From positions 32,136 through 96,135 of the forward strand of contig DASPMO010000054.1 in NCBI GenBank assembly GCA_035627015.1: a DNA stretch of 64,000 nt, written 5' to 3'. Within the stretch, counting starts at the first letter, position 1. Every line of letters starts with the position of its first letter. Shown in pieces: positions 1 to 64,000 of the stretch. Source of the DNA: Thermoanaerobaculia bacterium (GTDB lineage Bacteria > Acidobacteriota > Thermoanaerobaculia > Gp7-AA8). The notes beneath the pieces are model-generated. The model did no database searches and was not told the DNA's origin. It was given only the letters and a program-made list of their open reading frames with translations. Made by a program: the position numbers and the translations under genes.

Positions 1-104
1 TCGCTGACGGAGGTCTCGCCGCGGGCCAGCCGCGCCAGGATGGCGCGGCGCGTGGGGTCGGCCAGCGCGGCGAAGGTGGAGCTGAGGTGGTCTTGCTCAA
101 CCAT
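1..104 (-). CDS. ArsR/SmtB-family HTH transcriptional regulator (N-terminal part; gene continues beyond window start)
   Basis: Reverse-complement of 1-104 translates to MVEQDHLSSTFAALADPTRRAILARLARGETSVS, a classic ArsR HTH signature (ALADPTRRxIL). ATG at 104. Confidence 0.6.
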   Translation of the reverse strand, partial: MVEQDHLSSTFAALADPTRRAILARLARGETSVS

Positions 105-135
105 CGAGTTAATTAACCATATGGTTAACTACGTC
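105..135. promoter_or_regulatory. AT-rich 22-bp palindrome GTTAATTAACCATATGGTTAAC directly upstream of the ArsR start; candidate operator/-10 region
   Basis: Perfect dyad seen in sequence. It is the only AT-rich stretch in a GC-rich context and abuts the regulator start codon. Confidence 0.4.
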
Positions 136-145
136 GACGTGTCAA

Positions 146-266
146 GCCGTCTGGAGTGCGGCAGCGCCAGCTGCCGCTTTCCATTGCGGCAGCCGCAGCT
201 GCCGCGGTGGGCGGAGGCTGGCGCCTCCGCATCAAAAGCGGCAGCTGGCGCTGCCGCACTCCACAA
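146..266. repeat. Family-A palindromic intergenic element, copy 1 (termini GGAGTGCGGCAGCGCCAGCTGCCGC ... GCGGCAGCTGGCGCTGCCGCACTCC)
   Basis: Roughly 120-bp element with 25-bp terminal inverted repeats. Near-identical termini recur at 31441-31530 and 51398-51528. Confidence 0.6.
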
Positions 267-268
267 CA

Positions 269-1482
<1,214 letters not shown>

Positions 1483-1486
<4 letters not shown>

Positions 1487-2223
1487 GCTGCTTCCTCCAT
1501 CCCCGCCAGGTCGGCCGCGGCGGAGCGGCGGTTCCTCACCGGCTCGTCGCGGCGGATGCTGCCGTCGCGCACCTCGACGATGCGCTTCGCGTAGGCCGCC
1601 ACTTCCGGCTCGTGCGTGACCAGGACGACGGTGATGCCCTGCTCGTTCAGCTCCTGAAAGAGCGCCATGACCTCGATGGTCGTGCGCGAGTCGAGGTTGC
1701 CGGTCGGCTCGTCTGCCAGGACGAGAGCCGGCTCGGTGACCAGCGCGCGTGCAATCGCGACGCGCTGCTGCTGGCCGCCCGAGAGCTCGCTCGGCTGGTG
1801 GTCGACGCGCTCGCCGAGCCCGACGCGCTCCAGCGCGGCGATGGCCAGCGCCTTCGTGTCGCGCTTCTTTCCGCTGCGGTCGTACAGCATCGGCAGCTCG
1901 ACGTTTTCCAGCGCGGTCGTGCGCGGGAGGAGGTTGAAGCCCTGGAAGACGAAGCCGATCTTCTGGTTGCGGATCGCCGCCAGCTCGTTCTTGCCGAGGC
2001 CGTCGACGCGCACGCCGTCGAGCTCGTACGAGCCGGCGGTCGGCGTGTCGAGGCAGCCGAGGAGGTTCATGAGCGTCGACTTGCCGGAGCCCGACGTGCC
2101 CATGATCGCCACGAGCTCGCCGCGTCCGATGGTCAGGTCGATGCCGCGCAGCGCGTGCACTTCGTTCGTGCCGCTGACGTACGTCTTTGTCAGGCCGCTG
2201 GTGTGGATGACGGCGTCGCTCAT
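1483..2223 (-). CDS. ABC transporter ATP-binding protein (MacB/LolD type)
   Basis: Walker [13 protein letters not shown] signature [15 protein letters not shown] and Walker [13 protein letters not shown]. Confidence 0.9.
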
Positions 2224-3458
2224 CAGAATCCCCCTCGGGGGCCGCGCTGCTGCTGCTGTCCGCCCTGGAACGGGTTGCTCGACGTCTCCGTCTGCGCCGC
2301 CTGCGGCTGGGCCGTGCCGGCGATGACCTGCAGTCCTTCCTTCACGGTGTCGCCACGGACCTCGGTGAACGAGCCGTCGGTGACGCCGGTGCGCACGCGG
2401 ATCGACTGCAGCTTGCCGTTCGCATCGACGAAGTAGAGCGTGCCTGTCATCCTGAGCGCAGCGAAGGACCCCCCGCGGTTGCGCGCTGCACGTGCGTCGG
2501 CAGGGGTTCGTTCGCCGTCTTCGCGGCTCACGATGACAGCGGGATCCGGCTTGAAGCGGAGCGCCGCGTTGGCGACCTTCAGCACGTCGTCGGCGGAGCG
2601 CGTCACGAACTTCACGCGCGCGGTCATGCCGGGGAGGAGCTTGCGCTCTGCGTTGTCGACGTTGACGACGACGGTGTAGTTGACGACGTTCTCGGTGGTG
2701 GCCGACTGCAGGCGCACCTGCTCGACGGTGCCTTCGAAGGTGTCGCGCGGCAGCGCCTGCACCGTGAACTTGACCTTCTGCCCTTCCTTGATTCCGGCGA
2801 TATCCCCCTCGCCGACTTTGGCCAGGATCTGCATCCGGGTGAGGTCGTTGGCGATGAGGAAGAGCTGCGGAGTGGAGAGGCTGGCCGCGACGGTCTGGCC
2901 GAGGTCGACGTTGCGCTCGACCACGACGCCGTCGATCGGCGCGTAGATGTTGGTGTACTCGAGGTTGCGCTTGGCGCGCTCGAGGGCCACCTGCGCCGAC
3001 TTCACGTTGGCGCGGGCGACGTCGGCCGACGAGTCGGTCATCTCGACTTCGCTGCGCGCGACGAGGCCGGCGGACGCGAGCTCGGCGTTGCGGTTGTACT
3101 CGCGCGCAGCCTGCCGCGCCTGCGCCTGGGCACGCTCGAGCGCGGCATAGGCGTCGGTGACGGCCTGCTGCTGCAGAGTCGGGTCGATGCGCGCGAGCAG
3201 CTGGCCCTTCTTCACCGTGTCGTTGAAGTCGACGAACAGCTCCGACACCTGGCCGGAGACCTGGGTGCCGACCTGGACGGTGCGGACCGCGTTGAGCGTG
3301 CCGGTCGCGGACACGCTCGCTTCGACATCACCGCGCTCGACGGCGGTGAACCGGTATGTGGTCGTCTCGCGCGCGAACGCCTGCCTGTGGACGAGCACGC
3401 CGACGACGGCCAGCACCGCGATGAGGGCAATGGCGATCGTTGTCTTTTTCTTTCTCAT
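2223..3458 (-). CDS. macA: Efflux transporter periplasmic adaptor subunit (HlyD/MacA family)
   Basis: Signal/TM anchor, coiled-coil and beta-barrel adaptor architecture. Stop/start abuts the ATPase gene. The start is taken at the second Met (MRKKKTT) because the first Met lies inside a conserved leader element. Confidence 0.8.
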
Positions 3459-3538
3459 GCGCTCTTCAACGAGGCCGAAGGTGCGCACACTTCAGAAAAA
3501 CGACGACCTGCACGCGGGTGTCATGAACTGCACGGCCA
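3459..3538 (-). promoter_or_regulatory. Conserved ~85-nt leader/promoter element, copy 1 (GTGCAGTTCATGACAC...TGAAGTgTGCGC...CCTCGTTGAAGrGCGCATG)
   Basis: Near-identical element upstream of the SLT gene at 10023-10105. The conservation runs right up to the start codon. Confidence 0.5.
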
Positions 3539-3632
3539 GACGTAGGTCGGGCTTCAGCCCGACTGGCTCTCGCGCCATCCGGCCTTCCCTGCAGACGGGC
3601 ACGCGGAGACGGGCTGAAGCCCGTCCTACGTC
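3539..3632. repeat. Family-B REP hairpin pair (ACGTAGGTCGGGCTTCAGCCCGAC ... GACGGGCTGAAGCCCGTCCTACGT)
   Basis: Two inverted copies of the 13-bp-stem/5-nt-loop hairpin. The second copy supplies the TAG stop of plsC (minus strand). Confidence 0.7.
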
Positions 3633-4345
3633 AGCGTGCTCATCGCCGCCACCGCTTCGCGCAGCCGTTCCGCGATCGCGACCGCCCCCTCTTTGTCGCT
3701 GTTGACGCCGGCGAACTGCAGCGGTTTCCCAATAACCAGCCGTAGCTTGCGCGGGCGGGGGATCCACTTCCCTTTCGGCCACGCCCGGTACGCTCCGTCG
3801 AGATAGCAGGGGACGACAGGCGTGCTCGTCCCGGCGGTGAGGAAGCCGATGCCGGGCTTGAACTTGCCGATCGCGCCGTCCGCCGTGCGCGTCCCCTCGG
3901 GAAAGAGGATGAGGATGTGGCCCGGCGCGTCGAGGAGCTGACGGCAGAGGGCGAGGCTCTGGCGCGGGTTCTCCTTGCGGTCGAAGGGCATGGCGTTGAC
4001 GACGATCGCGGAGAAGACGAGCTTGGAGAGGTTGGTGAAGAAGTAGTCGCTCGCCGCGGCGGGGAAGGCGCGGTGGATCTTGCGCAGCGGCAGCGCGGCC
4101 AGGAGCGCCGGCGCATCGAGATGGCTGCCGTGGTTGGCGACCATGACGAACGAGCCCTCGGACGGCAGGTTCTCACGGCCGACGATCTCCAGCCGGTGCC
4201 AGGCGCGCATCAGCAAACGGATGACGAGGTTCGTCAGCGACCGCGCGGCGTACACGAAGAGATCCGGATGCCGCGGAAAGTTCTTCAGCCGCTCGATCGG
4301 CGCCTGATCGAAGTCCTCGGTCGGCTGATAGCGCCACTCGTCCAT
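3626..4345 (-). CDS. plsC: 1-acyl-sn-glycerol-3-phosphate acyltransferase
   Basis: VMVANHGSHLDAPAL (HX4D acyltransferase motif) and FPEGTRT motif. The long N-terminal extension in the ORF track overlaps cdsA and is rejected. Confidence 0.8.
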   Translation of the reverse strand: MDEWRYQPTEDFDQAPIERLKNFPRHPDLFVYAARSLTNLVIRLLMRAWHRLEIVGRENLPSEGSFVMVANHGSHLDAPALLAALPLRKIHRAFPAAASDYFFTNLSKLVFSAIVVNAMPFDRKENPRQSLALCRQLLDAPGHILILFPEGTRTADGAIGKFKPGIGFLTAGTSTPVVPCYLDGAYRAWPKGKWIPRPRKLRLVIGKPLQFAGVNSDKEGAVAIAERLREAVAAMSTLT

Positions 4346-4347
4346 CT

Positions 4348-5271
4348 TCACAGTCCGCGGAAGTAGCGCACCATGTGAAAAAAGAGCGGTGCGACGTAGA
4401 TCAGCGAGTCGACGCGATCGAGCACGCCGCCGTGTCCCTCCAGCAGCGCGCCCATGTCCTTGATGCCGATGTCCCGCTTGATCACGCTGATGGAGAGGTC
4501 GCCGAGCTGGCTGCCGACGCCGACGATCACGCCGGCCAGCAGCAGCTCGCGCGTGCCGAGCTCGGGGAACGAGAAGCGCACCAGCCAGGGGAAGGCCATC
4601 GACACCGCGAACGCGCCGAGTGCCCCCGCCCAGGTCTTGTTCGGGCTGATGTTCGGGCGGAACTTGCGGCGGCCGAAGATCCGTCCGAAGGTGAACGCGG
4701 CGATGTCGCACAGCGGCACCGCGAAGAGGAGGTAGAGGAGGTAGCCGTACGCGTTGCGCGCGTTGGCCAGGAACGCGAGGTGGCCGAACATCCAGCCCAT
4801 GTAGATGAAGCCGAGCAGCGCCAGCGCGATCGGCTGCAACTGCCCCTTCGCGCGGTCGCGCGCGATCGGGATCATCAGGATCGCCGCGACGACGTACACC
4901 GGCAGCGCCATCAGCATGCCGTACCACCCCGGCTCGCCGGTGACGGGCGTGTCGATGTACGAGACCACTCCCACCGCGGCGATGCCGAGCAGCACGATGC
5001 CGGTCATCCACCAGTCGCGATAGAGGCCGGTGGCGCGGGCGAACTCGCTGAACGCGCCGAGGGCCAGCAGGGTGAAGAAGAGGATGGTGGTGAGGCGGCC
5101 GAAGTAGAGCGCGGTGAAGACGAGCGGGATGATGATCAGCCAGCCGCGATACGCCTTCCACGCGTGGTCGACGTTCTTTTTCAGCCCGAAGCGGAGCACG
5201 GCCAGCAAGGCCCCCGCGACGACGAGCAGGCCGACGAGCACGACGAGGTAGCTGCGAAAGACCGGATTCAT
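4348..5271 (-). CDS. cdsA: Phosphatidate cytidylyltransferase (CDP-diacylglycerol synthase)
   Basis: Polytopic membrane protein of 307 aa with the C-terminal CdsA signature region (SxxKRxxGxKDxGxxxPGHGGxxDRxDS: SVIKRDIGIKDMGALLEGHGGVLDRVDS). Confidence 0.9.
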   Translation of the reverse strand: MNPVFRSYLVVLVGLLVVAGALLAVLRFGLKKNVDHAWKAYRGWLIIIPLVFTALYFGRLTTILFFTLLALGAFSEFARATGLYRDWWMTGIVLLGIAAVGVVSYIDTPVTGEPGWYGMLMALPVYVVAAILMIPIARDRAKGQLQPIALALLGFIYMGWMFGHLAFLANARNAYGYLLYLLFAVPLCDIAAFTFGRIFGRRKFRPNISPNKTWAGALGAFAVSMAFPWLVRFSFPELGTRELLLAGVIVGVGSQLGDLSISVIKRDIGIKDMGALLEGHGGVLDRVDSLIYVAPLFFHMVRYFRGL

Positions 5272-5702
5272 CCGTACACCGATGATAGGACGAGCGCGGC
5301 GAGTTGTGCGATGACGGCGATGGCTGCCTGGACGATGAGCCGCTTCGCGCCGCGGGAGCGGTCGATCCAGTCGCGAGGCGCGTCTGGACCGGCTGAAGCC
5401 CGTCCTGCGTTCAGCATCCGCATCGCGCGAGGCGCGCTCGACGTAGGGCGGGCTTCAGCCCGCCCAAGCGCGCGGTCGAGCGCATCGGTCGCAATCCGCC
5501 CCGCGGCAACGTCGTCGAACAACTTGGCGTCGAGCGAGACGCGGAAGCAGAAGTAGATCGCCGCGACACCGAGGACGATCGCCGCAATGGCCACCTGGAA
5601 CGCGGCGACGATCGTCAGCCCGACGGCGAGGCCGGAGAGGCTCGCCGCGGCGCGGAGGAGCCGCGCGGTGACGATGACGTGTGCGCGCTCTTCGTCAGTC
5701 AT
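5268..5702 (-). CDS. Small membrane protein (hypothetical) carrying an in-frame family-B REP insertion
   Basis: 144 aa. Its stop overlaps the cdsA start (ATGA). The REP-derived peptide GRAEARPTSS...GRASAGP sits in a loop. Confidence 0.5.
   Translation of the reverse strand: MTDEERAHVIVTARLLRAAASLSGLAVGLTIVAAFQVAIAAIVLGVAAIYFCFRVSLDAKLFDDVAAGRIATDALDRALGRAEARPTSSAPRAMRMLNAGRASAGPDAPRDWIDRSRGAKRLIVQAAIAVIAQLAALVLSSVYG
5386..5470. repeat. Family-B REP hairpin pair (degenerate), intragenic
   Basis: GGCTGAAGCCCGTCCTGCGT ... ACGTAGGGCGGGCTTCAGCCCGCCC inside ORF 5268-5702. The reading frame is kept. Confidence 0.6.
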
Positions 5703-6930
5703 GATGCAGCACGATCGAGGGACGCGCCTTGCGCACCATCGCCGCGGCCTCGTCGAACGAGGCGGCGCGGCGCGTCGTCAGCAGCCATTCCACGACCGCG
5801 CGGGCGCTGCGCGAGTAGCCGAGGGCGCAGCAGACGAGGAGTGGCTTCGGCGCCGACTCGATGGCCTGTGCCGCGGTGCGCAGGGCGTCCGCATTCGGGA
5901 CGGTGAGATCGAGCACGGGGACGTTGCGATAGGCAGGGTGTTCCGCGCACGACAGCTCGGCGCAGAGATCGACGATCGCGGCGAACGGCTCGCCCGACGT
6001 CGGGATGCGTCCGATCCACACACCGTCGCGCACTTCCGCCGCGCCGGGATGGTTGCGCGTCCAGAGGCGCGAGTTCAGCCACGCCGCGCCGAGGTACGGC
6101 GCGAGCAGCGCGCGGGCGCCGAGGCTCAACCGGCCGCTGGACGATTTCTGGAAGCCGCGCTCGCCGACGGCGGCGTAGATCAGCGCCACGATCGCCAGCG
6201 AGGCCGCGGGCCAGCACATCCAGAGCCACGCGCCGCCGAGAGACGCCACCGCGGTGCAGAGCGCGGCGCCGGCCGCGTAGAACAGCGCCAGGCGGCGGCG
6301 TCTCCGGTCGCGCGTGAACGACAGGCGCCGCAGCGGCGACTCTTCCTCATCCGGCAGGATCCAGAGCGCGAGGAAGCCGACCGCGGCACCGGTGGGGAGA
6401 TCGATGAAGTGGTGTTGATACGTCGTCAGGATCGATACACCGATCAGTGCCATCCACCCGTGGAACAGCCAGCGCATGCGTCGCAGATGCGCGGCGAAGC
6501 GGACCCACACCACGATGAGCAGGGCGATGTGCAGCGAGGGCGCCTGGTTGAACGGCTTGTCGAAACTGGTCAGGGCGGTGAAGAGCGCGCCGAACACTCC
6601 GTCGGACTGCGGCCGCTCGAACGAGAAGCGCAGCGGGAAAGCGATGAAGCAGGCGATCGAGACGAGTTGCGCGAACAGCAGCCGCTGCCCATGGCGATCG
6701 ACTTCGCGGCGCGTCGTGCAGACGAAGAACGAGATCGCGTACAGCAGGTCGATCGACCAGTACGGCACGATGGTCCACGGCACGAAGGGAATGTGCCGTT
6801 CCCACGCGAAGGCGACCACGCCGACGTCCGCCCGCGTGCTGGCCAGCCAGTTCGCGAAGCCGTAGCTGGCGAAGAAGAACGGGCCGAGAAAAGCCAGCCA
6901 CGCGGCGGCGCGCTTCCAGGGACGCTTCAC
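5695..6930 (-). CDS. Membrane protein with SMS/IPC-synthase-like (PAP2_C) catalytic motifs fused to a C-terminal dual-specificity (PTPMT1-like) phosphatase domain
   Basis: GTG start in a GTGA overlap with the upstream gene. The polytopic N-terminal domain carries ...APSLH...(about 40 aa)...YQHHFIDLPTG (an SGH ... HYTxD-like H/H/D triad). The C-terminus has VCCALGYSRS, a CX5R(S) PTP/DSP P-loop. Confidence 0.6.
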   Translation of the reverse strand: MKRPWKRAAAWLAFLGPFFFASYGFANWLASTRADVGVVAFAWERHIPFVPWTIVPYWSIDLLYAISFFVCTTRREVDRHGQRLLFAQLVSIACFIAFPLRFSFERPQSDGVFGALFTALTSFDKPFNQAPSLHIALLIVVWVRFAAHLRRMRWLFHGWMALIGVSILTTYQHHFIDLPTGAAVGFLALWILPDEEESPLRRLSFTRDRRRRRLALFYAAGAALCTAVASLGGAWLWMCWPAASLAIVALIYAAVGERGFQKSSSGRLSLGARALLAPYLGAAWLNSRLWTRNHPGAAEVRDGVWIGRIPTSGEPFAAIVDLCAELSCAEHPAYRNVPVLDLTVPNADALRTAAQAIESAPKPLLVCCALGYSRSARAVVEWLLTTRRAASFDEAAAMVRKARPSIVLHHD

Positions 6931-8663
6931 GCCCGCACCGATAGGGAGACGGTGAAGATCCCCCAGTCGTCGATGCGCTGCTCCAGCTTGCGGAAGCCCG
7001 CGCGCTCCACGAGCTGGTCCATCTCCCCCTGCGAGCGGCGCCGCATCACCCACGCCTCGCCGCCGCGGTGGCTGGTCAGCGCGCGCGCGATCAGCTCGAG
7101 CTGCGGGTGCCACGGCTGGCCGGTATAGACGAGGTATCCCCCCGCCGGGACGGCATCGGCGATCCCCGCGAGCGAGCGCGCCACGAGGTCGTTGTCGCCG
7201 AAGAGCTCGTAGAGTCCGGAGACGATGGCCAGCGTCGGACGCGGGGTCACCGCGGCGAGGGAGGCGCGGTCGAAGGCGTCGCCCTGCACGAAGCGCGCGA
7301 CGTCACCCAGTCCCTTCGACTGGATCATGGCCGCGCCCTGGCGCACATTCAGCTCGCTGTAATCGCGCAGGAGGATCGAGTCGGGACGCGTGGCCGCGCC
7401 GTTCAGCGCCTCGAGCACGTAGCGTCCGTGTCCGGCGGCGACGTCCATCACATGTACCGGCTGGCCCGCCTCGCGCAGCTTCTCCATCGCCAGGCGGATC
7501 AGCTCCTCGACGTGCACCTTGCGCCGGCGGATACCGCGCCAGCCGATCGACTGCAGGTAGTTCCTGTCGATCACGCGGCCCAGGAGCGAGGGGCTGTCGG
7601 GCTGGTTGCGGTAGACGTAATCGAGCGTGCTGCCGGAGTCGAAGCCCGTCTCGTGGCCGAGCTTCAGGCCGTTCGACAACGCGCCGCCGAGGCGCATGCC
7701 CGCGCGCGTCGCCGCCCAGTACAGGCCGCGCGGCGAGAACGGCGAGAGCGGCGTGGCCAGTTCGTCCGCCTCCTGCCGCGTCGGGCCGGTCCGGTGCGAC
7801 TGCGTGAGGTCGACGGTGACCGGCGGCTCGGCGAAGCGCTTTTCGATGAATGTACGCGCGAGCTGCACCGCTTTGGCGCGCTCTTTTTCGCCGAGGGTGT
7901 CGTGGTAGAAGCCGGGCAGCACGTGCCGCTCCTTGACCGTGCTGCCGAGGCGGTTGAAGAAGTCGTGCTGCGGCTTGTGGTGCACGACGAAGTCGGAGCC
8001 GGAGATGAGCAACTGCAGCGGCACGGTGATGGCCTGCGCGTCGGCCACCACCCGCTCCGCGGCCGCGTACAGCTCCAGGAGGATGTTGACGGAGATGTCG
8101 CGCGTGATGAGCGGGTCGGCGTCGAACGACTCGATGCGCCGCGGGTCGTGGGTGAGGAACTTCGACTTCACGTAGCTCTTCACCACGAAGTTGCCGCGCA
8201 GCTTCTGCATCAGCGCCAGCCCCGGCCGCGCCAGCGGGACGTACAGCTTGACCTTGAACGCGGGCGAGGCCAGGACGGCGCAGCGCACCTTCGGCGCGTA
8301 GTCGTGCAGCCACGTCGCGGCCAGCACGGCGCCGACGCTCTGCGCGATCACGGCCACGTTCTCGATGCCGTGCGTGCCGGCGATCCCGCCGACGAAGTCG
8401 TTTACGTCGCGCACGGAGGTGGCGAAGCTCGGGCTGTGTCCGCGCTCGCCGGGCGAGCGGCCGTGGCCGCGCGCGTCCCACGCGTAGAAGGCATACCCGG
8501 GAAGATCCAGCTCGTCGATGAGATGCGCCATGCGTCCGGAGTGCTCGTGCCCGCGGTGGAACAGCACGATGGCGCCTTTGGCATTCTCGGCCGGCCAGTG
8601 CCGGTAGAACAGCTCCACGCCGTCGAACGTGCGGAAGCTCTTCTCCTCAGACGGACGATTCAC
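6927..8663 (-). CDS. Bifunctional alpha/beta-hydrolase (lysophospholipase/monoglyceride-lipase-like) - class I SAM-dependent methyltransferase
   Basis: N-terminus: HRGHEHSGR...AQSVGA nucleophile elbow and DTLGE. C-terminus: VMDVAAGHGRY SAM-binding motif I. 578 aa. Overlaps both neighbouring genes. Confidence 0.75.
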   Translation of the reverse strand: MNRPSEEKSFRTFDGVELFYRHWPAENAKGAIVLFHRGHEHSGRMAHLIDELDLPGYAFYAWDARGHGRSPGERGHSPSFATSVRDVNDFVGGIAGTHGIENVAVIAQSVGAVLAATWLHDYAPKVRCAVLASPAFKVKLYVPLARPGLALMQKLRGNFVVKSYVKSKFLTHDPRRIESFDADPLITRDISVNILLELYAAAERVVADAQAITVPLQLLISGSDFVVHHKPQHDFFNRLGSTVKERHVLPGFYHDTLGEKERAKAVQLARTFIEKRFAEPPVTVDLTQSHRTGPTRQEADELATPLSPFSPRGLYWAATRAGMRLGGALSNGLKLGHETGFDSGSTLDYVYRNQPDSPSLLGRVIDRNYLQSIGWRGIRRRKVHVEELIRLAMEKLREAGQPVHVMDVAAGHGRYVLEALNGAATRPDSILLRDYSELNVRQGAAMIQSKGLGDVARFVQGDAFDRASLAAVTPRPTLAIVSGLYELFGDNDLVARSLAGIADAVPAGGYLVYTGQPWHPQLELIARALTSHRGGEAWVMRRRSQGEMDQLVERAGFRKLEQRIDDWGIFTVSLSVRA

Positions 8664-9237
8664 GCAGCCCTCCTCGGATTCGATTGACGATCGTGACCGC
8701 GACCAGCGCGGCGATGCCCCACAGGATCGCGTCGTGCAGCGGCCAGCGCAGCGCCACGGCGATGGCCAGCAGGGAGAAGACGAACGCGCGGTCGCTCTTT
8801 CCCATCGGCCCGTCGTAGCGCCGGGCGGCGCCGGTCATCACCGCCACGACGCCGGTCATCTCCGACAGCGAGGCGGCGAAGATGACGGCCGAGACGCTCC
8901 ACCAGGTGAACGGCGCGACGAACGCGAACGGCAGGTAGAGCGCGGCGTCGGAGACGACGTCGGTCAGCTCGTTCAGGTACGCGCCGAGGTGCGACTTCTG
9001 ACCGAACTCGCGCGCCAGCATGCCGTCGACGGCGTTCAGGCCCATGCGCACGAACATCCACAGCGGCACGAGCGCGAACCACTGCCGCGGCGCGCTCACG
9101 AGGAACGCGCCGAGGGCGATGGAGACGAGGCAGGCGAAGACCGTGACCTGATTCGCCGTCACGCCGAGGGCCTGCAGGCGCCGCACGAGCGGCCGCAGGA
9201 ACGCCTGAAACCGCGTTTTCAGGGTGTAGATCGACAT
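8647..9237 (-). CDS. CDP-alcohol phosphatidyltransferase (PgsA/PIP-synthase-like, 196 aa)
   Basis: NAVDGMLAREFGQKSHLGAYLNELTDVVSD matches D-G-x2-A-R-x8-G-x3-D-x3-D. About 6 TM segments. Confidence 0.85.
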   Translation of the reverse strand: MSIYTLKTRFQAFLRPLVRRLQALGVTANQVTVFACLVSIALGAFLVSAPRQWFALVPLWMFVRMGLNAVDGMLAREFGQKSHLGAYLNELTDVVSDAALYLPFAFVAPFTWWSVSAVIFAASLSEMTGVVAVMTGAARRYDGPMGKSDRAFVFSLLAIAVALRWPLHDAILWGIAALVAVTIVNRIRGGLRESSV

Positions 9238-9260
9238 CGGACGTGAGCGCGATTATGCAC

Positions 9261-10022
9261 TCAGGCGTTGATGTCGAATCCGTACTTTTCCGGCTCCTTG
9301 GCGATGCGCGCGGCGGCGATCATCAGCGGCACGTAGTCGGCCGTCTCCTGCGGGAGCAGCTCGGCGATGGCGTAGTAGTCATCCTCCGACCCCTTCTCCG
9401 AGCCGGTCACGCTGCGCATGATGCGTCCGACGCGATTCTCGCCGGTGTTGTACGCGGCCGCGGCCAGGTACCAGGAGCCGAAGCGGTCGTACAGGTCGCC
9501 GAGATACGACAGCGCGGCCTCGGTCGACTTTTCCGGATCGGTGCGCTCGTCGACTTTGCGGTCGACGGTCAGGCCGTAGCGCTCCGCGGTCGGCTCGATG
9601 AACTGCCACAACCCCTTCGCCTTCGCGGCCGACGTTGCCACGGGGTTGAAGCCCGACTCGATCATGGCCAGGTAGACGAGGTCCTGCGGCATCCCGCGCG
9701 CGGCGAGCTTCTCGCTGATCATCGGCGCGTACTTCGGCATCCGCTTCAGGAAGACCGTGAAGTCGTCGCGGCCGTCGGTCTGGAAGAACTCGACCCAGCG
9801 ATCGACACGCGGATGGTCGAGGTTGGGGAGATCCCACCCGGTCGTTTGCTCGGGTGGAGCGGCGGCATGCAGGCTACCGACCGCCACCGGCGCGCTCTCG
9901 ACCACGGCCGGCGGGCTGAAACCCGCCGCTCCACCGGGCCGATTCCCGAGTCCGGCGACGAACGACGCGCCGAACAGCGCCGCGAGGGCAAGGGGGATTG
10001 CTGCGTCTTTCGTCTTCATCAT
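9261..10022 (-). CDS. Lytic transglycosylase, SLT domain (MltD/Slt-like), secreted
   Basis: Signal peptide MMKTKDAAIPLALAALFGASFVAG. SLT motifs MIESGFNP...GLWQF...AAYNTGENRV. Confidence 0.8.
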   Translation of the reverse strand: MMKTKDAAIPLALAALFGASFVAGLGNRPGGAAGFSPPAVVESAPVAVGSLHAAAPPEQTTGWDLPNLDHPRVDRWVEFFQTDGRDDFTVFLKRMPKYAPMISEKLAARGMPQDLVYLAMIESGFNPVATSAAKAKGLWQFIEPTAERYGLTVDRKVDERTDPEKSTEAALSYLGDLYDRFGSWYLAAAAYNTGENRVGRIMRSVTGSEKGSEDDYYAIAELLPQETADYVPLMIAAARIAKEPEKYGFDINA

Positions 10023-10105
10023 GCGCCCTTCAACGAGGGCCGCGAGGCGCATACTTCACCTGGGTAACGATATGCACGAACGTGTCATGAACTGCACCGG
10101 AGTGA
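10023..10105 (-). promoter_or_regulatory. Conserved ~85-nt leader/promoter element, copy 2
   Basis: GTGCAGTTCATGACACGTTCGTGCAT...TGAAGTATGCGCC...CCCTCGTTGAAGGGCGCATG aligns nearly base-for-base with 3459-3538. Confidence 0.5.
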
Positions 10106-10502
10106 GCCCCGATCTCTGTCTGCGGCGGTTCATCGGCGACGGTGCCGAGCCGGTCACGACCGCCGACCTGCGCATCCGCCATCTTCTCGCCGCGATTGCC
10201 GCGGGACGCTGGCCGGAGCTTCGTGTTGTGACGAAGGGAGAAGGCGAGGCCATGCGGAGGGCGGACGACGAGTCGCGCCTCGACGCGGGCGAGCGCGAGC
10301 TGCTGGAGCTGCTGGCGGCCGGCGACTTCGAGAGCGCGCTGATGTATTACTGGCAGACGCTCGGGAACTTCTCGTCGCTCGTGCGGGAGCGCGCGATCCA
10401 TCGCGGGGCGCGCCTCTGCAGAGCGCTCAATGACGGTCACGATCCTGACCGGATCTCCGAGCAGTTGCGCGACTCGCCTGGCGCGATGGCCGTCGTCAAC
10501 GA

Positions 10503-10889
10503 TTGGGCCCTTTACGCGTGCGCTACGAGTTGCAGACCGCGTACGAGCTGGGGCGCTGGGACCGCACGGTGCTCGTCCTGCCGCCGCTGCATTCACACCT
10601 CGACGTCATCGACAGCGATTCGCTCCTGCAGATGTTCCCGCGCGTCATCTGGGCCGACACGCTGCACACGGAGTCGCTGACCGACGCGTTCGTGCTGAAG
10701 GACCTCCTCGCGCGCATTGACGCCATCGCGGCGCTGCCGGATGAGGAGCGGCGCCGCCTCATCGACCCCGTTCTGCGCGACGAGGCATTTCCCATCGACC
10801 TGGAGTCGATCGCGCAGGCGTATGAGCTCCAGACGCGCATGGAAGCGATGCAGCAGGACGGCGACGACCGGCTTCGCTACTACGGCTGA
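10503..10889 (+). CDS. Hypothetical protein; possibly the C-terminal half of a larger frameshifted ORF starting near 10252
   Basis: 128-aa ORF with coding-like composition. An upstream ORF in another frame (10252-10520, MRRADDESRLDAGERELLELL...) reads straight into it, suggesting a frameshift or sequencing error near 10500. Confidence 0.3.
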   Translation: MGPLRVRYELQTAYELGRWDRTVLVLPPLHSHLDVIDSDSLLQMFPRVIWADTLHTESLTDAFVLKDLLARIDAIAALPDEERRRLIDPVLRDEAFPIDLESIAQAYELQTRMEAMQQDGDDRLRYYG

Positions 10890-11003
10890 GGATGACATGA
10901 TGGGCGACTCGTTGCGCGCGAGCGCGCTGGATCAGTGGGAGACGGTGCGCAGGCTGCGCGCGATAGTTGAAGCAGAGCCGGAGCGTTTCATCCTCCGGCC
11001 GCG

Positions 11004-12461
11004 TTACGGGCCATTCGTCGTGCGCAAAGCCTGATCCTCGGACGCCGCATGCTGCCCGAGAAAGGCCCGGATGTCCGCGATGGCCTGTTCCAGCTCCCGC
11101 TGTTCGCGTGCGAATGCCGGTACGTCGCCGCCGCAGTGCGGGCAGGTGGTCGTCCCCGCGTAGACGTACTGCTTGCAGCCGTAGCAGACCTCGAGGGTCG
11201 GGGGGACGCGGCCGGGGCGGTCGAGTTGCGGCTCCTTCATCTCCCACACCGGCGGCTCGGCGATGGTGCGGGGGCCGTCGCCGCCGTCCAGCGGCTCGGT
11301 GATGAGCGCGAAGCGGCCCTGGTCGAACGGCGTGCCCGGCGCTTCCTCCGTCTTCACGATGCGCTCGCGGAGGCCCTGCTTGGCCAGTGTGTCCACGCGG
11401 TAGTGGCAGTAGGGATTGTTGCCGGGGCGGCCGAAGAGCACCGTCGACGTCCAGGTGCAGCCGCCGCGGCAGACCTCCGCGTAGTAACAGTCGCGGCAGC
11501 GGCCCCACAGCTCGTGCACCTGCCGGTCGCGCGAGAAGCGGATCTCGCGGCTGTACGTCCAGATGTCCTCGATGGTCATGTCGCGCACGTTGCCGCCGGT
11601 GAACTGCGCCGTCGGCAGCGAGGGGCAGCCCTTGATCGCGCCGTCGGCCTCGATGCCGAGGACGGCCTGCCCCGCGGCGCAGCCGCTGAAGTGCTTCTCC
11701 CCATTGCCGAGCCGCCACTTGTGCTCGTAGGGGCCGAAGTAGCCGATGTTGTTGCCGGCCTGCATCCCCACGCCGAGCGAGCGTGCCTCGTCGTAGATCT
11801 CGCCGAGGAGCGGCATCAGCTCGCCCAGCTCGTACGGCTGGAGGAGCAGGTGGTCGTTGTCGACGGCGTTGCCCATGGCCACGGTGAGCTGGATCTGCCA
11901 GCCGCGGGCGCCGCGCGCCGCGATCTCGTGCAGGATGCCGCGGAGCTGGGGCATGGTGCGGCTGCCGATCTGCGTGTTACAGCCGCTGGGGATGCCGTGC
12001 TCGCGCAGCAGCTCCAGCGCCTGCATCGCCGAGCGGAACGAGCCCTTCACGCCGCGGATCTCGTCGTGCAGCTCTTCCAGCCCGTCCACCGAGACGCCGC
12101 ACGTACCGAGGCCCGCCGCCTTCGCCGCGCGAACGCGCTCGGCGGTCAGCGCGCGGCCGCCCGTCTGCATCGAGGCCAGCATGCCGTGGCTGGTGATGCG
12201 GGCGATGATGTCGGTCCAGTCGCGGCGCAGATAGGCCTCGCCGCCGATGAGTGTGATCTCGCGTGTGCCGAGGCGCGCCAGCTGGTCGACGACCTCGAAG
12301 CACTCCGTGGTGGACAGCTCGTCCGGGCGCACCTTTCCCGCGCGCGAGCCGCAGTGGGCGCATTTCAGGTTGCAGGCGAGGGTGATCTCCCACACCACGT
12401 GCACCGGATGCGGGTGCAGGAGATCGTCCGCGCTGAGAGCACGGGGCGGGGGGGCGGACAC
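11004..12461 (-). CDS. Radical SAM enzyme with a SPASM domain and a C-terminal zinc-ribbon extension (peptide-maturase-like)
   Basis: CNLKCAHC (CX3CX2C) within a WEITLACNLKCAHCGS motif. SPASM Cys cluster GCAAG...GCPSL...CRDCYYAEVCRGGC...NPYC. C-terminal CYGCKQ...CPHCGG. Confidence 0.85.
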   Translation of the reverse strand: MSAPPPRALSADDLLHPHPVHVVWEITLACNLKCAHCGSRAGKVRPDELSTTECFEVVDQLARLGTREITLIGGEAYLRRDWTDIIARITSHGMLASMQTGGRALTAERVRAAKAAGLGTCGVSVDGLEELHDEIRGVKGSFRSAMQALELLREHGIPSGCNTQIGSRTMPQLRGILHEIAARGARGWQIQLTVAMGNAVDNDHLLLQPYELGELMPLLGEIYDEARSLGVGMQAGNNIGYFGPYEHKWRLGNGEKHFSGCAAGQAVLGIEADGAIKGCPSLPTAQFTGGNVRDMTIEDIWTYSREIRFSRDRQVHELWGRCRDCYYAEVCRGGCTWTSTVLFGRPGNNPYCHYRVDTLAKQGLRERIVKTEEAPGTPFDQGRFALITEPLDGGDGPRTIAEPPVWEMKEPQLDRPGRVPPTLEVCYGCKQYVYAGTTTCPHCGGDVPAFAREQRELEQAIADIRAFLGQHAASEDQALRTTNGP

Positions 12462-12473
12462 CGTGTCCGCCCG

Positions 12474-12755
12474 TTACGCCGAGCCGAGGTGCTGCTTGAG
12501 CCGCGAGATCGCGCCCTGCAGGTCACTGTTCGCCACGGATTCGGCCTGCTGCAGGAGCTGCTGCAGCTCCTCACGGCTCGCGCCGCCCGAGATGGCCTTG
12601 TCGACGATGACGCCGTACAACGGCTGGATGTGCTGGTCGCGTGCTGCCTCGAGCGCCTGCCGCATCTGATCCGGATCGTTGCTCTGAAGCGCCTCGTTGA
12701 TCCAGACGCCGTAAAGGGGACGGGGCCTTGGTCCACCACCATAAGAAGACGACAT
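12474..12755 (-). CDS. 93-aa small protein with tandem PLYGV(W/I)(I/V)(N/D)(E/K)A repeats; candidate substrate/precursor of the adjacent rSAM-SPASM enzyme
   Basis: Strong SD (GAGGAGAA, 5 nt, ATG). 12 nt upstream of the rSAM start on the same strand. Two roughly 30-aa repeats: RPLYGVWINEALQSNDPDQMRQALEAAR / QPLYGVIVDKAISGGASREELQQLLQQAE. Confidence 0.55.
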   Translation of the reverse strand: MSSSYGGGPRPRPLYGVWINEALQSNDPDQMRQALEAARDQHIQPLYGVIVDKAISGGASREELQQLLQQAESVANSDLQGAISRLKQHLGSA

Positions 12756-12832
12756 AGAGTTCTCCTCAGCGAAGTTTTCCGGGGGAGCTATGAAAGATAG
12801 GTTCCCGAATTCGTGCCGTCAAGATGGCCCGC

Positions 12833-15800
12833 TCAGAACCGCACCCCCACCGACACGCGCCAGGTCCGCGGCGTCTGATAGTCCCCCTCGCTGTCCGGCT
12901 TCCCGAAGTTCGGTCCCTTGATGTAATGCACTCCCTCGACCGGCTTCTCGGTGAAGGGATTGAACGGCTGCAGCCCCTTGGCCGGGCACGGCGCGGCCAG
13001 GACGCCGCTGCCAGTCTGCGGCGCGCAGTCGACGGCGGAGAGGATCTCTTCGTCGACGGCCTCGATGCCCTGCTCGTTGAAGAGGTTCAGCACTTCCGGC
13101 TGCACGAAGAGCTGCACGCCGCCGAGGCGCAGGTTGTAGTTGATGGCCAGGTCGGTGCGGGTGATGTTCTCGTGCTTCAGTGCACCGCGTCCGTCGACGA
13201 AGTAGTCGACCGTGGCCGGCGGCGTGAGGTAGCCGGGGTTGGTGACGTACGGCCGCGGGTCGATGGACATGTCCAGCGACGAGCGCGTGCCGGAGTCGAA
13301 GTTCTGGAGCACCGAGATGTTGAAGTCGCCGGCCGGGGTCGGCTGGTCGTACGAGACCCACAGCCGCGCGCGGTGCCGCTGATCGCCGGTGAGGTAGCCG
13401 GTCGGATAGTTCCAGCTCTCCTGGCGGTACTCCGGATACTCGGCGGCGACGCCGACCAGCGGACCGGTGCCGCTGTCTTCACCGGTGACGTTGCCGGTCA
13501 GGCGCGACCAGGTGTACGTGCCGCCGAGGCGGAGGCGCTGCAGCAGGCGGTAGTCGAACTGCGTCTGCACCCCGGTGTACTTGCGGTCGTAGACGTCGCT
13601 GTTGCTGCGGATGATGGAGAGGTCGTACTGCGTCGACGTGCGCGGGTCGGTCACCTTGCCGGTGCTGACGTCGCGGAACGAGGTGTAGAAGTTCTCCCAG
13701 TCGCGCAGGACCACGTCCGCGCGCACGTAGCCACGCGTGCCGAGGGTGCCCGAGACGCCGACCGTGTACTCGCGCACCATCGGCGATTCCAGCCCGCCGA
13801 CGTCGAGGATGCTTTCCACGCCCGGCACCGACGGCGTGGTGCGGAAGGGACGCATGTTCGTCCCGCCGTTGGCGAAGAACCAGTCCATGACCATCTTGAT
13901 GGCCTGGTCGGTGGGGATGAGCTGGCTGGTGGGGACGTTCACGTCGTTGTTGATGTTCGGCCCGCGGTAGTTCCACTGCAGGCTGGCGTTGCGGCCGGCG
14001 GGGTCGGCGTCGTTCGCCGCGCCCTCGGAGAGGCGTCCCACGTAGTGGCCGTACGTGGCGTTGAAGACGAGGCGGCCGTTGGCGAAGAGGTCGTAGTGCG
14101 CGGCCAGGCGCGGGCTGAACGCCGAGTCGTCGGCGATCTGCGCCGTGCCGTCGCCGCTGATGGCGTCGTTCTTGTCGTAGCGCGCACCGACGTTGAAGGA
14201 CCAGCGGTCGTTCAGCGTCCAGCGGTCGTTGAGGTAGAGCGAGCGCGTGGTGTAGTCGGAGCCCTGGCTGAGCACGAAGATCGGCAGCCAGGAGATGCGC
14301 GTGAGCGTGCCGTTCGCGCCGCCGGGCATGCGCGGGAAGATCTGGTCGCCGCGGACGATGGTGTTCGGGACGCTGATGCGGTAGTCGCTGCCGTTCTGGT
14401 AGTTGTTCACGGCGCGCACTTCGTTGAAGTCCTCGTAGCCGCCCCGGATGTCGTGGCTGCCGAAGTTCCGCGTCGGCAGGAAGTACGTGGCCTTGGCGGT
14501 GTAGACGCGGATGTCGCGCTCCTCTCCCTCGGCTGTGGCGCGGAACGTCGGCGACCAGTAGCGCGTCTCGCGCGCGCGGTCGGTGATCAGGGTTCCCTTG
14601 ATGATGTCGAAGTACGGCGAGCCGGAGCCGACGAACTTGAAGTCCTTCCGCGAGTACTGCCCCTCGACGAAGAAGTTGCTCGAGAGCGCGCCGTTGTAGT
14701 TCGCCACCAGGAACGTGTGCGGCGTCTGGCGCTCCGCCACCAGGCTGTCCAGGTCCATGATCACCTGGCCGGTCTGGTTCGTCTCGCTCTCGTCGTTGTC
14801 GAGATACGACGCCACGAGGGAGTGGGCATTGGTGATCGACGCGGTGAGCTTTCCTTCCAGGCGCCGCTGCTCGGTGCCGTGCGGATAGGTGATCGGCGTG
14901 AGCGGCGTGCCGACGGGGATCGGGTTGCCGTTCGCATCCTGGTCGCCGGTGCGGGCCAGGCCGGGCACGGTCTGGCGGATGTCCTCGGTCTCGGCATAGC
15001 GGCCGGCGGTGAAGAACCAGAGGCGGTCGCGGAGGATCGGTCCGCCGAGGGTGCCTTCGTAGACCAGGTTCGTCGTGTCGTCCTGCTCCACCGTGAGCGG
15101 CGTGCGGTCCGCCCACGACTCGTTGGTCAGCGAGGTGCGGAAGCTGCCGGAGAGGTCGTTGCCGCCCGACTTCGTGATCGTGCTGACCACGCCGCCGGTG
15201 AAATGGCCATACTCGGCGGTGATGCCGCCGGTCATGACCGTCGTCTCCTGGATGGCGTCCTCGATGAAGAGCTGGTGCGGCTGGCCGCGCAGGTTCTCGT
15301 TCACGATGGCGCCGTTGACGAGGTAGACGCTGTCGAACGACATCGCGCCGGAGATGATGATGTTGCCGCCGGGACCGTTGCTGTTCGCACCGGGTGCGAG
15401 GAGGGTGACGGCGTTGATCGTGCGGCCGACCGGGAGCTGCTCGATCAGCTCCTGGTTGAAGTTCGTGCTGACCTGCGTCGACTCGACGGCCGCGGTGACG
15501 GGCGTGGCGGCGGTGACGGTGATGGCTTCGCTGACGGCGGCCGCGCGCAACTCGACGTCGAGGCGCTCGGTCCGCGCCGCGGTAAGCGCCAGCCGCCGCG
15601 TGACGGTCTGCATGCCCGAGAGCTCGTAGGTGATGGTGTAGTCACCCGGCGGCAGCAGCGGCACGAGATAGTCGCCCGTCTCCGTGGTCACGGCGGTGCG
15701 CGTCCCCTGCAGCTGGGGCGAGGTGAGCGAGATGGTCACGCCGGGGATGGCCGTGCCGTCCGCCGTCACTTTGCCGGAGAGCGTGGCCGTGGGGATGGAC

Positions 15801-15865
15801 TGCGCGAAGAGGAGAGCGGTAAACGAGAAGAGCAGAACCGCGACTGAAAGACGAAGGCGCATCAT
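12833..15865 (-). CDS. TonB-dependent receptor with an N-terminal carboxypeptidase-regulatory-like domain (1010 aa)
   Basis: Start MMRLRLSVAVLLFSFTALLFAQS after GGAGGA. CarbopepD_reg-like LSGKVTADGTAIPGVTISL...GDYTITYEL, then plug and 22-strand-barrel-like sequence with the terminal motif VSVGVRF. Upstream ORF-track extension rejected. Confidence 0.85.
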   Translation of the reverse strand: MMRLRLSVAVLLFSFTALLFAQSIPTATLSGKVTADGTAIPGVTISLTSPQLQGTRTAVTTETGDYLVPLLPPGDYTITYELSGMQTVTRRLALTAARTERLDVELRAAAVSEAITVTAATPVTAAVESTQVSTNFNQELIEQLPVGRTINAVTLLAPGANSNGPGGNIIISGAMSFDSVYLVNGAIVNENLRGQPHQLFIEDAIQETTVMTGGITAEYGHFTGGVVSTITKSGGNDLSGSFRTSLTNESWADRTPLTVEQDDTTNLVYEGTLGGPILRDRLWFFTAGRYAETEDIRQTVPGLARTGDQDANGNPIPVGTPLTPITYPHGTEQRRLEGKLTASITNAHSLVASYLDNDESETNQTGQVIMDLDSLVAERQTPHTFLVANYNGALSSNFFVEGQYSRKDFKFVGSGSPYFDIIKGTLITDRARETRYWSPTFRATAEGEERDIRVYTAKATYFLPTRNFGSHDIRGGYEDFNEVRAVNNYQNGSDYRISVPNTIVRGDQIFPRMPGGANGTLTRISWLPIFVLSQGSDYTTRSLYLNDRWTLNDRWSFNVGARYDKNDAISGDGTAQIADDSAFSPRLAAHYDLFANGRLVFNATYGHYVGRLSEGAANDADPAGRNASLQWNYRGPNINNDVNVPTSQLIPTDQAIKMVMDWFFANGGTNMRPFRTTPSVPGVESILDVGGLESPMVREYTVGVSGTLGTRGYVRADVVLRDWENFYTSFRDVSTGKVTDPRTSTQYDLSIIRSNSDVYDRKYTGVQTQFDYRLLQRLRLGGTYTWSRLTGNVTGEDSGTGPLVGVAAEYPEYRQESWNYPTGYLTGDQRHRARLWVSYDQPTPAGDFNISVLQNFDSGTRSSLDMSIDPRPYVTNPGYLTPPATVDYFVDGRGALKHENITRTDLAINYNLRLGGVQLFVQPEVLNLFNEQGIEAVDEEILSAVDCAPQTGSGVLAAPCPAKGLQPFNPFTEKPVEGVHYIKGPNFGKPDSEGDYQTPRTWRVSVGVRF

Positions 15866-15986
15866 TCCTCCGAACCGCGTTCGATTTTTCGGGAGCCGGA
15901 GCTTATCGCCGCTATGGATGTATGTCCACGAGTGGTACGCTGAGCAGACTCGTCCCGGACCATTCAGACCCAAACGGAGGATTGCG

Positions 15987-18251
15987 ATGTCCCGTTCGTT
16001 TGCCCGGCGTGCGTCCCTGCTCGTGCTCGTCTTCTTCCTCGCCGCTTCTTTGCTGGCGCAGGACCCGCCCGCCGATCCCCCTCCGCCCCCGCAGGAGCCG
16101 GTGCTCGACGAGATCACCGTCACCGCGCAGAAGCGCGAGGAGAACGTGCAGGACGTCCCCTCCGCCGTCACCGCGGTGCCCGATACGACGATGGAGGTCG
16201 TGACCGCCGGCGGGCAGGACGTGAAGGCGCTGTCGGGCCGCGTGCCGAGCCTGGTCATCGAGTCGTCGTTCGGCCGCGCGTTCCCCCGCTTCTACATCCG
16301 CGGCCTCGGCAACACGGACTTCGACCTGAACGCCTCGCAGCCGGTGTCGATGGTCTACGACGAGGTCGTGCTGGAGAACCCGGTGGTGAAGGGGATGCCG
16401 GTCTGGGACATCGAGCGCGTGGAAGTGCTGCGCGGACCGCAGGGGACGCTCTTCGGCCGCAACACCCCCGCGGGGGCGATCAAGTTCGAGTCGAAGAAGC
16501 CCACGCGCGACTTCGAGGCCAACGCGCAACTGTCGTATGCGACGTTCGGCACGCTCGACCTGAAAGGCGCCGTCGGCGGCGGGCTCACGCCGACGCTCTC
16601 GGCCCGCGTGTCGTTCCTCTATCAGCAGCAGGAAGACTGGATCGACAACCAGCGCACCGGCGGCGAGCTCGGTGGCTACGAGAACAACGCCTGGCGCGCG
16701 CAGTTGCTCTGGGAGCCGACGGCCAGGGTGGACGCGCTGCTCAACGTGCACGGCTGGAATGTCGACGGCACGGCGCGCATCTTCCGCGCGAACATGCTGC
16801 AGCAGGGGAGCAACGAGATCGTCCCCGGGTTCGAGCAGGACGTGGTCTTCCAGGACGGGCAGAACGTGCAGGAGATCTCGTCGACCGGCGGCAGCCTGCG
16901 CGTCGACTTCGACGTCACCGGCGGCACGATCACGAGCGTGACCGGCTACGAGAGCCTGGACATGTTCAGCCGCGGCGACATCGACGGCGGCTTCGGCGCG
17001 GTGTTCGCGCCTCCCTTCGGGCCGGGGTTCATCCCGTTCTTCTCCGAGTCGGCCGACGGGATCCCGTCGCTGACGCAGATCACGCAGGAGCTGCGCTACG
17101 CCTCGAACACGCAGGCGCCGCTGCAGTGGCTCGCGGGGCTGTTCTATTTCGACGAGGATCTGGAGGCGGAGACGTACAGCTTCACCTCGATCGCGCCGGG
17201 CAACCCGCAGGAAGGATTTGCCACGCAGGAGCAGCACGCGAGGTCGTGGGCCGCGTTCGGGTCGGTGGACCTGGCCACGTCAGACCGGTGGAAGTTCAAG
17301 GGCGGCCTGCGCTTCACGCACGACGAGAAGGACTTCGCGGCGGAGCGCCTCCAGGAGCTCTTCTTCAATACGCCGACGACCGGTCCCGTGACGGCGAGCA
17401 CGGACGACGACTTCGTGAACTGGGACCTCAGCGCGACGTTCATCATGAGCCCCCGTACGAACGTATACGGCCGCGTGGCCACCGGCTCGCGCGCGCCGAG
17501 CATCCAGGGGCGCATTCTCTTCGCCCCCGACACGAGCGGCGGGACGAACCCGGCCACGAACGGCCTGTCGGTGGCCGACACGGAGGAGCTCTTCTCGACC
17601 GAGGTGGGTGTGAAGACGGAGCTGCTCGCGCGCACGCTGCGGCTGAATGCCGCGGTGTACCGCTATGAAGTCGACGGGCAGCAGATGACGGCCGTCGGCG
17701 GGCAGTTCAACGTGGCCACGCTGCTGAATGCGGACCGCACGGAAGGCTACGGCGTGGAGGCGGACATCCAGTGGATGCCGGCGCCGGCGTGGCTGGCCAC
17801 ACTGGGCGTCAGCTACAACCACACGGAGATCGACGATCCGAACCTGACCGTGGCCCCGTGTGGCGGCGGCTGCACGGTGCTCGATCCGGTGGCCGGAGGA
17901 CTGGCGCTCGTCAACGGCAACAGCCTGCCGCATGCGCCGGAGTGGATCGTCAACGGCATCATCGACTACCGGACGCTGATGGGCACGGGGCAGGCCACGA
18001 TGTCGGTGGACTGGGCGTACCACGGCAACAAGCAGTTCTTCCTTTACGAGTCGCGCGAGTTCCAGGGGGACAGCTTCGAGCTCGGCCTCCGCGCCGGCTA
18101 CACCTTCGGAAACGGCCGGTACGGCCTGGCCCTCTTCGGCCGCAACCTGACGGACGAGGTGATCGTGCAGAACGGCATCGACTTCAATAACCTGACCGGC
18201 ATGACCAACGAGCCGAGGATGCTGGGGGTGGAGGCGTCGCTGCGGTTCTGA
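15987..18251 (+). CDS. TonB-dependent outer-membrane receptor (754 aa)
   Basis: RBS ACGGAGGATT. Signal peptide. Plug region ITVTAQKREENVQDVP...GRAFPRFYIRGLG. C-terminal beta-barrel ending ...EASLRF. Confidence 0.9.
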   Translation: MSRSFARRASLLVLVFFLAASLLAQDPPADPPPPPQEPVLDEITVTAQKREENVQDVPSAVTAVPDTTMEVVTAGGQDVKALSGRVPSLVIESSFGRAFPRFYIRGLGNTDFDLNASQPVSMVYDEVVLENPVVKGMPVWDIERVEVLRGPQGTLFGRNTPAGAIKFESKKPTRDFEANAQLSYATFGTLDLKGAVGGGLTPTLSARVSFLYQQQEDWIDNQRTGGELGGYENNAWRAQLLWEPTARVDALLNVHGWNVDGTARIFRANMLQQGSNEIVPGFEQDVVFQDGQNVQEISSTGGSLRVDFDVTGGTITSVTGYESLDMFSRGDIDGGFGAVFAPPFGPGFIPFFSESADGIPSLTQITQELRYASNTQAPLQWLAGLFYFDEDLEAETYSFTSIAPGNPQEGFATQEQHARSWAAFGSVDLATSDRWKFKGGLRFTHDEKDFAAERLQELFFNTPTTGPVTASTDDDFVNWDLSATFIMSPRTNVYGRVATGSRAPSIQGRILFAPDTSGGTNPATNGLSVADTEELFSTEVGVKTELLARTLRLNAAVYRYEVDGQQMTAVGGQFNVATLLNADRTEGYGVEADIQWMPAPAWLATLGVSYNHTEIDDPNLTVAPCGGGCTVLDPVAGGLALVNGNSLPHAPEWIVNGIIDYRTLMGTGQATMSVDWAYHGNKQFFLYESREFQGDSFELGLRAGYTFGNGRYGLALFGRNLTDEVIVQNGIDFNNLTGMTNEPRMLGVEASLRF

Positions 18252-18264
18252 CGACGCTTCCGTG

Positions 18265-18471
18265 TCACTTCACCTGGTCGGGCCTGTTGTCCGCCAGGCG
18301 GTCGCCGAGGGCGTCGTTGCGGGGGCTTTCGCCCTCGTCGTTCTGCCCCGAATGCTCGCCGCGGGCGGTGCCCTCGTAGCCAAGGACCTCGTCGCCGACG
18401 ATGGCGTCGATCTTCTGCATCTGTTCTTCTTTGGCGCCCTGCTCTTCGACTTCTCGTGGTTGGTCGCTCAT
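18265..18471 (-). CDS. Small acidic protein (68 aa), translationally coupled (ATGA) to the ABC-2/M1 fusion gene
   Basis: MSDQPREVEEQGAKEEQMQKIDAIVGDEVLGYEGTARGEHSGQNDEGESPRNDALGDRLADNRPDQVK. Its start ATG overlaps the TGA of the upstream gene. Confidence 0.4.
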   Translation of the reverse strand: MSDQPREVEEQGAKEEQMQKIDAIVGDEVLGYEGTARGEHSGQNDEGESPRNDALGDRLADNRPDQVK

Positions 18472-21400
18472 GGGAGGGGCAGGAGCAAGGATTGCTCCAG
18501 ATCGCGCTGGATCAGCTTGCGCCGCGGGTCGATGCCGGCGCTCTTCGGCGCGCGCGGGACGGTGACGGCGATGGTCTGCTCGCCGGAACGAATGCGGTGC
18601 GGCTGCAGGTAGAGCGGCGCGCCCGACGCATCGAAGACGCCGATGTCGACGCGATCGTCCATCGGTACGGGGCGGTCGCGGCCCGTCGCGTCGGCGACGA
18701 TTTTCTCCGCGCTCACGGTGAGTGTGACGCGATACGTGCCGTTGGGCAGGCGCTCGGATCGGGCGCTCTTCGCGCGCAGGCTCCAGAGCGTGATCGTCTC
18801 GAAGAGGTCGCGAAGGAGGCCGCGCTGCGCCTCGGGGGTGACGGCGCGCAGCTCGGCGTAGAGGTCGCGCGCGGTTGGGAAGGGGGGGCCGCCGAAGCGA
18901 TGCTTCACGAAGAGGCGTCGCAACGCCGTATTGACGCGCTCCTCGCCGATGGCCTCGCGCAGCGTGTACATCACCAGCGCACCCTTGTTGTAATGGATGT
19001 AGTCGTGGTCGTTCGAGCGCAGCAGCGGCACTTCGCTCGCGCGATGACCGCGGCGCCCGAGGAGGTAGCGGTGCTGGAAGAGCTCCCGGGCGCGGTCCAC
19101 CGGCTCGCGGCCGTACGTCTGCTCCAGCACCATCAGCGCGGTGTAATGCGCCAGCGTCTCCGTGAGCACCTGCGCCCCTTCCACGCGCGCGGGCCGCAAC
19201 TGGTTTCCCCACCACTGATGCGAGACCTCGTGCGCCGTGACGAGGAACGGATAGTCGATGCCGTTCTCCGGTCTGGCCATGAGCCCGAACCCCTCGGACA
19301 GCGCCAGCGCGGTGGGATACGCGCGCGCGTACGTCCCCCGGTGCCGCGGGAACTCGACGATGCGCAGCTCGCGATGCGGGTACGGACCGAAGTGTCGGGC
19401 GTGGTAGTCAAGCGTGGCCTTCGTGGCCCGGAGGATGCCGTCGAGGTTGCGCGTGTGCCGGGGGTGATGGAGCACCTGGATGGCAACGCCGTTCCAGCGG
19501 TCCTCGGTCACGGCGTACGCCGCCGAGTGGATGGCGTAGATGTTCTGGATCGGCGCGTCGGTGACGTAGTGGAACCAGCGTTTCCCGTTCGCGGTCCAGG
19601 TCCGGCGCAGGGTCCCGGGTGCGACCGCGGTCTGATCGAGCGCCGTGCCGATCGTCGTGTCGAGCTGCAGCCAGCGCGTATCGCCGATGGCGGACGTCTG
19701 TTGCAGCGCTTCCTGGTCGTCGAGCGATGCCAGGCGGCCGCGGGGAGGGAGCCCGCGCTCCTTCCGCGCCAGGTCGTCGGCCAGCTCGAGCTCGCGCTGA
19801 TAGCCGATCATCGGCATCCACGTGCGGCCGAAGTACGTCCCGTTGCCGACGATCTCGCCGCCCGCGCGTGCGTTGGTGAAGCCGCGCGGCTCGTGCACGA
19901 CGTGGAAGCGCAACTGCATCGCCTTCCCCGGCTGCAGCGGTCGCGGAAGCGGGAAGACCTCGTAGCGCGGCCGTGCCTCTTTATTGAGGATCACGTGCAC
20001 GGAGTCGATCGGCTTTCCGGTCTGATTCTCGAGCCGGTAGGTGCCGCGGACGTGCACGGCGCGGCGATCGAGCTCGACGTGCAGCCTGGCGTGGGTGATG
20101 AGCGGCTGCGGGAGTTTCTCGTAGCGCTTGTACCGCCGCTCGTATGCGGCGCGCGCGTCCTGCCGCTCGTCGCTCGTGCGGTAGTCGTTGAGGATGTTCG
20201 TGTTGTAGAAGACCCAGCCGCCGGTGGCGACGACGCCGAGCGCCGCGGTCGCGAGGGCCGCGACCGCGCGCCGCGGGAGTCGCATGCTGCGATCCTGTCC
20301 GCGCGGCCAGAAGAACGTCGCCGCGATCATGAGCAGCAGCGCCCAGGCGGTCCAGTACAGCCGGAACGACAGCCACGGCACGAAGAAGGGCTCGAAACCG
20401 CTGATGTCGGAGTACGACCAGCCGGGATCGGCACCCCACGCGAGGAGGTTGTGCTCGATGCCGAGCGCCGAGCGGCCGAAGCGGATGAGCGCCCAGCACA
20501 GCACGGCCACGAAGTGCCCGGCGTATTTGTGGTTCACCACCACGTGCACGAAGAGCGCGAGCGCGGCCCACACCACGTACTGCGGGAGCTGGATGCCGAA
20601 GAGGATCTTCGCGTAGAGCGCGGGCTCGAGCTCGAAGTAGCCCTCCGCCGCCTGCAGGCCGATGCCGGCGGCCATCAGCGCCGCCTGCACGATCGCCAGC
20701 GCGGCGATCATCGCGCCCAGTTTCCCCGTCAGCAGGACCCAGTTCGGGAGCGGCGCGGTGTCGACGATGGCGCTGCTGCGGGTGTCGCGCTCCCTCCACA
20801 CCAGCTCCCCGGCGAAGAGGATGCTCAGCAGGACGAGCACGGCGCCGGCGTCGCCCAGGACCTCGCGCGCGACGAGAGAGGTCATCGGCCATGTGGGGGT
20901 GTCGAGGATCACGCCGGCCGACTGCCACCCGGCCTTGACGATCATCGCCAGCAGCAGCGTCAGCGCGGCGAGTGTGGCCCGCGTCAGGAAGATCTCGGAG
21001 AGCGATCGCGTCGCGACGGCGGCCATCTGCCGCAGGCGCGTCGCGGCATTGAACGTCGGCCGCACCTCGGGCGCGATCCGGGGAGCGGCGGCGCGTTCCG
21101 GCGGGGGGATGGCGCGGCGTGTGCGGCGGCGCTGCCCGCCGTCGTGGAAACGGAAGCGGACGTGCGTCAGCGCGAGCACCACGCCGCCGAGGGCCATCCA
21201 GGTAAGGCGGTTCCAGAGCAGCGCGTCGGCGAACGGCACGAAGCGGGTGTTGGTCTCGAACGGCGTCCAGTACTGCGTGAGCTTGTCGAGCGTCGCCAGT
21301 CCGAATGGATCGAAGGAGTCGCCCGAGAGCCATGAGCCGAAGAAGAGGAACGCGCCGGCGGCGTAGCTGGCCAGCGTCCGGCCCGTGAGGGCGGCCAGCG

Positions 21401-21905
21401 CGAACATGATCGCGCCGATGGCGAAGATGGTCGGGAGGGCGAAGACGAAATACGGCTGGATGTACGCGAGCGGCCGCATCGCGCCGAAGAGCTCCGGCTG
21501 GCTGGCGCGCTGCATCTCGACCAGCACGATCCCGCCCGCCGCCACCGCGAGCAGGAGCGCGTTGATCGTAAACGCGCCGAGAAAGCGCCCGCCGAGGTAA
21601 CCGCTCTTCGAGATCGGCATCGTGTAGAGGAGCGGATGCATGCGCGTCTCGACGTCGCGCGCCGCGGCATCGCCGAAGAGTCCCGCCGCGGCGACGAGCA
21701 TCAGCATCGTGGCGATGACCGTGACCATCGCGATCGTCGCCGGCGCATTGGCGTGAATCGTCCCGGTTCCCGCCGCCTCGCCGATCATCAGGTCGATCAG
21801 CAGCAGCCACGTCGCCGCCGCCATGGCCGCGAAATAGAGCCACGTCGTCCACTGGCGAAACCGGTACGCGATCTCGAAGCGGAAGACCTCGGCGAACGTG
21901 CTCAC
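18468..21905 (-). CDS. Fusion protein: N-terminal ABC-2-type polytopic permease-like membrane domain + C-terminal M1-family zinc aminopeptidase domain (1145 aa)
   Basis: At least 12 predicted TM helices in the first ~600 aa. C-terminal HEVSHQWWGN (HExxH) plus a downstream E/Y (LREAIGEERVNTAL), typical of M1 aminopeptidases. Confidence 0.8.
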   Translation of the reverse strand: MSTFAEVFRFEIAYRFRQWTTWLYFAAMAAATWLLLIDLMIGEAAGTGTIHANAPATIAMVTVIATMLMLVAAAGLFGDAAARDVETRMHPLLYTMPISKSGYLGGRFLGAFTINALLLAVAAGGIVLVEMQRASQPELFGAMRPLAYIQPYFVFALPTIFAIGAIMFALAALTGRTLASYAAGAFLFFGSWLSGDSFDPFGLATLDKLTQYWTPFETNTRFVPFADALLWNRLTWMALGGVVLALTHVRFRFHDGGQRRRTRRAIPPPERAAAPRIAPEVRPTFNAATRLRQMAAVATRSLSEIFLTRATLAALTLLLAMIVKAGWQSAGVILDTPTWPMTSLVAREVLGDAGAVLVLLSILFAGELVWRERDTRSSAIVDTAPLPNWVLLTGKLGAMIAALAIVQAALMAAGIGLQAAEGYFELEPALYAKILFGIQLPQYVVWAALALFVHVVVNHKYAGHFVAVLCWALIRFGRSALGIEHNLLAWGADPGWSYSDISGFEPFFVPWLSFRLYWTAWALLLMIAATFFWPRGQDRSMRLPRRAVAALATAALGVVATGGWVFYNTNILNDYRTSDERQDARAAYERRYKRYEKLPQPLITHARLHVELDRRAVHVRGTYRLENQTGKPIDSVHVILNKEARPRYEVFPLPRPLQPGKAMQLRFHVVHEPRGFTNARAGGEIVGNGTYFGRTWMPMIGYQRELELADDLARKERGLPPRGRLASLDDQEALQQTSAIGDTRWLQLDTTIGTALDQTAVAPGTLRRTWTANGKRWFHYVTDAPIQNIYAIHSAAYAVTEDRWNGVAIQVLHHPRHTRNLDGILRATKATLDYHARHFGPYPHRELRIVEFPRHRGTYARAYPTALALSEGFGLMARPENGIDYPFLVTAHEVSHQWWGNQLRPARVEGAQVLTETLAHYTALMVLEQTYGREPVDRARELFQHRYLLGRRGHRASEVPLLRSNDHDYIHYNKGALVMYTLREAIGEERVNTALRRLFVKHRFGGPPFPTARDLYAELRAVTPEAQRGLLRDLFETITLWSLRAKSARSERLPNGTYRVTLTVSAEKIVADATGRDRPVPMDDRVDIGVFDASGAPLYLQPHRIRSGEQTIAVTVPRAPKSAGIDPRRKLIQRDLEQSLLLPLP

Positions 21906-22026
21906 TCATGGATGAGTACGTGCCGGCGGGCGAACGGTTTACCGGCGCTGAGGTTCGGCCGAAGTTTTTTTTGTGAAAAGTTCGACCTGGCGACGCTGCG
22001 GGAGGCGGCGACGGGGACGGCCTGAA

Positions 22027-23400
22027 TCACCTCCCGGCCCGCAGCTTCTGCAGCATCTCGACGGCATGCGTGTTCGCCGGGTCGAGCGTGAGGGCGCGCT
22101 CGTACGCGCCGATCGCCTTCTCGCGCTCACCGGCCGCCGCGTACGCCTCGCCGAGGCTGTCGTAGACGTTCCCGGATCCAGGGAAACGCTTCACGTTGCG
22201 CTCGAAGATCCGGACCGCGTCTGCGATGCGTCCGGTGTCGAGCAACAGGTAGCCGAGGCGGTTGATCTCCGCCTCGGTCAACTTGTCGATGGCCGGGGAG
22301 AGGACTCCGTGGACGCGGATGTCGCGGAACACGGTTTTCGCCGGCGAGTCGTAGCGTTCATAGCCCATCCACGCGAAAGCGGGATATTCGCCGGGGAGCA
22401 CGGCGGCGATGACCTCGGGCATGATCGAGAAACCGTTGCCGCTGTTCGTGAAAACGACCACGCCGTCGCCCTTCCGGTCGCCGATGGCGAAATTCTGGAC
22501 CTCGCCGTTGTTCTCACCCCAGTGCCAGAACGCCGTGCGCCATGCCGTCCGCTGAATCCCCCAGCCGAGGCCCCACGACAGTGCCGTGGAGATCTTCCCG
22601 CTTCCCGGTTTCAGGCAGTTGGAGCAGCTCTCATCGACGGCGCTTTGCCCGGTGAGCATGGCCCGCGCCGTCGCCGGCTTCAGGCCGGTGCCCTTCATCG
22701 TCGCGATCATGAACCGCGCGAAATCGGCGGGCGTGGTGTGCAGCGTGGCTACCGTCGCCACGGCAGGCCTGCGCCGCTCGGCGACTCTTCCGCTCGCGCG
22801 GTGACCGAATACCTTGCGTGTTTCGAATTCGGGAATCCAGACATAACCGGAGTCGCGCATGCCGAGAGGCGTGAAGACGAGCTCCCGCATCAGCACGGGC
22901 AGCTCTTTCCCCGTGAGGTGCTCGATGACCCGTTCGAGATAGAGAAAACCCGCCCCGGAGTAGCTGAAGCGCGAGCCGGGAGTGAAGTGCACGGCCAGCG
23001 TCTGGCCCGGCATCACCTCATTCTGAAAGCCGGTGGTGTGCGCGAGCACCATCCGCGCGGTGATCTGTTTCATCCGCTCGTCGGAAACCGGCTCGGCGAG
23101 GTAGTGCTGCAGCGGAACGTCGAGCGAAAGCACACCCGCGTCCACGAGCCTCAGCACGGCGTAGGCGAAGACCGGTTTGCCGAGGGAGGCGGACTCGAAG
23201 ATCGCCCGCCTGGTGAGCGGCGCTCGTGTCTCGGCATTCGCGACGCCGTATGCCTTCTCGGAGACGATCGTTCCTCCGCGGATGACGACGATCGACAGCC
23301 CGGCAACGTCGCCTTCCCGCATCAACCGGCCAATGGCCGGATCTGCCCCGCCGCGCGAGGCGAAAAGAACCAGGACCAGGAACGGGATCAGGCGTGGCAT
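22027..23400 (-). CDS. Serine hydrolase (class C beta-lactamase/PBP-like) with C-terminal TPR repeats, secreted
   Basis: Signal peptide. FESASLGKP (SxxK) and YSGAG. C-terminal TPR-like helices (YDSLGEAYAAAGEREKAIGAYERALTLDP). Confidence 0.8.
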   Translation of the reverse strand: MPRLIPFLVLVLFASRGGADPAIGRLMREGDVAGLSIVVIRGGTIVSEKAYGVANAETRAPLTRRAIFESASLGKPVFAYAVLRLVDAGVLSLDVPLQHYLAEPVSDERMKQITARMVLAHTTGFQNEVMPGQTLAVHFTPGSRFSYSGAGFLYLERVIEHLTGKELPVLMRELVFTPLGMRDSGYVWIPEFETRKVFGHRASGRVAERRRPAVATVATLHTTPADFARFMIATMKGTGLKPATARAMLTGQSAVDESCSNCLKPGSGKISTALSWGLGWGIQRTAWRTAFWHWGENNGEVQNFAIGDRKGDGVVVFTNSGNGFSIMPEVIAAVLPGEYPAFAWMGYERYDSPAKTVFRDIRVHGVLSPAIDKLTEAEINRLGYLLLDTGRIADAVRIFERNVKRFPGSGNVYDSLGEAYAAAGEREKAIGAYERALTLDPANTHAVEMLQKLRAGR

Positions 23401-23591
23401 TCGGTCTCCTGCTGCTTCAGACGCGGCCCGCGGGGAGACGTTGGAGACCTGCCTGAAAACCGCCGCCGGCCGGAGCCGGCGGCGGAGCAGCCTTCAGTTC
23501 GGTCCGAAACGGGAGTTGTATTCCGACGAGTAGACGAACCCGTCGCAAGAAACGTCAAGACGCCGCGCCGCGCCGACCCTACACTCGCACC

Positions 23592-24017
23592 ATGAGCATG
23601 AGAGACATTCGATGGGGAGCGGCGCTCGGCGGGATGCTGGTGGCCGAGATCGGGCAGATCGCCGCCACTTTCGCCTGGGTCGCCCTCTACAGCTACCTCG
23701 TGCATCCGGGGGAGACGCCGGCCTTCTACCAGCGTCACGCACAGGCGGCGGGCCCGTGGGTGTCGCTGCTGGCGGGGACGCCGATCTTCTACCTGGTCTG
23801 CCGGTGGATCGGTTCGCGGGTCCCCTCCCGGGCGTGGCCGACCGCCATGGCTCTCTTCGGCCTCTTCGTCCTCGTCGACGGCGCGCTGATCCTCTCCGCG
23901 GGGACCCCTTCTCCCCGCATCCTCGGGTTTGTGGCCGCCAGCTATCTCCTCAAGCTCCTGGCCTGCCATCTCGGAGGCCGGAGTGCTGTCCGGAGAGAGG
24001 TCGCGGAGCCGGCGTGA
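23592..24017 (+). CDS. Small integral membrane protein (4 TM), hypothetical
   Basis: 141 aa and hydrophobic. Its stop overlaps the GTG start of the downstream AraC gene (GTGA). Confidence 0.5.
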   Translation: MSMRDIRWGAALGGMLVAEIGQIAATFAWVALYSYLVHPGETPAFYQRHAQAAGPWVSLLAGTPIFYLVCRWIGSRVPSRAWPTAMALFGLFVLVDGALILSAGTPSPRILGFVAASYLLKLLACHLGGRSAVRREVAEPA

Positions 24018-24883
24018 CGCGGGACTGGGAGACGCTGCTCCCGCTCCTGGTCCACATTCAGGCCCACCTGGAGGAAGACCTCGGTCTCGAGGCGCTGAGC
24101 CGGAAGGCGGGGCTCTCGCCGTTTTACCTGCAGCGCCTCTTCAAGGCGGCGATCGGCGAGACGCCGAAGGCCTATACCTCGCGCCTCCGGCTGGAGCGCG
24201 GCGCCTTCCGCCTGCTGGTGCACGACTCGAACGTGCTCGACATCGCACTGGAGTGCGGGTTCCAGAGCCACGAGAGCTTTCTCCGCGCCTTCCGCCGGCG
24301 CTTCGGCCGGCTGCCGAGCGACTACCGGGAGTGGGTGCGCGGGCAGCTCACCGCGAGGGAGGAGTCCTCTCCGGAGGATTGCTCCGAGGCGGCGCCGGCG
24401 TTCGAGATCTCGAAGACCCGGGTGATTCCGCTGCGGCCGGCGCACCTGGCCTTCCGGCGGCACGTGGGGCCGTACGAGTCGGTCCCGGAGAGCCTCTTCG
24501 AGGAGTTGGAGGAGTGGGCGGCCCGGCGCGGGTTGCCGGGTCCGCCGGTCTGGATGGGGATCGGGCACGACGCTCCCGGGACCACGCCGGCCGAGCAGCT
24601 CCGCTTCGACGCGGCGCTGGTGGTGCCCGGTCCCTTCGCCCCCGAGGGGCGCATCGCCTACCAGCTCTTGCCCGGCGGCCCCTTCGCCGTCACGACCCAT
24701 GTGGGGCCGTACGACACGCTGCCGGCGGCCTACGCCGCGATCTTCCCGCGCCTCCTGGCCCTTCCCGGCTACCAGCTGGTCGGCCTGCCGGCGGTCGAGA
24801 TCTACCACACCACCCGGGTGAACGTGCGCTATCGGCTGAACCATACGGATTTGTGCTTGCCGGTGAGTCCTCGCCGCGCGTGA
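24014..24883 (+). CDS. AraC-family transcriptional regulator with a GyrI-like effector-binding domain
   Basis: HTH region LSRKAGLSPFYLQRLFKAAIGETPKAY...ECGFQSHESFLRAFRRRFG. C-terminal GyrI-like HVGPY...VTTHVGPYDTLPAAY. Confidence 0.8.
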   Translation: MTRDWETLLPLLVHIQAHLEEDLGLEALSRKAGLSPFYLQRLFKAAIGETPKAYTSRLRLERGAFRLLVHDSNVLDIALECGFQSHESFLRAFRRRFGRLPSDYREWVRGQLTAREESSPEDCSEAAPAFEISKTRVIPLRPAHLAFRRHVGPYESVPESLFEELEEWAARRGLPGPPVWMGIGHDAPGTTPAEQLRFDAALVVPGPFAPEGRIAYQLLPGGPFAVTTHVGPYDTLPAAYAAIFPRLLALPGYQLVGLPAVEIYHTTRVNVRYRLNHTDLCLPVSPRRA

Positions 24884-24912
24884 CGACCTGAATCCTGAAG
24901 GGCGGCGAAGGT

Positions 24913-25096
24913 CTAAGCAGGACGCACTGGCTTGGCCAACGGAAACACAGCGGACGGCCGGCGTCCTCGCCGGCTGTCGCGCAGGCGTCCCGCGCCTGCG
25001 CCCTGGGCGGGAGTGGCGGCGCGGGACGCCGCCACGACAGCCGGCGAGGACGCCGGCAGTCCGCATCCGTTGGCGAACCCAGTACGGTCTGCTTAG
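24913..25096. repeat. Long near-perfect inverted repeat (~80-bp arms) between convergent genes
   Basis: CTAAGCAGGACGCACTGGCTTGGCCAACGG...GTCCTCGCCGGCTGTCG pairs with CGACAGCCGGCGAGGAC...CCGTTGGCGAACCCAGTACGGTCTGCTTAG. Confidence 0.6.
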
Positions 25097-25539
25097 TCGA
25101 TGCCCCGGCACTCGGAGCCCAACTCCAGCAGAGCGCACTTGAACAGACAGAACTCGTCCTGGGGCTGGAGCTGACAGCGCTCGCGAGCCCGGAACTCCAG
25201 ATCGGCGCCGCCGCTCACGTTGATGAGCCGGAAGTGGAGATCCAGATATTCAGTACCGCGGCACTCTTGAAAGTCGAGACCACTCCCGATGACGACGGTC
25301 TCGTTGAACACGTACTCGTCGCCACTCGTCTCGCCGACGGCGGTCCCGGTACATTGCTCGTGGTACTGCTCGCGCCCGCTGCTGCTGGTCGCGACGATGT
25401 TGCAATCGATCGAGACGGTCACCAGCTCGTTCGTACACGCGTTTGCAAGGGTGAGCGTGTCCTGGATCGTGTCCTTGAAAACGAGGTTGGCACCCACCGG
25501 CATGGCCAAGAGCAGCGAGATGAGTAGCGCGTAACGCAT
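25093..25539 (-). CDS. Secreted cysteine-rich small protein (148 aa), hypothetical
   Basis: RBS AAGGAGG. Signal peptide MRYALLISLLLAMPVGANL. 10 Cys residues. Confidence 0.5.
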   Translation of the reverse strand: MRYALLISLLLAMPVGANLVFKDTIQDTLTLANACTNELVTVSIDCNIVATSSSGREQYHEQCTGTAVGETSGDEYVFNETVVIGSGLDFQECRGTEYLDLHFRLINVSGGADLEFRARERCQLQPQDEFCLFKCALLELGSECRGID

Positions 25540-25688
25540 CGCGGCCTCCTTGGAACCCTAGATAGAGTCGGCGCCGATGCGCGGCAACTGGGGAGGTGCG
25601 ATCGAGAAGGAGCCGGAGCGAGAACCCCCCTGAAACGAAAAAAGCCCCCAGGGAGGCTTTGCCAATCTGCGCCGGCGGCCGTGCCGCC

Positions 25689-25762
25689 TGGCTGGGAGAC
25701 AGGGACTCGAACCCCGATTCATCGGTCCAGAGCCGATTGTCCTACCATTGAACGATCTCCCA
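25689..25762 (-). tRNA. tRNA-Gln (anticodon CTG)
   Basis: Manual cloverleaf. Acceptor TGGGAGA/TCTCCCA (U1-A72, typical of bacterial tRNA-Gln). D-stem GTTC/GGAC. Anticodon stem ATCGG/CCGAT with loop CTCTGGA. T-stem CGGGG/CCCTG with loop TTCGAGT. Discriminator G plus encoded CCA. Confidence 0.8.
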
Positions 25763-25860
25763 GTAACGGCAGGGGTTGTGGATGCTACGCGGGCCCTAAC
25801 GTGGATGTCAACGATCACATTCCAATCCCGGCGTGGCACAATCTCCGCGAGAGCGCCGAT

Positions 25861-26191
25861 CATGTTGCCCGAGGTTTTCGAGTGTCCGCAGTGCCAGCGC
25901 CAGTTCGTCGTCGAGCTGGTGGAGAATGCCGCTGACCAGTCCATCCACTGCCCCCAGTGCAAGCGGTACCTGGGGGAGAAGGACCTGAACTTCATCATCC
26001 TCTCGGAGATCGACGAGCTCACCGAGCGGCTGGCGTTCGAGCGCGACCGGCTGGAGCGCGACCAGGCTGTCTACTCCATGACCGACTGCGACGCCGAGCT
26101 GCGCACCTACGGCAACGAGCTCCACAAGGTCGTGAACATCCTGCGCAAGACGCTCGCCGATCTCGACCAGTTGAAGTCGACGTACCGGTGA
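25861..26191 (+). CDS. Zinc-ribbon small protein (CPQC...CPQC), hypothetical
   Basis: 110 aa, MLPEVFECPQCQRQF...IHCPQCKRYLG, then a helical tail. Its stop overlaps the GTG start of the next gene. Confidence 0.45.
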
Positions 26192-27330
26192 AGCGCCTCC
26201 CTCTCGACGGCATCGTCGTTGCCGACTTTTCCCGCGTCCTCGCCGGGCCGCTCTGCACCGAGCTGCTGGCCGACGAAGGGGCCCGCGTCATCAAGGTCGA
26301 AGAGCCGCGGTTCGGCGACGAGACGCGCCGCTGGGGGCCGCCCTTCGCGGGCGACGTCAGCACGTACTTCTTGTCCGTCAACCGGAACAAGGAGTCGATC
26401 GCGCTCGACCTGCGGGCCGACCGCGAGCTCGCCCGGGCGCTGATCGAGCGCGCGGACGTCATCGTCGACAACTTCCTCCCCGCGCAGCGGCAGGAGCTGC
26501 TGGGGGAGATTCCGGAGACCAAGGTCCACTGCTCGATCACCGGCTTCGATCCGGAGACGGCCGAAGCCAGCCGCCCGGGCTACGACCTCCTGGCGCAGGC
26601 CGGGGCGGGGCTGATGTCGATCACCGGCGGCGCCGAGCCGTTCAAGACCGGCGTGGCGCTGGCGGACGTCCTGACCGCCCACTACGCGCACGGCGCCATC
26701 CTCGCGGCGCTGTACGCGGGCGGAGGGGCGCGGCTGGAGGTCTCCCTCTTCGGCGCCACGCTGGCCTCGCTGGTGAACGTCGCCCAGGCCGCGCTGAGCA
26801 CCGGCCACGAGGCGCAGCGCTACGGCAACGCCCATCCGTCGATCGTCCCGTACCAGCTCTTCCACGCGAGAGACCGCGCCTTCGCCATCGGAGGCGGCAC
26901 GGACCGGCATTACCGGTCGTTGTGCGGAGTCATCGGCCGCCCCGAGCTGGCCACCGACGAGCGCTTCGCCACGAACGCCGCCCGCGTGGCGAACCGCGCG
27001 ACCCTCGTGCCGCTGCTCGAAGAGATCTTCGCGACCAACGACGCGCAGCACTGGGTCGACCGCTGCCGCGACGCGAACATTCCCGCCTCGCTCGTGCGCG
27101 GCGTGCTCGAGGCGCTGCGCAGCGAGGAGGCGCGTCCGCTGATCGCGACGCTGGACGGCTTCGAGACCGTCGGCCATCCCGTGCGCATGAACGGCGAGCG
27201 CCTCCCGGTCCGCAGCCACCCGCCGAAGCTCGGCGAGCACACCGAGGCGCTCCGGCGCGAGCTCACTGGTACGCCAGCGCAAACAGGATCGCGCAGCAGA
27301 GGAACACGAACACCAGGAGGCCGCCGATGA
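26188..27330 (+). CDS. CoA-transferase family III protein (CaiB/BaiF-like)
   Basis: N-terminal VVADFSRVLAGPLCTELLADEGARVIKVEEP...GDETR signature. Confidence 0.8.
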   Translation: MKRLPLDGIVVADFSRVLAGPLCTELLADEGARVIKVEEPRFGDETRRWGPPFAGDVSTYFLSVNRNKESIALDLRADRELARALIERADVIVDNFLPAQRQELLGEIPETKVHCSITGFDPETAEASRPGYDLLAQAGAGLMSITGGAEPFKTGVALADVLTAHYAHGAILAALYAGGGARLEVSLFGATLASLVNVAQAALSTGHEAQRYGNAHPSIVPYQLFHARDRAFAIGGGTDRHYRSLCGVIGRPELATDERFATNAARVANRATLVPLLEEIFATNDAQHWVDRCRDANIPASLVRGVLEALRSEEARPLIATLDGFETVGHPVRMNGERLPVRSHPPKLGEHTEALRRELTGTPAQTGSRSRGTRTPGGRR

Positions 27331-27469
27331 GCCCCGCGTGCATCGGTTTGCCCCCCTTCGCCGAGCGGAACGCCACCGCGAGCACGGCCGTGCCGACGCC
27401 CATGATCACGAATCCTGCAGCCAGGACGACGAGCAGTGCCCGCTGAAACTCCGGATCCACGCCGCGCAC
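27263..27469 (-). CDS. Possible small membrane protein (68 aa)
   Basis: Hydrophobic ORF overlapping both neighbours. Weak support. Confidence 0.2.
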   Translation of the reverse strand: MRGVDPEFQRALLVVLAAGFVIMGVGTAVLAVAFRSAKGGKPMHAGLIGGLLVFVFLCCAILFALAYQ

Positions 27470-28182
27470 TCTACACGCGGCGTTTCGCCGCGGCCATTTT
27501 CGATTTCGACGAGACCATCATCGACCTCGAGCCGCAGCACACCGCCGCCCATGCCGCCCTCTGCCGCGACCTCGGCAACGACTACGACCGGATGCCGGAG
27601 AGCTTCCGCACCGGCTCCGGCCGCCGCATCATCGACGACATCCGCGAGATGCGCGCGCACTTTGGCTGGTCCGCACCGGAAGACGAGCTGGTCGCGCAGC
27701 GCCAGCGGCACTTCGACGCCATCTGCGAGACCTCCGACCTGGAAGCCATGGACGGTGTGAGAGAGATGGTCGAGGAAGTCAGAACGTGGGGCATCCCCAT
27801 GGCCATCACCTCTTCCGCGGTCGGCTCCTCCATCGACGCGATTCTCCGGAGGCTGAACCTCCGCGACGCCTTCACGCTCATCGTCGACGGCAGCGAAGTG
27901 ACGCACGGCAAGCCCGATCCGGAAGCGTATCTGCTCACCGCGAAGAAGCTGGGCGTGGACGCCGCGGAGTGCGTGGTCTTCGAAGACTCCCACGTCGGCG
28001 TGGTGGCGGCGAAGCGGGCGGGGATGTTCTGCGTGGCGGTGCGCAATCCGAAGGCGCTGCAGCTTCAGGACCTGTCGCTGGCCGACGTCGTCATCAATTC
28101 GATGCGCACGCTTCTGCAGGATGGGCAACAACCATCCATCGATGATGGGCCGGCGGGCCGCCCTAGGCGTGCCTTACGCTGA
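27436..28182 (+). CDS. HAD-superfamily hydrolase (beta-phosphoglucomutase-like subfamily)
   Basis: FDFDETIID (DxDxT), S/T motif ITSSA, K...FEDSHVG. Confidence 0.75.
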   Translation: MPAETPDPRRALYTRRFAAAIFDFDETIIDLEPQHTAAHAALCRDLGNDYDRMPESFRTGSGRRIIDDIREMRAHFGWSAPEDELVAQRQRHFDAICETSDLEAMDGVREMVEEVRTWGIPMAITSSAVGSSIDAILRRLNLRDAFTLIVDGSEVTHGKPDPEAYLLTAKKLGVDAAECVVFEDSHVGVVAAKRAGMFCVAVRNPKALQLQDLSLADVVINSMRTLLQDGQQPSIDDGPAGRPRRALR

Positions 28183-28803
28183 GCTCCGCCAGCAGCCGGA
28201 TCAGTTGCCGTCCCTCGGCGTCCGATTCCTCGTACGTGCGGCAGAGCGTGTCCAGCTCTGCCTCGTCCTCCCAGGCCGCCACGGTGAAGCCTTCCTCCGG
28301 CTGGCGCGGTGAGTCGGTGGGGATGCGCCACCATTTCCCGTCCTTCAGGCGGAAGGACATGTAGCCGCGGCTGCGCTTGCGCAGCGCGCCGCCGAGGCCG
28401 GCCAGGATCGCGGCGCTGTTCGCGTGCGCCTCCTCGCCGGCGGCGTTGGCGCGCTGCGCGTCGAGGATGCGGCGGACGAAGCTCCCCATCAGCTCCTCCA
28501 GCAGCGCCTCCGCATTGCCGACCGGCGCCACGAAATGCACGCCGCTGTGGGAGACCGGGTGCTCGCCGTCGCCGCCGGGCTCGCGCACGACGGTCGTGCG
28601 CACCACCTCGCAGTCGAACTCGACCGGCTCGCTCTGCCAGCGGAAGGAGAGGCGGAACCGGCGGCCCGGCTCGGTCGTCCCATAGTGCTCGAGGAAGGCC
28701 CCGGCCATCCCGATGTCGAGGATCAGGGCGTTGGCCCGGTCCATCGTCGCCAGGATGGGCTTGGCCAGGCGGAGGCGCTGAAACTCTCTGCGTTCCTCGG
28801 TCA
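28163..28803 (-). CDS. PilZ-domain protein (c-di-GMP-binding-like) with a conserved C-terminal domain; paralog 1
   Basis: MTEERREFQRLRL...ILDIGMAGAFLEH (RxxxR ... D/NxSxxG). Only the C-terminal 213 aa of the 848-aa ORF-track frame is credible. Confidence 0.65.
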
Positions 28804-28840
28804 TGGTAAGAGCTTTGCTGACGATATCGCAGGTCGACCC

Positions 28841-30850
28841 TTGAAGCAGTCGCAGGACATCGAACGACGCAGTATCTGGCGCGTCGGGCCGGAGAGCACG
28901 TGGACCACCATTGTGCCCGTCGTGTTCATCATCGTGTCCCTGCTGTCGCTGGTCCTGTTGCCGCTGATCGTCTCGCGGAAAACGGAAAGGATGCGCGACG
29001 AGATCTCCGGCGTCGCCGAGCCGGCCCGCCGCGCCGCGAACGCGATCCAGACCGGCCTCTCGAACGAGCTGGACAAAATCATCGCCTGGCAGGTCACGGG
29101 TCAGGAGAACTATCGCCGCGAGTACCTGACGCTGGTCCAGCAGCAGGAGCTGAACCGGCAGACGCTCTCCCGGCTGCTGCCGCAGCTCGACGAGGAGCTG
29201 ACGAAGGACCTGACCGAGCTCTTCGTCCACACCAGCCGCTGGCATGCGGCGGTCGGACAGGGTGAGTTCATCACCCGCGACCTGCCGGCCGAAGTGCTCC
29301 TGGCGCGTCTCTACGAGAGTCATCCGCCGTACGAGAAATCGCTGCAGGCGGCCTCGGATCTCGAGCTGGAGCTGCAGCAGGGGATCGAGGCGCGCCTGAA
29401 GAGCATTCGCGACACCCAGCAGCTCAATTTCTACGTGACCACCATCCTCACCATCCTGGCGCTCGTCTCGGCGCTGCTGGTGGCGGGGTTGGGACGGCAG
29501 ATGCGCCTCCTCGCGCGCGAAGCCATGCAGCGCCGCCTCGACGCGGAGCGCGAGGCCAACGAGGCCCGTGTGGCGCGCGAGGCGGCCGAGCGCGAGGAGC
29601 GCCGCGCGGCCTTCCTCGGCGCGGCGGGGCAGGAGCTGGCGGCGTCGCTCGATTACCAGCAGACCATCGCCACGCTGGCGCGCCTGATCGTGCCCAACCT
29701 CGCCGAGATGTGCGTGATCGACAGCACCGAGCAGGACTCGACTATCCGCCGCGTCGCGGTCGTACACCGCAATCCGGAGGACGAGACGCGCTTCGCGGGC
29801 ATCGTCGGCTCCGTCCACGAGCAGGTGCCGGAGGCGCTCGTGCGGATCATGCAGGCGGGCGAGCCGGCGCTCGTCGGCACGTCGTCGGCGTTGTACGAGT
29901 ACCTCACCGGTGAGCCAGGCGGCGACGGGCGGACGATGATCCTCCTGCCGCTGGTGAGCCGCGCGCAGACCATCGGCATCGCCGCGGCGATCTCCGCGGC
30001 CGGCAAGCCGCTCACCAGGGACGACCTGCCGCTCTTCGCCGAGCTGGCGCGCCGCGCGTCGCTGGCCATCGACAACGCGCGCCTGTACCTCGAATCGCAG
30101 CAGGCCGTGCGCGCCCGCGAGGAGGTGCTGGCCATCGTGTCGCACGATCTCCGCAATCCGCTCAGTGCCGTGACCCTCGGCGCCTCGCTGCTGGAGATGT
30201 CGGAGGCGCTGGCCGACGAGGACCGCGAACAGGTGGAGACCATCGAGGCCTCGGCCAAGCGCATGAGCCGTCTCATCGAAGACCTCCTCGACGTCACGCG
30301 CCTCGAAGGGGGCAAGCGCCTGCCGATCGAGCCGGCCACGGTCAGCCCCGCGGAGCTGCTTTCCGAGGCGGAGAACCTCTTCCGCGCCCAGGCCGCCGTG
30401 GCCGAGGTGACGATGATCTACGAGGCCGATCGCGACATGCCGCCGGTGCGCGCCGACCGGAACCGCGTGATGCAGGTCCTGTCGAACCTGATCGGCAACT
30501 CGATGAAGTTCACCCCGGCCGGGGGGCGCATCTCCATGCGGGCCAAGCTGGTCGGCGAGGAGGTGCTCTTCTCGACGAGCGACACCGGCCCGGGCATTCC
30601 CCGCGAGCACCTCAGCCACATCTTCAACCCGTACTGGCAGGCCAAGCGGACGGAGCGGCTCGGCGCCGGCCTCGGTCTGTCGATCGCGAAAGGCATCGTC
30701 GAGGCGCACGGCGGGCGGATCTGGGTGGAGAGCGAGCAGGGCCGCGGCACGGACTTTTACTTCACCCTGCCGGTCGACACGGAGGCGCTCACATCGACGG
30801 CGGGATCTGGAGCGCGTCGCTCACACTCAGCTCCGCGAACATCCGAATGA
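28841..30850 (+). CDS. Membrane-anchored sensor histidine kinase with a GAF domain
   Basis: TM helix WTTIVPVVFIIVSLLSLVLLPLIV. GAF-like middle region. HisKA VLAIVSHDLRNPLSAV. HATPase_c NLIGNSMKFTP...GLGLSIAKGIVEAHGG. The start is uncertain (TTG at 28841, or a downstream GTG). Confidence 0.75.
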   Translation: MKQSQDIERRSIWRVGPESTWTTIVPVVFIIVSLLSLVLLPLIVSRKTERMRDEISGVAEPARRAANAIQTGLSNELDKIIAWQVTGQENYRREYLTLVQQQELNRQTLSRLLPQLDEELTKDLTELFVHTSRWHAAVGQGEFITRDLPAEVLLARLYESHPPYEKSLQAASDLELELQQGIEARLKSIRDTQQLNFYVTTILTILALVSALLVAGLGRQMRLLAREAMQRRLDAEREANEARVAREAAEREERRAAFLGAAGQELAASLDYQQTIATLARLIVPNLAEMCVIDSTEQDSTIRRVAVVHRNPEDETRFAGIVGSVHEQVPEALVRIMQAGEPALVGTSSALYEYLTGEPGGDGRTMILLPLVSRAQTIGIAAAISAAGKPLTRDDLPLFAELARRASLAIDNARLYLESQQAVRAREEVLAIVSHDLRNPLSAVTLGASLLEMSEALADEDREQVETIEASAKRMSRLIEDLLDVTRLEGGKRLPIEPATVSPAELLSEAENLFRAQAAVAEVTMIYEADRDMPPVRADRNRVMQVLSNLIGNSMKFTPAGGRISMRAKLVGEEVLFSTSDTGPGIPREHLSHIFNPYWQAKRTERLGAGLGLSIAKGIVEAHGGRIWVESEQGRGTDFYFTLPVDTEALTSTAGSGARRSHSAPRTSE

Positions 30851-31421
30851 GGCGGCGTCCCTCGTCGTCCGAGGACTCGTAGACGGCGCAGAGGCGCTGC
30901 ATCTCGTCCGCGTCCTCCCCCCGCGCCACGGTGAACCCGAGGGCCGGCTGCTCGGGGAGGAAGACCCGGCGCCGGCGCCAGGAGCCGTCCTCGTAGCGAT
31001 AGGAGAGAAAGTGCGCGTCGGTGCCGCGGACGGTCGTGTCGCCGTCGATGGCGCGGAGGATCTTCAGGCGCGTGGCGGAGGAGTCGTACTTCTGCTCGAG
31101 CACGCGCCTCACGAGCTGGGCGAGCATGCTCCGGAGGTGGTCGCCCGAGTCGCCCGTCGCGGAGAGGAAGCGCATGCCGGTGACGTAATGCCCTTCGCTG
31201 CCGCTCGTGCGTACCGCCTCGCAGCGCATCTCGATGCTGCGGCCGTCGTGCTCGAAGCGCAGGTTTGCGTTCGGACCCTCGAGGGCCGTCTTGTGCTCCA
31301 TCCTCGCTCCGAGGATGCCGATCTCGACGAGCGTCGCCGGAACGGTGCCGAAGCGTGCGGCCACCGGCGAGTCGAGACGCAGACGCTGAAACTCACGCCG
31401 CTCCACGCCCTGTTCGTGCAT
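30789..31421 (-). CDS. PilZ-domain protein, paralog 2 (same two-domain architecture as 28163-28803)
   Basis: ERREFQRLRL...LVEIGILGARMEH. The C-terminal block ...GFTVARGEDADEMQRLCAVYESSDDEGRRLIRMFAELSV parallels the paralog 1 block GFTVAAWEDEAELDTLCRTYEESDAEGRQLIRLLAELSV. Confidence 0.65.
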   Translation of the reverse strand: MHEQGVERREFQRLRLDSPVAARFGTVPATLVEIGILGARMEHKTALEGPNANLRFEHDGRSIEMRCEAVRTSGSEGHYVTGMRFLSATGDSGDHLRSMLAQLVRRVLEQKYDSSATRLKILRAIDGDTTVRGTDAHFLSYRYEDGSWRRRRVFLPEQPALGFTVARGEDADEMQRLCAVYESSDDEGRRLIRMFAELSVSDALQIPPSM

Positions 31422-31440
31422 GGAAGGGTATTTTAACGTT

Positions 31441-31530
31441 TATGGAGTGCGGCAGCGCCAGCTGCCGCTTTCGATGCCGCAGCGCCAGCTGCGGCGGGGG
31501 CGGCGGCCCTAATGCAGCGCCCGGCGCATC
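31441..31530. repeat. Family-A palindromic element, copy 2
   Basis: TATGGAGTGCGGCAGCGCCAGCTGCCGCTTTCGATGCCGCAGCGCCAGCTGCGGCG... It abuts the PilZ-2 start and overlaps the stop of the SLT gene. Confidence 0.6.
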
Positions 31531-32174
31531 CGCACCGAGGCGATGTACGACGTCCGGAACCCCTCGCGATAGCGGCGCGTGCGCCGGTTCACCTTGGTGA
31601 TGTAGTTCTTCGTCTCCGTGAACGGCGGGATACCGCCGAAGCGGGCCACGTTTCCTTCGCCGGCGTTGTAAGCGGCCAGGGCGATGGTCTCATCGTCGAA
31701 GCGGTCCAGCAGGTAACGGAAGTAGCGCGTCCCGGCGGCGATGTTCTTCTCCGGGTCGAACGGATCGTCGACGCCGAGGAGCGCCGCCGTGCTGGGGACG
31801 ATCTGCATCAGCCCCTGCGCGCTCTTGCCGGAGACGAGCTTCGGGCGGAAGTCGGACTCGGTGTGCACCATGGCCGCGACCAGCTCCGGCGCCAGGTCGT
31901 TCTTCCGCGCCTCTCGGTAAATGATGTCTCCATAGGGGACGTTGCTGCGGAAGTAGTCCTCCTTGAAGACCTCCAGGCTGAGCGGACGCGCGACCGGCGA
32001 GAGGAACTGCTGGCGCACCGAGTCGGTGATGAGCGGGAGCGCGCTCTGTTGCGTCACCGGCTGCTTCGTCACTTGCGCCGGACGCAAATCGAGCTTCTTC
32101 GTGGCGGTCTTGATGTCGACGGCGGCCAGCGCCAGCGGAATGCCGAGCAGGATCGCCGCGACGCGCGCGGACAT
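31509..32174 (-). CDS. Lytic transglycosylase, SLT domain, secreted (second copy in window)
   Basis: Signal MSARVAAILLGIPLALAAVD. MVHTESDFRP...GLMQI...AAYNAGEGNV. Confidence 0.75.
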   Translation of the reverse strand: MSARVAAILLGIPLALAAVDIKTATKKLDLRPAQVTKQPVTQQSALPLITDSVRQQFLSPVARPLSLEVFKEDYFRSNVPYGDIIYREARKNDLAPELVAAMVHTESDFRPKLVSGKSAQGLMQIVPSTAALLGVDDPFDPEKNIAAGTRYFRYLLDRFDDETIALAAYNAGEGNVARFGGIPPFTETKNYITKVNRRTRRYREGFRTSYIASVRMRRALH

Positions 32175-32354
32175 GCGGACGGTGGCGCGGAACAGCTTGC
32201 GGCGGGAGGAGTGGTGCTGGCACGAGCAGACCACCCGCCAATCGGCTCCTCCGCGCCATTTCGGGGTGTCGTTTCGTAGACTGCGGAGCATCACGGACTT
32301 GCACCAAGGGCAAAAGGCGGACCATCACTGCGAAATAACTGACGCGGCTGGTGT

Positions 32355-33272
32355 TTATGGGACTCTGGTCCCGGACGTGTCGGTAACGGTCTCTTCCGTA
32401 GTGGTCGTTTCGGGGGTCCCGGTGGTCTCGGTCGTTTCCGTGGTCTCGCTCGCGGTCCCGGTCTCCGGCGCCAGATCGGTGTCCGTCGCGGGCGCGGTAC
32501 CGGTCGTTTCGGTGGTTGCGGTGGTCTCCGTGGTCTCGGTCTTCGGCTCGGCGGCGGGCTTCTTCTCCGTCAGCACCTCGCGCTCGAAGAGATAGCCCCA
32601 GCGCTTCATGCGCGAGAGGATCATCCGCTGCCGCGCGCGCAGGCGCCTGTTCGGGCTGCCCGGATTCATCACGCGAGGGTTGGGGAGGCAGCCCGCGAGC
32701 AGCGCGGCCTCGCGCGTCGACAGCGCGGACGCGGACTTGCCGAAGTAGTGGCGCGCCGCCGCCTCGGCGCCGTAAACGCGCTCGCCCATCTCCACGACGT
32801 TCAGGTAGATCTCCAGGATGCGCTTCTTGGACAGGTGCTTCTCGAGGGCGCGGGCGATGAAGTACTCGCGCACTTTGCGCAGCGGGTTGCGCGAGGGGGA
32901 GAGGTAGAGGTTTTTCGCGAGCTGCTGGGTGATGGTGGAGCCGCCGTGCGTGACCTTGCCGCGCTTCCAGTTGCGGTCGAAGGCCTCTTTCATGGCCTCG
33001 ACGTCCACTCCTTCATGGTCGTAGAAGGCGTTGTCCTCGGCCACGAGGACGCCGCGGCGCAGGTAGGGCGAGATCTTCCCGTACGGCACCCAGGTCCACT
33101 TCAGCGCGTCGCTCTTCCCTTCGCGGCGCAGCGTCTTCTTGCGCTGCTCCATGAAGGCGGTCGTTTTCGGGCGCTCGGTGGCGAGCCTGGCCACGTCGGG
33201 GAAGGTGATCCACTCCCAGGCGAGCCACGCCACGAGCAGGAGCAGGACGGCCAGGAGGATGCGCTTCAGCAA
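32355..33272 (-). CDS. mtgA: Monofunctional biosynthetic peptidoglycan transglycosylase (GT51) with a Thr/Glu-rich low-complexity tail
   Basis: N-terminal TM. EDNAFYDHEGVD...GGSTITQQLAKN GT51 motifs. C-terminal (TETTE)n tail. Confidence 0.85.
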   Translation of the reverse strand: MLKRILLAVLLLLVAWLAWEWITFPDVARLATERPKTTAFMEQRKKTLRREGKSDALKWTWVPYGKISPYLRRGVLVAEDNAFYDHEGVDVEAMKEAFDRNWKRGKVTHGGSTITQQLAKNLYLSPSRNPLRKVREYFIARALEKHLSKKRILEIYLNVVEMGERVYGAEAAARHYFGKSASALSTREAALLAGCLPNPRVMNPGSPNRRLRARQRMILSRMKRWGYLFEREVLTEKKPAAEPKTETTETTATTETTGTAPATDTDLAPETGTASETTETTETTGTPETTTTEETVTDTSGTRVP

Positions 33273-33290
33273 CGGAGAAAGGATAGACTA

Positions 33291-33890
33291 ATGCCCATGA
33301 AACGCCTGACTCTCGCCCTCTGCCTGCTGCTGGTCGCGGGTGCGGCGCACGCGTTCGATCCCACGCCCTCGGCCGACTCCCGCGTGTCGATCGGGATCCT
33401 CCGCGCGCCCGACGCCTTCTATTACGAGAACGCCGAGCACGTGCACCGCGCCATCAGCGCGGCGCTGCGCGACGAGCTGCGCTCGCGCGGCTACGAGACC
33501 GTGACCATCGACTGGACGTACGACGACCTCCCGCGCGACGCGAAGCCGATCGTCGACTACTACGTCGAGATCGCCGGCGACTCGCGCACCGACGATCGCG
33601 GCGGCGTGGGCGTGGCCGGCCGGCACGCCAGCATGTCGCTGGGGATGCTCGTCTCCGACGTGGCCGCGGACGTGTTCGTCTACGACGCGTTCACGCTGGA
33701 GGAGCTCGCCCACGAGTCGATGTCGAAGCGCGACAAGGCCTTCGTCCCGACCTCGGTCGGCGTCGGCGGGGGGAGCCTCTTCGCCTGGATCGCCACGCCG
33801 TTCATCGAGCGGGCGCAGGTGCGCAGCGTGGCCAGGCAGCTCGCCCGCGACATCGCCGGCCGCGTCGATGCCGTGGTGCAGAGGCGTTGA
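33291..33890 (+). CDS. Secreted hypothetical protein (199 aa)
   Basis: RBS GGAGAAAGGA. Signal peptide MPMKRLTLALCLLLVAGAAHA. Confidence 0.5.
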   Translation: MPMKRLTLALCLLLVAGAAHAFDPTPSADSRVSIGILRAPDAFYYENAEHVHRAISAALRDELRSRGYETVTIDWTYDDLPRDAKPIVDYYVEIAGDSRTDDRGGVGVAGRHASMSLGMLVSDVAADVFVYDAFTLEELAHESMSKRDKAFVPTSVGVGGGSLFAWIATPFIERAQVRSVARQLARDIAGRVDAVVQRR

Positions 33891-34204
33891 AGCCCGTCCT
33901 GGTCCTGACCACCACCGGCGCGGACTTTGACGCGCGCGCCCTCGCGCATGCTCTGGTCGAGGCGCGCGTGGCCGCCTGTGTGAACATCGTCGAGCGCATC
34001 CACTCGGTCTACCGGTGGGAAGGCCGCGTGGCCGATGACGCCGAGCAGTTGCTGATCATCAAGACCAGCGACGAGCGGGTCGCGGCGCTGCGGGAGGAGC
34101 TGTTCAGGCGGCATCCCTACGACGTGCCGGAGTTCGTGGTCGTGCCGGTCGCGGAGACGTCAGACGCCTACGGCGCGTGGCTGCTTTCGTCGGTAGCGCC
34201 GTAA
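33887..34204 (+). CDS. cutA: Divalent-cation tolerance protein CutA
   Basis: 105 aa ...VLTTTGADFDARALAHALVEARVAACVNIV...YRWEG...; TTG start overlapping the previous stop. Confidence 0.75.
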   Translation: MKPVLVLTTTGADFDARALAHALVEARVAACVNIVERIHSVYRWEGRVADDAEQLLIIKTSDERVAALREELFRRHPYDVPEFVVVPVAETSDAYGAWLLSSVAP

Positions 34205-36535
34205 CACAAAAAACACCACCACCCCGAGGATCGTCACCAGGGTGATGTTCCGCCCGCGCGTGAACGCCTCCGGGTGAAAGACGACGCGCAGGTGGTGCTT
34301 CCCCTTCGGCACGAAGACGCCGATGAAGGCGTGATTGGCGTAGTGCGTCTCGACGCGTTTGCCGTCGATGTACGCGCGCCAGCCCGGCCACTTCGTGTCG
34401 GAGATGACCACCCACCCGTCCAGGTCCATGGTGGCGTCGATCTCGTAGGCCAGCCCATCGCGCCGCGTGACCAGCGTGCCGGGGCCGTTGGAGATCTGGT
34501 GCGCCGGGTACTGCGGCACGGCGATCCAGGCCGTGTCGGCGAAATCGGTGGTGAAGCGCATGCCGCGCAGCACGGCCTCGTCGGTGCGCTCGTAGCGGAT
34601 GTGGCGCGGCACGAACGCGCGCGGCACGACGCGCGTGTTCTCGAACAGGCGGTGATGGCGGTCCTGCAGGACGAGCTTCCACTGCTCGTCGGGCTGCTGC
34701 TCGAGCGAGCCGATGGCGTACTTGACGTTGAGGAAGGAGAGGAACGTCTTCGAGCGGTCCTCGACGATGTTGTAGGAGACGGGCATCGCGCGCGACCAGA
34801 GCGGATACGTCTCGTGGAGGCGCTGGAAGGTCATGGCCTCGTAGCCGCGCGGGTCCTCCAGGCCGTAGAGGGCCGCCGTGTCGGGAACGAGCGCGTAGTG
34901 CATCCCCACGACCCGGAACGGCGTGGCCGGATCGTCCTGCAGATACTGGAAGACGGGGATGGCCGGATAGAACGCCTTCTCCGGCAGCGCCGGATACATC
35001 CTCCCGTCCTCCCACACCCGCTGCACGAGCACGAGCGCGAGGATCCAGCGCGGGTCTCTCCGGAACAGGAGCAGCGCGCCGAGGGCCACCAGCGGAACCA
35101 GCTCCGCCAGCGTGAGCGAAGCGATGACCGCCGGATCGACCCCCGAGCGGATCTCCGAGTCGCGCAGCAACGCCGCCCCGATCGCCAGACCAATCGCCAA
35201 CAACGCAACGGGTGCCAAACGTAGGACGGGTGCTAAACGTAGGACGGGCTTCAGCCCGTCCGGTCGGGCTGAAGCCCGACCTACGCCGTCCACCGCAAAC
35301 GCCGCCAGCACGCAAAGCGCGAACACCGCCGCGAACCCCAGCCGCTCATTCAAAGCAATATCGAACAACGGCAGCGCATGCAGCAGGTCCCCCACCGGCC
35401 AGGCGTTCAGCCCCGCCAGCGCCATGAACGCGAAGAACCCGAAGAAGAACCACGTGTCCCGCCGCCGGTACAGCAGCCCGAGCAGCGCCAGGGCCAGCAC
35501 CACGCTCCCCACCCGCATCGGGTACGCGTCCCATTTCGGCGCGTGCCCCCCTCCCTCCATCCGCCCCCCCGCGAACGGGAAGAGCGACGTCGCCGCGCGC
35601 GCGCCGACCGCCTCCGGCGGCACGTCGAACGGCGCGGCGGCGTAGGCGTCGCGGCGGAAGCGGTACTCCATCGTGTGCGGCGTGACGAAGAAGAACGGCA
35701 GCAGCGAGATCGCGGTCAGCAGCAGCGCCAGCACGCCGCAGAGCGCGGCCAGCGCGATCGTGCGCGGCCGCTTCGTGACGATGACTTCATAGAGGCCGTA
35801 GATCGAACCGACGAAGACGATGTGCAGCACCGACTCCGGATGCCCGGCGAAGACGACCAGCACGAGCGCCAGCGTGAGGAGCACCGCCGCGCGCACATTG
35901 GTCTCGCGCACGACCAGGCGCACGCCGAGGAAGACCAGCGGCAGGAACACCCAGATCCGCCCCAGCGGCCAGGCCACGAAGAGCGCGAGCAGCGCGCAGA
36001 ACGTGTAGCCGGCCGCGGCGATGAGCGCGGCCGTCTCGCCGCAGCCGAGGGCGCGGACGAAGGCGAAGGTGAACAGCGCGCAGAGGAAGAAGGTGAAGGC
36101 GGCGCCGAAGGTCAGCGCCTGCGCGTGCGGGAGGAGCAGGCCGAGGAGCTGGACCGCGTCGTAAGGGGCGGCCTGCATGTTCGCGGCGAGGATCGTCCCG
36201 CAGAGAAGGTACGGGTTCCAGACCGGCCATTCACCCTTGGCCAGCGCCTGCCGCACCGCGCTCTGCCACGGCATCATCTGCATGTAGAGGTCGGAGAGGC
36301 CGGGGTGGTACGGCTTCTCCACGCCGTAGTCGCGCGCGTAGTTGTTGAGCGGCTCGGAGAGGAACGGCAGGTCGATCGGGGCGTAGACGCGGCCGGTGAG
36401 CAGGGCCCGCCCGGTGAAGCAGAGCGGCAGGAGGATCAGCACGATCGCCGCCGTCCGGCTGACGGGCGCGACGAAGCGGCGCCAGACGGCGATCAGGACG
36501 AGCGTGGCGGCCGCGTAGAGAACGATCGCAAGCAA
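34160..36535 (-). CDS. Large polytopic membrane protein, YfhO-like (putative membrane glycosyltransferase family); tandem paralog 1
   Basis: 791 aa. About 13 TM helices in the N-terminal ~480 aa plus a C-terminal soluble domain. TTG start. Contains an in-frame family-B REP (RASARPDGLKPVLRLAPVLRLAP). Confidence 0.6.
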   Translation of the reverse strand: MLAIVLYAAATLVLIAVWRRFVAPVSRTAAIVLILLPLCFTGRALLTGRVYAPIDLPFLSEPLNNYARDYGVEKPYHPGLSDLYMQMMPWQSAVRQALAKGEWPVWNPYLLCGTILAANMQAAPYDAVQLLGLLLPHAQALTFGAAFTFFLCALFTFAFVRALGCGETAALIAAAGYTFCALLALFVAWPLGRIWVFLPLVFLGVRLVVRETNVRAAVLLTLALVLVVFAGHPESVLHIVFVGSIYGLYEVIVTKRPRTIALAALCGVLALLLTAISLLPFFFVTPHTMEYRFRRDAYAAAPFDVPPEAVGARAATSLFPFAGGRMEGGGHAPKWDAYPMRVGSVVLALALLGLLYRRRDTWFFFGFFAFMALAGLNAWPVGDLLHALPLFDIALNERLGFAAVFALCVLAAFAVDGVGRASARPDGLKPVLRLAPVLRLAPVALLAIGLAIGAALLRDSEIRSGVDPAVIASLTLAELVPLVALGALLLFRRDPRWILALVLVQRVWEDGRMYPALPEKAFYPAIPVFQYLQDDPATPFRVVGMHYALVPDTAALYGLEDPRGYEAMTFQRLHETYPLWSRAMPVSYNIVEDRSKTFLSFLNVKYAIGSLEQQPDEQWKLVLQDRHHRLFENTRVVPRAFVPRHIRYERTDEAVLRGMRFTTDFADTAWIAVPQYPAHQISNGPGTLVTRRDGLAYEIDATMDLDGWVVISDTKWPGWRAYIDGKRVETHYANHAFIGVFVPKGKHHLRVVFHPEAFTRGRNITLVTILGVVVFFVLRRYRRKQPRAVGV
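35215..35288. repeat. Family-B REP hairpins (1.5 copies), intragenic and in-frame
   Basis: CAAACGTAGGACGGGTGCTAAACGTAGGACGGGCTTCAGCCCGTCCGGTCGGGCTGAAGCCCGACCTACG. Confidence 0.6.
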
Positions 36536-36628
36536 CGTTCGCGACGGTAAAAGGTAAACGGCAAAAGGTCAAAGCCGGTGTTGCCCGTACGCGAAGCGTC
36601 TGGACTGCGGCAGTCCAGACGCTTCGCG

Positions 36629-38737
36629 TTACCTGGAACGCCGGGCACCGCGAGCAACCAGCAACACAGCAACCAGCAACGCTACCGCGGAGATCGCCCG
36701 CCCCCGCGTGAACGACTCCGGCAGATACACCAGCCGCACGCGATGCGCGCCCGCCGGCACGTACACGCCGAGGAAGGCGTGGTTGGCGTAGTGCGGCCGC
36801 ACGGCGCGGCCGTCGACGTAGGCGCGCCAGCCCGGCCAGTGGGTCTCGGAGATCACCACCCACCCCGCGCGCTGCATGGTGGCCTCGAGCTCGTACTCGA
36901 GTCCCCTGCGGCGGATGGAGACGCGTCCCGCCCCGTTGGGCGCGTCGTGCGGCTCGTATGCGTCCGTCTCAATCCAGACCGTGGAAGCGAACTCGGTGGC
37001 GTTCTTCATCTCCTCGGCCGCGTTCCCGCGCACGTAGCGCACGCGCTCCGGGACGAACGCGCGCGGCAGGACGCGCGGGTTCTCGAGCAGGCGCGTGTCG
37101 CGGTCGGCGGCGCGGACGCTCCAGCCGGGCGGCACGGCCACGTTCCCGTGCGCCAGCGCGTAGCGGATATTGAGAAAGGAGAGAAACGGCCGCGAGAGGT
37201 CGTCGACGGCGTTGAACCAGGCCCGCTGATAGCGTGACCAGAGCGGATACGTCTCGTAGAGGCGCACGAAGGTCATGGCCTGGTAGCCGCGGGCATCCTC
37301 CAGCTCGTAGAGGGCGGCGTTGTTCGGGATGAGCGCGGAGCCGGCGCCGGTGAAGCGCGCGTCCTTGGGGATGCTCGCCAGGAGCGGCACGCGCGGGTAG
37401 AAGACGCGCTTGTCGAGGGCGGGATAAAAGTCGCCGTCCTCGTTCACCCGCTCCAGGAGCACGAGCGCGAGCAGCGCGATGGCGAAGCCGCGCTTCGGAA
37501 TGCGGTCGACGGCCATCGCCGCCAGCATGGCCATGGCGAACGCCGCCGCGAACGCCAGCCGCTCGTTGATGGCGATGTCGAACAGCGGCAGCGCGTGCAG
37601 CGCGTGCGCGACCGGCCACGTCCCGAAGGTGGCCAGGAGGCAGACGACGGCCATGACGCCCCACCCCCAGGCCCTCCTCTGAAACAGCGCCGCGACCGCG
37701 AGCAGCATCACCACCACCCCCACGCGCGCCGACAGCGGATCCCATCCCGGCCTGTTCGACTCCCCGTGCGAGAAGGGGACGAACGTCTTCACCATCCGCT
37801 CCCGCCGCACCTCCGGCGAGACGATCACGTCGTAGCTCGTCGGTGCATACAGCTCCCGCCGGATCTTGTACTCCAGCGTCTCCGGCGCCGCCTCCGCAAA
37901 CGGCAGCAGATAAATCGCCCCCAGCGCCAACGCCATGAGCCCCGCAAAGAACGCGGAGCGTGCTGAACGTAGGTCGGGCTTCAGCCCGACCCCATACACC
38001 GCCCCCACGGCCACCACATGCAGCACCGACTCCGGATGCCCGGAGAAGATCACCAGCACGAACGCCGCGGTGAGCAGCACCCACCGCCGCTCCCGCACCG
38101 CGAACAGCACCAGCGGCAGCCAGGCCCACGTCCGCGCCAGCGGCCAGCCGACGAAGAAGGCCATCATCCCGCAGAAGGTGAACCCGGCCGCCGCCACCAG
38201 CGCGGCGATCTCCTTCAGCCCCGTCGCACGCGCGAACGCGAACGTGAAGAACGCCGCGATGAAGAAGGTCATCGAAGCGCCGAACGTCAGCGCGTCCGGC
38301 AGCGGCAGCAGAAATCCGAGGAGCTGCAGCGGGTCGTACACGGCCGGCTGTGCCGCCGCGGCCAGGATGTCGCCGTTGAGGATGAACGGATTCCAGAGCG
38401 GCCATTCCCCCTGCGACCATGCCCAGCGCACCGCCTTCTGCCACGGGATGATCTGGCAGTGCAGGTCCGAGAGCGCGATCTCGTGCGGCCGCGCCACCCC
38501 GAAGTCGCGCGCATAGTCGCGCAACGGCTCCGCCGTGAACGGCAGGTCGATCGGCGCGTAGACCCGCCCCGTGAGCATCGCCTTCCCCGTGAAGACGAGC
38601 GGCAGCGCGATCAGCGCGATCGCCGCGGCCACGCTCACGCGCTGGACGAACCGGCTCCAGAGGAAGGAGACGGCCGCGGTGGTGATCAGGTACAGAGCGA
38701 GGGCCAAAGCGTGCGGGAGTCTAGACGAGAGGCTCAC
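36629..38737 (-). CDS. Large polytopic membrane protein, YfhO-like; tandem paralog 2
   Basis: 702 aa with blocks collinear to paralog 1 (WNPFILNGDILAAAAQPAVYDPLQLLGFLLP vs WNPYLLCGTILAANMQAAPYDAVQLLGLLLP). In-frame REP (GLKPDLRSARSA). Its start codon lies inside octamer repeat array A. Confidence 0.6.
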   Translation of the reverse strand: MSLSSRLPHALALALYLITTAAVSFLWSRFVQRVSVAAAIALIALPLVFTGKAMLTGRVYAPIDLPFTAEPLRDYARDFGVARPHEIALSDLHCQIIPWQKAVRWAWSQGEWPLWNPFILNGDILAAAAQPAVYDPLQLLGFLLPLPDALTFGASMTFFIAAFFTFAFARATGLKEIAALVAAAGFTFCGMMAFFVGWPLARTWAWLPLVLFAVRERRWVLLTAAFVLVIFSGHPESVLHVVAVGAVYGVGLKPDLRSARSAFFAGLMALALGAIYLLPFAEAAPETLEYKIRRELYAPTSYDVIVSPEVRRERMVKTFVPFSHGESNRPGWDPLSARVGVVVMLLAVAALFQRRAWGWGVMAVVCLLATFGTWPVAHALHALPLFDIAINERLAFAAAFAMAMLAAMAVDRIPKRGFAIALLALVLLERVNEDGDFYPALDKRVFYPRVPLLASIPKDARFTGAGSALIPNNAALYELEDARGYQAMTFVRLYETYPLWSRYQRAWFNAVDDLSRPFLSFLNIRYALAHGNVAVPPGWSVRAADRDTRLLENPRVLPRAFVPERVRYVRGNAAEEMKNATEFASTVWIETDAYEPHDAPNGAGRVSIRRRGLEYELEATMQRAGWVVISETHWPGWRAYVDGRAVRPHYANHAFLGVYVPAGAHRVRLVYLPESFTRGRAISAVALLVAVLLVARGARRSR
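37966..37994. repeat. Family-B REP hairpin, intragenic and in-frame
   Basis: GAACGTAGGTCGGGCTTCAGCCCGACCCC. Confidence 0.6.
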
Positions 38738-38850
38738 AGGCTCATAGGCTCACAGGCTCATAGGCTCACAGGCTCATAGGCTCATAGGCTCACAGGTATA
38801 CAGGAGCTCCTGTGAGCCTGTGTGCCTGTGAACCTGTGAGCCTCGACCGA
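38725..38850. repeat. Octamer inverted array A: (CTCAyAGG)x8 ... center ... (CCTGTGAG)x4
   Basis: Tandem 8-bp units arranged head-to-head, able to form a long periodic hairpin. Confidence 0.7.
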
Positions 38851-38997
38851 CGCCAGTTCCTCCAAGCCGCCGCCCTCGCCGCGGCGGGGGGGTGAAGGGT
38901 GGCAAACATCTGAGGCCCGGCGCGCCCGGCATCGCGAAGGTCGAGCTCAGCGACGACGGCGGAAAGCGTGGCATTCCGTCGAGGTCGAGGTGACGGC

Positions 38998-39296
38998 ATG
39001 ATCCGCCTCCTGCTCTTCCTCCTGGCCGCGCTGCCGCAGCCCTCCACGCAGTTCAAGCAGCTCCCGCCCGGCGCCGGGAAAGCCCAGGTCGAGGCCGCCT
39101 GCTACCAGTGCCACGCCGCCGACCTCCTCGCCAGCAGCGCCTCACCGAAAAGCAATGGCTCGCCTCGGTCGAGAAGATGATCCGCTGGGGCGCCGACGGC
39201 CCGCCGAAAGACAAGGACGTCATCGTCCGCTACCTGGCGAAGCACTACGGGCCGGGGAACAAGTTCACGCCGACGAAGATCGCGCCGGTGAAGTAG
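38998..39296 (+). pseudogene. Small c-type cytochrome (CxxCH) disrupted by a single-base frameshift (or sequencing error)
   Basis: MIRLLLFLLAALP...AACYQCHAADLLASS ends at about 39130. The reading frame continues in another frame as QRLTEKQWLASVEKMIRWGADGPPKDKDVIVRYLAKHYGPGNKF. Confidence 0.5.
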
Positions 39297-39362
39297 GCGC
39301 ATAGGCACATAGGCTCATAGGAGCCCCTGTGAGCCTATGAGCCTATGAACCTATATCCCTAC
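39295..39362. repeat. Octamer inverted array B: (CATAGGCn)x3 ... (CCTATGAG/CCTGTGAG)x4
   Basis: Same CTCATAGG/CCTATGAG unit as arrays A and C. Together with A it flanks the cytochrome c pseudogene. Confidence 0.7.
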
Positions 39363-39416
39363 ATCCCGTAGAACGGGAACACGATCCCCCCGCCCGGAGT
39401 TAGATTGGTTCCTCAC

Positions 39417-42290
<2,874 letters not shown>

Positions 42291-42291
42291 G

Positions 42292-42545
42292 GCGGTTCCA
42301 CGCGCGTGTGTCCCGCGGGATCACGCGTGCATCCGCGGGAAACACGCGTGTATCCGCGAGGAACACGCGTGCATTCGCGGGACACAGGCGTGCGTCCACG
42401 GAAAACACGCGTGTGTCTTACGGGAAACACGCGTGTGTCCTTGGAAAACACGCATGTGTCCACGGGAAACACGCGTCTGTCCGCGGGAAACGCGCATGTG
42501 TCCCGGAGGGCACACGCACGAGGCTTGCGGGACACGACGCTGAAA
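42292..42545. repeat. Tandem array of about 10 copies of a 21-bp double-palindrome unit CACGCGTG-TG-TCCCGCGGGA-AA
   Basis: Direct head-to-tail copies with point variants. No intervening spacers, so not a CRISPR array. Confidence 0.8.
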
Positions 42546-42642
42546 CCGGCTGCCAAACCGCAGGATTCTGCCTGCCCGCTGGTGCACTGCCCGGAACCAC
42601 GGCGATGCCCTCACGCCGGGCAACGACATTTCATTTGTCCCT

Positions 42643-43287
42643 TTGGGAACAATGTTCCTTCCCCCGCGGGTTCGCCCGCACATGCCGCACAAGATCTTCC
42701 TGGTTTCGCCCGCCAACCTGAGCGGGCTGCGGGCGAAGCAGCTCGCGTCGCCGCGGGCGAAGTTCCAGACGGCGCTGCGGTACCAGTCCCCCGAGGGGGT
42801 GCCGATCGCGGACGCGTTCGCGTTCATGAGCGCCCTCTACTTCCGCGGGAAGATCGCCTATGCGCGGCATTTTGCCGATCCGCCGGACGGGGTCCTGATC
42901 ATCACCTCGGGGTACGGCCTGGTGCCGCCGGACTGGCCGCTCAACGAGGAGCGGCTGAAGCGGATGAAGAAGATCGACGTCGACGTGGCGTCGCGCAGCT
43001 ACACCAAGCCGCTCCGCGACCACGCGAAGCAGCTCGCGTCGATGCTGCAGCCCGACGCGCAGGTGGTGCTCCTCGGCAGCGTGGCCACGGGCAAGTACGT
43101 CGACGTGCTCAAGCCGATCCTCGGTCCCTGGCTGCGCTTCCCGAAGCTCTTCGCCGGCCTCGGCGACATGGCCCGCGGCGGCCTGATGCTCCGCGCCGTG
43201 CGCGCCAACCACGAGCTCGAGTACACCACCCTCGACGCACCGCGGCACCGCACCGGCGGGAGCGGTAAGATGCCGGAGACGTGGTAG
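42643..43287 (+). CDS. Hypothetical protein (about 200 aa); alternative start at 42682
   Basis: Coding-like composition and in-line with downstream genes. No recognisable motif. Confidence 0.4.
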   Translation: MGTMFLPPRVRPHMPHKIFLVSPANLSGLRAKQLASPRAKFQTALRYQSPEGVPIADAFAFMSALYFRGKIAYARHFADPPDGVLIITSGYGLVPPDWPLNEERLKRMKKIDVDVASRSYTKPLRDHAKQLASMLQPDAQVVLLGSVATGKYVDVLKPILGPWLRFPKLFAGLGDMARGGLMLRAVRANHELEYTTLDAPRHRTGGSGKMPETW

Positions 43288-43931
43288 CGATTGCCTGCGT
43301 GCTCTTCCCCGGCTTCACCCAGCTCGACCTGACGGGCCCGTACGAGATCTTCCACCGCCTTCCCGACGCCGACGTACAGCTCGTCGCGGCGACGGCCGAG
43401 CCGGTGAGCAGTGAAGGGGGCCTCTCGATCGTGCCGACGATGACGTTCGCGGAAATGGGCGGCTGCAACATCCTCTTCGTCCCCGGCGGCCCGGGGGTGA
43501 ACGCGGCCATGCTGGACGAGGAGCTGATCGCCTTCCTGCAGCGCCACGGCGAGCGGGCGCAGTGGGTGACGTCGGCCTGCACCGGCGCGCTGCTCCTCGG
43601 CGCGGCGGGGCTGCTGGCCGGCTTCGAGGCCGGGACGCACTGGGCCTCGATGGAGTTCCTGCAGGCCTTCGGCGCCTGGCCGAAAGAGGAGCGCGTGGTC
43701 GTGAGCGGGAACCGCATCACCGGCGGCGGCGTCAGCGCGGGGATCGACATCGCACTGCGCATCGCCGAGGAGACGCATGGCCGCCGCGTGGCCGAGGAGA
43801 TCCGCGCTGCCATCGAGTACGGAGAGCCGGCGCGCGAGGAGGTGCGCGAGGCGGTGCTGCGCCGCATGGAAGCGATGAAGCAACTGCGGCGGCGCGCGGT
43901 GGAAGAGGCGGCGCGGAAGCTGAGCTCGTAA
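43281..43931 (+). CDS. DJ-1/PfpI-family protein (class I glutamine-amidotransferase-like fold)
   Basis: VVAIACVLFPGFTQLDLTGP...VTSACTGALLLGAAGLL (nucleophile-elbow Cys)...GGGVSAGIDIAL. Confidence 0.8.
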   Translation: MVAIACVLFPGFTQLDLTGPYEIFHRLPDADVQLVAATAEPVSSEGGLSIVPTMTFAEMGGCNILFVPGGPGVNAAMLDEELIAFLQRHGERAQWVTSACTGALLLGAAGLLAGFEAGTHWASMEFLQAFGAWPKEERVVVSGNRITGGGVSAGIDIALRIAEETHGRRVAEEIRAAIEYGEPAREEVREAVLRRMEAMKQLRRRAVEEAARKLSS

Positions 43932-43980
43932 AGCGATACGCTTTCTGCCATCTGGCCCGCTGACTGCTAAGCTCGACTTC

Positions 43981-44919
43981 GTGGCGAAGTCGCAGGTCGT
44001 CATCCCAACCGATGCAGTGGACGTGATCCTGGGGTTCGGCGACCGCGAGGTGCGCCTGACGAACCTCCGCAAGCCGTTCTGGAAGAAGCTCGGCATCACC
44101 AAGCGCGACCTGCTGCAGTACTACGCCGATGTCTCGCAGTGGCTGCTGCCGCACCTGCACGACCGGGCCATGGTCATGAAGCGCTACCCCAACGGCGCGG
44201 AGGGGGACTTCTTCTACATGAAGCGCGCGCCCGACCCGCGGCCGGAGTGGATCGAGATCTGCGACATCGACCACGGCTCGGCGGGGCGCATCAACTTCCC
44301 GATCGTGCAGGACCTGCCGTCGCTGCTCTGGCTGATCAACCTCGGCTGTATCGATCTCAACCCGTGGTACTCGCGCTGCGGCGACACGGACCGCCCCGAC
44401 TTTCTGCACTTTGATCTGGATCCGGGTCCGGGCGCGAACTTCGCCCGCGTGCGCGAGGTGGCCCTGCGCACGCGCGACATCCTCGCCTCGCTGCAGATCC
44501 CGACGTATCCGAAGACCACCGGCTCGAAGGGCATCCACGTCTACATCCCCATCAAGCTCGGGCCGACGCAGAAGGAAGTGTGGGCCTTCGCCAAGGCCCT
44601 GGCCCTCGAGCTCGAGAAACGCCATCCGAAGATCATCACCGCCGAGTACCGCAAGGTGAACCGTCCCTACGGCCGCGTGCTCGTCGACTACAACCAGAAC
44701 GCGTGGGGCCGCACGCTGGCCTCCATCTACTCCATCCGCCCGACCTCGTTCGCCGGCGCGTCGATGCCGGTGACGTGGGAGGAAGTGGAAGGGGGCGTGA
44801 GCGTGGACGACTTCCGCATCGACAACGCCCTCGAGCGGCTGCGCGAGGTGGGCGACCTCTGGAAGCCGGTCGTGGCGAAGACGAAGCGCGTCGACCTTTA
44901 CAAGGTGTTCCGCAAATGA
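43981..44919 (+). CDS. NHEJ LigD polymerase/primase domain protein (stand-alone)
   Basis: ...VMKRYPNGAEGDFFYMKRAP...LHFDLDP...KTTGSKGIHVYIPI... blocks typical of LigD Pol/PrimPol. Confidence 0.85.
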   Translation: MAKSQVVIPTDAVDVILGFGDREVRLTNLRKPFWKKLGITKRDLLQYYADVSQWLLPHLHDRAMVMKRYPNGAEGDFFYMKRAPDPRPEWIEICDIDHGSAGRINFPIVQDLPSLLWLINLGCIDLNPWYSRCGDTDRPDFLHFDLDPGPGANFARVREVALRTRDILASLQIPTYPKTTGSKGIHVYIPIKLGPTQKEVWAFAKALALELEKRHPKIITAEYRKVNRPYGRVLVDYNQNAWGRTLASIYSIRPTSFAGASMPVTWEEVEGGVSVDDFRIDNALERLREVGDLWKPVVAKTKRVDLYKVFRK

Positions 44920-45950
44920 CCTTACCGATCCACCCTCCGTACGCGCCGATGGAAGCGAAGCGCGTCGACAAGATCCCTACCGGCGACCACTGGCAGTTCG
45001 AGCCGAAGTGGGACGGCTTCCGGGCCATCGTCTTCCGCGACGGCAACGACGTGTACGTGCAGTCGAAGGCCGGCCAGCCGCTGGCGCGCTACTTCCCCGA
45101 GGTCGTGGAAGCGGCGCTGCAACTGAAGCAGAAACAGTTCGTGCTCGACGGCGAGATCGTCGTGCCGGTGGGCGGCACGCTCTCCTTCGACGACCTGCTG
45201 CAGCGCATCCATCCCGCCGAGTCGCGCATCCGCAAGCTCGCCGAGACGACGCCGGCGCACTACTACGTCTTCGACCTGCTGGCCCTGAAGACGAAGGACT
45301 TCACCAAGCTGCCGATCGAGGACCGCCGCGACAAGCTGGAGGAGCTCTTCGAGTCGGTGAAGCACGAGCTCGTGCATCTCTCTCCCGCGACGCAGGACCG
45401 CAAGCTGGCCCTGGAGTGGTTCAAGAAGTTCGGCGCGGTCGGGCTGGACGGCGTGATGGCCAAGCGCCTCGGCGAGCCGTACCACTCTGGCGATCGCGAG
45501 GGGATGGTCAAGGTCAAGCACCTCAAGACCGCGGACTGCGTCGTCGGCGGCTTCCGATATGGAGAAGGGACGAAGACCGTCGGCTCGCTCCTCCTCGGTC
45601 TCTACGACGATGAAGGGCGCCTGGTGCACATCGGCCACACCTCGTCGATCAAGCACGCCGACCGCGCCGAGCTGACGAAGAAGCTGGAGAAGCTGCGCGG
45701 GAAGAACCCGTTCGAGGTGCGCGTCCCCGGCGCGCCGAGCCGCTGGGCCAGCGAGAGGAGCAGCGAGTGGGAGCCGGTCAAGCCGAAGCTCGTCTGCGAG
45801 GTCGAGTACGACTATTTCTCCCAGGGCCGCTTCCGCCACGGCTCGAAGTTCCTGAGGTGGAGGCCGGACAAGGCGCCGGAGCAGTGCACGATGGAGCAGG
45901 TTTCCCCGAAACGCGCGAAAGGCAAGACGCTGGCAACGCTGTCATCCTGA
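44916..45950 (+). CDS. ATP-dependent DNA ligase (LigD ligase-domain type, stand-alone)
   Basis: KWDGFRAI (KxDG adenylation motif I), motifs ...DGEIVV..., ...VGLDGVMAKR..., OB domain. ATGA overlap with the Pol gene. Confidence 0.9.
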   Translation: MTLPIHPPYAPMEAKRVDKIPTGDHWQFEPKWDGFRAIVFRDGNDVYVQSKAGQPLARYFPEVVEAALQLKQKQFVLDGEIVVPVGGTLSFDDLLQRIHPAESRIRKLAETTPAHYYVFDLLALKTKDFTKLPIEDRRDKLEELFESVKHELVHLSPATQDRKLALEWFKKFGAVGLDGVMAKRLGEPYHSGDREGMVKVKHLKTADCVVGGFRYGEGTKTVGSLLLGLYDDEGRLVHIGHTSSIKHADRAELTKKLEKLRGKNPFEVRVPGAPSRWASERSSEWEPVKPKLVCEVEYDYFSQGRFRHGSKFLRWRPDKAPEQCTMEQVSPKRAKGKTLATLSS

Positions 45951-45952
45951 AG

Positions 45953-46030
45953 CCGCGTAGACGGCGAAGGATCCCCGCCTACGGAGCGAGCACGGGTTTC
46001 AGCAGGGGATCCTTCGCCGTCTACGCGGCT
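45953..46030 (+). terminator. GC-rich hairpin after the ligase gene (GCCGCGTAGACGGCGAAGGATCCCC ... GGGGATCCTTCGCCGTCTACGCGGC)
   Basis: 25-bp perfect stem immediately after the stop codon. No U-tract. Confidence 0.45.
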
Positions 46031-46119
46031 CAGGATGACAGGTTGCCTGAGTTCTGGGATTTCTCTGGGACGTGACGGCGCGGGGATGACGGGGGGCGGA
46101 CCCCTGGTTTTCACAGGGC

Positions 46120-47493
46120 GTGAAAAGACTGCTGGTTGTCGCGCTGTTCGCCTTTCCCGCGCTCGCGCAAACGGTTCGCATCACCGACAAGCCGTCCGGC
46201 CTCGTCAGCGGCGTGCTGAACGTCCCCGTGGTGGCCGAGGCGCCGGTGGAGCGGCTGGAGCTGCTCATCAACGGCGTGCCGTACACGCAGACCAGCGGCA
46301 CGCGCATGACCGCGCAGGTGAACGTCGGGCACTACATCCGCCGCATGCGCATGCGCGCGGTCGGTTATGACGCCGAAGGGAAAATCGTGGCCGAGGACGA
46401 GATGGTCGTGAACGATCCCCGTCCGCCGTTCCGCGTGAAGATGCAGGGACCGCAGCAGTGGCCGGAGAGCGGGAGCGCCGAGCTGCACGCGAACGTGCTC
46501 CGTCCCGCGGAGATCGTCATCAGCGGCGTCGACTTTTACATGGGGGAAGAGAAGGTCGGCACGGCCACGAGCGCGCCGTACCGCGTGAGCGTCGACGCGA
46601 CGAAGTTCCCCGGCGCGGTGTACGCGCGCGTGGTGGCGCGCAGCGCGCGCGGCGAGGAGGCGAACGACGTCTGGTTCTTCGGCGACCGCGCCCACCTGCA
46701 GACCGACGTCACGGTGCAGCAGATCCCGGTGTCGGTCGCGGACGGTGCGCCGCTGCGGGCGGACCAGCTCACGCTCCTCGACAACGGCACGCGCCGCAAC
46801 GTGGAGAACCTCGTCGCGGCCAGCGACCAGCCGCTGCACGTCATCCTGCTGATCGATTACTCGGAGTCGATGCTCGAGGAACTCCCGGTGGTCAAGGCGG
46901 CGGCCAAGGAGTTCGCGCGCAAGCTGCTGCGGCCGCAGGACCGCCTGGCCGTGGCCGGGTTCAACCAGCGCACGTTCTGGCTGACCGGCTACACGAACGA
47001 CTGGAACAGCGCCGCGGCGGCCGTGGACCGCGTGCAGCCGATCGGCGAGACGCACCTCTACGACAGCGTGATCGAGATGCTGTACCAGATCCAGAAAATC
47101 CCCGGACGCGCGGCGCTGGTCGTGCTCACGGACGGCGTCGACCAGGGGAGCACGTTCACGCTCGATCACCTCGTGCACTACGCGCGCTACGCCGGTGTGC
47201 CGGTCTACCCGGTGGTGAAGAACAAGTCGCTTTCGCGCTGGATGAAGCTCGGCGTGGGACGGCTGCAGGCCAAGCGCCTCGACCGCATCGCCGAGGACAC
47301 AGGGGCAACGTACTTCATCATCCAGAGCGAGCGCGAGCTGGAGCGCGTCTACACCCGCATCGCCCAGGAGCTGCGCCAGCAGTACCAGATCGTCTTCCAT
47401 TCCGAGGCCAACGTCCCGGACCAGTGGAGGTCGTTGCAGGTGGTGTCGGCTGGCGGGCAGAACCTTCGCGCTCCGAGAGGCTATTTTCCGTGA
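46120..47493 (+). CDS. Secreted von Willebrand factor type A (VWA) domain protein
   Basis: Signal VKRLLVVALFAFPALAQ. VILLIDYSESM...GETHLYDSV...LVVLTDGVD (MIDAS-like motifs). Confidence 0.8.
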   Translation: MKRLLVVALFAFPALAQTVRITDKPSGLVSGVLNVPVVAEAPVERLELLINGVPYTQTSGTRMTAQVNVGHYIRRMRMRAVGYDAEGKIVAEDEMVVNDPRPPFRVKMQGPQQWPESGSAELHANVLRPAEIVISGVDFYMGEEKVGTATSAPYRVSVDATKFPGAVYARVVARSARGEEANDVWFFGDRAHLQTDVTVQQIPVSVADGAPLRADQLTLLDNGTRRNVENLVAASDQPLHVILLIDYSESMLEELPVVKAAAKEFARKLLRPQDRLAVAGFNQRTFWLTGYTNDWNSAAAAVDRVQPIGETHLYDSVIEMLYQIQKIPGRAALVVLTDGVDQGSTFTLDHLVHYARYAGVPVYPVVKNKSLSRWMKLGVGRLQAKRLDRIAEDTGATYFIIQSERELERVYTRIAQELRQQYQIVFHSEANVPDQWRSLQVVSAGGQNLRAPRGYFP

Positions 47494-47547
47494 CGTAGGG
47501 CGGGCTTCAGCCCGCCCATGGACGGGCTGAAGCCCGTCCTACGTTGT
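47492..47547. repeat. Family-B REP hairpin pair, intergenic
   Basis: GACGTAGGGCGGGCTTCAGCCCGCCCATGGACGGGCTGAAGCCCGTCCTACGTT starts at the TGA of the VWA gene. Confidence 0.7.
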
Positions 47548-47677
47548 CCGGCATGACACGTGAACCAAGCGGCCTCGCGTGCCTGAACGCGGCTCACCGC
47601 TTTTCCCCGAGGCGCCCAAGCGCCATCGCATCCACGGCGGTCTGAGAACCGAGCGGCAGGAGCACATCTTCACGTGG

Positions 47678-48730
47678 ATGGCGGTCATCGTCGTCCTGTT
47701 GTACGGGACGATGTGGGTCGGCGCGATCGTCGAGCTCCGCGACGCCCGCGACCGGCCCGTCACCATCGCCGGCGGCGAGCACACCGAGCCGGCCGCCCCT
47801 CCCCCCAGCCCGATGGAGAGCATCACCCGCTCGGTGAGCCCGGCCGTACCGAAGCCGGCGTACCTCTCCGACGCCATGCTCGGTTTCCTCCATCCGCTTC
47901 GCGGGCTCAGCGGCGACCTCCGCTATGCGCCGGCGCTTCCCGGCTCGCGGCTCGTGCAGTCGGTCCCCGGCGGCGCGACCGCGGTCATCGCCGGCAGTCC
48001 GGCCGACTTCCGGGCGCCGTCGAAGCCCGGCATCTACAGCTTCGCGGTGAAGATCCAACAGGCCCAGCGCCCGATCGAGGACATCAGCATCGTCACGCTC
48101 GTACCGCGCGCCCAGAAGAAGGCAGGGAAGATCGGCACGTATCAACTCGGCACGTGGCCGTTCGAGCGCGGCGGCACCCCCCGCTCCCCGCGCTACGCGG
48201 CGCCGCCCGGATTCATCCAGGTCACGCGCGACAACCAGGACTTCCAGGTCTCCGAGCATTTCCGGATCAAGCAGTTCCTGACCAAGGACCAGTTCAACGT
48301 CTGGCCGAAGTACGTGTTCATCGACCCGCTCCTGATCGACAAGCTGGAGCTGACCATCCAGGAGTTGAAGAAGGAAGGGGTGCGCGTGGAGCACGTGCAC
48401 GTCATGAGCGGCTTCCGCACGCCGCGCTACAACTCCGGCGGCGGCAACACGTCGGGACGGGCGAACCTGAGCCGGCACATGTACGGCGACGGCGCGGACG
48501 TCTACGTCGACAACAACCGCGACGGCCAGCCGGACGACATCACCGGCGACGGGCGCGTGACGGTCAGGGACGCGGAGAAATTCGCCGCCGCGGCCGAGCG
48601 CGTGGAGAAGAAGCACCGCACGCTCGTGGGCGGGATCGGAATCTACGTCGCGTGCTGCGGGCACGGACCTTTCACACACATCGACGTGCGCGGCTCCCGC
48701 GCCCGCTGGCGCGGGTCGGGCTCCGGCTGA
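47678..48730 (+). CDS. Peptidase M15A / DUF882 family protein (MepK/YcbK-like peptidoglycan LD-endopeptidase candidate), membrane-anchored
   Basis: N-terminal TM MAVIVVLLYGTMWVGAIV. C-terminal SGFRTPRYNSGGGNTSGRANLSRHMYGDGADVYV matches the SGYRxPxxNxxxGGxxxSxHxxGxAxD signature. Alternative GTG start at 47579. Confidence 0.6.
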   Translation: MAVIVVLLYGTMWVGAIVELRDARDRPVTIAGGEHTEPAAPPPSPMESITRSVSPAVPKPAYLSDAMLGFLHPLRGLSGDLRYAPALPGSRLVQSVPGGATAVIAGSPADFRAPSKPGIYSFAVKIQQAQRPIEDISIVTLVPRAQKKAGKIGTYQLGTWPFERGGTPRSPRYAAPPGFIQVTRDNQDFQVSEHFRIKQFLTKDQFNVWPKYVFIDPLLIDKLELTIQELKKEGVRVEHVHVMSGFRTPRYNSGGGNTSGRANLSRHMYGDGADVYVDNNRDGQPDDITGDGRVTVRDAEKFAAAAERVEKKHRTLVGGIGIYVACCGHGPFTHIDVRGSRARWRGSGSG

Positions 48731-48746
48731 TTCGAAGGAGGTAGAG

Positions 48747-49187
48747 GTGGCTACAGAGATTACATGCCCCGAATGTCAGAGCAGGCGAACCGACCCGTCG
48801 GTGGTCTGCCCGACGTGCGGCGCCCCGCCGGTACGCGAGGGGGACAAGCGCACCCTCGAAGAGGAAGTGCGCTCCCAGGACCTCGAGCCGTACATCACGC
48901 TTCGCTACATCGCCCGGCTGTTCAAGGTGCTGGCGGTGCTGATGGTGGTCATGCTGATCGGCGAGATCATCGCCGGCCTCTCCACCGATGCCTCGGAGGC
49001 CTTGCCGACGCTGATCGGCGAGGTGACGCAGATGCTCGTGCTGGCGGGACTGATGTGGGGCGGCGGCGACCTGACGCTGCTGGTGATCGACGCCGGCCAT
49101 GACCTGCGCGTGGCGCGCATCCTCCTCGGCCGCATCAACCACGAGCTGCACCGCCAGAACTCGGAAGACCGGAAAAAGTTGACGTAG
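48747..49187 (+). CDS. Zinc-ribbon / membrane hypothetical protein (146 aa)
   Basis: RBS GAAGGAGG. CPECQ...CPTCG N-terminus, hydrophobic middle. The stop TAG is supplied by the following REP (ACGTAGG). Confidence 0.5.
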   Translation: MATEITCPECQSRRTDPSVVCPTCGAPPVREGDKRTLEEEVRSQDLEPYITLRYIARLFKVLAVLMVVMLIGEIIAGLSTDASEALPTLIGEVTQMLVLAGLMWGGGDLTLLVIDAGHDLRVARILLGRINHELHRQNSEDRKKLT

Positions 49188-49210
49188 GGCGGGCTTCAGC
49201 CCGCCCGAAG
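49182..49210. repeat. Family-B REP hairpin
   Basis: GACGTAGGGCGGGCTTCAGCCCGCCCGAAG. Confidence 0.6.
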
Positions 49211-49621
49211 CAAAAATGAGTGTGAAGGCACTCAGAATCGATTGGCGCCGAGGAAACGCCGGCTGCGGCCGTGCTGCGGTTTGATGCGCCACGCTGAATG
49301 TTTGCTCGCTCGGCGCTGACGTTTGCTCCGCGCGTGCCGCGCGTTCATGGCGTCGAGATCGTTCCAGCTCGAGTCGCGCTGGACAAATGGAGCGAAGCTG
49401 CCCGGGAACAGCACAAGTCCATCAACTTGCAGCACGTCCCGGGCAGAATTTTGCTTTGAAACACCGCCGTCCAGCTGCCGGCGAGCTGGAAATCCCTCGG
49501 CGCCAGCAGGTGCCGGCTCGAAGTCATCATCCTTTTGCTCCGGCGGAACAAAAATTCAGCGCCGCCGAGCAAGAGACAGCAGTGGCGGCAATCCGCGAAT
49601 CTCGCGGCACCGTCCGTCTAG

Positions 49622-50104
49622 CTAGGTCTTCCCCATCAACTCGCGCTTGCGCGCTTCCATGCGCTCGCCGAGCTCGCGCAGCTCGTCGCGCTCCATCACC
49701 TGCCGCGCGCGCGGGAACATCTCTTTCTCCTCTTCCTCGGCGTGGTGCTCGACGAGCTCCTTGAGCACCTTTGCCTTGGCCTTCAGCTCTTCGTTGTTCG
49801 CGCCGCTGCCGGCCTCGGGGAGGAAGGTCTTCACGACGCCGTGCTCTTCGACGGCCTCGTAGTACATGGTCTGGTCGTCTTTCTTCCGCGCGGCCTCGCG
49901 CCAGGCGGGATAGAAGATCTCCTCCTCGATCGTGGTGTGGATCTGCAGCTCCTGCTCGATCTGGCCGAGGAGCTTCGTGCGCCGCGGGCCGGTGGCGCGC
50001 TCGAGCGAGTCGAGCAGGTCCATCACTTTCTTATGGTCTTCCTTGAGCAGCCCGATCGCGTCGGCCGGGGATTTCTTCTTCGCCGTCTTCTTCGTTGCAG
50101 CCAT
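49622..50104 (-). CDS. Hemerythrin HHE cation-binding domain protein
   Basis: LKEDHKKVMDLL...ELQIHTTIEEEIFYP...ELVEHHAEEEEKEMFP (H/E metal ligands). Confidence 0.8.
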   Translation of the reverse strand: MAATKKTAKKKSPADAIGLLKEDHKKVMDLLDSLERATGPRRTKLLGQIEQELQIHTTIEEEIFYPAWREAARKKDDQTMYYEAVEEHGVVKTFLPEAGSGANNEELKAKAKVLKELVEHHAEEEEKEMFPRARQVMERDELRELGERMEARKRELMGKT

Positions 50105-50149
50105 CTGTGATCCTCCGCGGCGCGAAGGATCACGATGCGTGCCCGCGGC

Positions 50150-50560
50150 TCAGACGATGGAGCGCGTAAGTGTCTCTTTCAGCTCGCGGTAGACGTTTTC
50201 GGGCGGGATCCCCAGCTCGCGGAAGCCGCCGGCGCGGCGGAAGAGCGTCTCCGCGGTCTTCTCGTCGAAGGTCACGTTGCGGTTGTTCAGCTCACAGAAG
50301 GCGAGGAGCGACGCCAGCGCCACCCGGCGATTGCCGCCGCGGAACGGGCGCGCCTGCAGCAGCGCGAAGACGAAGGCCGCCGCTTTGTCGGAGAAGGTCG
50401 GATAGGCCTCGCGTCCGAGAGTCGTGATCTGCGGGCGCTGGACGGCGTTCATCAGTCCGAACTGCGACTCCACCACGCCGGGATGCGCCTGGTTGCCGCC
50501 GAACTCCGCACAGACCGCCCGGTGCAGGTCGACCACGTCCTGCACGGTGAGATAGCGCAC
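50150..50560 (-). CDS. Doc/Fic-family (death-on-curing-like) toxin domain protein
   Basis: 136 aa from a GTG start. ...QARPFRGGNRRVALA resembles the Doc motif HxFxDGNKR. 7 nt downstream of the Lys-rich ORF. Confidence 0.65.
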   Translation of the reverse strand: MRYLTVQDVVDLHRAVCAEFGGNQAHPGVVESQFGLMNAVQRPQITTLGREAYPTFSDKAAAFVFALLQARPFRGGNRRVALASLLAFCELNNRNVTFDEKTAETLFRRAGGFRELGIPPENVYRELKETLTRSIV

Positions 50561-50567
50561 GCCCGCG

Positions 50568-50921
50568 TCAGTCGGTGAGCTTGCGGAAAGCGTTGGGGTA
50601 CTTCTTGACGGCGTGCTTGAAGGCGTTGGCGACGGCGGGGTTGGAGAAGGAGCCGCCGGCTTCGGCTGGGCCTTTGGCGGACTTGCCGCCGCCGCCTTCT
50701 TTGCCGGCGGGGGCGCCGTTGCCTTTTTCGGTTCCGGCTTTTTTGATGCTGATTTTGCCGCTTTCGGCTTTGGCAGCGCCCGCAGGAGCGCCTTTGCTGC
50801 CGCCTTTACCCGCGGCGCTTTGGCTGCCGCCTTCTTTGGTGGGGCTGCTGCTTTTTTTGACTGCTGAGGTCTGGCTGCTTTTGCCGCCGGTTTTGGCTTT
50901 TGCTTTGTCGCCATGCGTCAT
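50568..50921 (-). CDS. Lys/Ala/Gly-rich intrinsically disordered protein (histone-H1-like tail), putative partner of the Doc-like toxin
   Basis: RBS GAGGA 5 nt before ATG. MTHGDKAKAKTGGKSSQTSAVKK...NPAVANAFKHAVKKYPNAFRKLTD. The alternative reading is a single 254-aa fusion in another frame. Confidence 0.45.
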   Translation of the reverse strand: MTHGDKAKAKTGGKSSQTSAVKKSSSPTKEGGSQSAAGKGGSKGAPAGAAKAESGKISIKKAGTEKGNGAPAGKEGGGGKSAKGPAEAGGSFSNPAVANAFKHAVKKYPNAFRKLTD

Positions 50922-51086
50922 CTGCGTCCTCAGGCCGTCAGTTTAACTCTGTTAAGTCCTTGAGTCAACGGAGGTTACGCCTGAGTCATGAAATGACCCG
51001 CCAAAATCGGAAAGCGAGCGGGAAGCGTAAGTCACTGAAAAGGTGCAGGTTAAAGCAAACCATTACCTGCACTGAATTTTGTGCAA

Positions 51087-51392
51087 TCAGACGCCGTCCG
51101 CGTCGGGATTCGCGGCTGCCGAGGCTGCGGCGTCGCTCGTTCCTTCCACCAGAGGCGTCGCCTCGATAGCCAGAAAGTCCGTGGCCGAGGGGGCCAGGGT
51201 GTAGCCCTCCTCGCCGGCGACGAGGAAGCCCTTGCCCACCAGCGACACGGCCGGCTTCTCCCCGACCGCCCCCACGGGATGCTTGATGGCCTTGATCGTG
51301 TCGAGCGGCAGCGTCTGGGCGTTCAGGCGGCGGAACTCCTGGAGCACGCGAATCTCCTCGGAGGAGAGGCCAAGCGGAAGGTGGATTGCCAT
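51087..51392 (-). CDS. Hypothetical small protein (101 aa)
   Basis: Clean ORF directly abutting family-A element copy 3. Confidence 0.4.
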   Translation of the reverse strand: MAIHLPLGLSSEEIRVLQEFRRLNAQTLPLDTIKAIKHPVGAVGEKPAVSLVGKGFLVAGEEGYTLAPSATDFLAIEATPLVEGTSDAAASAAANPDADGV

Positions 51393-51397
51393 GGCGG

Positions 51398-51528
51398 GAG
51401 ATTAATGTATGGAGTGCGCGAGCGCCAGCTCGCGCTCTCGATGCGGGAGGCGCCAGCCTCCCGCCCCCCGGCGCAGCTGGCGCTGCGGCATAGAGAGCGC
51501 GAGCTGGCGCTCGCGCACTCCAGATCAG
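51398..51528. repeat. Family-A palindromic element, copy 3
   Basis: GTATGGAGTGCGCGAGCGCCAGCTCGCGCTCTCGATGCGGGAGGCGCCAGCCTCCCG...GCGAGCTGGCGCTCGCGCACTCCAGATC. Confidence 0.6.
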
Positions 51529-52316
51529 GGCTGGCACCTGGGGCACCAGTAGGTTCCCCGCGCGTCCTTGCCCTGTTTGGCGTACTCGATCGGCGTGCCG
51601 CAGCGCCGGCAGGGTTTGCGGCCGCGGCTGTAGACGTACTGCTTCTGGCTCGGGTCGAGGCTGAAGGTGGTGATGCGGGCGGGGGAGCGTTTCTGGATGT
51701 TGGCCAGCATCACCTTCCGGGAGAGCTTGAGGATCGTGTCGAGCTGTTCGTCGGTGAGGTCGCGCACTTTCGCGAACGGGCTGACCCGCGACATGAACAG
51801 CAGCTCGCTCTTGTACTCGTTGCCGATGCCGGAGACGACGCGCTGGTTGAGGAGCACGTCGGCGATCTCTTCGTCGGGCCGGGCGCGGATGCGGCGCACG
51901 GCCTCTTCCTGGTCGAACGTCTCGCCGAGAAAGTCGGGGCCGATGTTCAGGAGGTCGTCCTGCCGCTCCAGCGAGCGGGAGTCGTGCATCTCCGCCACCG
52001 GGACGTTGAACGCCACCGCCACCCAGGCGTCGGTCTCGAGGATGATGCGCATGTCGCTGAAGCGCTTCCGCCACCGCTCGCCCGGCTTGTAGAGGTGCCA
52101 CGAGCCGTTCATGCGCATGTGCGTGCGCAGGTGGAGGTCGCCGGAGAAGTGCATGAGCAGGTTCTTTCCGGCGGCGTCGACGCGCTCGACGGTGCGGCCG
52201 GTCATCTCCACGCGCGCGAGCTGCGGGAAGACGGTCTCGAAGCGGAGGATGGTGCGTCCCGCCAGCGCCGCGTGCAGGGTGCGCGCGGCGCGGTGGATGG
52301 TATCGCCCTCAGGCAT
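51525..52316 (-). CDS. Fpg/Nei-family DNA glycosylase (formamidopyrimidine-DNA glycosylase / endonuclease VIII-like)
   Basis: N-terminal MPEGDTIH (catalytic Pro2/Glu3). C-terminal zinc finger CRRCG...CPRCQ. Its start overlaps the lhr stop by 8 bp. Confidence 0.85.
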   Translation of the reverse strand: MPEGDTIHRAARTLHAALAGRTILRFETVFPQLARVEMTGRTVERVDAAGKNLLMHFSGDLHLRTHMRMNGSWHLYKPGERWRKRFSDMRIILETDAWVAVAFNVPVAEMHDSRSLERQDDLLNIGPDFLGETFDQEEAVRRIRARPDEEIADVLLNQRVVSGIGNEYKSELLFMSRVSPFAKVRDLTDEQLDTILKLSRKVMLANIQKRSPARITTFSLDPSQKQYVYSRGRKPCRRCGTPIEYAKQGKDARGTYWCPRCQP

Positions 52317-55300
52317 GCCTGGCCCGCAACTGCATCCCCATGGCCGTGGCCACGAATCCTTCTTCCGCCAGGAACGGCGCCAGCGCCGAGCGCGACGCCG
52401 GCTCGTCGTTGACTTCGGCCACGAGCAGCGCCCGCCGCCCTCCTTCATGGACGAGCGCTGCCAGCGTCTTCGCGATCTCCCTCCCGACCATGGACCGCGT
52501 CGGCTCGTCGTCGGGGAGGAAGACGTAGAACTGCTTCTCGCCGCGCGAGACGTAGCAGGCCATGAGGCCGTTCACGAGGATGACCTCGGCGCCGACGCTG
52601 CGGGAGAGCATCCAGCTCGACTCCGGCCACTTCACGATCGCGCCGTACGGATTGGCCGGGTCGGTGGCGGCCAGCCGGACCGTCTCCGGCGCCTCCGGCT
52701 CGTCTTTCAGGGCGCGCAGGAGGTCGATCGCGCCGCCGCTGGCGAACTGCGTCGCGCCGAGGCCGGCCACGAAGTAGCCGCGGCGGATGCGTCCCGCGTC
52801 TTCCATGCCGCGGAGCACGGGATAGACGGCGGAAAAGCCGCCGAAGATGTTCTCCAGCGCCGGCGCCTCCCGCGTGACCAGGCCGTAGCGCGACAGCAAC
52901 TGCTGCGCGAGCGCCGCGGCGCGCTGCGTGTCGTTGGCGTTCCCCGACGGGACGAGCGACCAGCGTCCCTGCGTCGACGCCGGCGCCACGCGCCGCGAGC
53001 GGAAGCCGCTCGTGCGCGTCGACTTCGGCCGCGTGTAGGCGCGCAGCGCGTGGAAGGTGTCGTTCGTGACCACCCCCTTCCAGACCAGGTCCCAGAGCGC
53101 GTCCGTCAGCTCCGCCGGGAAGCCGCCGAGCGCTCCCTGCATGAGATTGAAGAAGGAGGCGCCGTGCGCGCGAAGGTAGTCCACCACCGAGTCCCCTCTC
53201 CCCTCGGGGGAGAGGGGAGGGTGAGGGGCGAGCAGCGGCAAATGATCCGTCAGATACAACGCGATCCGCCCGTCGCGCTCTCCCAGCGGCTCCACCCCCA
53301 CCCACACGATCTCCCCCGCGGCCGAAAGCGTGTCGAGGTCCGACGACTTGTAGTCGACGATGCGCGCGGCGAGGATCTCGCTCTCGAAGATCGACGCCGC
53401 CATCGGGAAGCCCTGCAGCGTCTCGATCACTTCCAAGAGGGCGTCGAGGCCGCGGCGCTTGCGGGTGACGCTCTGCCAGTTGGCGAAGAGGCGCGCCAGC
53501 ACCGGCTGGTCGACTGGCTCCGCCTCCTTGCGCAGCTTGGCCAGCGACCGGCGGCGGATGGTGCGCAGTACGTCCTGCTCGCACCACTCGCGCTGCGTGC
53601 CGTTCGGGCGGAACTCCCCCTCGATGAGGCGGCCGCGCTCGACGAACCGCTCCAGCGTCAGCGTGACCACCGCCACGCCGAGGCCGTAGCGGCGGGCCAC
53701 GTCGTTCGGCACGAACGGGCCGTGCGTGCGCGCAAAGCGGAGGACGAGATCGCCGACCGCGTCCTGCACCGGCTGCAGGTAGCGCTCGGCCACGCCGTGG
53801 GGGATGGGGGTACCGAGGGCGTCGCGGTAGCGCGAGGCGTCCTCGACGGCGATGTAGCGCTTTTCCTTCGCCACGGTGACCTCGAGGATGCGGCGCGTTT
53901 TCACGAGCTCACGTAGGACGGGCTTCAGCCCGTCTGGTCGGGCTGAAGCCCGACCTGCGTCGAGCGCACTTCGCGCTTCGATTTCTTCTTCCGAGAGGTC
54001 GCCCAGCCGGAGTAAGAGGTCGTGGATCGCATCCGCGTTCTTCGCCTTATGCCGCTCGTCGAGGTGCTGCAGCTCGAGCTCCATCTGCGCCAGCGAGTCG
54101 GGGTCGAGCAGCTCGCGCAGCTCCGGCTCGCCGAGGAGCTCGCGGAGCTGCGACTGGTCGATGGCCAGTGCCTGCGCGCGGCGCTCGGCCAGCGGCGCGT
54201 CGCCGTCGTAGAGGAAGTTGGCCACGTAGCGGAAGAGCACCGAGGCGGCGAACGGCGACGGCTTGAGCGTATCGGCGGTGTGCACGCGGATCGTGCGCTG
54301 GCGGATCTTCTTCGTCAGCTCGACGAGGGCCGGCACGTCGAAGACGTCGCGCAGCGTTTCGCGGTACGTCTCCAGGATGATCGGGAACGAGCCGAAGCGT
54401 GCCGCCACCTGCAGCAGGTCGTAGGCGCGCTTGCGCTGCTGCCAGAGCGGCGTGCGTCCCTGGATGCGGGTGCGCGGCAGGAGCAGCGCGCGGGCCGCGG
54501 CCTCGCGGAACTTCGCGGCGAACATCGAGCTGGCCCCGAGCTGGCGGAGCAGGAGCTGCTCCACTTCATCGGGATCGGGGAGGACCAGGTCGACGTTCGG
54601 CGGGTGGTCGGTCTCGGGGAAGCGCACGATGAAGCCGTCGTCGCTCCACATCGTCTCGACGTCGATGGCCATCTCGTTGCGCACCTTCGCCGTCACGGCC
54701 ATGGCCCACGGCGCGTGGATCTTGCCGCCGAACGGCGAGAGGACGCAGACGCGCCAGTCGCCCAGCTCGTCGACCACGCGCTCGACGACGATGGTGCGGT
54801 CGTCGGGGACCGCGCCCGTGGCCTCCTGCTGGTCCATCAGATATTGAAGGAAGTTCTCCGCGGCCCGCTCGTCGAGATCGTGTCTCTTCACCAGCCGCTG
54901 GATCGCGGCGGCGCGCGGCGTCTCGCGGATCTCGCGCACGAGCTTCCCGATGGCCTCGCCGAAGGGGACCGTGCGCTCCGCGGAGTCGGCCTTCCAGAAC
55001 GGCATCTTCCCCGGCTGCCCCGGCGCGGGGGTGACGATGACCTTATCGTGGGTGATCTCCTCGATGCGCCACGTCGAGGCGCCGAGGACGAACGTCTCCC
55101 CGGGAGAGGTCTCGAAGACCATCTCTTCATCGAGCTCGCCGACGCGCGCGGACTGGTTCTTCTCCGTGCCGGCCAGGAAGACGCCGTACAGCCCGCGGTC
55201 GGGGATCGTGCCGCCGCTGGTGATGGCGATGCGCTTCGCCCCCTGCCGCGCGGTGAGCGTGTTGGCCACGCGGTCCCAGGTGATGCGCGGGCGGAGCTCC

Positions 55301-56793
55301 GCGAATTCGTCGGAGGGATAGAGGCCGGAGAGCATGTCCAGCACGCCGTCGAACGACGTGCGCGTCAGCTCGGCGAACGGCGCGGCGGTGCGCACGAGGT
55401 TGTAGAGATCGTCGACCGACCAGGCGTCCATGGCCACCATGGCCACGATGTGCTGGGCCAGGACGTCGAGCGGGTTGCGCGGATAGCGCGTCGGCTCGAT
55501 GGCGCCGGTGTGCATGGCCTCGGCCACGGCGGCGCAGGCCACCAGGTCGCCGCGGAACTTCGGGAAGATGATCCCGCTCGACTCCGCGCCCACCTGATGG
55601 CTGGCCCGTCCGATGCGCTGCATCCCGGAGGCGATGGACGGCGGCGCCTCGATCTGGATCACCAGGTCGATGGCGCCCATGTCGATGCCCAGCTCCAGCG
55701 ACGACGTGGCCACCAGCGCCGGGAGGCGTCCCGACTTCAGCGCGTCCTCGATCTCGGTGCGGTGGGCCCGGGCGATGGAGCCGTGATGCGCGTGCACGAG
55801 CGTCTCGCCGGCGAGCTCGTTCAGCGCGCCGGCCAGCCGCTCCGCCAGGCGGCGCGAGTTCACGAAGATGAGCGTCGACGTGTGCGCTTTGATCAGCTCG
55901 AGGAGGCGCGGGTGGATGGCCGGCCAGATCGACGTCCCCTTCGGTCCGGCGGAAGCGGGACCGCTCGTGATCTCCAGCGTCTCGCCGAGGCGGGCCATGT
56001 CTTCCACCGGCACTTCGACCTTCAGCGTCAGCTTTTTCTTCTCGCCGGTGTCGATGATGGACGTAGGGCGGGCTTCAGCCCGCCCCTCCCCGGGGGGACG
56101 GGCTGAAGCCCGTCCTACGTCGTACCCCCCCAGGAACCGCGCCACCTCTTCCAGCGGCCGCTGCGTGGCCGAGAGACCGATCCGCTGCGGCGGCTTCTCG
56201 CAGCGCGCGGTCAGGCGCTCGATCGAGAGGGCCATGTGCGCGCCGCGCTTGTTCGGCACCAGGGCGTGGATCTCGTCGATGACGATCGTCTCCACCCCCT
56301 GCAGTACCTCGCGCGCGTTGGAGGTCATCATCAGATACAGCGACTCGGGGGTGGTGATGAGGATGTCGGCCGGCTCGCGGGCGAAGCGGGCCCGCTCGGA
56401 CTGCGGCGTGTCGCCGGTGCGGATGGCGATCTCGGGGATGACGTACTCGTCGCCGCGCTGGGCGGCCACGTTGGAGATGCCGATCAGCGGCGCGCGGAGG
56501 TTGCGCTCCACGTCCACGGCCAGTGCCTTGAGCGGCGAGACGTACAGCACGCGGCAGCGGCGCTCCTTGGGCGGGCGCGGCGTGAACATCAGCCGGTCGA
56601 GCGCCCAGAGGAACGCGGTGAGCGTTTTTCCACTCCCTGTAGGGGCGAAGATCAGCGTGTGCTCGCCGCGGGAAATGGCCGGCCAGCCGAGTTGCTGCGC
56701 GCGCGTCGGGGAGGGGAACGAAGCCGTAAACCATTCCCGTACGGCGGGATGGAACGGCTCGAGACCTGTCGTCGAACTTTTTTTACGAAGCAT
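52309..56793 (-). CDS. lhr: Lhr-family ATP-dependent DNA helicase (about 1495 aa) carrying two in-frame family-B REP insertions
   Basis: APTGSGKT (motif I), VIDEIH (DExH), LSATQ, the large C-terminal Lhr extension. The REP peptides GRASARPPGEGRAEARPTS and GRASARPDGLKPVL lie in inter-motif loops. Confidence 0.9.
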   Translation of the reverse strand: MLRKKSSTTGLEPFHPAVREWFTASFPSPTRAQQLGWPAISRGEHTLIFAPTGSGKTLTAFLWALDRLMFTPRPPKERRCRVLYVSPLKALAVDVERNLRAPLIGISNVAAQRGDEYVIPEIAIRTGDTPQSERARFAREPADILITTPESLYLMMTSNAREVLQGVETIVIDEIHALVPNKRGAHMALSIERLTARCEKPPQRIGLSATQRPLEEVARFLGGYDVGRASARPPGEGRAEARPTSIIDTGEKKKLTLKVEVPVEDMARLGETLEITSGPASAGPKGTSIWPAIHPRLLELIKAHTSTLIFVNSRRLAERLAGALNELAGETLVHAHHGSIARAHRTEIEDALKSGRLPALVATSSLELGIDMGAIDLVIQIEAPPSIASGMQRIGRASHQVGAESSGIIFPKFRGDLVACAAVAEAMHTGAIEPTRYPRNPLDVLAQHIVAMVAMDAWSVDDLYNLVRTAAPFAELTRTSFDGVLDMLSGLYPSDEFAELRPRITWDRVANTLTARQGAKRIAITSGGTIPDRGLYGVFLAGTEKNQSARVGELDEEMVFETSPGETFVLGASTWRIEEITHDKVIVTPAPGQPGKMPFWKADSAERTVPFGEAIGKLVREIRETPRAAAIQRLVKRHDLDERAAENFLQYLMDQQEATGAVPDDRTIVVERVVDELGDWRVCVLSPFGGKIHAPWAMAVTAKVRNEMAIDVETMWSDDGFIVRFPETDHPPNVDLVLPDPDEVEQLLLRQLGASSMFAAKFREAAARALLLPRTRIQGRTPLWQQRKRAYDLLQVAARFGSFPIILETYRETLRDVFDVPALVELTKKIRQRTIRVHTADTLKPSPFAASVLFRYVANFLYDGDAPLAERRAQALAIDQSQLRELLGEPELRELLDPDSLAQMELELQHLDERHKAKNADAIHDLLLRLGDLSEEEIEARSALDAGRASARPDGLKPVLRELVKTRRILEVTVAKEKRYIAVEDASRYRDALGTPIPHGVAERYLQPVQDAVGDLVLRFARTHGPFVPNDVARRYGLGVAVVTLTLERFVERGRLIEGEFRPNGTQREWCEQDVLRTIRRRSLAKLRKEAEPVDQPVLARLFANWQSVTRKRRGLDALLEVIETLQGFPMAASIFESEILAARIVDYKSSDLDTLSAAGEIVWVGVEPLGERDGRIALYLTDHLPLLAPHPPLSPEGRGDSVVDYLRAHGASFFNLMQGALGGFPAELTDALWDLVWKGVVTNDTFHALRAYTRPKSTRTSGFRSRRVAPASTQGRWSLVPSGNANDTQRAAALAQQLLSRYGLVTREAPALENIFGGFSAVYPVLRGMEDAGRIRRGYFVAGLGATQFASGGAIDLLRALKDEPEAPETVRLAATDPANPYGAIVKWPESSWMLSRSVGAEVILVNGLMACYVSRGEKQFYVFLPDDEPTRSMVGREIAKTLAALVHEGGRRALLVAEVNDEPASRSALAPFLAEEGFVATAMGMQLRARHA
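53910..53962. repeat. Family-B REP hairpin pair inside lhr
   Basis: CACGTAGGACGGGCTTCAGCCCGTCTGGTCGGGCTGAAGCCCGACCTGCGT. Confidence 0.7.
56060..56120. repeat. Family-B REP hairpin pair inside lhr
   Basis: GACGTAGGGCGGGCTTCAGCCCGCCCCTCCCCGGGGGGACGGGCTGAAGCCCGTCCTACGT. Confidence 0.7.
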
Positions 56794-56882
56794 GTGAGCG
56801 CCGTCACGCCGCTGGACTTTCCGGCGCGACGACTGCAAGAATAGTGAACAGCCCCCAGCGCAAGAGAGTGAAGGAATGGGAG

Positions 56883-57647
56883 ATGCGGCTCAAGGTACTC
56901 GGCGCGTACGGCGCGTCCGATGCTGAACATAATCTGACCGGGTACCTGATCGACGACTGGTTCGCGGTGGATGCCGGCACTCTCACGTCGAAGCTGTCAT
57001 TTGCGCAACAGTCACGCGTGCAAGCCGTTTTCATCACGCATCCGCACGCCGACCACATCCGCGACCTGCCGCACCTGATCCACAACCGCTTCTCGCAGCC
57101 GACCCAGCCATTGACGATCTTTGCCGCCAAGGACGTGCTCGAGCTGCTGGTGCGCGACGTCTTCAACGGCATCGTCTGGCCGGACTTTTCCGAGATCGTC
57201 TCGCCGATCAACAACAAGCCCGCCGTGCAGTACCGCGCCCTGAACCCGGGGAAGCGCATCGTCTTCAACGACGTCGGCATCACCGCGGTGCCGGTCGATC
57301 ACCAGATCCCCGCGTCGGGTGTGCTCCTGGAGATCAACGGCCAGTCGATCGTCTTCACCGGCGACACCGGCCCGACCCAGGAGATCTGGAAGCGGACGAA
57401 CAAGATGCAGAACGTGGTGGCGGTGGTGACGGAGGCGTCGTTCCCGAACGACCAGCAGTCGCTGGCCGACGAGACCGCCCACCTCTCGCCGAATACCTTC
57501 GGCGAGGAGCTGAAGAAGATCACCGTCGACGCCCCCGTCTACGCCAGCCACCGCAAGATCCCGTTCGAGCGCGACATCGAGTCGCAGATCCGGAATCTGC
57601 GGGACCGGCGGGCGCGGGTGCTGCTCGAGAAGAACTACACGCTGTAG
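56883..57647 (+). CDS. MBL-fold metallo-hydrolase, class-II 3',5'-cyclic-nucleotide phosphodiesterase-like
   Basis: MRLKVLGAYGAS...AVDAGT...FITHPHADH (HxHxDH)...VFTGDTG. Confidence 0.65.
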   Translation: MRLKVLGAYGASDAEHNLTGYLIDDWFAVDAGTLTSKLSFAQQSRVQAVFITHPHADHIRDLPHLIHNRFSQPTQPLTIFAAKDVLELLVRDVFNGIVWPDFSEIVSPINNKPAVQYRALNPGKRIVFNDVGITAVPVDHQIPASGVLLEINGQSIVFTGDTGPTQEIWKRTNKMQNVVAVVTEASFPNDQQSLADETAHLSPNTFGEELKKITVDAPVYASHRKIPFERDIESQIRNLRDRRARVLLEKNYTL

Positions 57648-57780
57648 GCTCATAGGTACATAGGCTCACAGGCTCACAGGAGAGCCCTATGAGCCTATGA
57701 GCCTGTGCGCCTATGAGCCTATGAGCCTATGAACCTATGAGCCTATGAGCCTATGAGCCTATGCGCCTGTGCGCCTCAGT
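57645..57780. repeat. Octamer inverted array C: (CTCAyAGG)x4 ... (CCTATGAG)x~10
   Basis: Same 8-bp unit as arrays A and B. Sits between convergent gene ends. Confidence 0.7.
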
Positions 57781-59740
57781 TCACCCCCAGCTCCCGATAG
57801 ATCGCCTTCGGATCGAACACCTTCCCATCCTTCACCACCCGCACGACCCGCCGGATCTCCGAGATGTTCCTCGTCGGATCCCCATCCACGATGATGAAGT
57901 CCGCGAGCTTCCCCGGCTCGATCGTCCCGAGGTCCGCCTCGCGCTCGAGCACCTGCGCGGGGACGAGCGTGGCGATGCGCAGCACCTCGGCCGGCGGGAT
58001 GCCGGCGCGGACGTAGTTCTCCAGCTCGCGGTGCAGGGCGAAGCCGGCCAGGCCGTCCGTCCCCGCCACGATGGTCACGCCGCTGCGATGCAGCTCCGCG
58101 ACGAGATCGAGCATGCGCTGGTACGACGCGCGGTAGCGCTCGTCCATCCCCTCCGGCACGGGAAGCCCCCCCGCCAGGAACCAGCGCCGCACCTGCGGCG
58201 GCACGCGCTCCGCGATCATCGCGTACGACGGCTCGAGCTCTCCCTTGCGCGCGGTGAACATCCCCTCGAAGACCGTCATCGTCGGATCGACGACGATCTT
58301 TCGGCTCCGCAGTTTCTCGATGAACGCCCGCACTTCGGGCGACTGCAGGTCGAGGTCCGCGCCGCGCTTGGCCGGCTCGGTGAAGCGCGCCGGCGTGCGC
58401 GTGTCCGTCACGTCCGGCATGAAGTTGAGGAAGAGCATATTGACGTGCTGGATCTCGTCGTAGCCGGCGTCGACCGCTTTCTCCGCGGTCATCCCCGCGG
58501 GGATGTGGCCGCTCACGCGCAGCCCTTTCTCGTGCGCGTAGCGCGTCAGGAACGGCACGAGCTCCGGCTTGATGGAGCTGTAGATCTTCAGCCCCTCGTA
58601 CTTGCGCGAGACGAGGAAGTCGATGGCCTTGCGCCCCTCCTCTTCCGTCGCCACGAGGAGGTTCGTCGGTCCCTGGAACGGCCCCGGCCCGTCGATCAGG
58701 CCGGCCAGCACGAGCCGCGGTCCGATGGCCTCGCCGGAGTCGTATTTGTCGCGCAGCGCGGTGACCGTGTCGCTGTCGTTGCCGAGGTCGCGGGCGGAGG
58801 TGATGCCGGCCGCGATGTTCAGCAGGCCGTCGGTGTCGCCGAGATGCCCGTGCATGTCCCAGAGGCCGGGGAGGAGCACGCCCCCCTTGGCGTCGATCAT
58901 CTCTCCGGCGCTGTACGGGCTGTCGCTGCCGACGCTGGCAATGCGGTTGCCCTGGGTGACGACGGTGGTCGGCTCGGAGAGCCTGCCCGTGCGCGGATCG
59001 AACACGCGCGCGTTCACGACGATGACCCGCACCGGGTTGCCGGTCAGCCGCTTCGCGATCTCCGCGGCGCGCGACCGCCCGCGTTCATCCTGCGCGTCGA
59101 TGAGCTGTTTCACGTCGCCCTCGAAGCCTTCGCGGATGGTCGAGCTCCACGACGAGACGAGGCCGAAGAAGTTGCGGTCGTCGTCGAGCCAGACCTCGTA
59201 CGGCGTGAAGCCGATGCCGGAGATCTCGTACGCGGTGACGTGCGTGCCGCGCAGCGTGGCCTCGCCGACCTTGCGGATCGACGCCTCGCCGCCGCCCTGC
59301 AGCGGCAGCTTGCCGCCCGCCATCAGCAGCGCGCGCGAGAGAATGCCCCACTCCTCGGGCGGCCCATACATGCTGGTGTACAGCGCGCCCGCCTTCCCTT
59401 CGCCCGTTTCCGCGGTGCTCTTCCAGGTCACGCGGTCGCCGGTGGTGGTGAGGCGCTCCTCGACCGGCGTCTTGAGGTAGTCGTTGCCGGTCGTGACCAC
59501 GGACACCGGCAGGCCGCGCGCGTCGGTGCGCACGACGGTGTGGGTCTTCGGCCCGCGCCCGCGGTCGTTGAACTCGTAGTCGACGATCGTCTCGTCGCCG
59601 CTCGTCGTCACGACCTGCGTGCCGGCCTTGTTGGTGCTCATCAGCACCGTGTAGCGGCGCGTCTCCTCGCGCGCGGGCTGGTGCGCGCACGCTGCAACGA
59701 GCAGGATTGCCAGCAGACTATTTCTTTTCGACATCCGCAT
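57776..59740 (-). CDS. Amidohydrolase-family metal-dependent hydrolase, lipoprotein/secreted
   Basis: Lipobox LLVAAC. LPGLWDMHGHL (HxH)...SGHIP...GTDG. Confidence 0.8.
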   Translation of the reverse strand: MRMSKRNSLLAILLVAACAHQPAREETRRYTVLMSTNKAGTQVVTTSGDETIVDYEFNDRGRGPKTHTVVRTDARGLPVSVVTTGNDYLKTPVEERLTTTGDRVTWKSTAETGEGKAGALYTSMYGPPEEWGILSRALLMAGGKLPLQGGGEASIRKVGEATLRGTHVTAYEISGIGFTPYEVWLDDDRNFFGLVSSWSSTIREGFEGDVKQLIDAQDERGRSRAAEIAKRLTGNPVRVIVVNARVFDPRTGRLSEPTTVVTQGNRIASVGSDSPYSAGEMIDAKGGVLLPGLWDMHGHLGDTDGLLNIAAGITSARDLGNDSDTVTALRDKYDSGEAIGPRLVLAGLIDGPGPFQGPTNLLVATEEEGRKAIDFLVSRKYEGLKIYSSIKPELVPFLTRYAHEKGLRVSGHIPAGMTAEKAVDAGYDEIQHVNMLFLNFMPDVTDTRTPARFTEPAKRGADLDLQSPEVRAFIEKLRSRKIVVDPTMTVFEGMFTARKGELEPSYAMIAERVPPQVRRWFLAGGLPVPEGMDERYRASYQRMLDLVAELHRSGVTIVAGTDGLAGFALHRELENYVRAGIPPAEVLRIATLVPAQVLEREADLGTIEPGKLADFIIVDGDPTRNISEIRRVVRVVKDGKVFDPKAIYRELGVN

Positions 59741-62060
59741 CCTCCCAATAGAACGACCTGTATCTGCCGCGCCGCACGCGGCCGGCGTGATCTTCGATCT
59801 CGACGTAGAGGCTCGTATCGTACGGAATGCGCGGCGGCTTGTCCGGGATGGTCAGCTCGAAGCCCGGTTTGTCATTGAGGTAGCGCTGCCACGGATACGA
59901 CGCCTGCACGTCGGGACGTGGCACGCGCTCCATCTCGAACCGGTACCGGCCGCTGTGCAGGACGACCGTGGCCCGGCGGATGCCGTGCGGCGACATGGCC
60001 CATCCCTTCACGGTGAGCGAGCCTTTGGCCAGGTAGAACCACCCCGGCTCCTCGGTGACGATCATGATGGCGTCGCTGTGCGTCGGCTGCAGCGTCAGGA
60101 AACGCTGCAGGGTCTGCGACGGGAGATGTCCGGCCCCGTTCGGCACCTCGGCCATCCGGTAGCGCTGCCACTGCGGCAGGTTCCGGGTGATGGCGAAGAC
60201 GTAGTCGCCGACGATCTCGTTGTCGAAGCGCTGCAGGAACTGCAGGCGCCCCGTGGCCAGGTTGCGCTTCAGGAAGTCGACGAGCTTCAGGTAGCGCTCC
60301 CCCTGGAGCGAGTCGCCGTGCACGATCATGAGGCGCGCGCCGTAGCCTTCGAGCAGGCCGAGCATTTCGTCGTATGCGTCGCGCACCTCGGCGTCGCGCA
60401 GCTTCCAGAATTCGGGCGGGAAGAAGCCCGACGTGCCGTTGACGAGCATCACCCGGTGGGTCGCGGAGTGGAGCACGTAGCGGTAGTCGACGCCGTCGCC
60501 GCTGAACGGCATCTCCACGACCGGGCCGACGCGCGTCTTGTTCAGCCACGCGTAGACGGGAGGCGTCTCGGGAGGCACGTGCTCCCAGCGCAGCCGCGGC
60601 ACGACTTCCCACGTCATGAAGGCGAGGATGGCCACCGCGATCGCATGCTTCTTCCATCCCTTGCGGTCCCGCAGCAGCGCCGAGGCGCCGAGCGCGCCCC
60701 ACACGGCCAGCCCGACGTACGCCACGATGGCGAACCGCGCCGCCACGCGCATGGCCTGGAACGGCTCGAAACGCCGATAAAAGAAGATGTAGAGGAAGTT
60801 GTTCGCCCCGAGCGACCCGAAGATCCCGATGGCGATCCACACCGCCGCCGCCCACGCGCCCGGATTGAACCGCGACCGCGCCGCCGCGTCGCGCAGCGCC
60901 GGCGCGAAGCGCAGCACCGCCGCCCCCAGCGCCATCATCAGCGGAATGTCGGAGCTGTCCGCCGAGAAAATCCTCACCCCGAACACGGTCAACGCATACC
61001 GCTCGCTGACCGCCCCCGCCCACCCGATCGCCAGCCCGATGAAAATCAATGCATCCAGTGCCAAACGTAGGGCGGGCTTCAGCCCGCCTCCCTCGTGGCC
61101 GGGGGTCGGGCTGAAGCCCGACCTGCGTTGCGTCGCCACGATCCCGATCAACGCCAGAAACACGATCCCCAGCCCCGGAAACAACTGCTTCTCCGCCGCA
61201 TACATCTCCCCCCGCGGCACCCGCCCATACGCGCGGTTGATCGACGTCGGCACCAGCCAGTTCCGCCACGACGCCGACCCGTCGCGCACCTGATCGAAGC
61301 TGCGCACGTACTGGTAGTGTTTCGACACCACGCGATACGGCTGCAGGAAGGGATAGAGCAGGATCCCCGCGGCGAGGACGCTCGCGGCGAGCCCGAGGTA
61401 AAACTTCCACGGCCGCGGCGCGATCACCGCCAGCGCCACCACGGTGAACAGCACCGCCACGCCGCAGAACAGCAGGAAGTAGATGTTCGTCAGCCCGTTG
61501 GCGACGATGGCCAGCGCCAGCAGCGCCCCCCGCTTCCAGTTGGCGCGCTCCCAGAACGCCAGCAGCGCCGCCAGCAGCAGCGGAGGCCACGGGCTGAACA
61601 CGATCTGCAGGTGCGGCAGGTGGTCGAACTTGAACGAGCAGAAGGCGAAGAAGATCCCGCCCGCCAGCGCCCCGACGGTGCTCCCCGACACCCTCCGCGC
61701 CAGCACCCACGCGCCGTAGCCCGACAGCGCGAAGCCGAGGATGAAGGCAATGTTGTAGACCTGGATGGCGCTCAGTCCCGCGAGGAAGAACGGCATCACC
61801 ACGACGGCGACGGCGAAGAGGTTCTCGCTGTACGCGAACGGCAGGATGCCGGGGTGAAAGATCGGCGCGTCGTACAGGCGCAGCGGCTGGTGGGTGAGGG
61901 CGTAGCAGGCCCAGTCGAGGATGAACGCGTTCAGCAGCGGGTCGCCGAAATCCGACACGGCGCTGTCGAGATGCGCCGCCAGCGGCCACGTCAATGCGAC
62001 GGCCAGGACGATGAAGAACAGCAGCGCGGCAAGCTCGCGGACGATCGGTTTGTGGCGCAA
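59718..62060 (-). CDS. Large polytopic membrane protein, putative GT-C-type glycosyltransferase-like (ArnT/PMT/YfhO-like topology) with an in-frame family-B REP
   Basis: 780 aa. N-terminal AVSDFGDPLLNAFILDW loop followed by >12 TM helices and a C-terminal soluble domain. The REP peptide RRSGFSPTPGHEGGGLKPALRLA sits inside. Confidence 0.55.
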   Translation of the reverse strand: MRHKPIVRELAALLFFIVLAVALTWPLAAHLDSAVSDFGDPLLNAFILDWACYALTHQPLRLYDAPIFHPGILPFAYSENLFAVAVVVMPFFLAGLSAIQVYNIAFILGFALSGYGAWVLARRVSGSTVGALAGGIFFAFCSFKFDHLPHLQIVFSPWPPLLLAALLAFWERANWKRGALLALAIVANGLTNIYFLLFCGVAVLFTVVALAVIAPRPWKFYLGLAASVLAAGILLYPFLQPYRVVSKHYQYVRSFDQVRDGSASWRNWLVPTSINRAYGRVPRGEMYAAEKQLFPGLGIVFLALIGIVATQRRSGFSPTPGHEGGGLKPALRLALDALIFIGLAIGWAGAVSERYALTVFGVRIFSADSSDIPLMMALGAAVLRFAPALRDAAARSRFNPGAWAAAVWIAIGIFGSLGANNFLYIFFYRRFEPFQAMRVAARFAIVAYVGLAVWGALGASALLRDRKGWKKHAIAVAILAFMTWEVVPRLRWEHVPPETPPVYAWLNKTRVGPVVEMPFSGDGVDYRYVLHSATHRVMLVNGTSGFFPPEFWKLRDAEVRDAYDEMLGLLEGYGARLMIVHGDSLQGERYLKLVDFLKRNLATGRLQFLQRFDNEIVGDYVFAITRNLPQWQRYRMAEVPNGAGHLPSQTLQRFLTLQPTHSDAIMIVTEEPGWFYLAKGSLTVKGWAMSPHGIRRATVVLHSGRYRFEMERVPRPDVQASYPWQRYLNDKPGFELTIPDKPPRIPYDTSLYVEIEDHAGRVRRGRYRSFYWEDADVEKK
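61065..61130. repeat. Family-B REP hairpin pair, intragenic and in-frame
   Basis: CAAACGTAGGGCGGGCTTCAGCCCGCCTCCCTCGTGGCCGGGGGTCGGGCTGAAGCCCGACCTGCGTT. Confidence 0.7.
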
Positions 62061-62087
62061 GACGTGGGGATTCTAGAATGCCCGGCC

Positions 62088-62927
62088 ATGTCCCGCCCGC
62101 CGGTCTCTGTGATCATTCACACGCTCAACGAGATCGAGCAGATCGAGGAGTGCCTCCGCACCGTCGAGTGGGCGGACGAGATCTACCTCGTCGATTCCCT
62201 CTCCACCGACGGCACCGTGCCCCGCGTGCGCGAGCGGTTCCCGAAGGCGCGCATCGAAGAGCGCCCGTACCTCGGCGCCGCGGCCACGAAGAACTACGCC
62301 ATCGACCGCGCCGCCAACGACTGGATCTTCGTCATCGACGCCGACGAGCGCGTCACGCCGCAGCTCCGCGACGAGATCCTGCGCACGCTGGAGGGGCCGC
62401 TCGACCGCTGGGCCTACTCCGTCGGCCGCCGCAATTTCATGCTCGGGAAGGAAGTGCGCTTCAGCGGCCTGCAGCGCGACCGCGTCACGCGTCTCTTCCA
62501 CCGCGGCCACGCGCGCTATCCCAACAAGCGCGTGCACGCGGACCTCATCGTCGACGGCGCGACCGCCGACCTGCGCCACAAGATGCTGCACTACTACATC
62601 CGCAGCTTCGACCACATGATCGGCAAGATGACGCGCTACGCGAACTGGGGCGCCGCGCAGATGTTCATCGACGGCAAGACCACCGGCGTGTGGGGCATCT
62701 TCAGCCATCCCTTCGGCAAGTTCGTCCGCGACTACATCCTCAACCTTGGCTTCCTCGACGGCGCGCGCGGCCTGATCTCCGTCGGCATGCACGTCTACTA
62801 CACGTTCTGGAAGTACGCGAAGCTGTGGGAGCTCCAGCAGCTCAAGCGCCTCGGCAAGCCGGTGCCGTTGCCGGAGCTGGACAAAGAGGAAGAGCGGTGG
62901 GAGCTGCCGTGGCTGAAGAAAACGTAG
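62088..62927 (+). CDS. Family-2 glycosyltransferase
   Basis: VSVIIHTLNE...YLVDSLSTDGT...VIDADE (DxD) GT2 signature. The stop TAG is supplied by the REP (ACGTAGG). Confidence 0.8.
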   Translation: MSRPPVSVIIHTLNEIEQIEECLRTVEWADEIYLVDSLSTDGTVPRVRERFPKARIEERPYLGAAATKNYAIDRAANDWIFVIDADERVTPQLRDEILRTLEGPLDRWAYSVGRRNFMLGKEVRFSGLQRDRVTRLFHRGHARYPNKRVHADLIVDGATADLRHKMLHYYIRSFDHMIGKMTRYANWGAAQMFIDGKTTGVWGIFSHPFGKFVRDYILNLGFLDGARGLISVGMHVYYTFWKYAKLWELQQLKRLGKPVPLPELDKEEERWELPWLKKT

Positions 62928-62988
62928 GTCGGGCTTCAGCCCGACCAGCCGGCTTCAGCCCAGCCGGGCTGAAGCCCGGCCTACGTTT
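62922..62988. repeat. Family-B REP hairpin pair shared by convergent genes (supplies both stop codons)
   Basis: AACGTAGGTCGGGCTTCAGCCCGACCAGCCGGCTTCAGCCCAGCCGGGCTGAAGCCCGGCCTACGTTT. TAG at 62925-62927 (+ gene) and CTA at 62981-62983 (- gene). Confidence 0.7.
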
Positions 62989-64000
62989 CCGCCTTCTCCA
63001 CGATCACCCGCAGCCCCTCCACCCCCCGCACGCGCACGCGTGATCCCGCCGCGATCTCGCCGTTCGCGCTGGCGTTCCACAGCTCGCCGTGCACGAACAC
63101 CTTTCCGTCCGGCCCGAGCGGCGTGCGGGCGATGCCGATCTCGCCGATCATCGCCTCGACGCCGCTGGCGACCGGGTTCTTGTGCGCGCGCAGGACGAGC
63201 GTCATCAGGAAGACCGCGATGATGCCGATCGGCACGCTGACCACGAGCGCCGTCAGCAGCTTCACGCGCATCTCCGGAATGGGGCCGTCCACGAGCATCA
63301 GGGCGCCGAGGATCATGCAGATCACACCGCCTGCACCGAGGATGCCGTAGGAGGTGAACTTCGCCTCGGCGGCGAAGAGGATGAACGCCACGAGGATCAG
63401 CGCGAAGGCCGCGAAACGCGTCGGCAGCAGGTTCAGCGCGAAGACTGCCAGCACGATGGCGATCAGCCCGACCACGCCGGGGAGGATGGCCCCGGGATGG
63501 TTGAACTCCGCCCACAGCGCCAGCATGCCGAGGGACATCAGGATGAAGGCTACGTTCGGATCCATGATCCACGACAGCAGCTGCTGGCGCAGCGTCATGT
63601 CGTAGTCGACGATCGGCTTGTTGGCCAGGCGCAGCACGCTCTTCGTCCCGTTGAAGCGGCGGATCGTTTTCCCGTCGGCCCAGCGCAGCAGCGACGGCAC
63701 GTCGGCCGCCACGACTTCGATGAGCTTCAGCGCCAGCGCCTCGTCTTCGGTGAAGGACTTCGCCTCGCGCACGCCGCTCTCGGCCGCGGCCACGTTGCGT
63801 CCGCGGCGCTGGGCGATGCTGCGCATGAACGCCGCGGCGTCGTTCTGCAGCTTCATCTTCATGATCTCGTCGATCTTCTCGCCGCCGATCGTGACCGGGT
63901 GCGCTGCGCCGGTATTCGTCCCCGGCGCCATGGCCGCGACGTCCGCCGCCTCGAGGATGAAGAAGCCTGCCGACGCCGCGCGCGCCCCGCTCGGCCCGAC
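62981..64000 (-). CDS. NfeD-family membrane-bound ClpP-class protease/OB-fold protein (5' end beyond window)
   Basis: ...GTNTGAAHPV... ClpP-like region, 4-5 TM helices, C-terminal OB (KVFVHGELWNA). The frame stays open to the window end. Confidence 0.65.
   Translation of the reverse strand, partial: VGPSGARAASAGFFILEAADVAAMAPGTNTGAAHPVTIGGEKIDEIMKMKLQNDAAAFMRSIAQRRGRNVAAAESGVREAKSFTEDEALALKLIEVVAADVPSLLRWADGKTIRRFNGTKSVLRLANKPIVDYDMTLRQQLLSWIMDPNVAFILMSLGMLALWAEFNHPGAILPGVVGLIAIVLAVFALNLLPTRFAAFALILVAFILFAAEAKFTSYGILGAGGVICMILGALMLVDGPIPEMRVKLLTALVVSVPIGIIAVFLMTLVLRAHKNPVASGVEAMIGEIGIARTPLGPDGKVFVHGELWNASANGEIAAGSRVRVRGVEGLRVIVEKAET

Follow-up and report, generated by a model that had tools for sequence, protein, structure and literature searches.

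Two copies of a 78-nt element, each ending on the start codon of an envelope gene, are in our assessment quite probably activator-dependent promoter modules of a small regulon and not a transcribed leader, as sequence comparison points to LytTR-type repeats, an ECF-like core and a leaderless start in each of them. The sequence anatomy of the element, its conservation, the genes with which it is associated and the occurrence of a further, third copy in this genome are established by the data below.

Two ungapped copies precede the macA-like and SLT genes

The window, by which we mean the whole 64,000-nt stretch of DNA analysed, carries both copies on its minus strand (3533..3456 and 10097..10020), and the 3′ end of each is an ATG, that of a MacA-like fusion protein gene for copy 1 and that of an SLT transglycosylase gene for copy 2. 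Aligned without gaps the copies are identical at 57/78 positions, while identity is at the random level in the 60 nt upstream (13/60) and reaches 25/60 in the 60 nt downstream, where both N-termini are Lys/Arg-rich signal-anchors. The near-identical element that a preliminary description had reported before these two genes is thus real, with both sites where they had been placed and their limits 3–8 nt off; the variable N12-18 spacer proposed there is wrong, as the ungapped alignment leaves both copies with spacers of the same length. Chance as the source of the two copies is excluded, because the 16-mer GTGCAGTTCATGACAC occurs exactly twice against an expectation of 0.30 hits at ≤3 mismatches, the 19-mer preceding the ATG is found twice where 0.04 occurrences are expected, and a position weight matrix derived from relatives gives the copies 56 and 60 bits but no other site in the 64 kb more than –18 bits. 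The features are as follows.

3518..3533, minus strand: distal repeat block GTGCAGTTCATGACAC of copy 1, module positions 1–16, exact 16-mer, candidate high-affinity LytTR half-site
3502..3513, minus strand: proximal repeat GTGCAGGTCGTC of copy 1, module positions 21–32, 20 nt after the distal repeat
3488..3493, minus strand: –35-like GAAGTG of copy 1, module positions 41–46, family form GAAAC/GAAAG
3468..3471, minus strand: –10-like CGTT of copy 1, module positions 63–66, 17 nt past the –35-like pentamer
3456..3458, minus strand: ATG of the MacA-like gene and predicted (leaderless) transcription start of copy 1, 9 nt past the –10-like element, preceded by C, no spaced Shine-Dalgarno
10082..10097, minus strand: distal repeat block GTGCAGTTCATGACAC of copy 2, exact 16-mer
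10066..10077, minus strand: proximal repeat GTGCATATCGTT of copy 2
10052..10057, minus strand: –35-like GAAGTA of copy 2
10032..10035, minus strand: –10-like CGTT of copy 2
10020..10022, minus strand: ATG of the SLT gene and predicted transcription start of copy 2
3535..3636, no strand assigned: two REP-like palindromic units (families D4 and D9), located past the acyltransferase stop and ahead of copy 1, at which the duplicated module has its upstream limit

The element belongs to a family of modules

The pattern GTGCRRYTCATGACAN6TGCA was scanned over the window, the loci retrieved earlier, 30 loci from GTDB genomes and 57 from metagenomes. It gave 99 hits, 65 of which (53 unique) adjoin LTXXQ, SLT, macA-type or kinase/LytTR genes; the other 34 are without any additional module feature, except those in L054 and L060. 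CG at positions 20–21, TCGT at 28–31, GAAA(C/G) at 41–45 and (C/T)GT(C/T) at 63–66 all lie outside the pattern and are conserved in the true set only. A weight-matrix scan added 31 unique modules that fall outside the pattern but yield an identical consensus, for a total of 83 unique modules in 58 loci, and the distal repeat block is conserved across all 83, including these 31 that the search pattern had not selected. The genes behind the modules fall into four types, namely LTXXQ (Spy/CpxP-like, 43), macA-type membrane fusion protein (MFP, 31), SLT (3) and a 244-aa secreted protein of unknown function (5), one module lying at a contig end. The module usually adjoins a divergent pair of genes for a PF06580 histidine kinase and a LytTR response regulator, and a kinase or regulator lies within the fetched stretch at 42/58 module-bearing loci, many of the others being short contigs.

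Locus L092, from the same genome, matches the window exactly at the two 60-nt probes tested (window 1–60 at L092 position 11427, window 10901–10960 at 527). It holds a third module at position 18776, with a canonical GAAAC-N17-CGTC core, ahead of an LTXXQ gene that lies 7.3 kb past the window edge. The scan for further copies that the preliminary description had proposed therefore turned up one more in this genome and dozens of them in relatives, and its suggestion of a shared regulator operator plus promoter in an envelope-stress regulon is essentially borne out by the comparative data.

The similarity of the two window copies could also be the mere trace of a recent local duplication without function, given that each is the best match of the other and that they alone share the GAAGT variant. 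This is scarcely credible, however: their mismatches are clustered and at random level there, with about 6/25 positions identical over the three variable stretches; at unselected positions the identity within the pair (0.64) does not exceed that to orthologous promoters elsewhere (0.63 for L038, 0.61 for L085); and the same blocks are conserved in the 83 modules. A duplication that also takes in coding sequence, against which the preliminary description had weighed its proposal, is not what we find, as the similarity ends at the ATG and the N-terminus of MacA has its orthologues in the MacA proteins of relatives and does not derive from SLT.

Tandem repeats as candidate LytTR sites

Module positions 1–32 hold a direct repeat, GTGCAGTTCATGACA followed by GTGCAnnTCGT, 20 nt from start to start, the proximal repeat having the family consensus cGTGCAgcTCGTt. 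An 11-nt gap divides the 9-nt cores GCAGTTCAT and GCAGnTCGT, in the two window copies as well as in a 50-module consensus. Published LytTR sites consist of two direct (or inverted) 9–11-nt repeats with 11–13 nt between them, e.g. GGCATTTCAT for YpdB (PMC4847170), and the module spacing falls within this range at its short end (11 nt). The AlgR site core CCGTTCGTC (PMC4064291) also has a counterpart in the module, CAGTTCGTG. In every module the repeats end at a fixed distance of 8 nt before the –35-like element, a location that fits LytTR sites directly upstream of a core promoter, provided that our assignment of that promoter holds. We infer from gene neighbourhood that the binder is a LytTR regulator, a dimer of which would dock on positions 1–32; the regulator of L001 has REC and LytTR domains (Pfam LytTR, E 1.6e-20).

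The 64-kb window and the 9.8 kb that L092 adds to it, ∼74 kb together, contain neither a histidine kinase gene nor a LytTR gene. This would suit an operator bound by some other regulator, be it an unlinked factor or the neighbouring ArsR-type protein whose gene (ArsR/HTH_5) comes after the permease and which had been put forward as a candidate in the preliminary description. We regard such a binder as improbable. ArsR-family proteins are generally described as binders of inverted repeats, not of direct repeats phased by 20 nt as here. A terminator-like hairpin separates the ArsR-type gene from the permease upstream of it, this gene being the first of a separate AHSA1/DoxX group, and the called-gene tables of related loci L001–L004, the only ones screened in this respect, list no ArsR-type gene. 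What does accompany the module, at the 42 loci given above, is a LytTR regulator with a PF06580 kinase.

A proposed ECF-like core promoter with a predicted start at the ATG

Downstream of the repeats, (C/T)GT(C/T) at positions 63–66 lies exactly 17 nt past the pentamer at 41–45 in 47/50 modules, including both window copies. GAAA occupies 41–44 across the 50-module set, followed at position 45 by C (GAAAC) in roughly half and by G (GAAAG) in most others, ∼40% of modules; GAAGT occurs in the window copies only. ECF promoters have AAC in the –35 and CGT in the –10 element (PMC5758882), and SigH of Mycobacterium tuberculosis recognises GGAAYA and, after a 17-bp spacer, G-11 T-10 T-9 (PMC6411747). 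The modules have a –10-like element of the ECF kind (CGT/GTT/GTC behind a rigid spacer), and the GAAAG and GAAGT forms are without the canonical AAC. The pair 41–45/63–66 thus resembles an ECF-sigma promoter at sequence level, in which 41–46 and 63–66 would serve as the –35 and –10. A tblastn search with E. coli RpoE detected no ECF sigma gene in the window and one ECF-like gene among all fetched loci (L035, 5 kb from the motif); the sigma factor could be encoded elsewhere in the genome.

It is conceivable, though unlikely, that the repeats are a response-regulator operator working with a housekeeping or other non-ECF sigma factor, GAAA and GTC being activator or RNA polymerase contacts and the leader being short. 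The frequent lack of AAC in the –35-like element, the lack of an ECF sigma gene linked to the module loci and the purine-rich GAGG or GGAGG just ahead of some ATGs all lean this way. Both copies, however, lack a TTGACA/TATAAT-like pair, the invariant GT and invariant 17-nt spacing are hallmarks of ECF stringency (PMC6411747), and the Shine-Dalgarno-like runs, at 1–2 nt from the ATG, are too close to be ribosome binding sites.

With an ECF-type core of SigH-like geometry, +1 would be at about module position 75–76, the C-A of C-ATG. In the macA/SLT class the ATG is at position 76–79 in 18/20 modules, 9–12 nt past the –10-like element (9 nt in the window copies), and is not preceded by a Shine-Dalgarno at a workable distance; the modules of L035 and L076, which depart from this, are longer by ∼18 nt and have GGAGG or GGAG 5–7 nt ahead of the ATG. 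Of the LTXXQ-class modules, 27/30 have a Shine-Dalgarno with GGAG (AAGGAG in 19) 5–11 nt before the assigned start, and the 3 remaining ones probably have mis-assigned starts. As the predicted transcription start falls on the ATG, the macA and SLT messages are probably leaderless, although several macA/SLT modules with GAGG or GGAGG 1–2 nt before the ATG could have a very short leader instead of none.

Public records place the SLT start on three different codons, among them the ATG that follows the one at 10020..10022 (NCBI, 252 aa, P0001) and an upstream ATG (ENA gene caller, 263 aa). The latter uses an in-frame RTG present at module position 46 in both window copies, from which the conserved 30 nt before the ATG might encode an N-terminal extension M/V-R-x-x-x-L-V-E-x-R-M. 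We give this hardly any credence: of 15 equally spaced modules only 6 offer a start codon and an open frame at that position, the frame of L001 meets a stop after three codons, an in-frame TGA lies directly upstream in both window copies, and nucleotide conservation runs 45 nt further upstream into sequence that is not capable of coding. The upstream ATG of SLT is probably promoter DNA and not a start.

Little sign of an RNA leader

The preliminary description had also allowed for a cis-regulatory RNA leader. Such an element could be a riboswitch, an attenuator or a hairpin acting on translation, and would occlude the start codon. RUGCGC (46–51) can indeed pair with GCGCAU (72–77), including the AUG, in each of the window copies, and short fragments fold at –15.1 and –17.7 kcal/mol. 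The corresponding z-scores are only –2.1 and –1.3, however, and those of the full 96 nt –1.35 and +0.19. The hairpin is not kept in relatives, where 48% of cells pair (26/54 in nine other modules with the same spacing, slid controls giving 13–21). RNAalifold found no consensus structure in the modules, an Rfam scan of the window matched only a tRNA, and LTXXQ-class modules share positions 1–66 only, followed by unrelated leaders. With the predicted transcription start at the ATG, most of the 78 nt would moreover be untranscribed. A regulatory RNA is therefore very improbable.

A probably split operon, proposed to be under common control

In the window the two promoter modules stand before the following genes.

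238..3458, minus strand: macA-like/ABC ATPase/MacB-type permease operon, terminator-like hairpin at 257..238
2223–3458, minus strand: MacA-like gene (Pfam HlyD_D23, E 8e-25)
1483–2223, minus strand: ABC ATPase gene (Pfam ABC_tran)
269–1486, minus strand: MacB-type permease gene (Pfam MacB_PCD plus FtsX)
3626..10022, minus strand: putative seven-gene operon driven by copy 2 (from Pfam and L092 gene calls)
9261–10022, minus strand: SLT gene (Pfam SLT, E 1e-29)
8647–9237, minus strand: CDP-alcohol phosphatidyltransferase, SLT-headed cluster
6927–8663, minus strand: hydrolase-methyltransferase, SLT-headed cluster
5695–6930, minus strand: PAP2/DSP phosphatase, SLT-headed cluster
5268–5702, minus strand: 144-aa ORF, SLT-headed cluster
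4348–5271, minus strand: CDP-diglyceride synthase, SLT-headed cluster
3626–4345, minus strand: acyltransferase, SLT-headed cluster

The seven SLT-headed genes overlap or are ≤24 nt apart, and a scan for terminators between them gave nothing convincing; SLT and the six genes of the phospholipid cluster would thus form a single operon, sitting between the SLT promoter and macA. The arrangement differs in the closest relatives L001 and L004, whose operons are 78–93% identical to the window macAB operon (permease 90–93%). There SLT and, directly after it, MFP, ABC ATPase and permease make up one operon in which stop codons overlap with start codons, and upstream of SLT lie an LTXXQ gene and the divergent His_kinase(PF06580)/LytTR pair. 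SLT and macA, called functionally unrelated in the preliminary description, hence share one operon in related Thermoanaerobaculia loci. An ancestral SLT-macAB operon has probably been split in the window's genome, with SLT now heading the phospholipid genes and macAB having its own module copy; as each half carries a copy, both would have kept the same control.

The regulon would comprise an LTXXQ (Spy/CpxP-like) periplasmic protein, a MacAB-type pump with or without SLT as first gene and, in some genomes, the secreted protein, and it resembles an envelope-stress or detoxification response. The repeat-binding protein, the sigma factor used, the transcription start and the sensed signal are all inferred. 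More tentatively, and short of what we would call likely, a LytTR regulator and an ECF-type sigma may cooperate at a rigid 76-nt cassette that fires on the start codon, in a previously undescribed Thermoanaerobaculia envelope-stress regulon whose cassette was duplicated at the operon split, bringing the phospholipid cluster under stress control. The module is a clear but fairly ordinary regulon signature of an uncultured soil Acidobacteriota lineage, with a probable envelope-stress gene set, and reveals no new kind of mechanism. To our knowledge, transcription signals of Acidobacteriota are poorly characterised, and for an uncultured soil class the module provides a phylogenetically well-supported operator and core promoter, along with a start that is probably leaderless. 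It gives an uncharacterised kinase/LytTR pair a small candidate regulon (LTXXQ chaperone-like protein, MacAB-type pump, lytic transglycosylase, secreted protein), illustrates how an operon may be split with its control kept by copying the promoter as far as the start codon, and corrects the annotated SLT start.

Comparison with known systems

The Bacillus subtilis SigW promoter reads TGAAAC-N16-CGTA. The modules share with SigW and SigH (GGAAYA-N17-GTT) promoters the GAAAC, 17 nt and CGTC/CGTT arrangement, with GT and spacing both invariant (PMC5758882, PMC6411747). They differ in the GAAAG and GAAGT forms, in an upstream activator site atypical of ECF promoters and in the lack of a cognate sigma gene in the window.

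LytTR promoters (AgrA P2/P3, YpdB-yhjX, ComE, PlnC/D) likewise have two imperfect 9–11-nt direct repeats directly ahead of the core promoter, at a distance of about two helical turns from each other, with genes for a regulator and a membrane kinase adjoining a target gene, and the module core GCAGTTCAT resembles GGCATTTCAT of YpdB (PMC4847170, PMC4227749). Unlike them, the module has a phasing of 20 nt instead of 21–22 nt, an ECF-like instead of a sigma-70-like core, putative LytTR binding, an Acidobacteriota host, and envelope proteins as targets instead of quorum-sensing, bacteriocin or carbon-scavenging genes.

At the envelope-related algD promoter of Pseudomonas aeruginosa, AlgR acts together with the ECF sigma AlgU. 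The AlgZ(FimS)/AlgR system also pairs a PF06580-type kinase with a LytTR regulator, and GTTCGT is a site core common to the module and CCGTTCGTC, but the sites of AlgR form no fixed tandem pair, being scattered and often inverted or far upstream (PMC4064291). The module has a rigid geometry and other target genes.

In E. coli, the two-component systems BaeSR and CpxAR (spy, cpxP, mdtABC, acrD) control an LTXXQ-family periplasmic protein and an efflux pump, much as a two-component system would co-regulate such a protein and a pump here. Their regulators are of the OmpR family with other binding sites and their pump is RND, whereas that of the module is a MacAB-type ABC transporter; the likeness is an analogy of logic and not regulator homology.

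Two copies of one element precede the macA-like and SLT genes

The minus-strand stretches 3533..3456 (copy 1) and 10097..10020 (copy 2) align without gaps and are identical at 57 of 78 positions, and both terminate in ATG, which in each case is the start codon of the gene that follows:

2223-3458, minus strand, MacA-like gene (HlyD-family membrane-fusion protein, MFP), starting at the ATG of copy 1; next come ABC ATPase and MacB_PCD/FtsX permease genes
9261-10022, minus strand, SLT-domain gene, starting at the ATG of copy 2

This confirms the preliminary description in its report of two near-identical elements before these genes; its limits were a few bases off, and the spacer that it gave as a variable 12–18 nt has the same length in both copies. 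The identity lies in four blocks (GTGCAGTTCATGACAC, CGTGCA, TGAAGTRTGCGC and CCTCGTTGAAGRGCGCATG), with identity at random level in the stretches between them and at 13 of 60 positions upstream of the element. The four blocks are far above chance and absent elsewhere in the window, where a weight matrix built from relatives scores the two copies at 56 and 60 bits and the next best position at –18 bits.

The element is a module shared across Thermoanaerobaculia

The loci most closely related to the window are L001 and L004, whose permeases are 90–93% identical to that of the window. The first half of the element occurs twice in L001, before SLT and in the intergenic region between a histidine kinase and an LTXXQ-family (Spy/CpxP-like) gene, and again in L004 before LTXXQ, which revealed its blocks A and B as the two units of a direct repeat (TGCAGTTCATG followed by TGCAnnTCGT) with a phasing of 20 nt from start to start. 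The genome scan called for in the preliminary description turned up a further copy: L092, an ENA contig found via the window's permease, matches exactly at both 60-nt probes (window 1-60 and 10901-10960), reaches 9.8 kb past the left edge of the window and carries a third module at 18776, upstream of an LTXXQ gene (ATGCAACTCATGACAG-N4-GTGCAGTTCATG...CGAAAC-N17-CGTC). Just upstream of this module, ∼7 kb left of the window (L092 18510-18775), lie three to four tandem units of ∼46 nt with degenerate half-sites (GGCAGTCCACG, GGCAGTTCACG), flanked by inverted GTTGGCGGTTGACGG... repeats; these units may be extra low-affinity regulator sites.

Running the pattern GTGCRRYTCATGACAN6TGCA against GTDB species genomes and JGI metagenomes, with the earlier fetched loci and the window added, gave 99 matches, of which 65 (53 unique) adjoin kinase, regulator, LTXXQ, SLT or MFP genes and, where identifiable, all come from Acidobacteriota, mostly Thermoanaerobaculia. 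The remaining 34 come from unrelated taxa, a number close to the chance expectation for a pattern of 17.5 bases, and have no extra feature except in L054 and L060. Scanning the fetched loci with a weight matrix added 31 unique modules, which deviate from the pattern and yet give the same consensus; the conservation is therefore not a search artefact. Overall we count 83 unique modules in 58 loci, 40 of which hold at least two modules and 42 of which have a kinase or regulator within the fetched stretch.

Genes following the 83 unique modules
LTXXQ: 43
MFP (MacA-like): 31
SLT(-MFP): 3
secreted 244-aa protein without assigned function: 5
contig end: 1

The secreted 244-aa protein (L054 621-1355, minus strand; L060; L013 5633, plus strand) is rich in Asn, Gln, Arg and Gly, has no Pfam match and is, judged by its module, a predicted further member of the regulon.

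Module anatomy suggests an ECF-like core promoter and a probable leaderless start

Outside the search pattern, and in the true set only, CG at module positions 20–21, TCGT at 28–31 and GAAA(C/G) at 41–45 are conserved, and (C/T)GT(C/T) follows at 63–66, exactly 17 nt after positions 41–45, in 47 of 50 modules. ECF-sigma promoters have AAC at –35 and CGT at –10 (PMC5758882), and for Mycobacterium tuberculosis SigH the elements are GGAAYA and G–11 T–10 T–9, set apart by a 17-bp spacer of stringent length (PMC6411747). Positions 41–45 and 63–66 resemble such promoters and would form an ECF-like core promoter, in which SigH geometry would place +1 at position 75–76. Of the 20 macA/SLT-class modules, 18 have the start codon at 76–79 and no Shine-Dalgarno sequence at a usable distance; the exceptions, L035 and L076, are longer by ∼18 nt, within which GGAGG or GGAG lies 5–7 nt before the ATG. 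From the predicted +1, the position of the start codon and the missing Shine-Dalgarno sequence we infer that macA and SLT messages, both of those in the window included, are leaderless or nearly so. In 27 of 30 LTXXQ-class modules a GGAG-containing Shine-Dalgarno sequence (AAGGAG in 19) precedes the assigned start by 5–11 nt, and the starts of the other three are probably mis-assigned. The supposed 85-nt leader is thus better read as promoter DNA, given the ECF-like geometry and the position of the start codon. A sigma-70 promoter scan gave no matches in either copy or over 200-10300, and GAAAC-N17-CGTY has no match across the whole window (1.0 expected), so that the 64 kb contain no further promoter of precisely this form. 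Essentially no ECF sigma genes are linked to the module loci.

The preliminary description had also considered a cis-regulatory RNA leader. Both window copies can indeed pair RUGCGC with GCGCAU around the AUG; in nine other identically spaced modules, however, this pairing is found in 26 of 54 cells (slid controls, 13–21) and is not conserved. RNAalifold gave no consensus structure on the relatives, an Rfam scan of the window returned tRNA only, and single-sequence folds of the copies are unremarkable, which together argue against an RNA leader. Likewise, a coding extension from an in-frame RTG at module position 46 is rejected, as only 6 of 15 modules have that codon. Separately, LTXXQ-class 5′ untranslated regions (for example L007 3958+, L025 2963–, L010 4803–, L032 202+) carry complementary segments before the Shine-Dalgarno sequence (CTGGCAAC...GCCAG in a long class, TTGTCT...AGACA in a short class), which may form a small conserved RNA hairpin.

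The SLT-macAB unit is split in the window

The SLT protein of the window is 100% identical to a protein from a Thermoanaerobaculia (Acidobacteriota) MAG. In L001 and L004 SLT is directly followed by MFP, ABC and permease genes with overlapping stop and start codons, and upstream lie the LTXXQ gene and a divergent PF06580 histidine kinase/REC-LytTR response regulator pair. SLT and macA are therefore normally members of one operon, at odds with their earlier portrayal as functionally unrelated. In the window six closely packed phospholipid-cluster genes stand between them:

3626-9237, six genes: CDP-alcohol phosphatidyltransferase, hydrolase-Methyltransf_20 fusion (hydrolase-methyltransferase), PAP2/DSP phosphatase, 144-aa ORF, CDP-diglyceride synthase, acyltransferase

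Such a cluster is near the module in none of the other fetched loci, and among the loci sampled the linkage is found in this genome only; SLT and the six genes appear to be transcribed together from the putative stress-type promoter. Either an insertion of the cluster into SLT-macAB or the arrival of an SLT-headed unit ahead of macAB could account for this arrangement. The start of SLT differs in public records between 252 aa (NCBI) and 263 aa (an ENA gene call at window 9261-10052, from an ATG inside the promoter), and the ATG at 10022 agrees best with the promoter model.

The N-terminus of MacA is orthologous to those of MacA in L001 and L004; the shared sequence therefore stops at the ATG, and a duplication of the SLT signal peptide onto MacA is ruled out. 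Where the search pattern leaves the base free, the window copies are 0.64 identical to each other, and 0.63 and 0.61 identical to orthologous promoters of other genomes (all-pair mean 0.50 at the same positions), suggesting that their likeness is mostly family-level constraint. The GAAGT form of the –35-like element occurs only in the two window copies, the LTXXQ module of the same genome having GAAAC. This points to a module duplication within this lineage, one old enough for unconstrained positions to have randomised.

A REC-LytTR protein is the putative regulator

The repeats have 9-nt cores and an 11-nt spacer, the architecture described for LytTR regulators, whose published sites are repeats of 9–11 nt with 11–13 nt between (PMC4847170), and the core resembles those of YpdB (GGCATTTCAT; PMC4847170) and AlgR (CCGTTCGTC; PMC4064291). 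Only the REC-LytTR regulator, together with its PF06580 kinase, consistently accompanies the module, and from this gene neighbourhood the repeats are the putative site of this regulator. A tblastn search of the window found no homologue of the kinase, of LytTR or of LTXXQ, and the ∼74 kb of window plus L092 hold no kinase/LytTR pair. P0124, the one homologue of the L004 regulator checked as a candidate for the LytTR regulator of this genome, comes from a different sample and gene context. The ArsR-type regulator named earlier is not supported: its gene follows the permease, from which a terminator-like hairpin (257..238) separates it, and heads an unrelated AHSA1/DoxX group.

Other repeats in the window

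The 64 kb contain at least 17 REP-like palindromic units (ACGTAGGnCGGGCTTCAGCCCGnCC or its complement), which often form inverted pairs; one pair stands directly upstream of module copy 1.

REP-like units (window positions)
3535-3569, 3599-3636, 5378-5415, 5436-5470, 35232-35291, 37962-37996
47488-47549, 49177-49211, 53906-53965, 56056-56125, 61060-61133, 62917-62973

Arrays of an 8-nt tandem unit (CCTATGAG/CCTGTGAG) stand head-on to complement arrays at 38736-38851, 39293-39376 and 57644-57792, and a ∼21-nt tandem repeat (GGGAAACACGCGTGTrTCCGC-like units) spans 42294-42505. The adjacent blocks ∼34200-36400 and ∼36650-38630 match each other at 70–78% identity in stretches of several hundred bases and are probably paralogous genes duplicated in tandem.

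Comparison with known systems

Module anatomy and gene associations support, and make more precise, the earlier proposal of an operator plus promoter of an envelope-stress-like regulon, and yield a sound and useful definition of a regulon in an uncultured lineage. In the literature searched we found nothing on a LytTR/LTXXQ/MacAB regulon or on two-component systems with efflux in Thermoanaerobaculia. The predicted combination of a LytTR-type activator site, an ECF-like core promoter and a leaderless start is one of known kinds, with no new mechanism. The AlgR/AlgU pair at Pseudomonas algD is a partial precedent.

Follow-up and report, generated by a model that had tools for sequence, protein, structure and literature searches.

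GTAG-tagged REP hairpins inside and at the ends of genes in a Thermoanaerobaculia genome segment

A 64-kb stretch of DNA from an uncultured Thermoanaerobaculia bacterium (64,000 nt, analysed whole and called the window below) contains 18 units of a short hairpin repeat at 10 loci, against 0.01 expected by chance, and six of these loci lie in frame within genes. Very probably the repeats are GTAG-tagged REPs, most of them in inverted dimers (REPINs), of a family close or identical to GTAG-5, and the intragenic copies are tolerated survivors. How would such a distribution arise? A RAYT would copy or move the hairpins as single-stranded DNA, copies would land more or less anywhere, and selection would clear those that break genes. 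The intragenic copies that survive would be those that keep the frame, read in one of four stop-free frames and sit in length-tolerant loops or linkers, and the encoded peptides would be passengers without function of their own. This kind of element is not new, since GTAG-type REPs and REPINs have been described before in other bacteria. REP hairpins translated within working proteins are a documented, little-known phenomenon, extended here to uncultured Thermoanaerobaculia, with clean DNA-level presence/absence pairs in a DNA-repair helicase.

Units were identified with the pattern GTAGGNCGGGCTTCAGCCCGNCC, allowing up to three mismatches. This search found the repeat in every coordinate block listed by an earlier reading of the DNA alone (the sequence-only reading). 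The 23-nt consensus, (A/G)ACGTAGG-N-CGGGC-TTCA-GCCCG-N'-CC, folds into an 8-bp stem (GGNCGGGC/GCCCGN'CC) with a 4-nt TTCA loop and an unpaired GTAG tail. The tail is GTAG in 15 of the 18 window units and GCAG in three, with GTA unpaired in the predicted folds, and most units have a lineage-specific RAC prefix before it. As that reading recognized, inverted pairs are frequent: they make up eight of the 10 loci, seven tail-out and one tail-in (5386/5443), with spacers of 0-42 nt, and the remaining two loci are singletons (37969 and 49184). Its single hairpin with a 13-bp stem, AACGTAGG-N-CGGGC-5nt-GCCCG-N-CCTACGTT, gave no match even at three mismatches; the long stem is apparent because two inverted units pair with each other, and a single unit lacks it. 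Its half-site at 33887 shares only 13 nt with the repeat, has six mismatches to the full unit and was left out of the count. For single-unit hairpins the predicted folding energies are -9.9 and -11.4 kcal/mol (z -4.9 and -3.9; no shuffle folded equally well), and for tail-out dimers they range from -27 to -36 kcal/mol (z from -6.7 to -9.6). Both variable stem positions covary, and subfamilies differ by complementary stem changes. Positions 6/21 are Watson-Crick paired in all 18 window units and in 95 of 102 units at other Thermoanaerobaculia loci, with all four pairs in use across these loci, while positions 8/19 are G-C in 49 units, A-T in 46 and G-T in four.

Among the matches listed, many fall on contigs of several Thermoanaerobaculia MAGs, and the 23-nt core is found in several phyla, including in Ectothiorhodospiraceae and Halofilum, which we take to be gammaproteobacterial relatives of Thioalkalivibrio. 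A literature search for the exact core sequence returned no paper containing it. When the 64-kb window was searched with Rfam covariance models, only a tRNA exceeded the gathering threshold and the repeat had no match.

What might move the repeat? In a Thermoanaerobaculia MAG (L050), ORF 263-706 scores 89.4 bits against the NCBIfam model NF047646, 'REP-associated tyrosine transposase' (cut-off 80 bits), also passes Pfam Y1_Tnp, and carries the HUH motif PEHVHAI and the tyrosine motif EYVRQNPV, with only about 22% identity to E. coli RayT. This RAYT gene is flanked on both sides by tail-out dimers of the repeat (143-212 and 703-774). An HUH-motif regex and tblastn/phmmer searches with the E. 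coli and L050 proteins covered the window and ~170 kb from syntenic relatives and found no RAYT, so a single locus, in a different genome of the class, is what ties the repeat to a transposase. RAYT relatives in JGI metagenomes (80 loci, 28-66% identity) yielded no second cognate RAYT, none being flanked by this repeat; the 14 loci checked for other hairpins were mostly flanked by GTAG hairpins of their own. To gauge how closely the L050 genome is related to the window, its RND-transporter-like protein was compared with the window, and no match was found. That RAYTs mobilise REPs is itself still only inferred, according to the abstract of PMC8266576.

Could the dimers instead be MITEs, deletion derivatives of a conventional IS with terminal inverted repeats and a DDE transposase? 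Tail-out dimers do resemble a short variable core bounded by terminal inverted repeats of 23 nt. However, lone units exist, the two in the window being joined by many in other Thermoanaerobaculia among the matches listed, one pair is tail-in, and the spacers range down to 0 nt and up to 42 nt. Moreover, no target-site duplication is evident at filled and empty sites, and the sole transposase found beside the repeat is a RAYT, making a MITE origin extremely unlikely. The ACGT flanking the repeats was considered as a target-site duplication and rejected, because it is part of each unit and singletons have it on one side only.

REPIN/RAYT systems are said to have been treated by Bertels and Rainey in 2011. 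The repeats described here share with them, as portrayed in the consulted parts of Nunvar 2010 (PMC2817692) and of work on the E. coli TnpA-REP (PMC3479197, PMC8266576), inverted REP doublets, long hairpins, the GTAG tag and a single-copy gene for an IS200-like tyrosine transposase with the same REPs on both sides (here in L050). They differ in that the RAYT comes from another genome of the class and in that REPINs are usually described as extragenic. The sequence-only reading had compared the intragenic copies with Rickettsia palindromic elements (RPEs), reportedly introduced by Ogata et al. in Science in 2000. The behaviour is indeed RPE-like: the insertions keep the frame, are specific to a lineage and lie in loops or linkers of proteins that are otherwise intact. 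RPEs likewise are palindromes placed in frame within many unrelated genes that seem functional, where they add short peptides at permissive surface positions. RPE-1 elements are longer palindromic insertions of 100-150 bp in an obligate intracellular alphaproteobacterium, whereas the present repeat is 23 nt long and GTAG-tagged, and its description suggests no sequence relationship to RPE-1 to RPE-8, which are long palindromes or CGTC-tagged units.

In-frame REPs are better documented than the sequence-only reading allowed in calling them rarely reported outside Rickettsia. Di Nocera 2013 (BMC Genomics 14:522, PMC3733652), in the sections used here, catalogues in-frame intragenic GTAG and CGTC REPs from several phyla, many in DNA-repair genes; it lists RPE-4 and RPE-6 as CGTC-tagged REPs and reports CGTC families without a dedicated transposase. 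An excerpt of its supplement shows GTAG-5 dimers encoding VGRASAR...SRAEARP in UvrA of Thioalkalivibrio sp. HL-EbGR7. These peptides, equal to those of Lhr site 1 below, back-translate to GTAGGNCGGGCTTCAGCCCGN and its complement and are the same as peptides found in the window. From the peptides and the Ectothiorhodospiraceae and Halofilum matches, we infer a probable identity with GTAG-5. GTAG-type REPs are imperfect, G+C-rich palindromes of 20-40 bp, a description that the present 8-bp stem and 4-nt loop fit. In those sections, the GTAG tail also lies outside a 6-9-bp G+C-rich stem, subfamilies arise by complementary stem changes, and head-to-head and tail-to-tail dimers have variable spacers. 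GTAG REPs there lie no more than about 20 bp from ORF 3' ends, with occasional in-frame intragenic copies. What differs is the host, here Thermoanaerobaculia (Acidobacteriota), the host genes and the RAC prefix before GTAG. For Acidobacteria, the same sections mention Koribacter, whose tyrosine-transposase genes have long inverted repeats at their flanks instead of REPs. The extragenic location of GTAG-type REPs is not matched by the window, with six of 10 loci intragenic, and yet remains compatible with such a REP because PMC3733652, in the part seen, documents exceptions of this kind. The window is also not typical, since only four of 36 loci are intragenic in an unselected sample (a conservative test).

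The intragenic loci comprise 11 units and one partial, two loci in lhr and one each in YfhO-like gene A, YfhO-like gene B, a GT-C-fold gene and the gene for a ~130-aa membrane protein. As the sequence-only reading had stated, all copies in the ORFs it named keep the reading frame, and the suspicion that the hosts might be pseudogenes finds no footing, each ORF being full-length with all domains present. Ortholog comparison found the segments missing from orthologs at five loci and, for YfhO-B, missing from paralogs only. Judging from these alignments, the segments at the five loci were inserted in particular lineages, in variable loops or linkers.

Two of the loci are in lhr (52309-56838, minus strand). 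At site 1, a tail-out dimer at 56060-56121 (units 56063/56096) encodes VGRASARPPGEGRAEARPT in the linker that follows the first RecA-like (DEAD) domain, with a net gain of 51 nt. This site is filled in the window, L003 and L004 and lacks the repeat in three of six close genomes, L001 and L005 being empty and L002 carrying a different palindromic insert. At site 2, a tail-out dimer at 53910-53961 (units 53913/53936) encodes GRASARPDGLKPVLR within the second winged-helix domain, with a net gain of 30 nt; four of the six genomes are filled (the window, L002, L003 and L005) and two are empty (L001 and L004). Presence of both inserts thus varies across relatives 90-95% identical. The solved M. smegmatis Lhr (7LHL) has a 17-residue gap exactly facing the site 1 segment and is nine residues shorter at site 2. 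The dimers at sites 1 and 2 measure 56 and 46 nt, neither a multiple of three, and the frame is kept because 2 and 16 adjoining target nucleotides, respectively, are missing. Plain cut-and-paste insertion does not fully describe these events.

Among the membrane proteins, the ~130-aa protein is encoded by a conserved gene at 5268-5702 (minus strand) with the tail-in pair in frame at 5386-5465 (units 5386-5408, minus, and 5443-5465, plus). The insert encodes GRAEARPT...GRASAGP, about 23 aa, and in an alignment of the family of 48 homologs the closest one (80% identical) lacks the segment. Low GC3 over the last 39 codons raised the possibility that this ORF reads through into non-coding DNA, which was rejected because the 48 homologs keep the C-terminal R.W.DRCRGA.RL motif and helix. 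YfhO-like gene A (34160-36535, minus strand) contains in frame, in a loop between transmembrane helices, a tail-out dimer at 35221-35284 (units 35239-35261, plus, and 35262-35284, minus, with an 18-nt partial duplication at 35221-35238), which encodes VGRASARPDGLKPVLRLAPVLR. Many orthologs with identities as low as about 75% carry the repeat, in some cases as a single or decayed copy; among those listed, orthologs at 73% identity or less have a short REP-free loop, and one at 69% has an isolated GFSP-type trace. The GT-C-fold/DUF6311 membrane protein gene (59718-62060, minus strand) carries a tail-out dimer in frame at 61064-61129 (units 61067/61104), again in a loop between transmembrane helices, encoding RSGFSPT...GGLKPALR. 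All four syntenic relatives covering this site are filled, and the segment is missing from more distant orthologs, in which the loop is hypervariable. Over 60 nt adjoining the repeats, the YfhO-A and GT-C genes are 77% identical. A longer mobile unit was considered for this stretch and set aside, the identity being judged to reflect transmembrane codons (IGLAIG) and the repeat itself. Lastly, YfhO-like gene B (36629-38737, minus strand) has a single plus-strand unit in frame at 37966-37991 (unit start 37969; dG -9.9, z -4.9) that encodes GLKPDLR. Each of the three orthologs examined (L006-L008) has the unit at this site, where paralogs and distant homologs have another loop of equal length; its status as a putative insertion rests on these paralogs and distant homologs only.

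That the YfhO-B and GT-C sites are filled in every close relative examined might suggest ancestral protein sequence, or else an artefact of metagenome assembly. However, the segments are missing from more distant orthologs and the solved homolog, and their DNA agrees with the consensus of the repeat at as many as 23 of 23 positions. The same filled alleles also recur in independent NCBI, ENA and JGI assemblies, JGI has a record of a protein 100% identical to the window GT-C protein, and we regard both explanations as almost certainly wrong.

Is the added peptide itself what is selected, or what spreads? The peptide signatures in the sequence-only reading are correct and are a mechanical outcome of four stop-free frames, VGRASARP, R[STPA]GFSP[STPA], GRAEARPT and [GADV]GLKP[GADV]LR. 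All four are used among the 11 intragenic units, with counts of 4, 1, 2 and 4. A peptide-coding module would account for the recurrence of the GRASARP and GLKP signatures across unrelated proteins and for the several copies that relatives as little as about 80% identical keep at the orthologous site. Against this, one DNA sequence yields four unrelated peptides, close relatives do without the segments, four of the 10 window loci and most of the unselected sample lie outside genes, and the covariation keeps base-pairing, not codons. AF2 models show the segments as low-confidence coil between confident helices: pLDDT is 63-69 at residues 81-110 of the ~130-aa protein versus 93-96 in its flanks, and 67-71 in the coil at residues 310-328 of the GT-C protein versus a model mean of 92.8. 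We therefore consider a peptide module very unlikely, and the earlier proposal of a functional, selfish peptide-coding repeat does not hold; four frames in use, four peptides and modelled coil fit survivors of tolerated insertion. For annotation, the repeats explain length variation and low-complexity GRASARP, GLKP.LR, GFSP and RAEARPT stretches in many predicted proteins.

A more substantial, though still unlikely, alternative is that the repeats spread or are refreshed mainly by recombination, through gene conversion or microhomology-mediated template switching between REP copies and a REP-like target, with a minor part for RAYT. At the GT-C site, the stem is CGGGC/GCCCG in the window and the doubly changed CAGGC/GCCTG in L002 and L003, a subfamily common elsewhere in the L003 genome (SMAG_U1735) and present at other L002 loci, and unit 1 has T/A in the window and A/T in L001/L005. 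The 'empty' lhr site 2 alleles resemble the 3' end of the repeat (16 of 21 nt match a REP with an internal deletion), conserve the PVLR residues and differ from filled alleles by 30 nt rather than by the 46-nt dimer. The YfhO-B singleton and a decayed singleton at lhr site 2 of L188 leave loop length unchanged. On the other side, the class has a cognate RAYT flanked by this repeat, and both empty Lhr alleles read GAC/GT at the insertion point, which, with the RAC before most units, is in keeping with a sequence-specific step of insertion. Selection on the hairpin could also account for paired stem changes, and the evidence for recombination comes from a handful of sites. Filled and empty alleles, together with subfamily switching at orthologous sites, provide material on how REPs move, a question unsettled even in E. 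coli.

The same loops of Lhr, YfhO, GT-C and the small membrane protein hold at least four unrelated palindromic families across lineages, subfamilies are exchanged at orthologous sites through paired stem changes, and 'empty' Lhr alleles retain REP-like codons (PVLR). It is conceivable, if rather doubtful, that such permissive loops are fixed landing pads, repeatedly hit, refreshed and partly erased, and not sites of one-off accidents. REP turnover, by RAYT or gene conversion, would then be a steady source of permanent new loop sequence.

The four loci outside genes all abut gene ends, a point absent from the sequence-only reading. At 3539-3632, a tail-out dimer (units 3542-3564, plus, and 3607-3629, minus; 42-nt spacer; dG -35.5, z -7.5) lies between genes for a HlyD-family protein (2223-3488, minus) and a PlsC-like acyltransferase (3626-4351, minus), and the TAG of its minus-strand unit is the acyltransferase stop codon (...STLT-stop). 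The tail-out dimer at 47492-47545 (units 47495/47520; dG -29.9, z -9.6) is directly 3' of a VWA-domain gene (46120-47493, plus), whose stop codon, TGA, shares bases with the GAC prefix of unit 1, and the next gene begins at 47579; this dimer is present in L002, and L001 has another insert in its place. A single plus-strand unit at 49181-49206 (unit start 49184) supplies, at 49185-49187, the stop codon of the gene at 48747-49187 (plus; ...KKLT-stop). Finally, the tail-out dimer at 62921-62987 (units 62924/62962; dG -32.3, z -9.5) lies between convergent genes for a GT2 glycosyltransferase (62088-62927, plus) and NfeD (62981-63931, minus), and each of its GTAG tails is the TAG stop of one of them (...LKKT-stop and ...KAET-stop). 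Gene-end copies may in addition serve as mRNA 3' stem-loops. The other two frames, with TAG or TGA, are seen at gene ends only, where the repeat supplies the stop. In the window, four genes terminate at the TAG of a repeat (four of 18 units), and in the unselected Thermoanaerobaculia sample the TAG serves as a stop codon for 11 of 69 units, which explains why many genes here end in ...T-stop.

The window has a G+C content of 66-70%, and its gene calls rest on third-position G+C (GC3, 0.82-0.95). Within it, GTAGGNCGGGCTTCAGCCCGNCC with up to three mismatches is matched 18 times against 0.01 expected, and each of the ten coordinate blocks listed by the sequence-only reading holds such matches. 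The single long hairpin drawn in that reading, AACGTAGG-N-CGGGC-5nt-GCCCG-N-CCTACGTT, has no match in the window even at three mismatches, and its half-site at 33887 has 13 nt in common with the repeat and is not counted as a unit. The observation on the repeat is real and well supported; the hairpin model is in need of correction. What, then, is the repeat unit? It has three parts: a GTAG tail, the three-base prefix in front of it, which reads AAC or GAC in 16 of the 18 units, and an 8-bp stem, GGNCGGGC/GCCCGN'CC, with a TTCA loop. The stem covaries: its variable position is complementary to the partner in all 18 units, as T-A, A-T, G-C or C-G. Isolated units have predicted folds of -9.9 and -11.4 kcal/mol (z -4.9 and -3.9). 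Inverted pairs with spacers of 0 to 42 nt occupy eight loci, seven with the tails pointing outward (tail-out) and one with the tails pointing inward (tail-in, 5386/5443), and singletons lie at two, 37969 and 49184. Tail-out dimers are predicted to fold as extended, imperfectly paired hairpins, at -27 to -36 kcal/mol with z-scores from -6.7 to -9.6. An Rfam scan of the window returned no family covering the repeat; its sole match was a tRNA gene at 25692-25762 on the minus strand.

Where do the repeats lie relative to genes? Six loci fall within open reading frames, and all four non-intragenic loci abut gene ends. The PlsC-like gene (3626-4351), the gene at 48747-49187, the GT2 gene (62088-62927) and NfeD (62981-63931) each end on the TAG of a repeat's GTAG; the dimer at 62924-62984, between the convergent GT2 and NfeD genes, supplies the stops of both. 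At the VWA gene, the TGA stop shares bases with the prefix of the unit at 47495. In an unselected Thermoanaerobaculia sample, 11 of 69 units terminate a high-GC3 ORF (80 codons or longer), and the last codon before the stop nearly always encodes Thr. Two of the six reading frames of the unit contain stops, TAG on one strand and TGA (in the loop) on the other, and these closed frames are found at gene ends only. The four open frames encode VGRASARP, R-x-GFSP-x, GRAEARPT and x-GLKP-x-LR; all four are in use among the 11 intragenic units, 4, 1, 2 and 4 times. In the syntenic relative L001, a different palindromic element of ~140 nt, GTCATCCTGAGC...GCTCAGGATGAC, with ACGTAGG on one side and CTACGT on the other, replaces the dimer orthologous to 62924-62984 (about 3580-3720).

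Two of the intragenic loci lie in lhr (52309-56838, minus strand), whose product has all Lhr domains in Pfam and can be aligned, from residue 26 to residue 1478, with the solved Lhr of Mycobacterium smegmatis (7LHL). Site 1 (56063-56118) is in the linker after the DEAD domain, and site 2 (53913-53958) is within the second winged-helix domain. Among genomes whose Lhr proteins are 90-95% identical to that of the window, both sites are polymorphic in their DNA: the window, L003 and L004 carry the repeat at site 1, where L001 and L005 are empty, and the window, L002, L003 and L005 carry it at site 2, where L001 and L004 are empty (L001-L005 being syntenic relatives). Site 1 of L002 has a different palindromic insert. 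A 17-residue gap in 7LHL exactly faces the site 1 peptide, and 7LHL is shorter by 9 residues at site 2. Among the best 120 Lhr homologs listed, which come from Thermoanaerobaculia or other Acidobacteriota where the source is named (one record is labelled Deltaproteobacteria), the repeat peptides are limited to the closest.

YfhO-like gene A (34160-36535) carries a dimer and a partial duplicate of 18 nt; the loop that contains them joins transmembrane helices. At this site, its orthologs of 91% to about 75% identity have either a dimer, one unit or a degraded remnant, and those listed at 73% or below have a short repeat-free loop (AWPSERKRAF), except for one at 69% with an isolated GFSP-type trace. 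YfhO-like gene B (36629-38737) carries a single unit, which the three orthologs examined all share at that site; in paralogs and distant homologs the loop is of equal length and unrelated sequence. The gene for a 780-aa protein (59718-62060) holds a tail-out dimer in a hypervariable loop. This protein has no Pfam match in the scan of window proteins, DUF6311 (PF19830) is recorded for its orthologs, and a 100% identical protein is recorded on a 46-kb JGI contig. Its structure is predicted with confidence to be that of a membrane glycosyltransferase of the GT-C fold (mean pLDDT 92.8), with GT-C enzymes such as the C-mannosyltransferase DPY19 and PglB as best structural matches. The dimer is kept in all four syntenic relatives covering the site, and the loop of distant orthologs is shorter and REP-free; repeat-encoded residues 310-328 are modelled as coil (pLDDT 67-71) flanked by helices 297-309 and 329-351. 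The 60 nt adjoining the repeats in YfhO-like gene A (35171-35230) and in the GT-C gene (61017-61076) are 77% identical, probably because both stretches include repeat sequence and resemble each other in their transmembrane codons (IGLAIG).

The small ORF at 5268-5702 contains the tail-in pair, an insert of about 23 residues. With a GC3 of just 0.51 across its last 39 codons it was considered as a doubtful gene; this was ruled out by 48 homologs, proteins of about 117-150 aa, with conserved parts flanking the insert. The insert is missing from the closest homolog, which is 80% identical, and the model drops to pLDDT 63-69 at residues 81-110, from 93-96 on either side. The proposal that copies lie in frame within well-supported ORFs is thus borne out, with six in-frame loci and intact host genes. 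That the segments are lineage-specific loop or linker additions holds at five of the six; for YfhO-like gene B the backing comes solely from the paralog comparison.

Do the encoded peptides matter to their hosts? The earlier proposal likened the repeat to Rickettsia palindromic elements (RPEs) and allowed for a selfish peptide-coding repeat. The likeness stands for behaviour. The repeat is not itself an RPE, those elements being long palindromes or, in PMC3733652, CGTC-tagged units. A function at the peptide level is unlikely, given that the repeat encodes four different peptides, that these are modelled as low-confidence coil and that close relatives do without them.

Several features fit simple insertion poorly. 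At Lhr sites 1 and 2, the dimers measure 56 and 46 nt against net gains of 51 and 30 nt, and 2 and 16 target nucleotides, respectively, are missing just 3' of the insert; the left side of site 1 has an additional, unrelated codon difference. The empty alleles of site 2 read GAC GTG GAG CCG GTG CTC CGC, which by our own count agrees at 16 of 21 positions with a repeat that lacks 30 internal nt, and PVLR is kept throughout this 'empty' clade. L188, a further relative (85% identity), has a decayed single unit at site 2 with total length unchanged. At the GT-C site, the stems are CGGGC/GCCCG in the window and CAGGC/GCCTG in L002 and L003, the latter being the prevalent subfamily of the L003 genome (SMAG_U1735), also seen at other L002 loci; unit 1 also switches from T/A to A/T between orthologs. 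At the few sites sampled, the length mismatches, REP-like empty alleles and subfamily switch suggest gene conversion or repeated hits at identical places, besides simple insertion. In protein alignments of other lineages, the loops of Lhr, YfhO-like protein A, the GT-C protein and the small protein hold segments resembling translations of other repeat families (e.g. GEGQGEGAAPHPYPLP, GGSASAFSSARESESGGAASALH, DAGD[AP]STALGMT and GQRATGNGQ), and repeats appear to land in these loops recurrently.

How widespread is the repeat, and what could move it? Its 23-nt core occurs in at least 97 stretches of species-representative genomes; we estimate from base composition that chance alone would give no more than a handful of exact matches in the collection. 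Several Thermoanaerobaculia MAGs, with many contigs matched, are among the sources listed, together with other Acidobacteriota, Gamma-, Alpha- and Betaproteobacteria (e.g. Oceanicola granulosus, Halofilum and Ectothiorhodospiraceae), Verrucomicrobia (Opitutus among them), Planctomycetes and Chloroflexi. Specific to Thermoanaerobaculia is the RAC prefix, which 77 of 102 units carry in that class. No REP-associated tyrosine transposase (RAYT) is encoded in the window or its syntenic relatives. A cognate-looking RAYT is present in the same bacterial class, at locus L050 of the Thermoanaerobaculia MAG SMAG_U4539: this 147-aa ORF matches NCBIfam NF047646, 'REP-associated tyrosine transposase', at 89.4 bits (cut-off 80 bits), also passes Pfam Y1_Tnp and has the motifs PEHVHAI and EYVRQNPV. 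Tail-out dimers of the window repeat lie on either side of the gene, and its stop codon is the TAG of the repeat. Metagenome homologs 28-66% identical to it are without the window repeat; most of the 14 metagenome RAYTs checked are flanked by GTAG-tagged hairpins of their own, which is the known one-transposase, one-REP pattern. The RAYT would copy or move the hairpins as single strands, and insertions may land widely, with selection retaining those that leave genes functional.

Two further RAYT genes were seen. That of Neptunicoccus sediminis (L072, 2872-3055) adjoins the 23-nt core, as does that of L050, and both are candidate cognates; the former is of the E. coli-like type (Alphaproteobacteria), and the two share about 22-24% identity. 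The other, in a Rhodobacterales MAG (L098, CAZYBG010000004.1, 3860-4520), is about 50% identical to E. coli RayT, holds an in-frame dimer of the window repeat (RPGFSP...AGLKPGLR) and is further disrupted by a frame-shifting insert.

Di Nocera et al. (2013; PMC3733652) divide REPs into GTAG- and CGTC-tagged super-families and describe 6-9 bp stems, subfamilies that differ by complementary substitutions in the stem, dimers arranged head-to-head or tail-to-tail, and elements adjoining the 3' ends of ORFs. In their supplementary table, GTAG-5 dimers in Thioalkalivibrio UvrA encode VGRASARHAAASTGTASRAEARP. Because two peptide signatures there are identical to those of Lhr site 1, the window repeat would, as judged from these peptides, be a GTAG-5 member or a very close relative. 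The UvrA case is therefore a direct precedent for an in-frame repeat in a repair gene, and the earlier remark that such behaviour is rarely reported elsewhere was overstated. The exact core sequence occurs in no searchable paper, and our literature search returned no report of the repeat in Acidobacteriota. What is new is the lineage and the set of host genes; the kind of element is already known.

Is the window typical? A conservative GC3-based test, which detects four of its six verified intragenic loci, scores 4 of 36 loci as intragenic in the unselected Thermoanaerobaculia sample, where the actual proportion is probably 10-20%. Intragenic loci are therefore enriched in the window, most likely because it was chosen for them. 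The window also contains intergenic inverted arrays of 8-nt tandem repeats, (CTCATAGG)n followed by (CCTATGAG)n, at 38713-38851, 39286-39376 and 57645-57792. At Lhr site 1 of L002 (about 10700-10790), a comparable palindromic array of 8-mers, (GAGTCGTC)n...(GACGACTC)n, lies in frame and encodes SSSRRVVEEKEEREDSTTRRLEES; the arrays look like another type of palindromic repeat, distinct from the first and likewise translatable. A tandem array with a 21-nt unit of about GGGAAACACGCGTGTATCCGC occupies 42294-42505, just past the stop (42290) of a long ORF.

Follow-up and report, generated by a model that had tools for sequence, protein, structure and literature searches.

A conserved six-gene phospholipid cluster encoding a PAP2-phosphatase fusion in Acidobacteriota and Proteobacteria

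Results

The window, a 64,000-nucleotide stretch of a Thermoanaerobaculia bacterium contig (GenBank accession number DASPMO010000054.1, positions 32,136 to 96,135), carries six minus-strand lipid genes, packed end to end between positions 3626 and 9237. Read along the minus strand, these encode a CDP-alcohol phosphatidyltransferase-like membrane protein (196 residues, 8647-9237), a fusion of an alpha/beta hydrolase to a SAM methyltransferase (Hyd-MT; 578 residues, 6927-8663), a fusion of a PAP2 membrane domain to a dual-specificity phosphatase domain (PAP2-DSP; 411 residues, 5695-6930, with a GTG start), a small membrane protein (144 residues, 5268-5702), a CdsA-type phosphatidate cytidylyltransferase (307 residues, 4348-5271) and a PlsC/Aas-like lysophospholipid acyltransferase (239 residues, 3626-4345). 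The genes are translationally packed, with overlaps of 17, 4, 8 and 4 nt at the four successive junctions from the transferase to CdsA. The acyltransferase may start at ATG 4345, which leaves a 2-nt gap to CdsA, or at GTG 4351, which gives a 4-nt overlap. Thus, an earlier model-made annotation of the bare DNA (the sequence-only reading), according to which all six genes overlap by 4-17 nt, holds at four junctions and at the last only with the GTG start. Overlaps of 4 nt at the Hyd-MT/PAP2-DSP and PAP2-DSP/small-protein junctions recur in the one Pseudomonas and the one Stenotrophomonas locus examined. Since GC3 is 0.82-0.95 across the six ORFs and orthologues at 30-79% identity occur in 80 fetched loci, all six are real genes. 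Family-typical catalytic signatures are retained in the proteins, in the transferase as an N-D-N-D variant; the small protein matches no known family. Both fusions are real, with Pfam finding PAP2 and DSPc domains in one protein and Hydrolase_4 and Methyltransf_20 in the other.

The whole cluster was found in at least 575 species, including many Pseudomonas as well as Stenotrophomonas, Xanthomonas, Lysobacter and Acidobacteriota, and the PAP2-DSP protein forms 488 clusters at 50% identity. The architecture, called unusual in the sequence-only reading, is therefore not rare. The 80 loci span several Proteobacteria classes and Acidobacteriota, and comparison of the neighbourhoods revealed the same gene set in about 75 of them, in the order CDP-alcohol transferase, Hyd-MT, PAP2-DSP and small protein, then the acyltransferase and CdsA. 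Natural fusions join PAP2-DSP to the acyltransferase in some relatives (P0128, P0217 and P0249), and the CDP-alcohol transferase to the hydrolase-methyltransferase in P0386. The six genes move as a unit without another companion gene, no additional conserved neighbour family being found in 20 diverse loci out of these 80. Two loci (L026 and L048) carry only Hyd-MT and PAP2-DSP, without a dedicated synthase, indicating that this core pair can work on ordinary cellular lipids. We found no paper characterizing the cluster or its lipid product, or reporting any experiment on it.

The transferase scores 36 bits with the Pfam CDP-OH_P_transf model (PF01066), for which the cut-off is 22. The family signature, D1xxD2GxxAR...GxxxD3xxxD4, contains four metal-binding or catalytic aspartates (PMC6506517). 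In the window protein it reads N68-x2-D71-G-x2-A-R-x8-G85-x3-N89-x3-D93, with asparagines where D1 and D3 belong and the remaining signature intact. This N-D-N-D motif, a feature missing from the sequence-only reading, is the same in 70/70 cluster orthologues. With two of the four metal-binding aspartates lost, the enzyme may be impaired, or its donor or acceptor may differ. The arginine directly after D4 (R94 in M. tuberculosis PgsA1) is conserved in enzymes that use inositol phosphate, and is critical (PMC6506517); the window protein has V94 here, and V, I or L is found in all 70 orthologues and arginine in none. The top NCBIfam match is archaetidylinositol-phosphate synthase (NF040950; 72 bits, cut-off 180). 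PIP synthase scored 50 bits (NF045883; cut-off 170) and PgsA, which ranks lowest among these three, 24 bits (TIGR00560; cut-off 109), whilst the BT_1523-type model scored 16 (NF052561; cut-off 350). The closest PDB match is M. tuberculosis PgsA1 (E 4e-6). The transferase is nearest to makers of phosphorylated products, the archaetidylinositol-phosphate and PIP synthases. The proposal of a PgsA/PIP-synthase-like enzyme in the sequence-only reading is thus upheld at the level of the Pfam family, but not beyond it: every characterized equivalog cut-off is missed, and N68, N89 and V94 depart from the known enzymes. The protein is present in about 73 of the 80 loci, with about 56% identity across phyla.

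The N-terminal part of the 411-residue fusion (residues 1-195, 6346-6930) is a six-helix membrane domain that matches PAP2 (PF01569) at 29.5 bits against a Pfam cut-off of 27.2. It contains the motifs RP (R106-P107), PSLH (H134) and S166-x6-H173-x3-D177, the latter including QHHFID (H173, H174 and D177). The C2 and C3 residues P131, S132, H134, S166, H173 and D177 show little or no variation, and PSLH and QHHFID, together with VCCALGYSRS of the phosphatase domain, are invariant in relatives at 35-62% identity. Of the C1 motif KxxxxxxRP, R106-P107 is present and the lysine position is occupied by P99, with an invariant R101 nearby. The spacing of H134, H173 and D177 (39 + 4 residues) equals that of the Aur1 triad H255/H294/D298, which lies near the non-cytoplasmic surface (PMC12122681). 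Against PAP2_3, the Aur1/Ipt1 family (PF14378), the window protein scored 20.6 bits (cut-off 27); 30 of 50 diverse relatives match this model, several of them above the cut-off (best E 2.4e-11). The sphingomyelin synthase family PAP2_C (PF14360) is unmatched by the window protein and matched by 1 of the 50 relatives (E 1e-4). Its structure, the family models and the spacing of the triad place the domain closest to Aur1/SMSr-type phosphotransferases. Compared with Aur1-Kei1 and SMSr (PMC12122681), it is bacterial, has its two extra helices after and not before the catalytic core, is fused to a phosphatase predicted to be cytoplasmic and preserves RP as a vestige of the C1 motif. HMM searches, a check that the sequence-only reading had suggested, identified the domain as PAP2, and its triad is conserved. 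Of its label "SMS/IPC-synthase-like", the His-His-Asp triad, the Aur1 spacing and the PAP2_3 relationship stand, whereas the link to the sphingomyelin synthase model falls away. The triad probably faces the periplasm, and from the distribution of charges and the predicted helices, the PAP2 and DSP active sites would lie across the membrane from each other.

The remainder of the fusion (5695-6345, with the stop codon at 5695-5697) comprises TM7 and TM8 (residues about 209-255) and a DSPc domain (PF00782, 31.3 bits in Pfam; residues about 291-411, 5698-6060). This has the DSP fold, a CX5R P-loop (C368-A-L-G-Y-S-R374, with the conserved cysteine that the sequence-only reading had picked out) and an upstream acidic residue, the candidate general acid D341 in the acid loop V-L-D-L-T-V-P. 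The domain is predicted to be cytoplasmic. PTPMT1, whose hallmarks are a WPD loop and basic residues within CX5R, provides a bacterial precedent for a DSP-fold PGP phosphatase in Rhodopirellula baltica (PMC3576122). It is among the nearest solved relatives of the window domain, but the P-loop here is devoid of basic residues and a WPD motif is absent. We rejected it as an orthologue, and the "PTPMT1-like" label survives only as structural kinship. The fold is not shared with the Bacteroides PIP phosphatase, as the sequence-only reading had supposed, since BT_1525 is PgpA-like (PMC9246714). Residues 216-408, spanning TM7, TM8 and the DSP domain, align with the first 221 positions of the 546-residue NCBIfam model PRK12361 (E 2e-14), with a score of 52.6 bits, far below the cut-off of 505. 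This uncharacterized family shares the module of two TM helices and a DSP domain; the partner domain here is PAP2 and not the C-terminal portion of PRK12361. We take that portion to resemble diacylglycerol kinase, in which case a lipid substrate would be suggested.

Hyd-MT matches Hydrolase_4 (PF12146) at 248 bits over residues 27-261 (7881-8585) and Methyltransf_20 (PF12147) at 508 bits over the full model (residues 270-577, 6933-7856). The hydrolase domain matches a monoacylglycerol-lipase/lysophospholipase-type family HMM and has the Ser-Asp-His triad. The methyltransferase domain contains SAM-binding motif I, and D[IV]AAGHGRY, LRD[YF]S and GDAFD are conserved. Neither a TM segment nor a signal peptide was seen in the protein. 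The nearest structural relatives of the methyltransferase domain act on small soluble molecules, no fatty-acid methyltransferase family was matched among the Pfam and NCBIfam models, and we found no characterized Methyltransf_20 member.

The 144-residue protein has two N-terminal and one C-terminal TM segments and no family match in Pfam or NCBIfam. With jackhmmer, a homolog was found directly after the PAP2-DSP gene in 57 of the fetched loci, and the alignment revealed conserved R-[VIL]-x-[LF]-D...[LI]-F and R-x-W-x-x-R-x-x-G motifs. CdsA matches CTP_transf_1 (PF01148) in Pfam at 193 bits (E 1e-56) and scored 99 bits against the PRK11624 equivalog (cut-off 385). Across 77 cluster-linked copies the GHGGxLDRxDS signature is retained, and the protein appears from its sequence to be a divergent paralogue. 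It always adjoins the cluster, in swapped order relative to the acyltransferase in Proteobacteria, to whose copies it is about 30-40% identical. The acyltransferase matches PF01553 at 76 bits (Pfam, E 3e-21); its top NCBIfam match is the acyltransferase domain of acyl-ACP--phospholipid O-acyltransferase (Aas; E 2e-22), and it scored 52 bits against TIGR00530 (cut-off 103). Its motifs NHxSHxD (HX4D) and FPEGTR are retained across 75 copies.

Discussion

The cluster resembles BT_1522-BT_1526 of Bacteroides thetaiotaomicron, a compact inositol-lipid cluster whose Aur1-like phosphotransferase moves the headgroup to another lipid (PMC9246714). Both are compact operons that bring together a CDP-alcohol transferase, a phosphatase and a PAP2 phosphotransferase of the Aur1-like kind; in Bacteroides the transferase makes a phosphorylated phosphatidyl-alcohol on which the dedicated phosphatase acts, as we propose for the window genes. 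The window genes might accordingly form an inositol-lipid pathway of this type, with a PIP synthase, the DSP domain as PIP phosphatase and PAP2 as an Aur1-like inositol-phosphoryl transferase; an inositol lipid was also among the candidates of the sequence-only reading. The top NCBIfam and PDB matches of the transferase, archaetidylinositol-phosphate and PIP synthases, agree with this, as do the Aur1 triad spacing and Aur1-like fold of the PAP2 domain (PMC12122681) and the fact that BT_1522, the Bacteroides PI-dihydroceramide synthase, is likewise Aur1-like. However, the transferase scores lie far under the equivalog cut-offs, both D68 and D89 are replaced by asparagine, and V, I or L stands in place of the critical inositol-phosphate arginine. 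A scan of about 40 window ORFs revealed no myo-inositol-phosphate synthase, the counterpart of BT_1526, and the 20-locus subset showed no extra conserved family. The phosphatase has the DSP fold and is fused to PAP2, whereas that of Bacteroides is separate and PgpA-like, and CdsA, the acyltransferase, the lipase-methyltransferase and the small membrane protein are extra here. Neither inositol lipids nor ceramide are known from Pseudomonas or Xanthomonas. We consider an inositol-lipid pathway very unlikely. Ceramide is an unlikely substrate in most hosts, many of which are not known to us to make sphingolipids.

A second complete phosphatidylglycerol pathway would draw on CdsA, a divergent PgsA using glycerol-3-phosphate, a PTPMT1-style DSP on the inner face and a PgpB-like PAP2 on the outer face (as a PGP or undecaprenyl-pyrophosphate phosphatase), with acyl remodelling by the hydrolase and acyltransferase. 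The PgsA and PTPMT1 route of mitochondria and R. baltica (PMC3576122) likewise couples a CDP-diacylglycerol-dependent synthase to a membrane-anchored Cys-X5-Arg lipid phosphatase of the DSP fold, and E. coli PgpB, LpxE and LPP1, which are PAP2 lipid phosphate phosphatases, share the six-helix fold, the C2 and C3 motifs and a periplasmic-side active site. Nevertheless, PgsA is the weakest transferase match and the synthase is not PgsA-like by score, the N-D-N-D motif resembles no PgsA, the P-loop CALGYSR lacks the PTPMT1-defining basic residues and the WPD motif is missing, and the anchor consists of two TM helices following PAP2. The PAP2 domain fits PAP2_3/Aur1 better than the hydrolases, against which it scores lower by structure (7.9-8.9); it has no C1 lysine, and reads PSLH where the canonical C2 form is PSGH. 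Moreover, the methyltransferase is left without a role and Pseudomonas already has pgsA, pgpA/B/C and cdsA, so that such a duplicate pathway seems unlikely. We regard as rather more improbable a Lands-type cycle of turnover and remodelling without a new headgroup. Here PAP2 and DSP would dephosphorylate phosphatidate, lysophosphatidate or PGP, the lipase would free fatty acid from mono- or diacylglycerol, the methyltransferase would methylate what is released, giving for instance a fatty-acid methyl ester, and the acyltransferase, CdsA and transferase would rebuild phospholipid. This would leave unexplained why so peculiar a transferase is retained across phyla and why two phosphatase-type domains lie on opposite faces of the membrane, and the methyltransferase domain matches no fatty-acid methyltransferase family. 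Finally, high-GC DNA yields many long spurious ORFs on both strands, but that housekeeping lipid genes stand together here by chance, or that gene calling produced an artefact, is scarcely credible given the GC3 values, the family HMM matches, the shared gene order in about 75 loci of different phyla and the natural fusions; the synteny and fusion data already refute it.

That the cluster's own CdsA feeds a pathway to a headgroup lipid, as already put forward in the sequence-only reading, is a reasonable idea in general terms. We propose, as a serious possibility though short of a probable one, that the genes form a self-contained accessory operon that makes and then uses a dedicated glycerophospholipid; many Proteobacteria and Acidobacteriota have kept the six genes together. 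At the cytoplasmic face, the acyltransferase would acylate a lyso-lipid and CdsA would convert the resulting phosphatidate to CDP-diacylglycerol. The N-D-N-D transferase would join this to a phosphorylated alcohol X, giving phosphatidyl-X-phosphate, as with PgsA and PIP synthases, and the membrane-anchored cytoplasmic DSP domain would strip the terminal phosphate, as PTPMT1 does from phosphatidylglycerophosphate. Once the lipid reached the outer leaflet, the Aur1/SMSr-like PAP2 domain could act through its periplasm-facing His-His-Asp triad, either passing the phospho-headgroup to an envelope acceptor or cleaving it, releasing diacylglycerol. In favour of this pathway are the synteny, the natural fusions between members, a transferase nearest to makers of phosphorylated products, the bacterial precedent for a DSP-fold PGP phosphatase, the kinship of the PAP2 domain with SMSr and Aur1, and the predicted membrane topology. 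Against it we count that the cluster holds no flippase gene, that the transferase has lost two aspartates, and that L026 and L048 carry only Hyd-MT and PAP2-DSP. The soluble lipase-methyltransferase might tailor the lipid or a precursor by deacylation and methylation, with re-acylation by the acyltransferase possible; its role is the weakest step of the scheme. The small membrane protein may be an accessory subunit.

In its most specific form, which we put forward tentatively and with some doubt, this would be a novel lipid pathway common to Pseudomonas, Xanthomonas, Stenotrophomonas and Acidobacteriota, in which the N-D-N-D transferase adds a new, possibly methylated, alcohol to CDP-diacylglycerol, and the bifacial PAP2-DSP protein finishes the lipid at the inner face and, as a bacterial Aur1-like transferase, donates its phospho-headgroup to an envelope acceptor at the outer face.

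Results

Organization of the six-gene lipid cluster

The window, with a G+C content of ~68%, contains six head-to-tail minus-strand ORFs at 3626-9237, exactly the coordinates proposed in the sequence-only reading, and every domain which that reading had inferred from motifs was confirmed by Pfam. The first gene encodes a transferase (8647-9237 (-), 196 aa, CDP-OH_P_transf), followed by a hydrolase-methyltransferase (6927-8663 (-), 578 aa), in which Hydrolase_4 scores 248 bits and Methyltransf_20 508 bits. The third product, PAP2-DSP (5695-6930 (-), 411 aa, GTG start), combines PAP2 and dual-specificity phosphatase (DSPc) domains. A small membrane protein with three hydrophobic segments (5268-5702 (-), 144 aa), without a family match in Pfam or NCBIfam, precedes CdsA (4348-5271 (-), 307 aa, CTP_transf_1) and an acyltransferase (3626-4345 (-), 239 aa, Acyltransferase). 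The GTG start of PAP2-DSP was chosen because the alternative 472-aa ORF overruns the preceding gene and the homologues begin at the shorter position. Overlaps at the first four junctions are 17, 4, 8 and 4 nt, while the CdsA/acyltransferase junction is a 4-nt overlap from a GTG start at 4351 or a 2-nt gap from an ATG start at 4345. Third-position G+C is 0.82-0.95 in all six ORFs, high as in real genes of this genome, and metagenome-assembled genomes (MAGs) of Thermoanaerobaculia (Acidobacteriota) encode proteins identical or near-identical to those of the window.

The intervals 9261-10052 (-), 31509-32294 (-) and 32355-33272 (-) hold two SLT-domain lytic transglycosylases, the first of which ends 23 nt upstream of the lipid operon and the second of which adjoins a monofunctional peptidoglycan glycosyltransferase (Transgly). 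On the other side, 137 nt downstream and on the same strand, lies a MacA/MacB-type efflux set (269-3488 (-)) of HlyD adaptor, ABC ATPase, and MacB_PCD and FtsX permease, a set found beside the cluster in 0 of the 80 related loci. Since neither the SLT gene nor the efflux set adjoins the cluster elsewhere in these loci, both were placed outside the unit.

An atypical CDP-alcohol transferase

CDP-alcohol transferases share the signature D1xxD2GxxAR...GxxxD3xxxD4, a conserved and catalytically important feature that binds two catalytic metal ions through its four aspartates (PMC6506517). The window transferase reads N68xxD71GxxAR(x8)G85xxxN89xxxD93, and the two asparagines, at D1 and D3, are present in 70 of 70 full-length cluster orthologues. 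This N-D-N-D feature was not seen in the sequence-only reading. The aspartates of Mycobacterium tuberculosis PgsA1 are D68, D71, D89 and D93, a numbering that equals that of the window protein by coincidence. The place of PgsA1 Arg94, an activity-critical residue that inositol-phosphate-using enzymes conserve (PMC6506517), is taken by V94 in the window transferase and by V/I/L in all orthologues. The nearest families are archaetidylinositol-phosphate and PIP synthases, with PgsA much further away. Because all scores lie far below the curated cut-offs, the transferase is an atypical superfamily member and not assignable to any characterised synthase.

PAP2-DSP combines an Aur1-like domain with a phosphatase

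The residues that never vary among 50 relatives of PAP2-DSP (35-62% identity) are the catalytic ones: N128, P131, H134 (PSLH motif), S166, Q172, H173, H174 and D177 in the PAP2 part, and D341, C368, G371 and R374 (CX5R motif) in the DSP part. The H/H/D triad (H134, H173, D177) and the DSP cysteine (C368), first recognized from short motifs, are thus conserved throughout these homologues. In the AlphaFold model (mean pLDDT 78.7), which is more confident for the phosphatase domain (~90) than for the membrane domain (50-80), eight membrane helices lead into the DSP fold.

PAP2_3 (Aur1/Ipt1 family) was matched by 30 of the 50 relatives (best E 2.4e-11) and generic PAP2 by 31 (best E 1.2e-7). PAP2_C, the sphingomyelin-synthase family to which the membrane domain had initially been likened, was matched by only one. 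The triad spacing of 39 and 4 residues is exactly that of Aur1 H255/H294/D298, versus 43 and 4 in SMSr (PMC12122681). Family matches and triad spacing, two independent lines, both point to an Aur1-like PAP2 domain. Of the phosphatase C1 motif, RP is what remains, so the domain may instead carry out plain hydrolysis.

The loops carrying the PAP2 motifs lie on the K/R-poor side, and the Arg-rich 194-213 linker, hence the phosphatase domain, was assigned as cytoplasmic. This charge distribution makes it most likely that the PAP2 and DSP active sites lie on opposite membrane faces. From TM7 onwards, PAP2-DSP aligns with the N-terminal portion of NCBIfam PRK12361, whose members presumably continue as a diacylglycerol-kinase-like domain. 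If so, this would support a lipid substrate for the phosphatase module. Bacterial and mammalian PGP phosphatases (PTPMT1) carry basic P-loop residues together with a WPD loop (PMC3576122), whereas PAP2-DSP has the P-loop CALGYSR and the acid loop VLDLTVP; an assignment as a PTPMT1 orthologue was therefore rejected.

The remaining enzymes

The Methyltransf_20 domain retains SAM-binding motifs. Single-sequence and profile searches of the PDB revealed no solved relative by sequence; in fold it is similar to 3ocj, an uncharacterised protein of Bordetella, and to small-molecule methyltransferases. Full-text literature searches found no paper on the Methyltransf_20 family. The acyltransferase is closer to the lysophospholipid-acylating domain of Aas than to PlsC, and the CdsA of the cluster is a divergent paralogue.

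Distribution and gene order

A search without word index matched PAP2-DSP to 488 clusters at 50% identity (E < 1e-30), mostly full-length fusions, down to 37% identity. With each species represented by one genome, at least 575 relatives were confirmed. The fusions had been regarded as unusual; PAP2-DSP is instead common and no oddity of the window's genome. NCBI names the two fusion proteins 'phosphatase PAP2/dual specificity phosphatase family protein' and 'bifunctional alpha/beta hydrolase/class I SAM-dependent methyltransferase'.

The 80 related loci, the best 80 of the at least 575 relatives, come from many Pseudomonas species, Stenotrophomonas, Xanthomonas, Lysobacter, Pseudoxanthomonas, Zoogloea, Alcaligenaceae, Hydrogenophilales, an alphaproteobacterial MAG and Acidobacteriota. 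Wherever the contig allows, the order transferase, hydrolase-methyltransferase, PAP2-DSP is constant in these loci, followed by the acyltransferase and CdsA, and in 57 of them the gene right after PAP2-DSP encodes a homologue of the small membrane protein. Identity between Acidobacteriota and Gammaproteobacteria is 55-70% for the first three proteins and only 30-40% for CdsA and the acyltransferase; the order of the latter two is reversed in Proteobacteria relative to the window. These differences in identity and order suggest a mobile and strongly constrained core of three genes, with CdsA and the acyltransferase as more freely evolving helpers.

The 4-nt overlaps at the hydrolase-methyltransferase/PAP2-DSP and PAP2-DSP/small membrane protein junctions recur in the two loci examined, one from Pseudomonas and one from Stenotrophomonas. 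Natural fusions tie the cluster members together: PAP2-DSP is fused to the acyltransferase in three relatives (P0128, P0217, P0249), and the transferase to the hydrolase-methyltransferase in another (P0386). Two loci, L026 (Pseudomonas oryzagri) and L048 (an alphaproteobacterial MAG), contain only the hydrolase-methyltransferase and PAP2-DSP pair (~8170-11300 in each) and within 10 kb lack transferase, CdsA and acyltransferase genes. The neighbours of these two-gene forms, and of a further locus (L078), were uninformative.

In the loci examined, the cluster is flanked by unrelated housekeeping genes, and clustering all ORFs of 20 diverse loci revealed no further family common across lineages. 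Extra neighbours were rejected as guides to the headgroup, only lineage-specific housekeeping genes being shared (purH and purD in Xanthomonadaceae, flagellar genes in P. nitroreducens). An Acidobacteria locus, L005, has a PfkB-family sugar/polyol kinase gene (4919-5842 (+)) at a 1-nt gap from the cluster acyltransferase gene. This kinase could supply a phosphorylated alcohol; it was rejected as a general cluster member, occurring in neither the other 79 loci nor the window. Within the 160 nt upstream of the transferase gene, loci of the P. fluorescens group (among them L006, L023, L027, L029 and L030) share conserved non-coding blocks, such as GTGACTAAACCCCCATAAACACG...CCATCACTGGTG and TTTTTCGCGGG..CACGGACAAGGAAGCGTCAC, that may represent a regulator site or leader. 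Inspected by eye, the upstream regions of Pseudomonas clusters showed no Pho-box-like pattern.

Other features of the window

The gene for a 93-aa DUF1843 protein (12474-12755 (-)) is directly followed by that for a radical SAM and SPASM protein (485 aa, 11004-12461 (-)), and the pair looks like a RiPP-like peptide and its maturase. Tandem large membrane proteins (34160-36535 (-) and 36629-38737 (-)) match the YfhO family at the C-terminal end only. A LigD primase-polymerase domain stands alone in a 312-aa protein (43981-44919 (+)) encoded after a DJ-1/PfpI protein, and a 1509-aa ORF (52309-56838 (-)) has a gene-like codon composition.

Discussion

The cluster is most safely described as an accessory phospholipid module, dedicated and self-contained. 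Judging from the activities of the nearest characterised relatives and from topology, CDP-diacylglycerol would be formed and condensed with a phosphorylated alcohol, and the product would be dephosphorylated by the cytoplasmic DSP. The headgroup might then be transferred or cleaved by the Aur1-like domain at the outer face, and the lipid tailored by the lipase-methyltransferase.

The domain reading made from sequence was largely right; among its pathway candidates, an inositol lipid has lost ground. Bacteroides BT_1522-1526 offers an attractive parallel, but an inositol-lipid pathway of that type is unlikely: the transferase lacks the inositol-phosphate arginine, no linked inositol-phosphate synthase was found among the ~40 window ORFs scanned, and a 20-locus subset showed no further conserved family. 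Moreover, the Bacteroides PIP phosphatase is PgpA-like and not a DSP, contrary to the earlier likening. A second route to phosphatidylglycerol is possible, although it fits the transferase scores worst and leaves the methyltransferase without a role. Pure turnover or remodelling would account for the two-gene forms but leaves the conserved, peculiar transferase unexplained.

The superfamily of each enzyme component and the generic annotation names of the fusion proteins are known already. In the literature, the sole mention found of the cluster calls it a 'membrane phospholipid remodelling module', unstudied and variable among P. protegens relatives (PMC13541209), and we found no functional study. 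Its breadth and the N-D-N-D transferase are of more interest than any rarity in the window's genome. Bacterial phospholipid synthesis is commonly regarded as a solved map. Hundreds of species carry this tightly conserved cluster, among them members of Pseudomonas, Stenotrophomonas and Xanthomonas, genera that are genetically tractable and of clinical or agricultural importance. It unites a transferase that has lost two of four signature aspartates, a probably bifacial PAP2-DSP and a methyltransferase-lipase fusion, and its presence in Pseudomonas makes it directly testable. If a new headgroup is made or transferred, well-studied organisms would turn out to have a further lipid class or envelope modification, and the Pfam family Methyltransf_20 would receive its first function.
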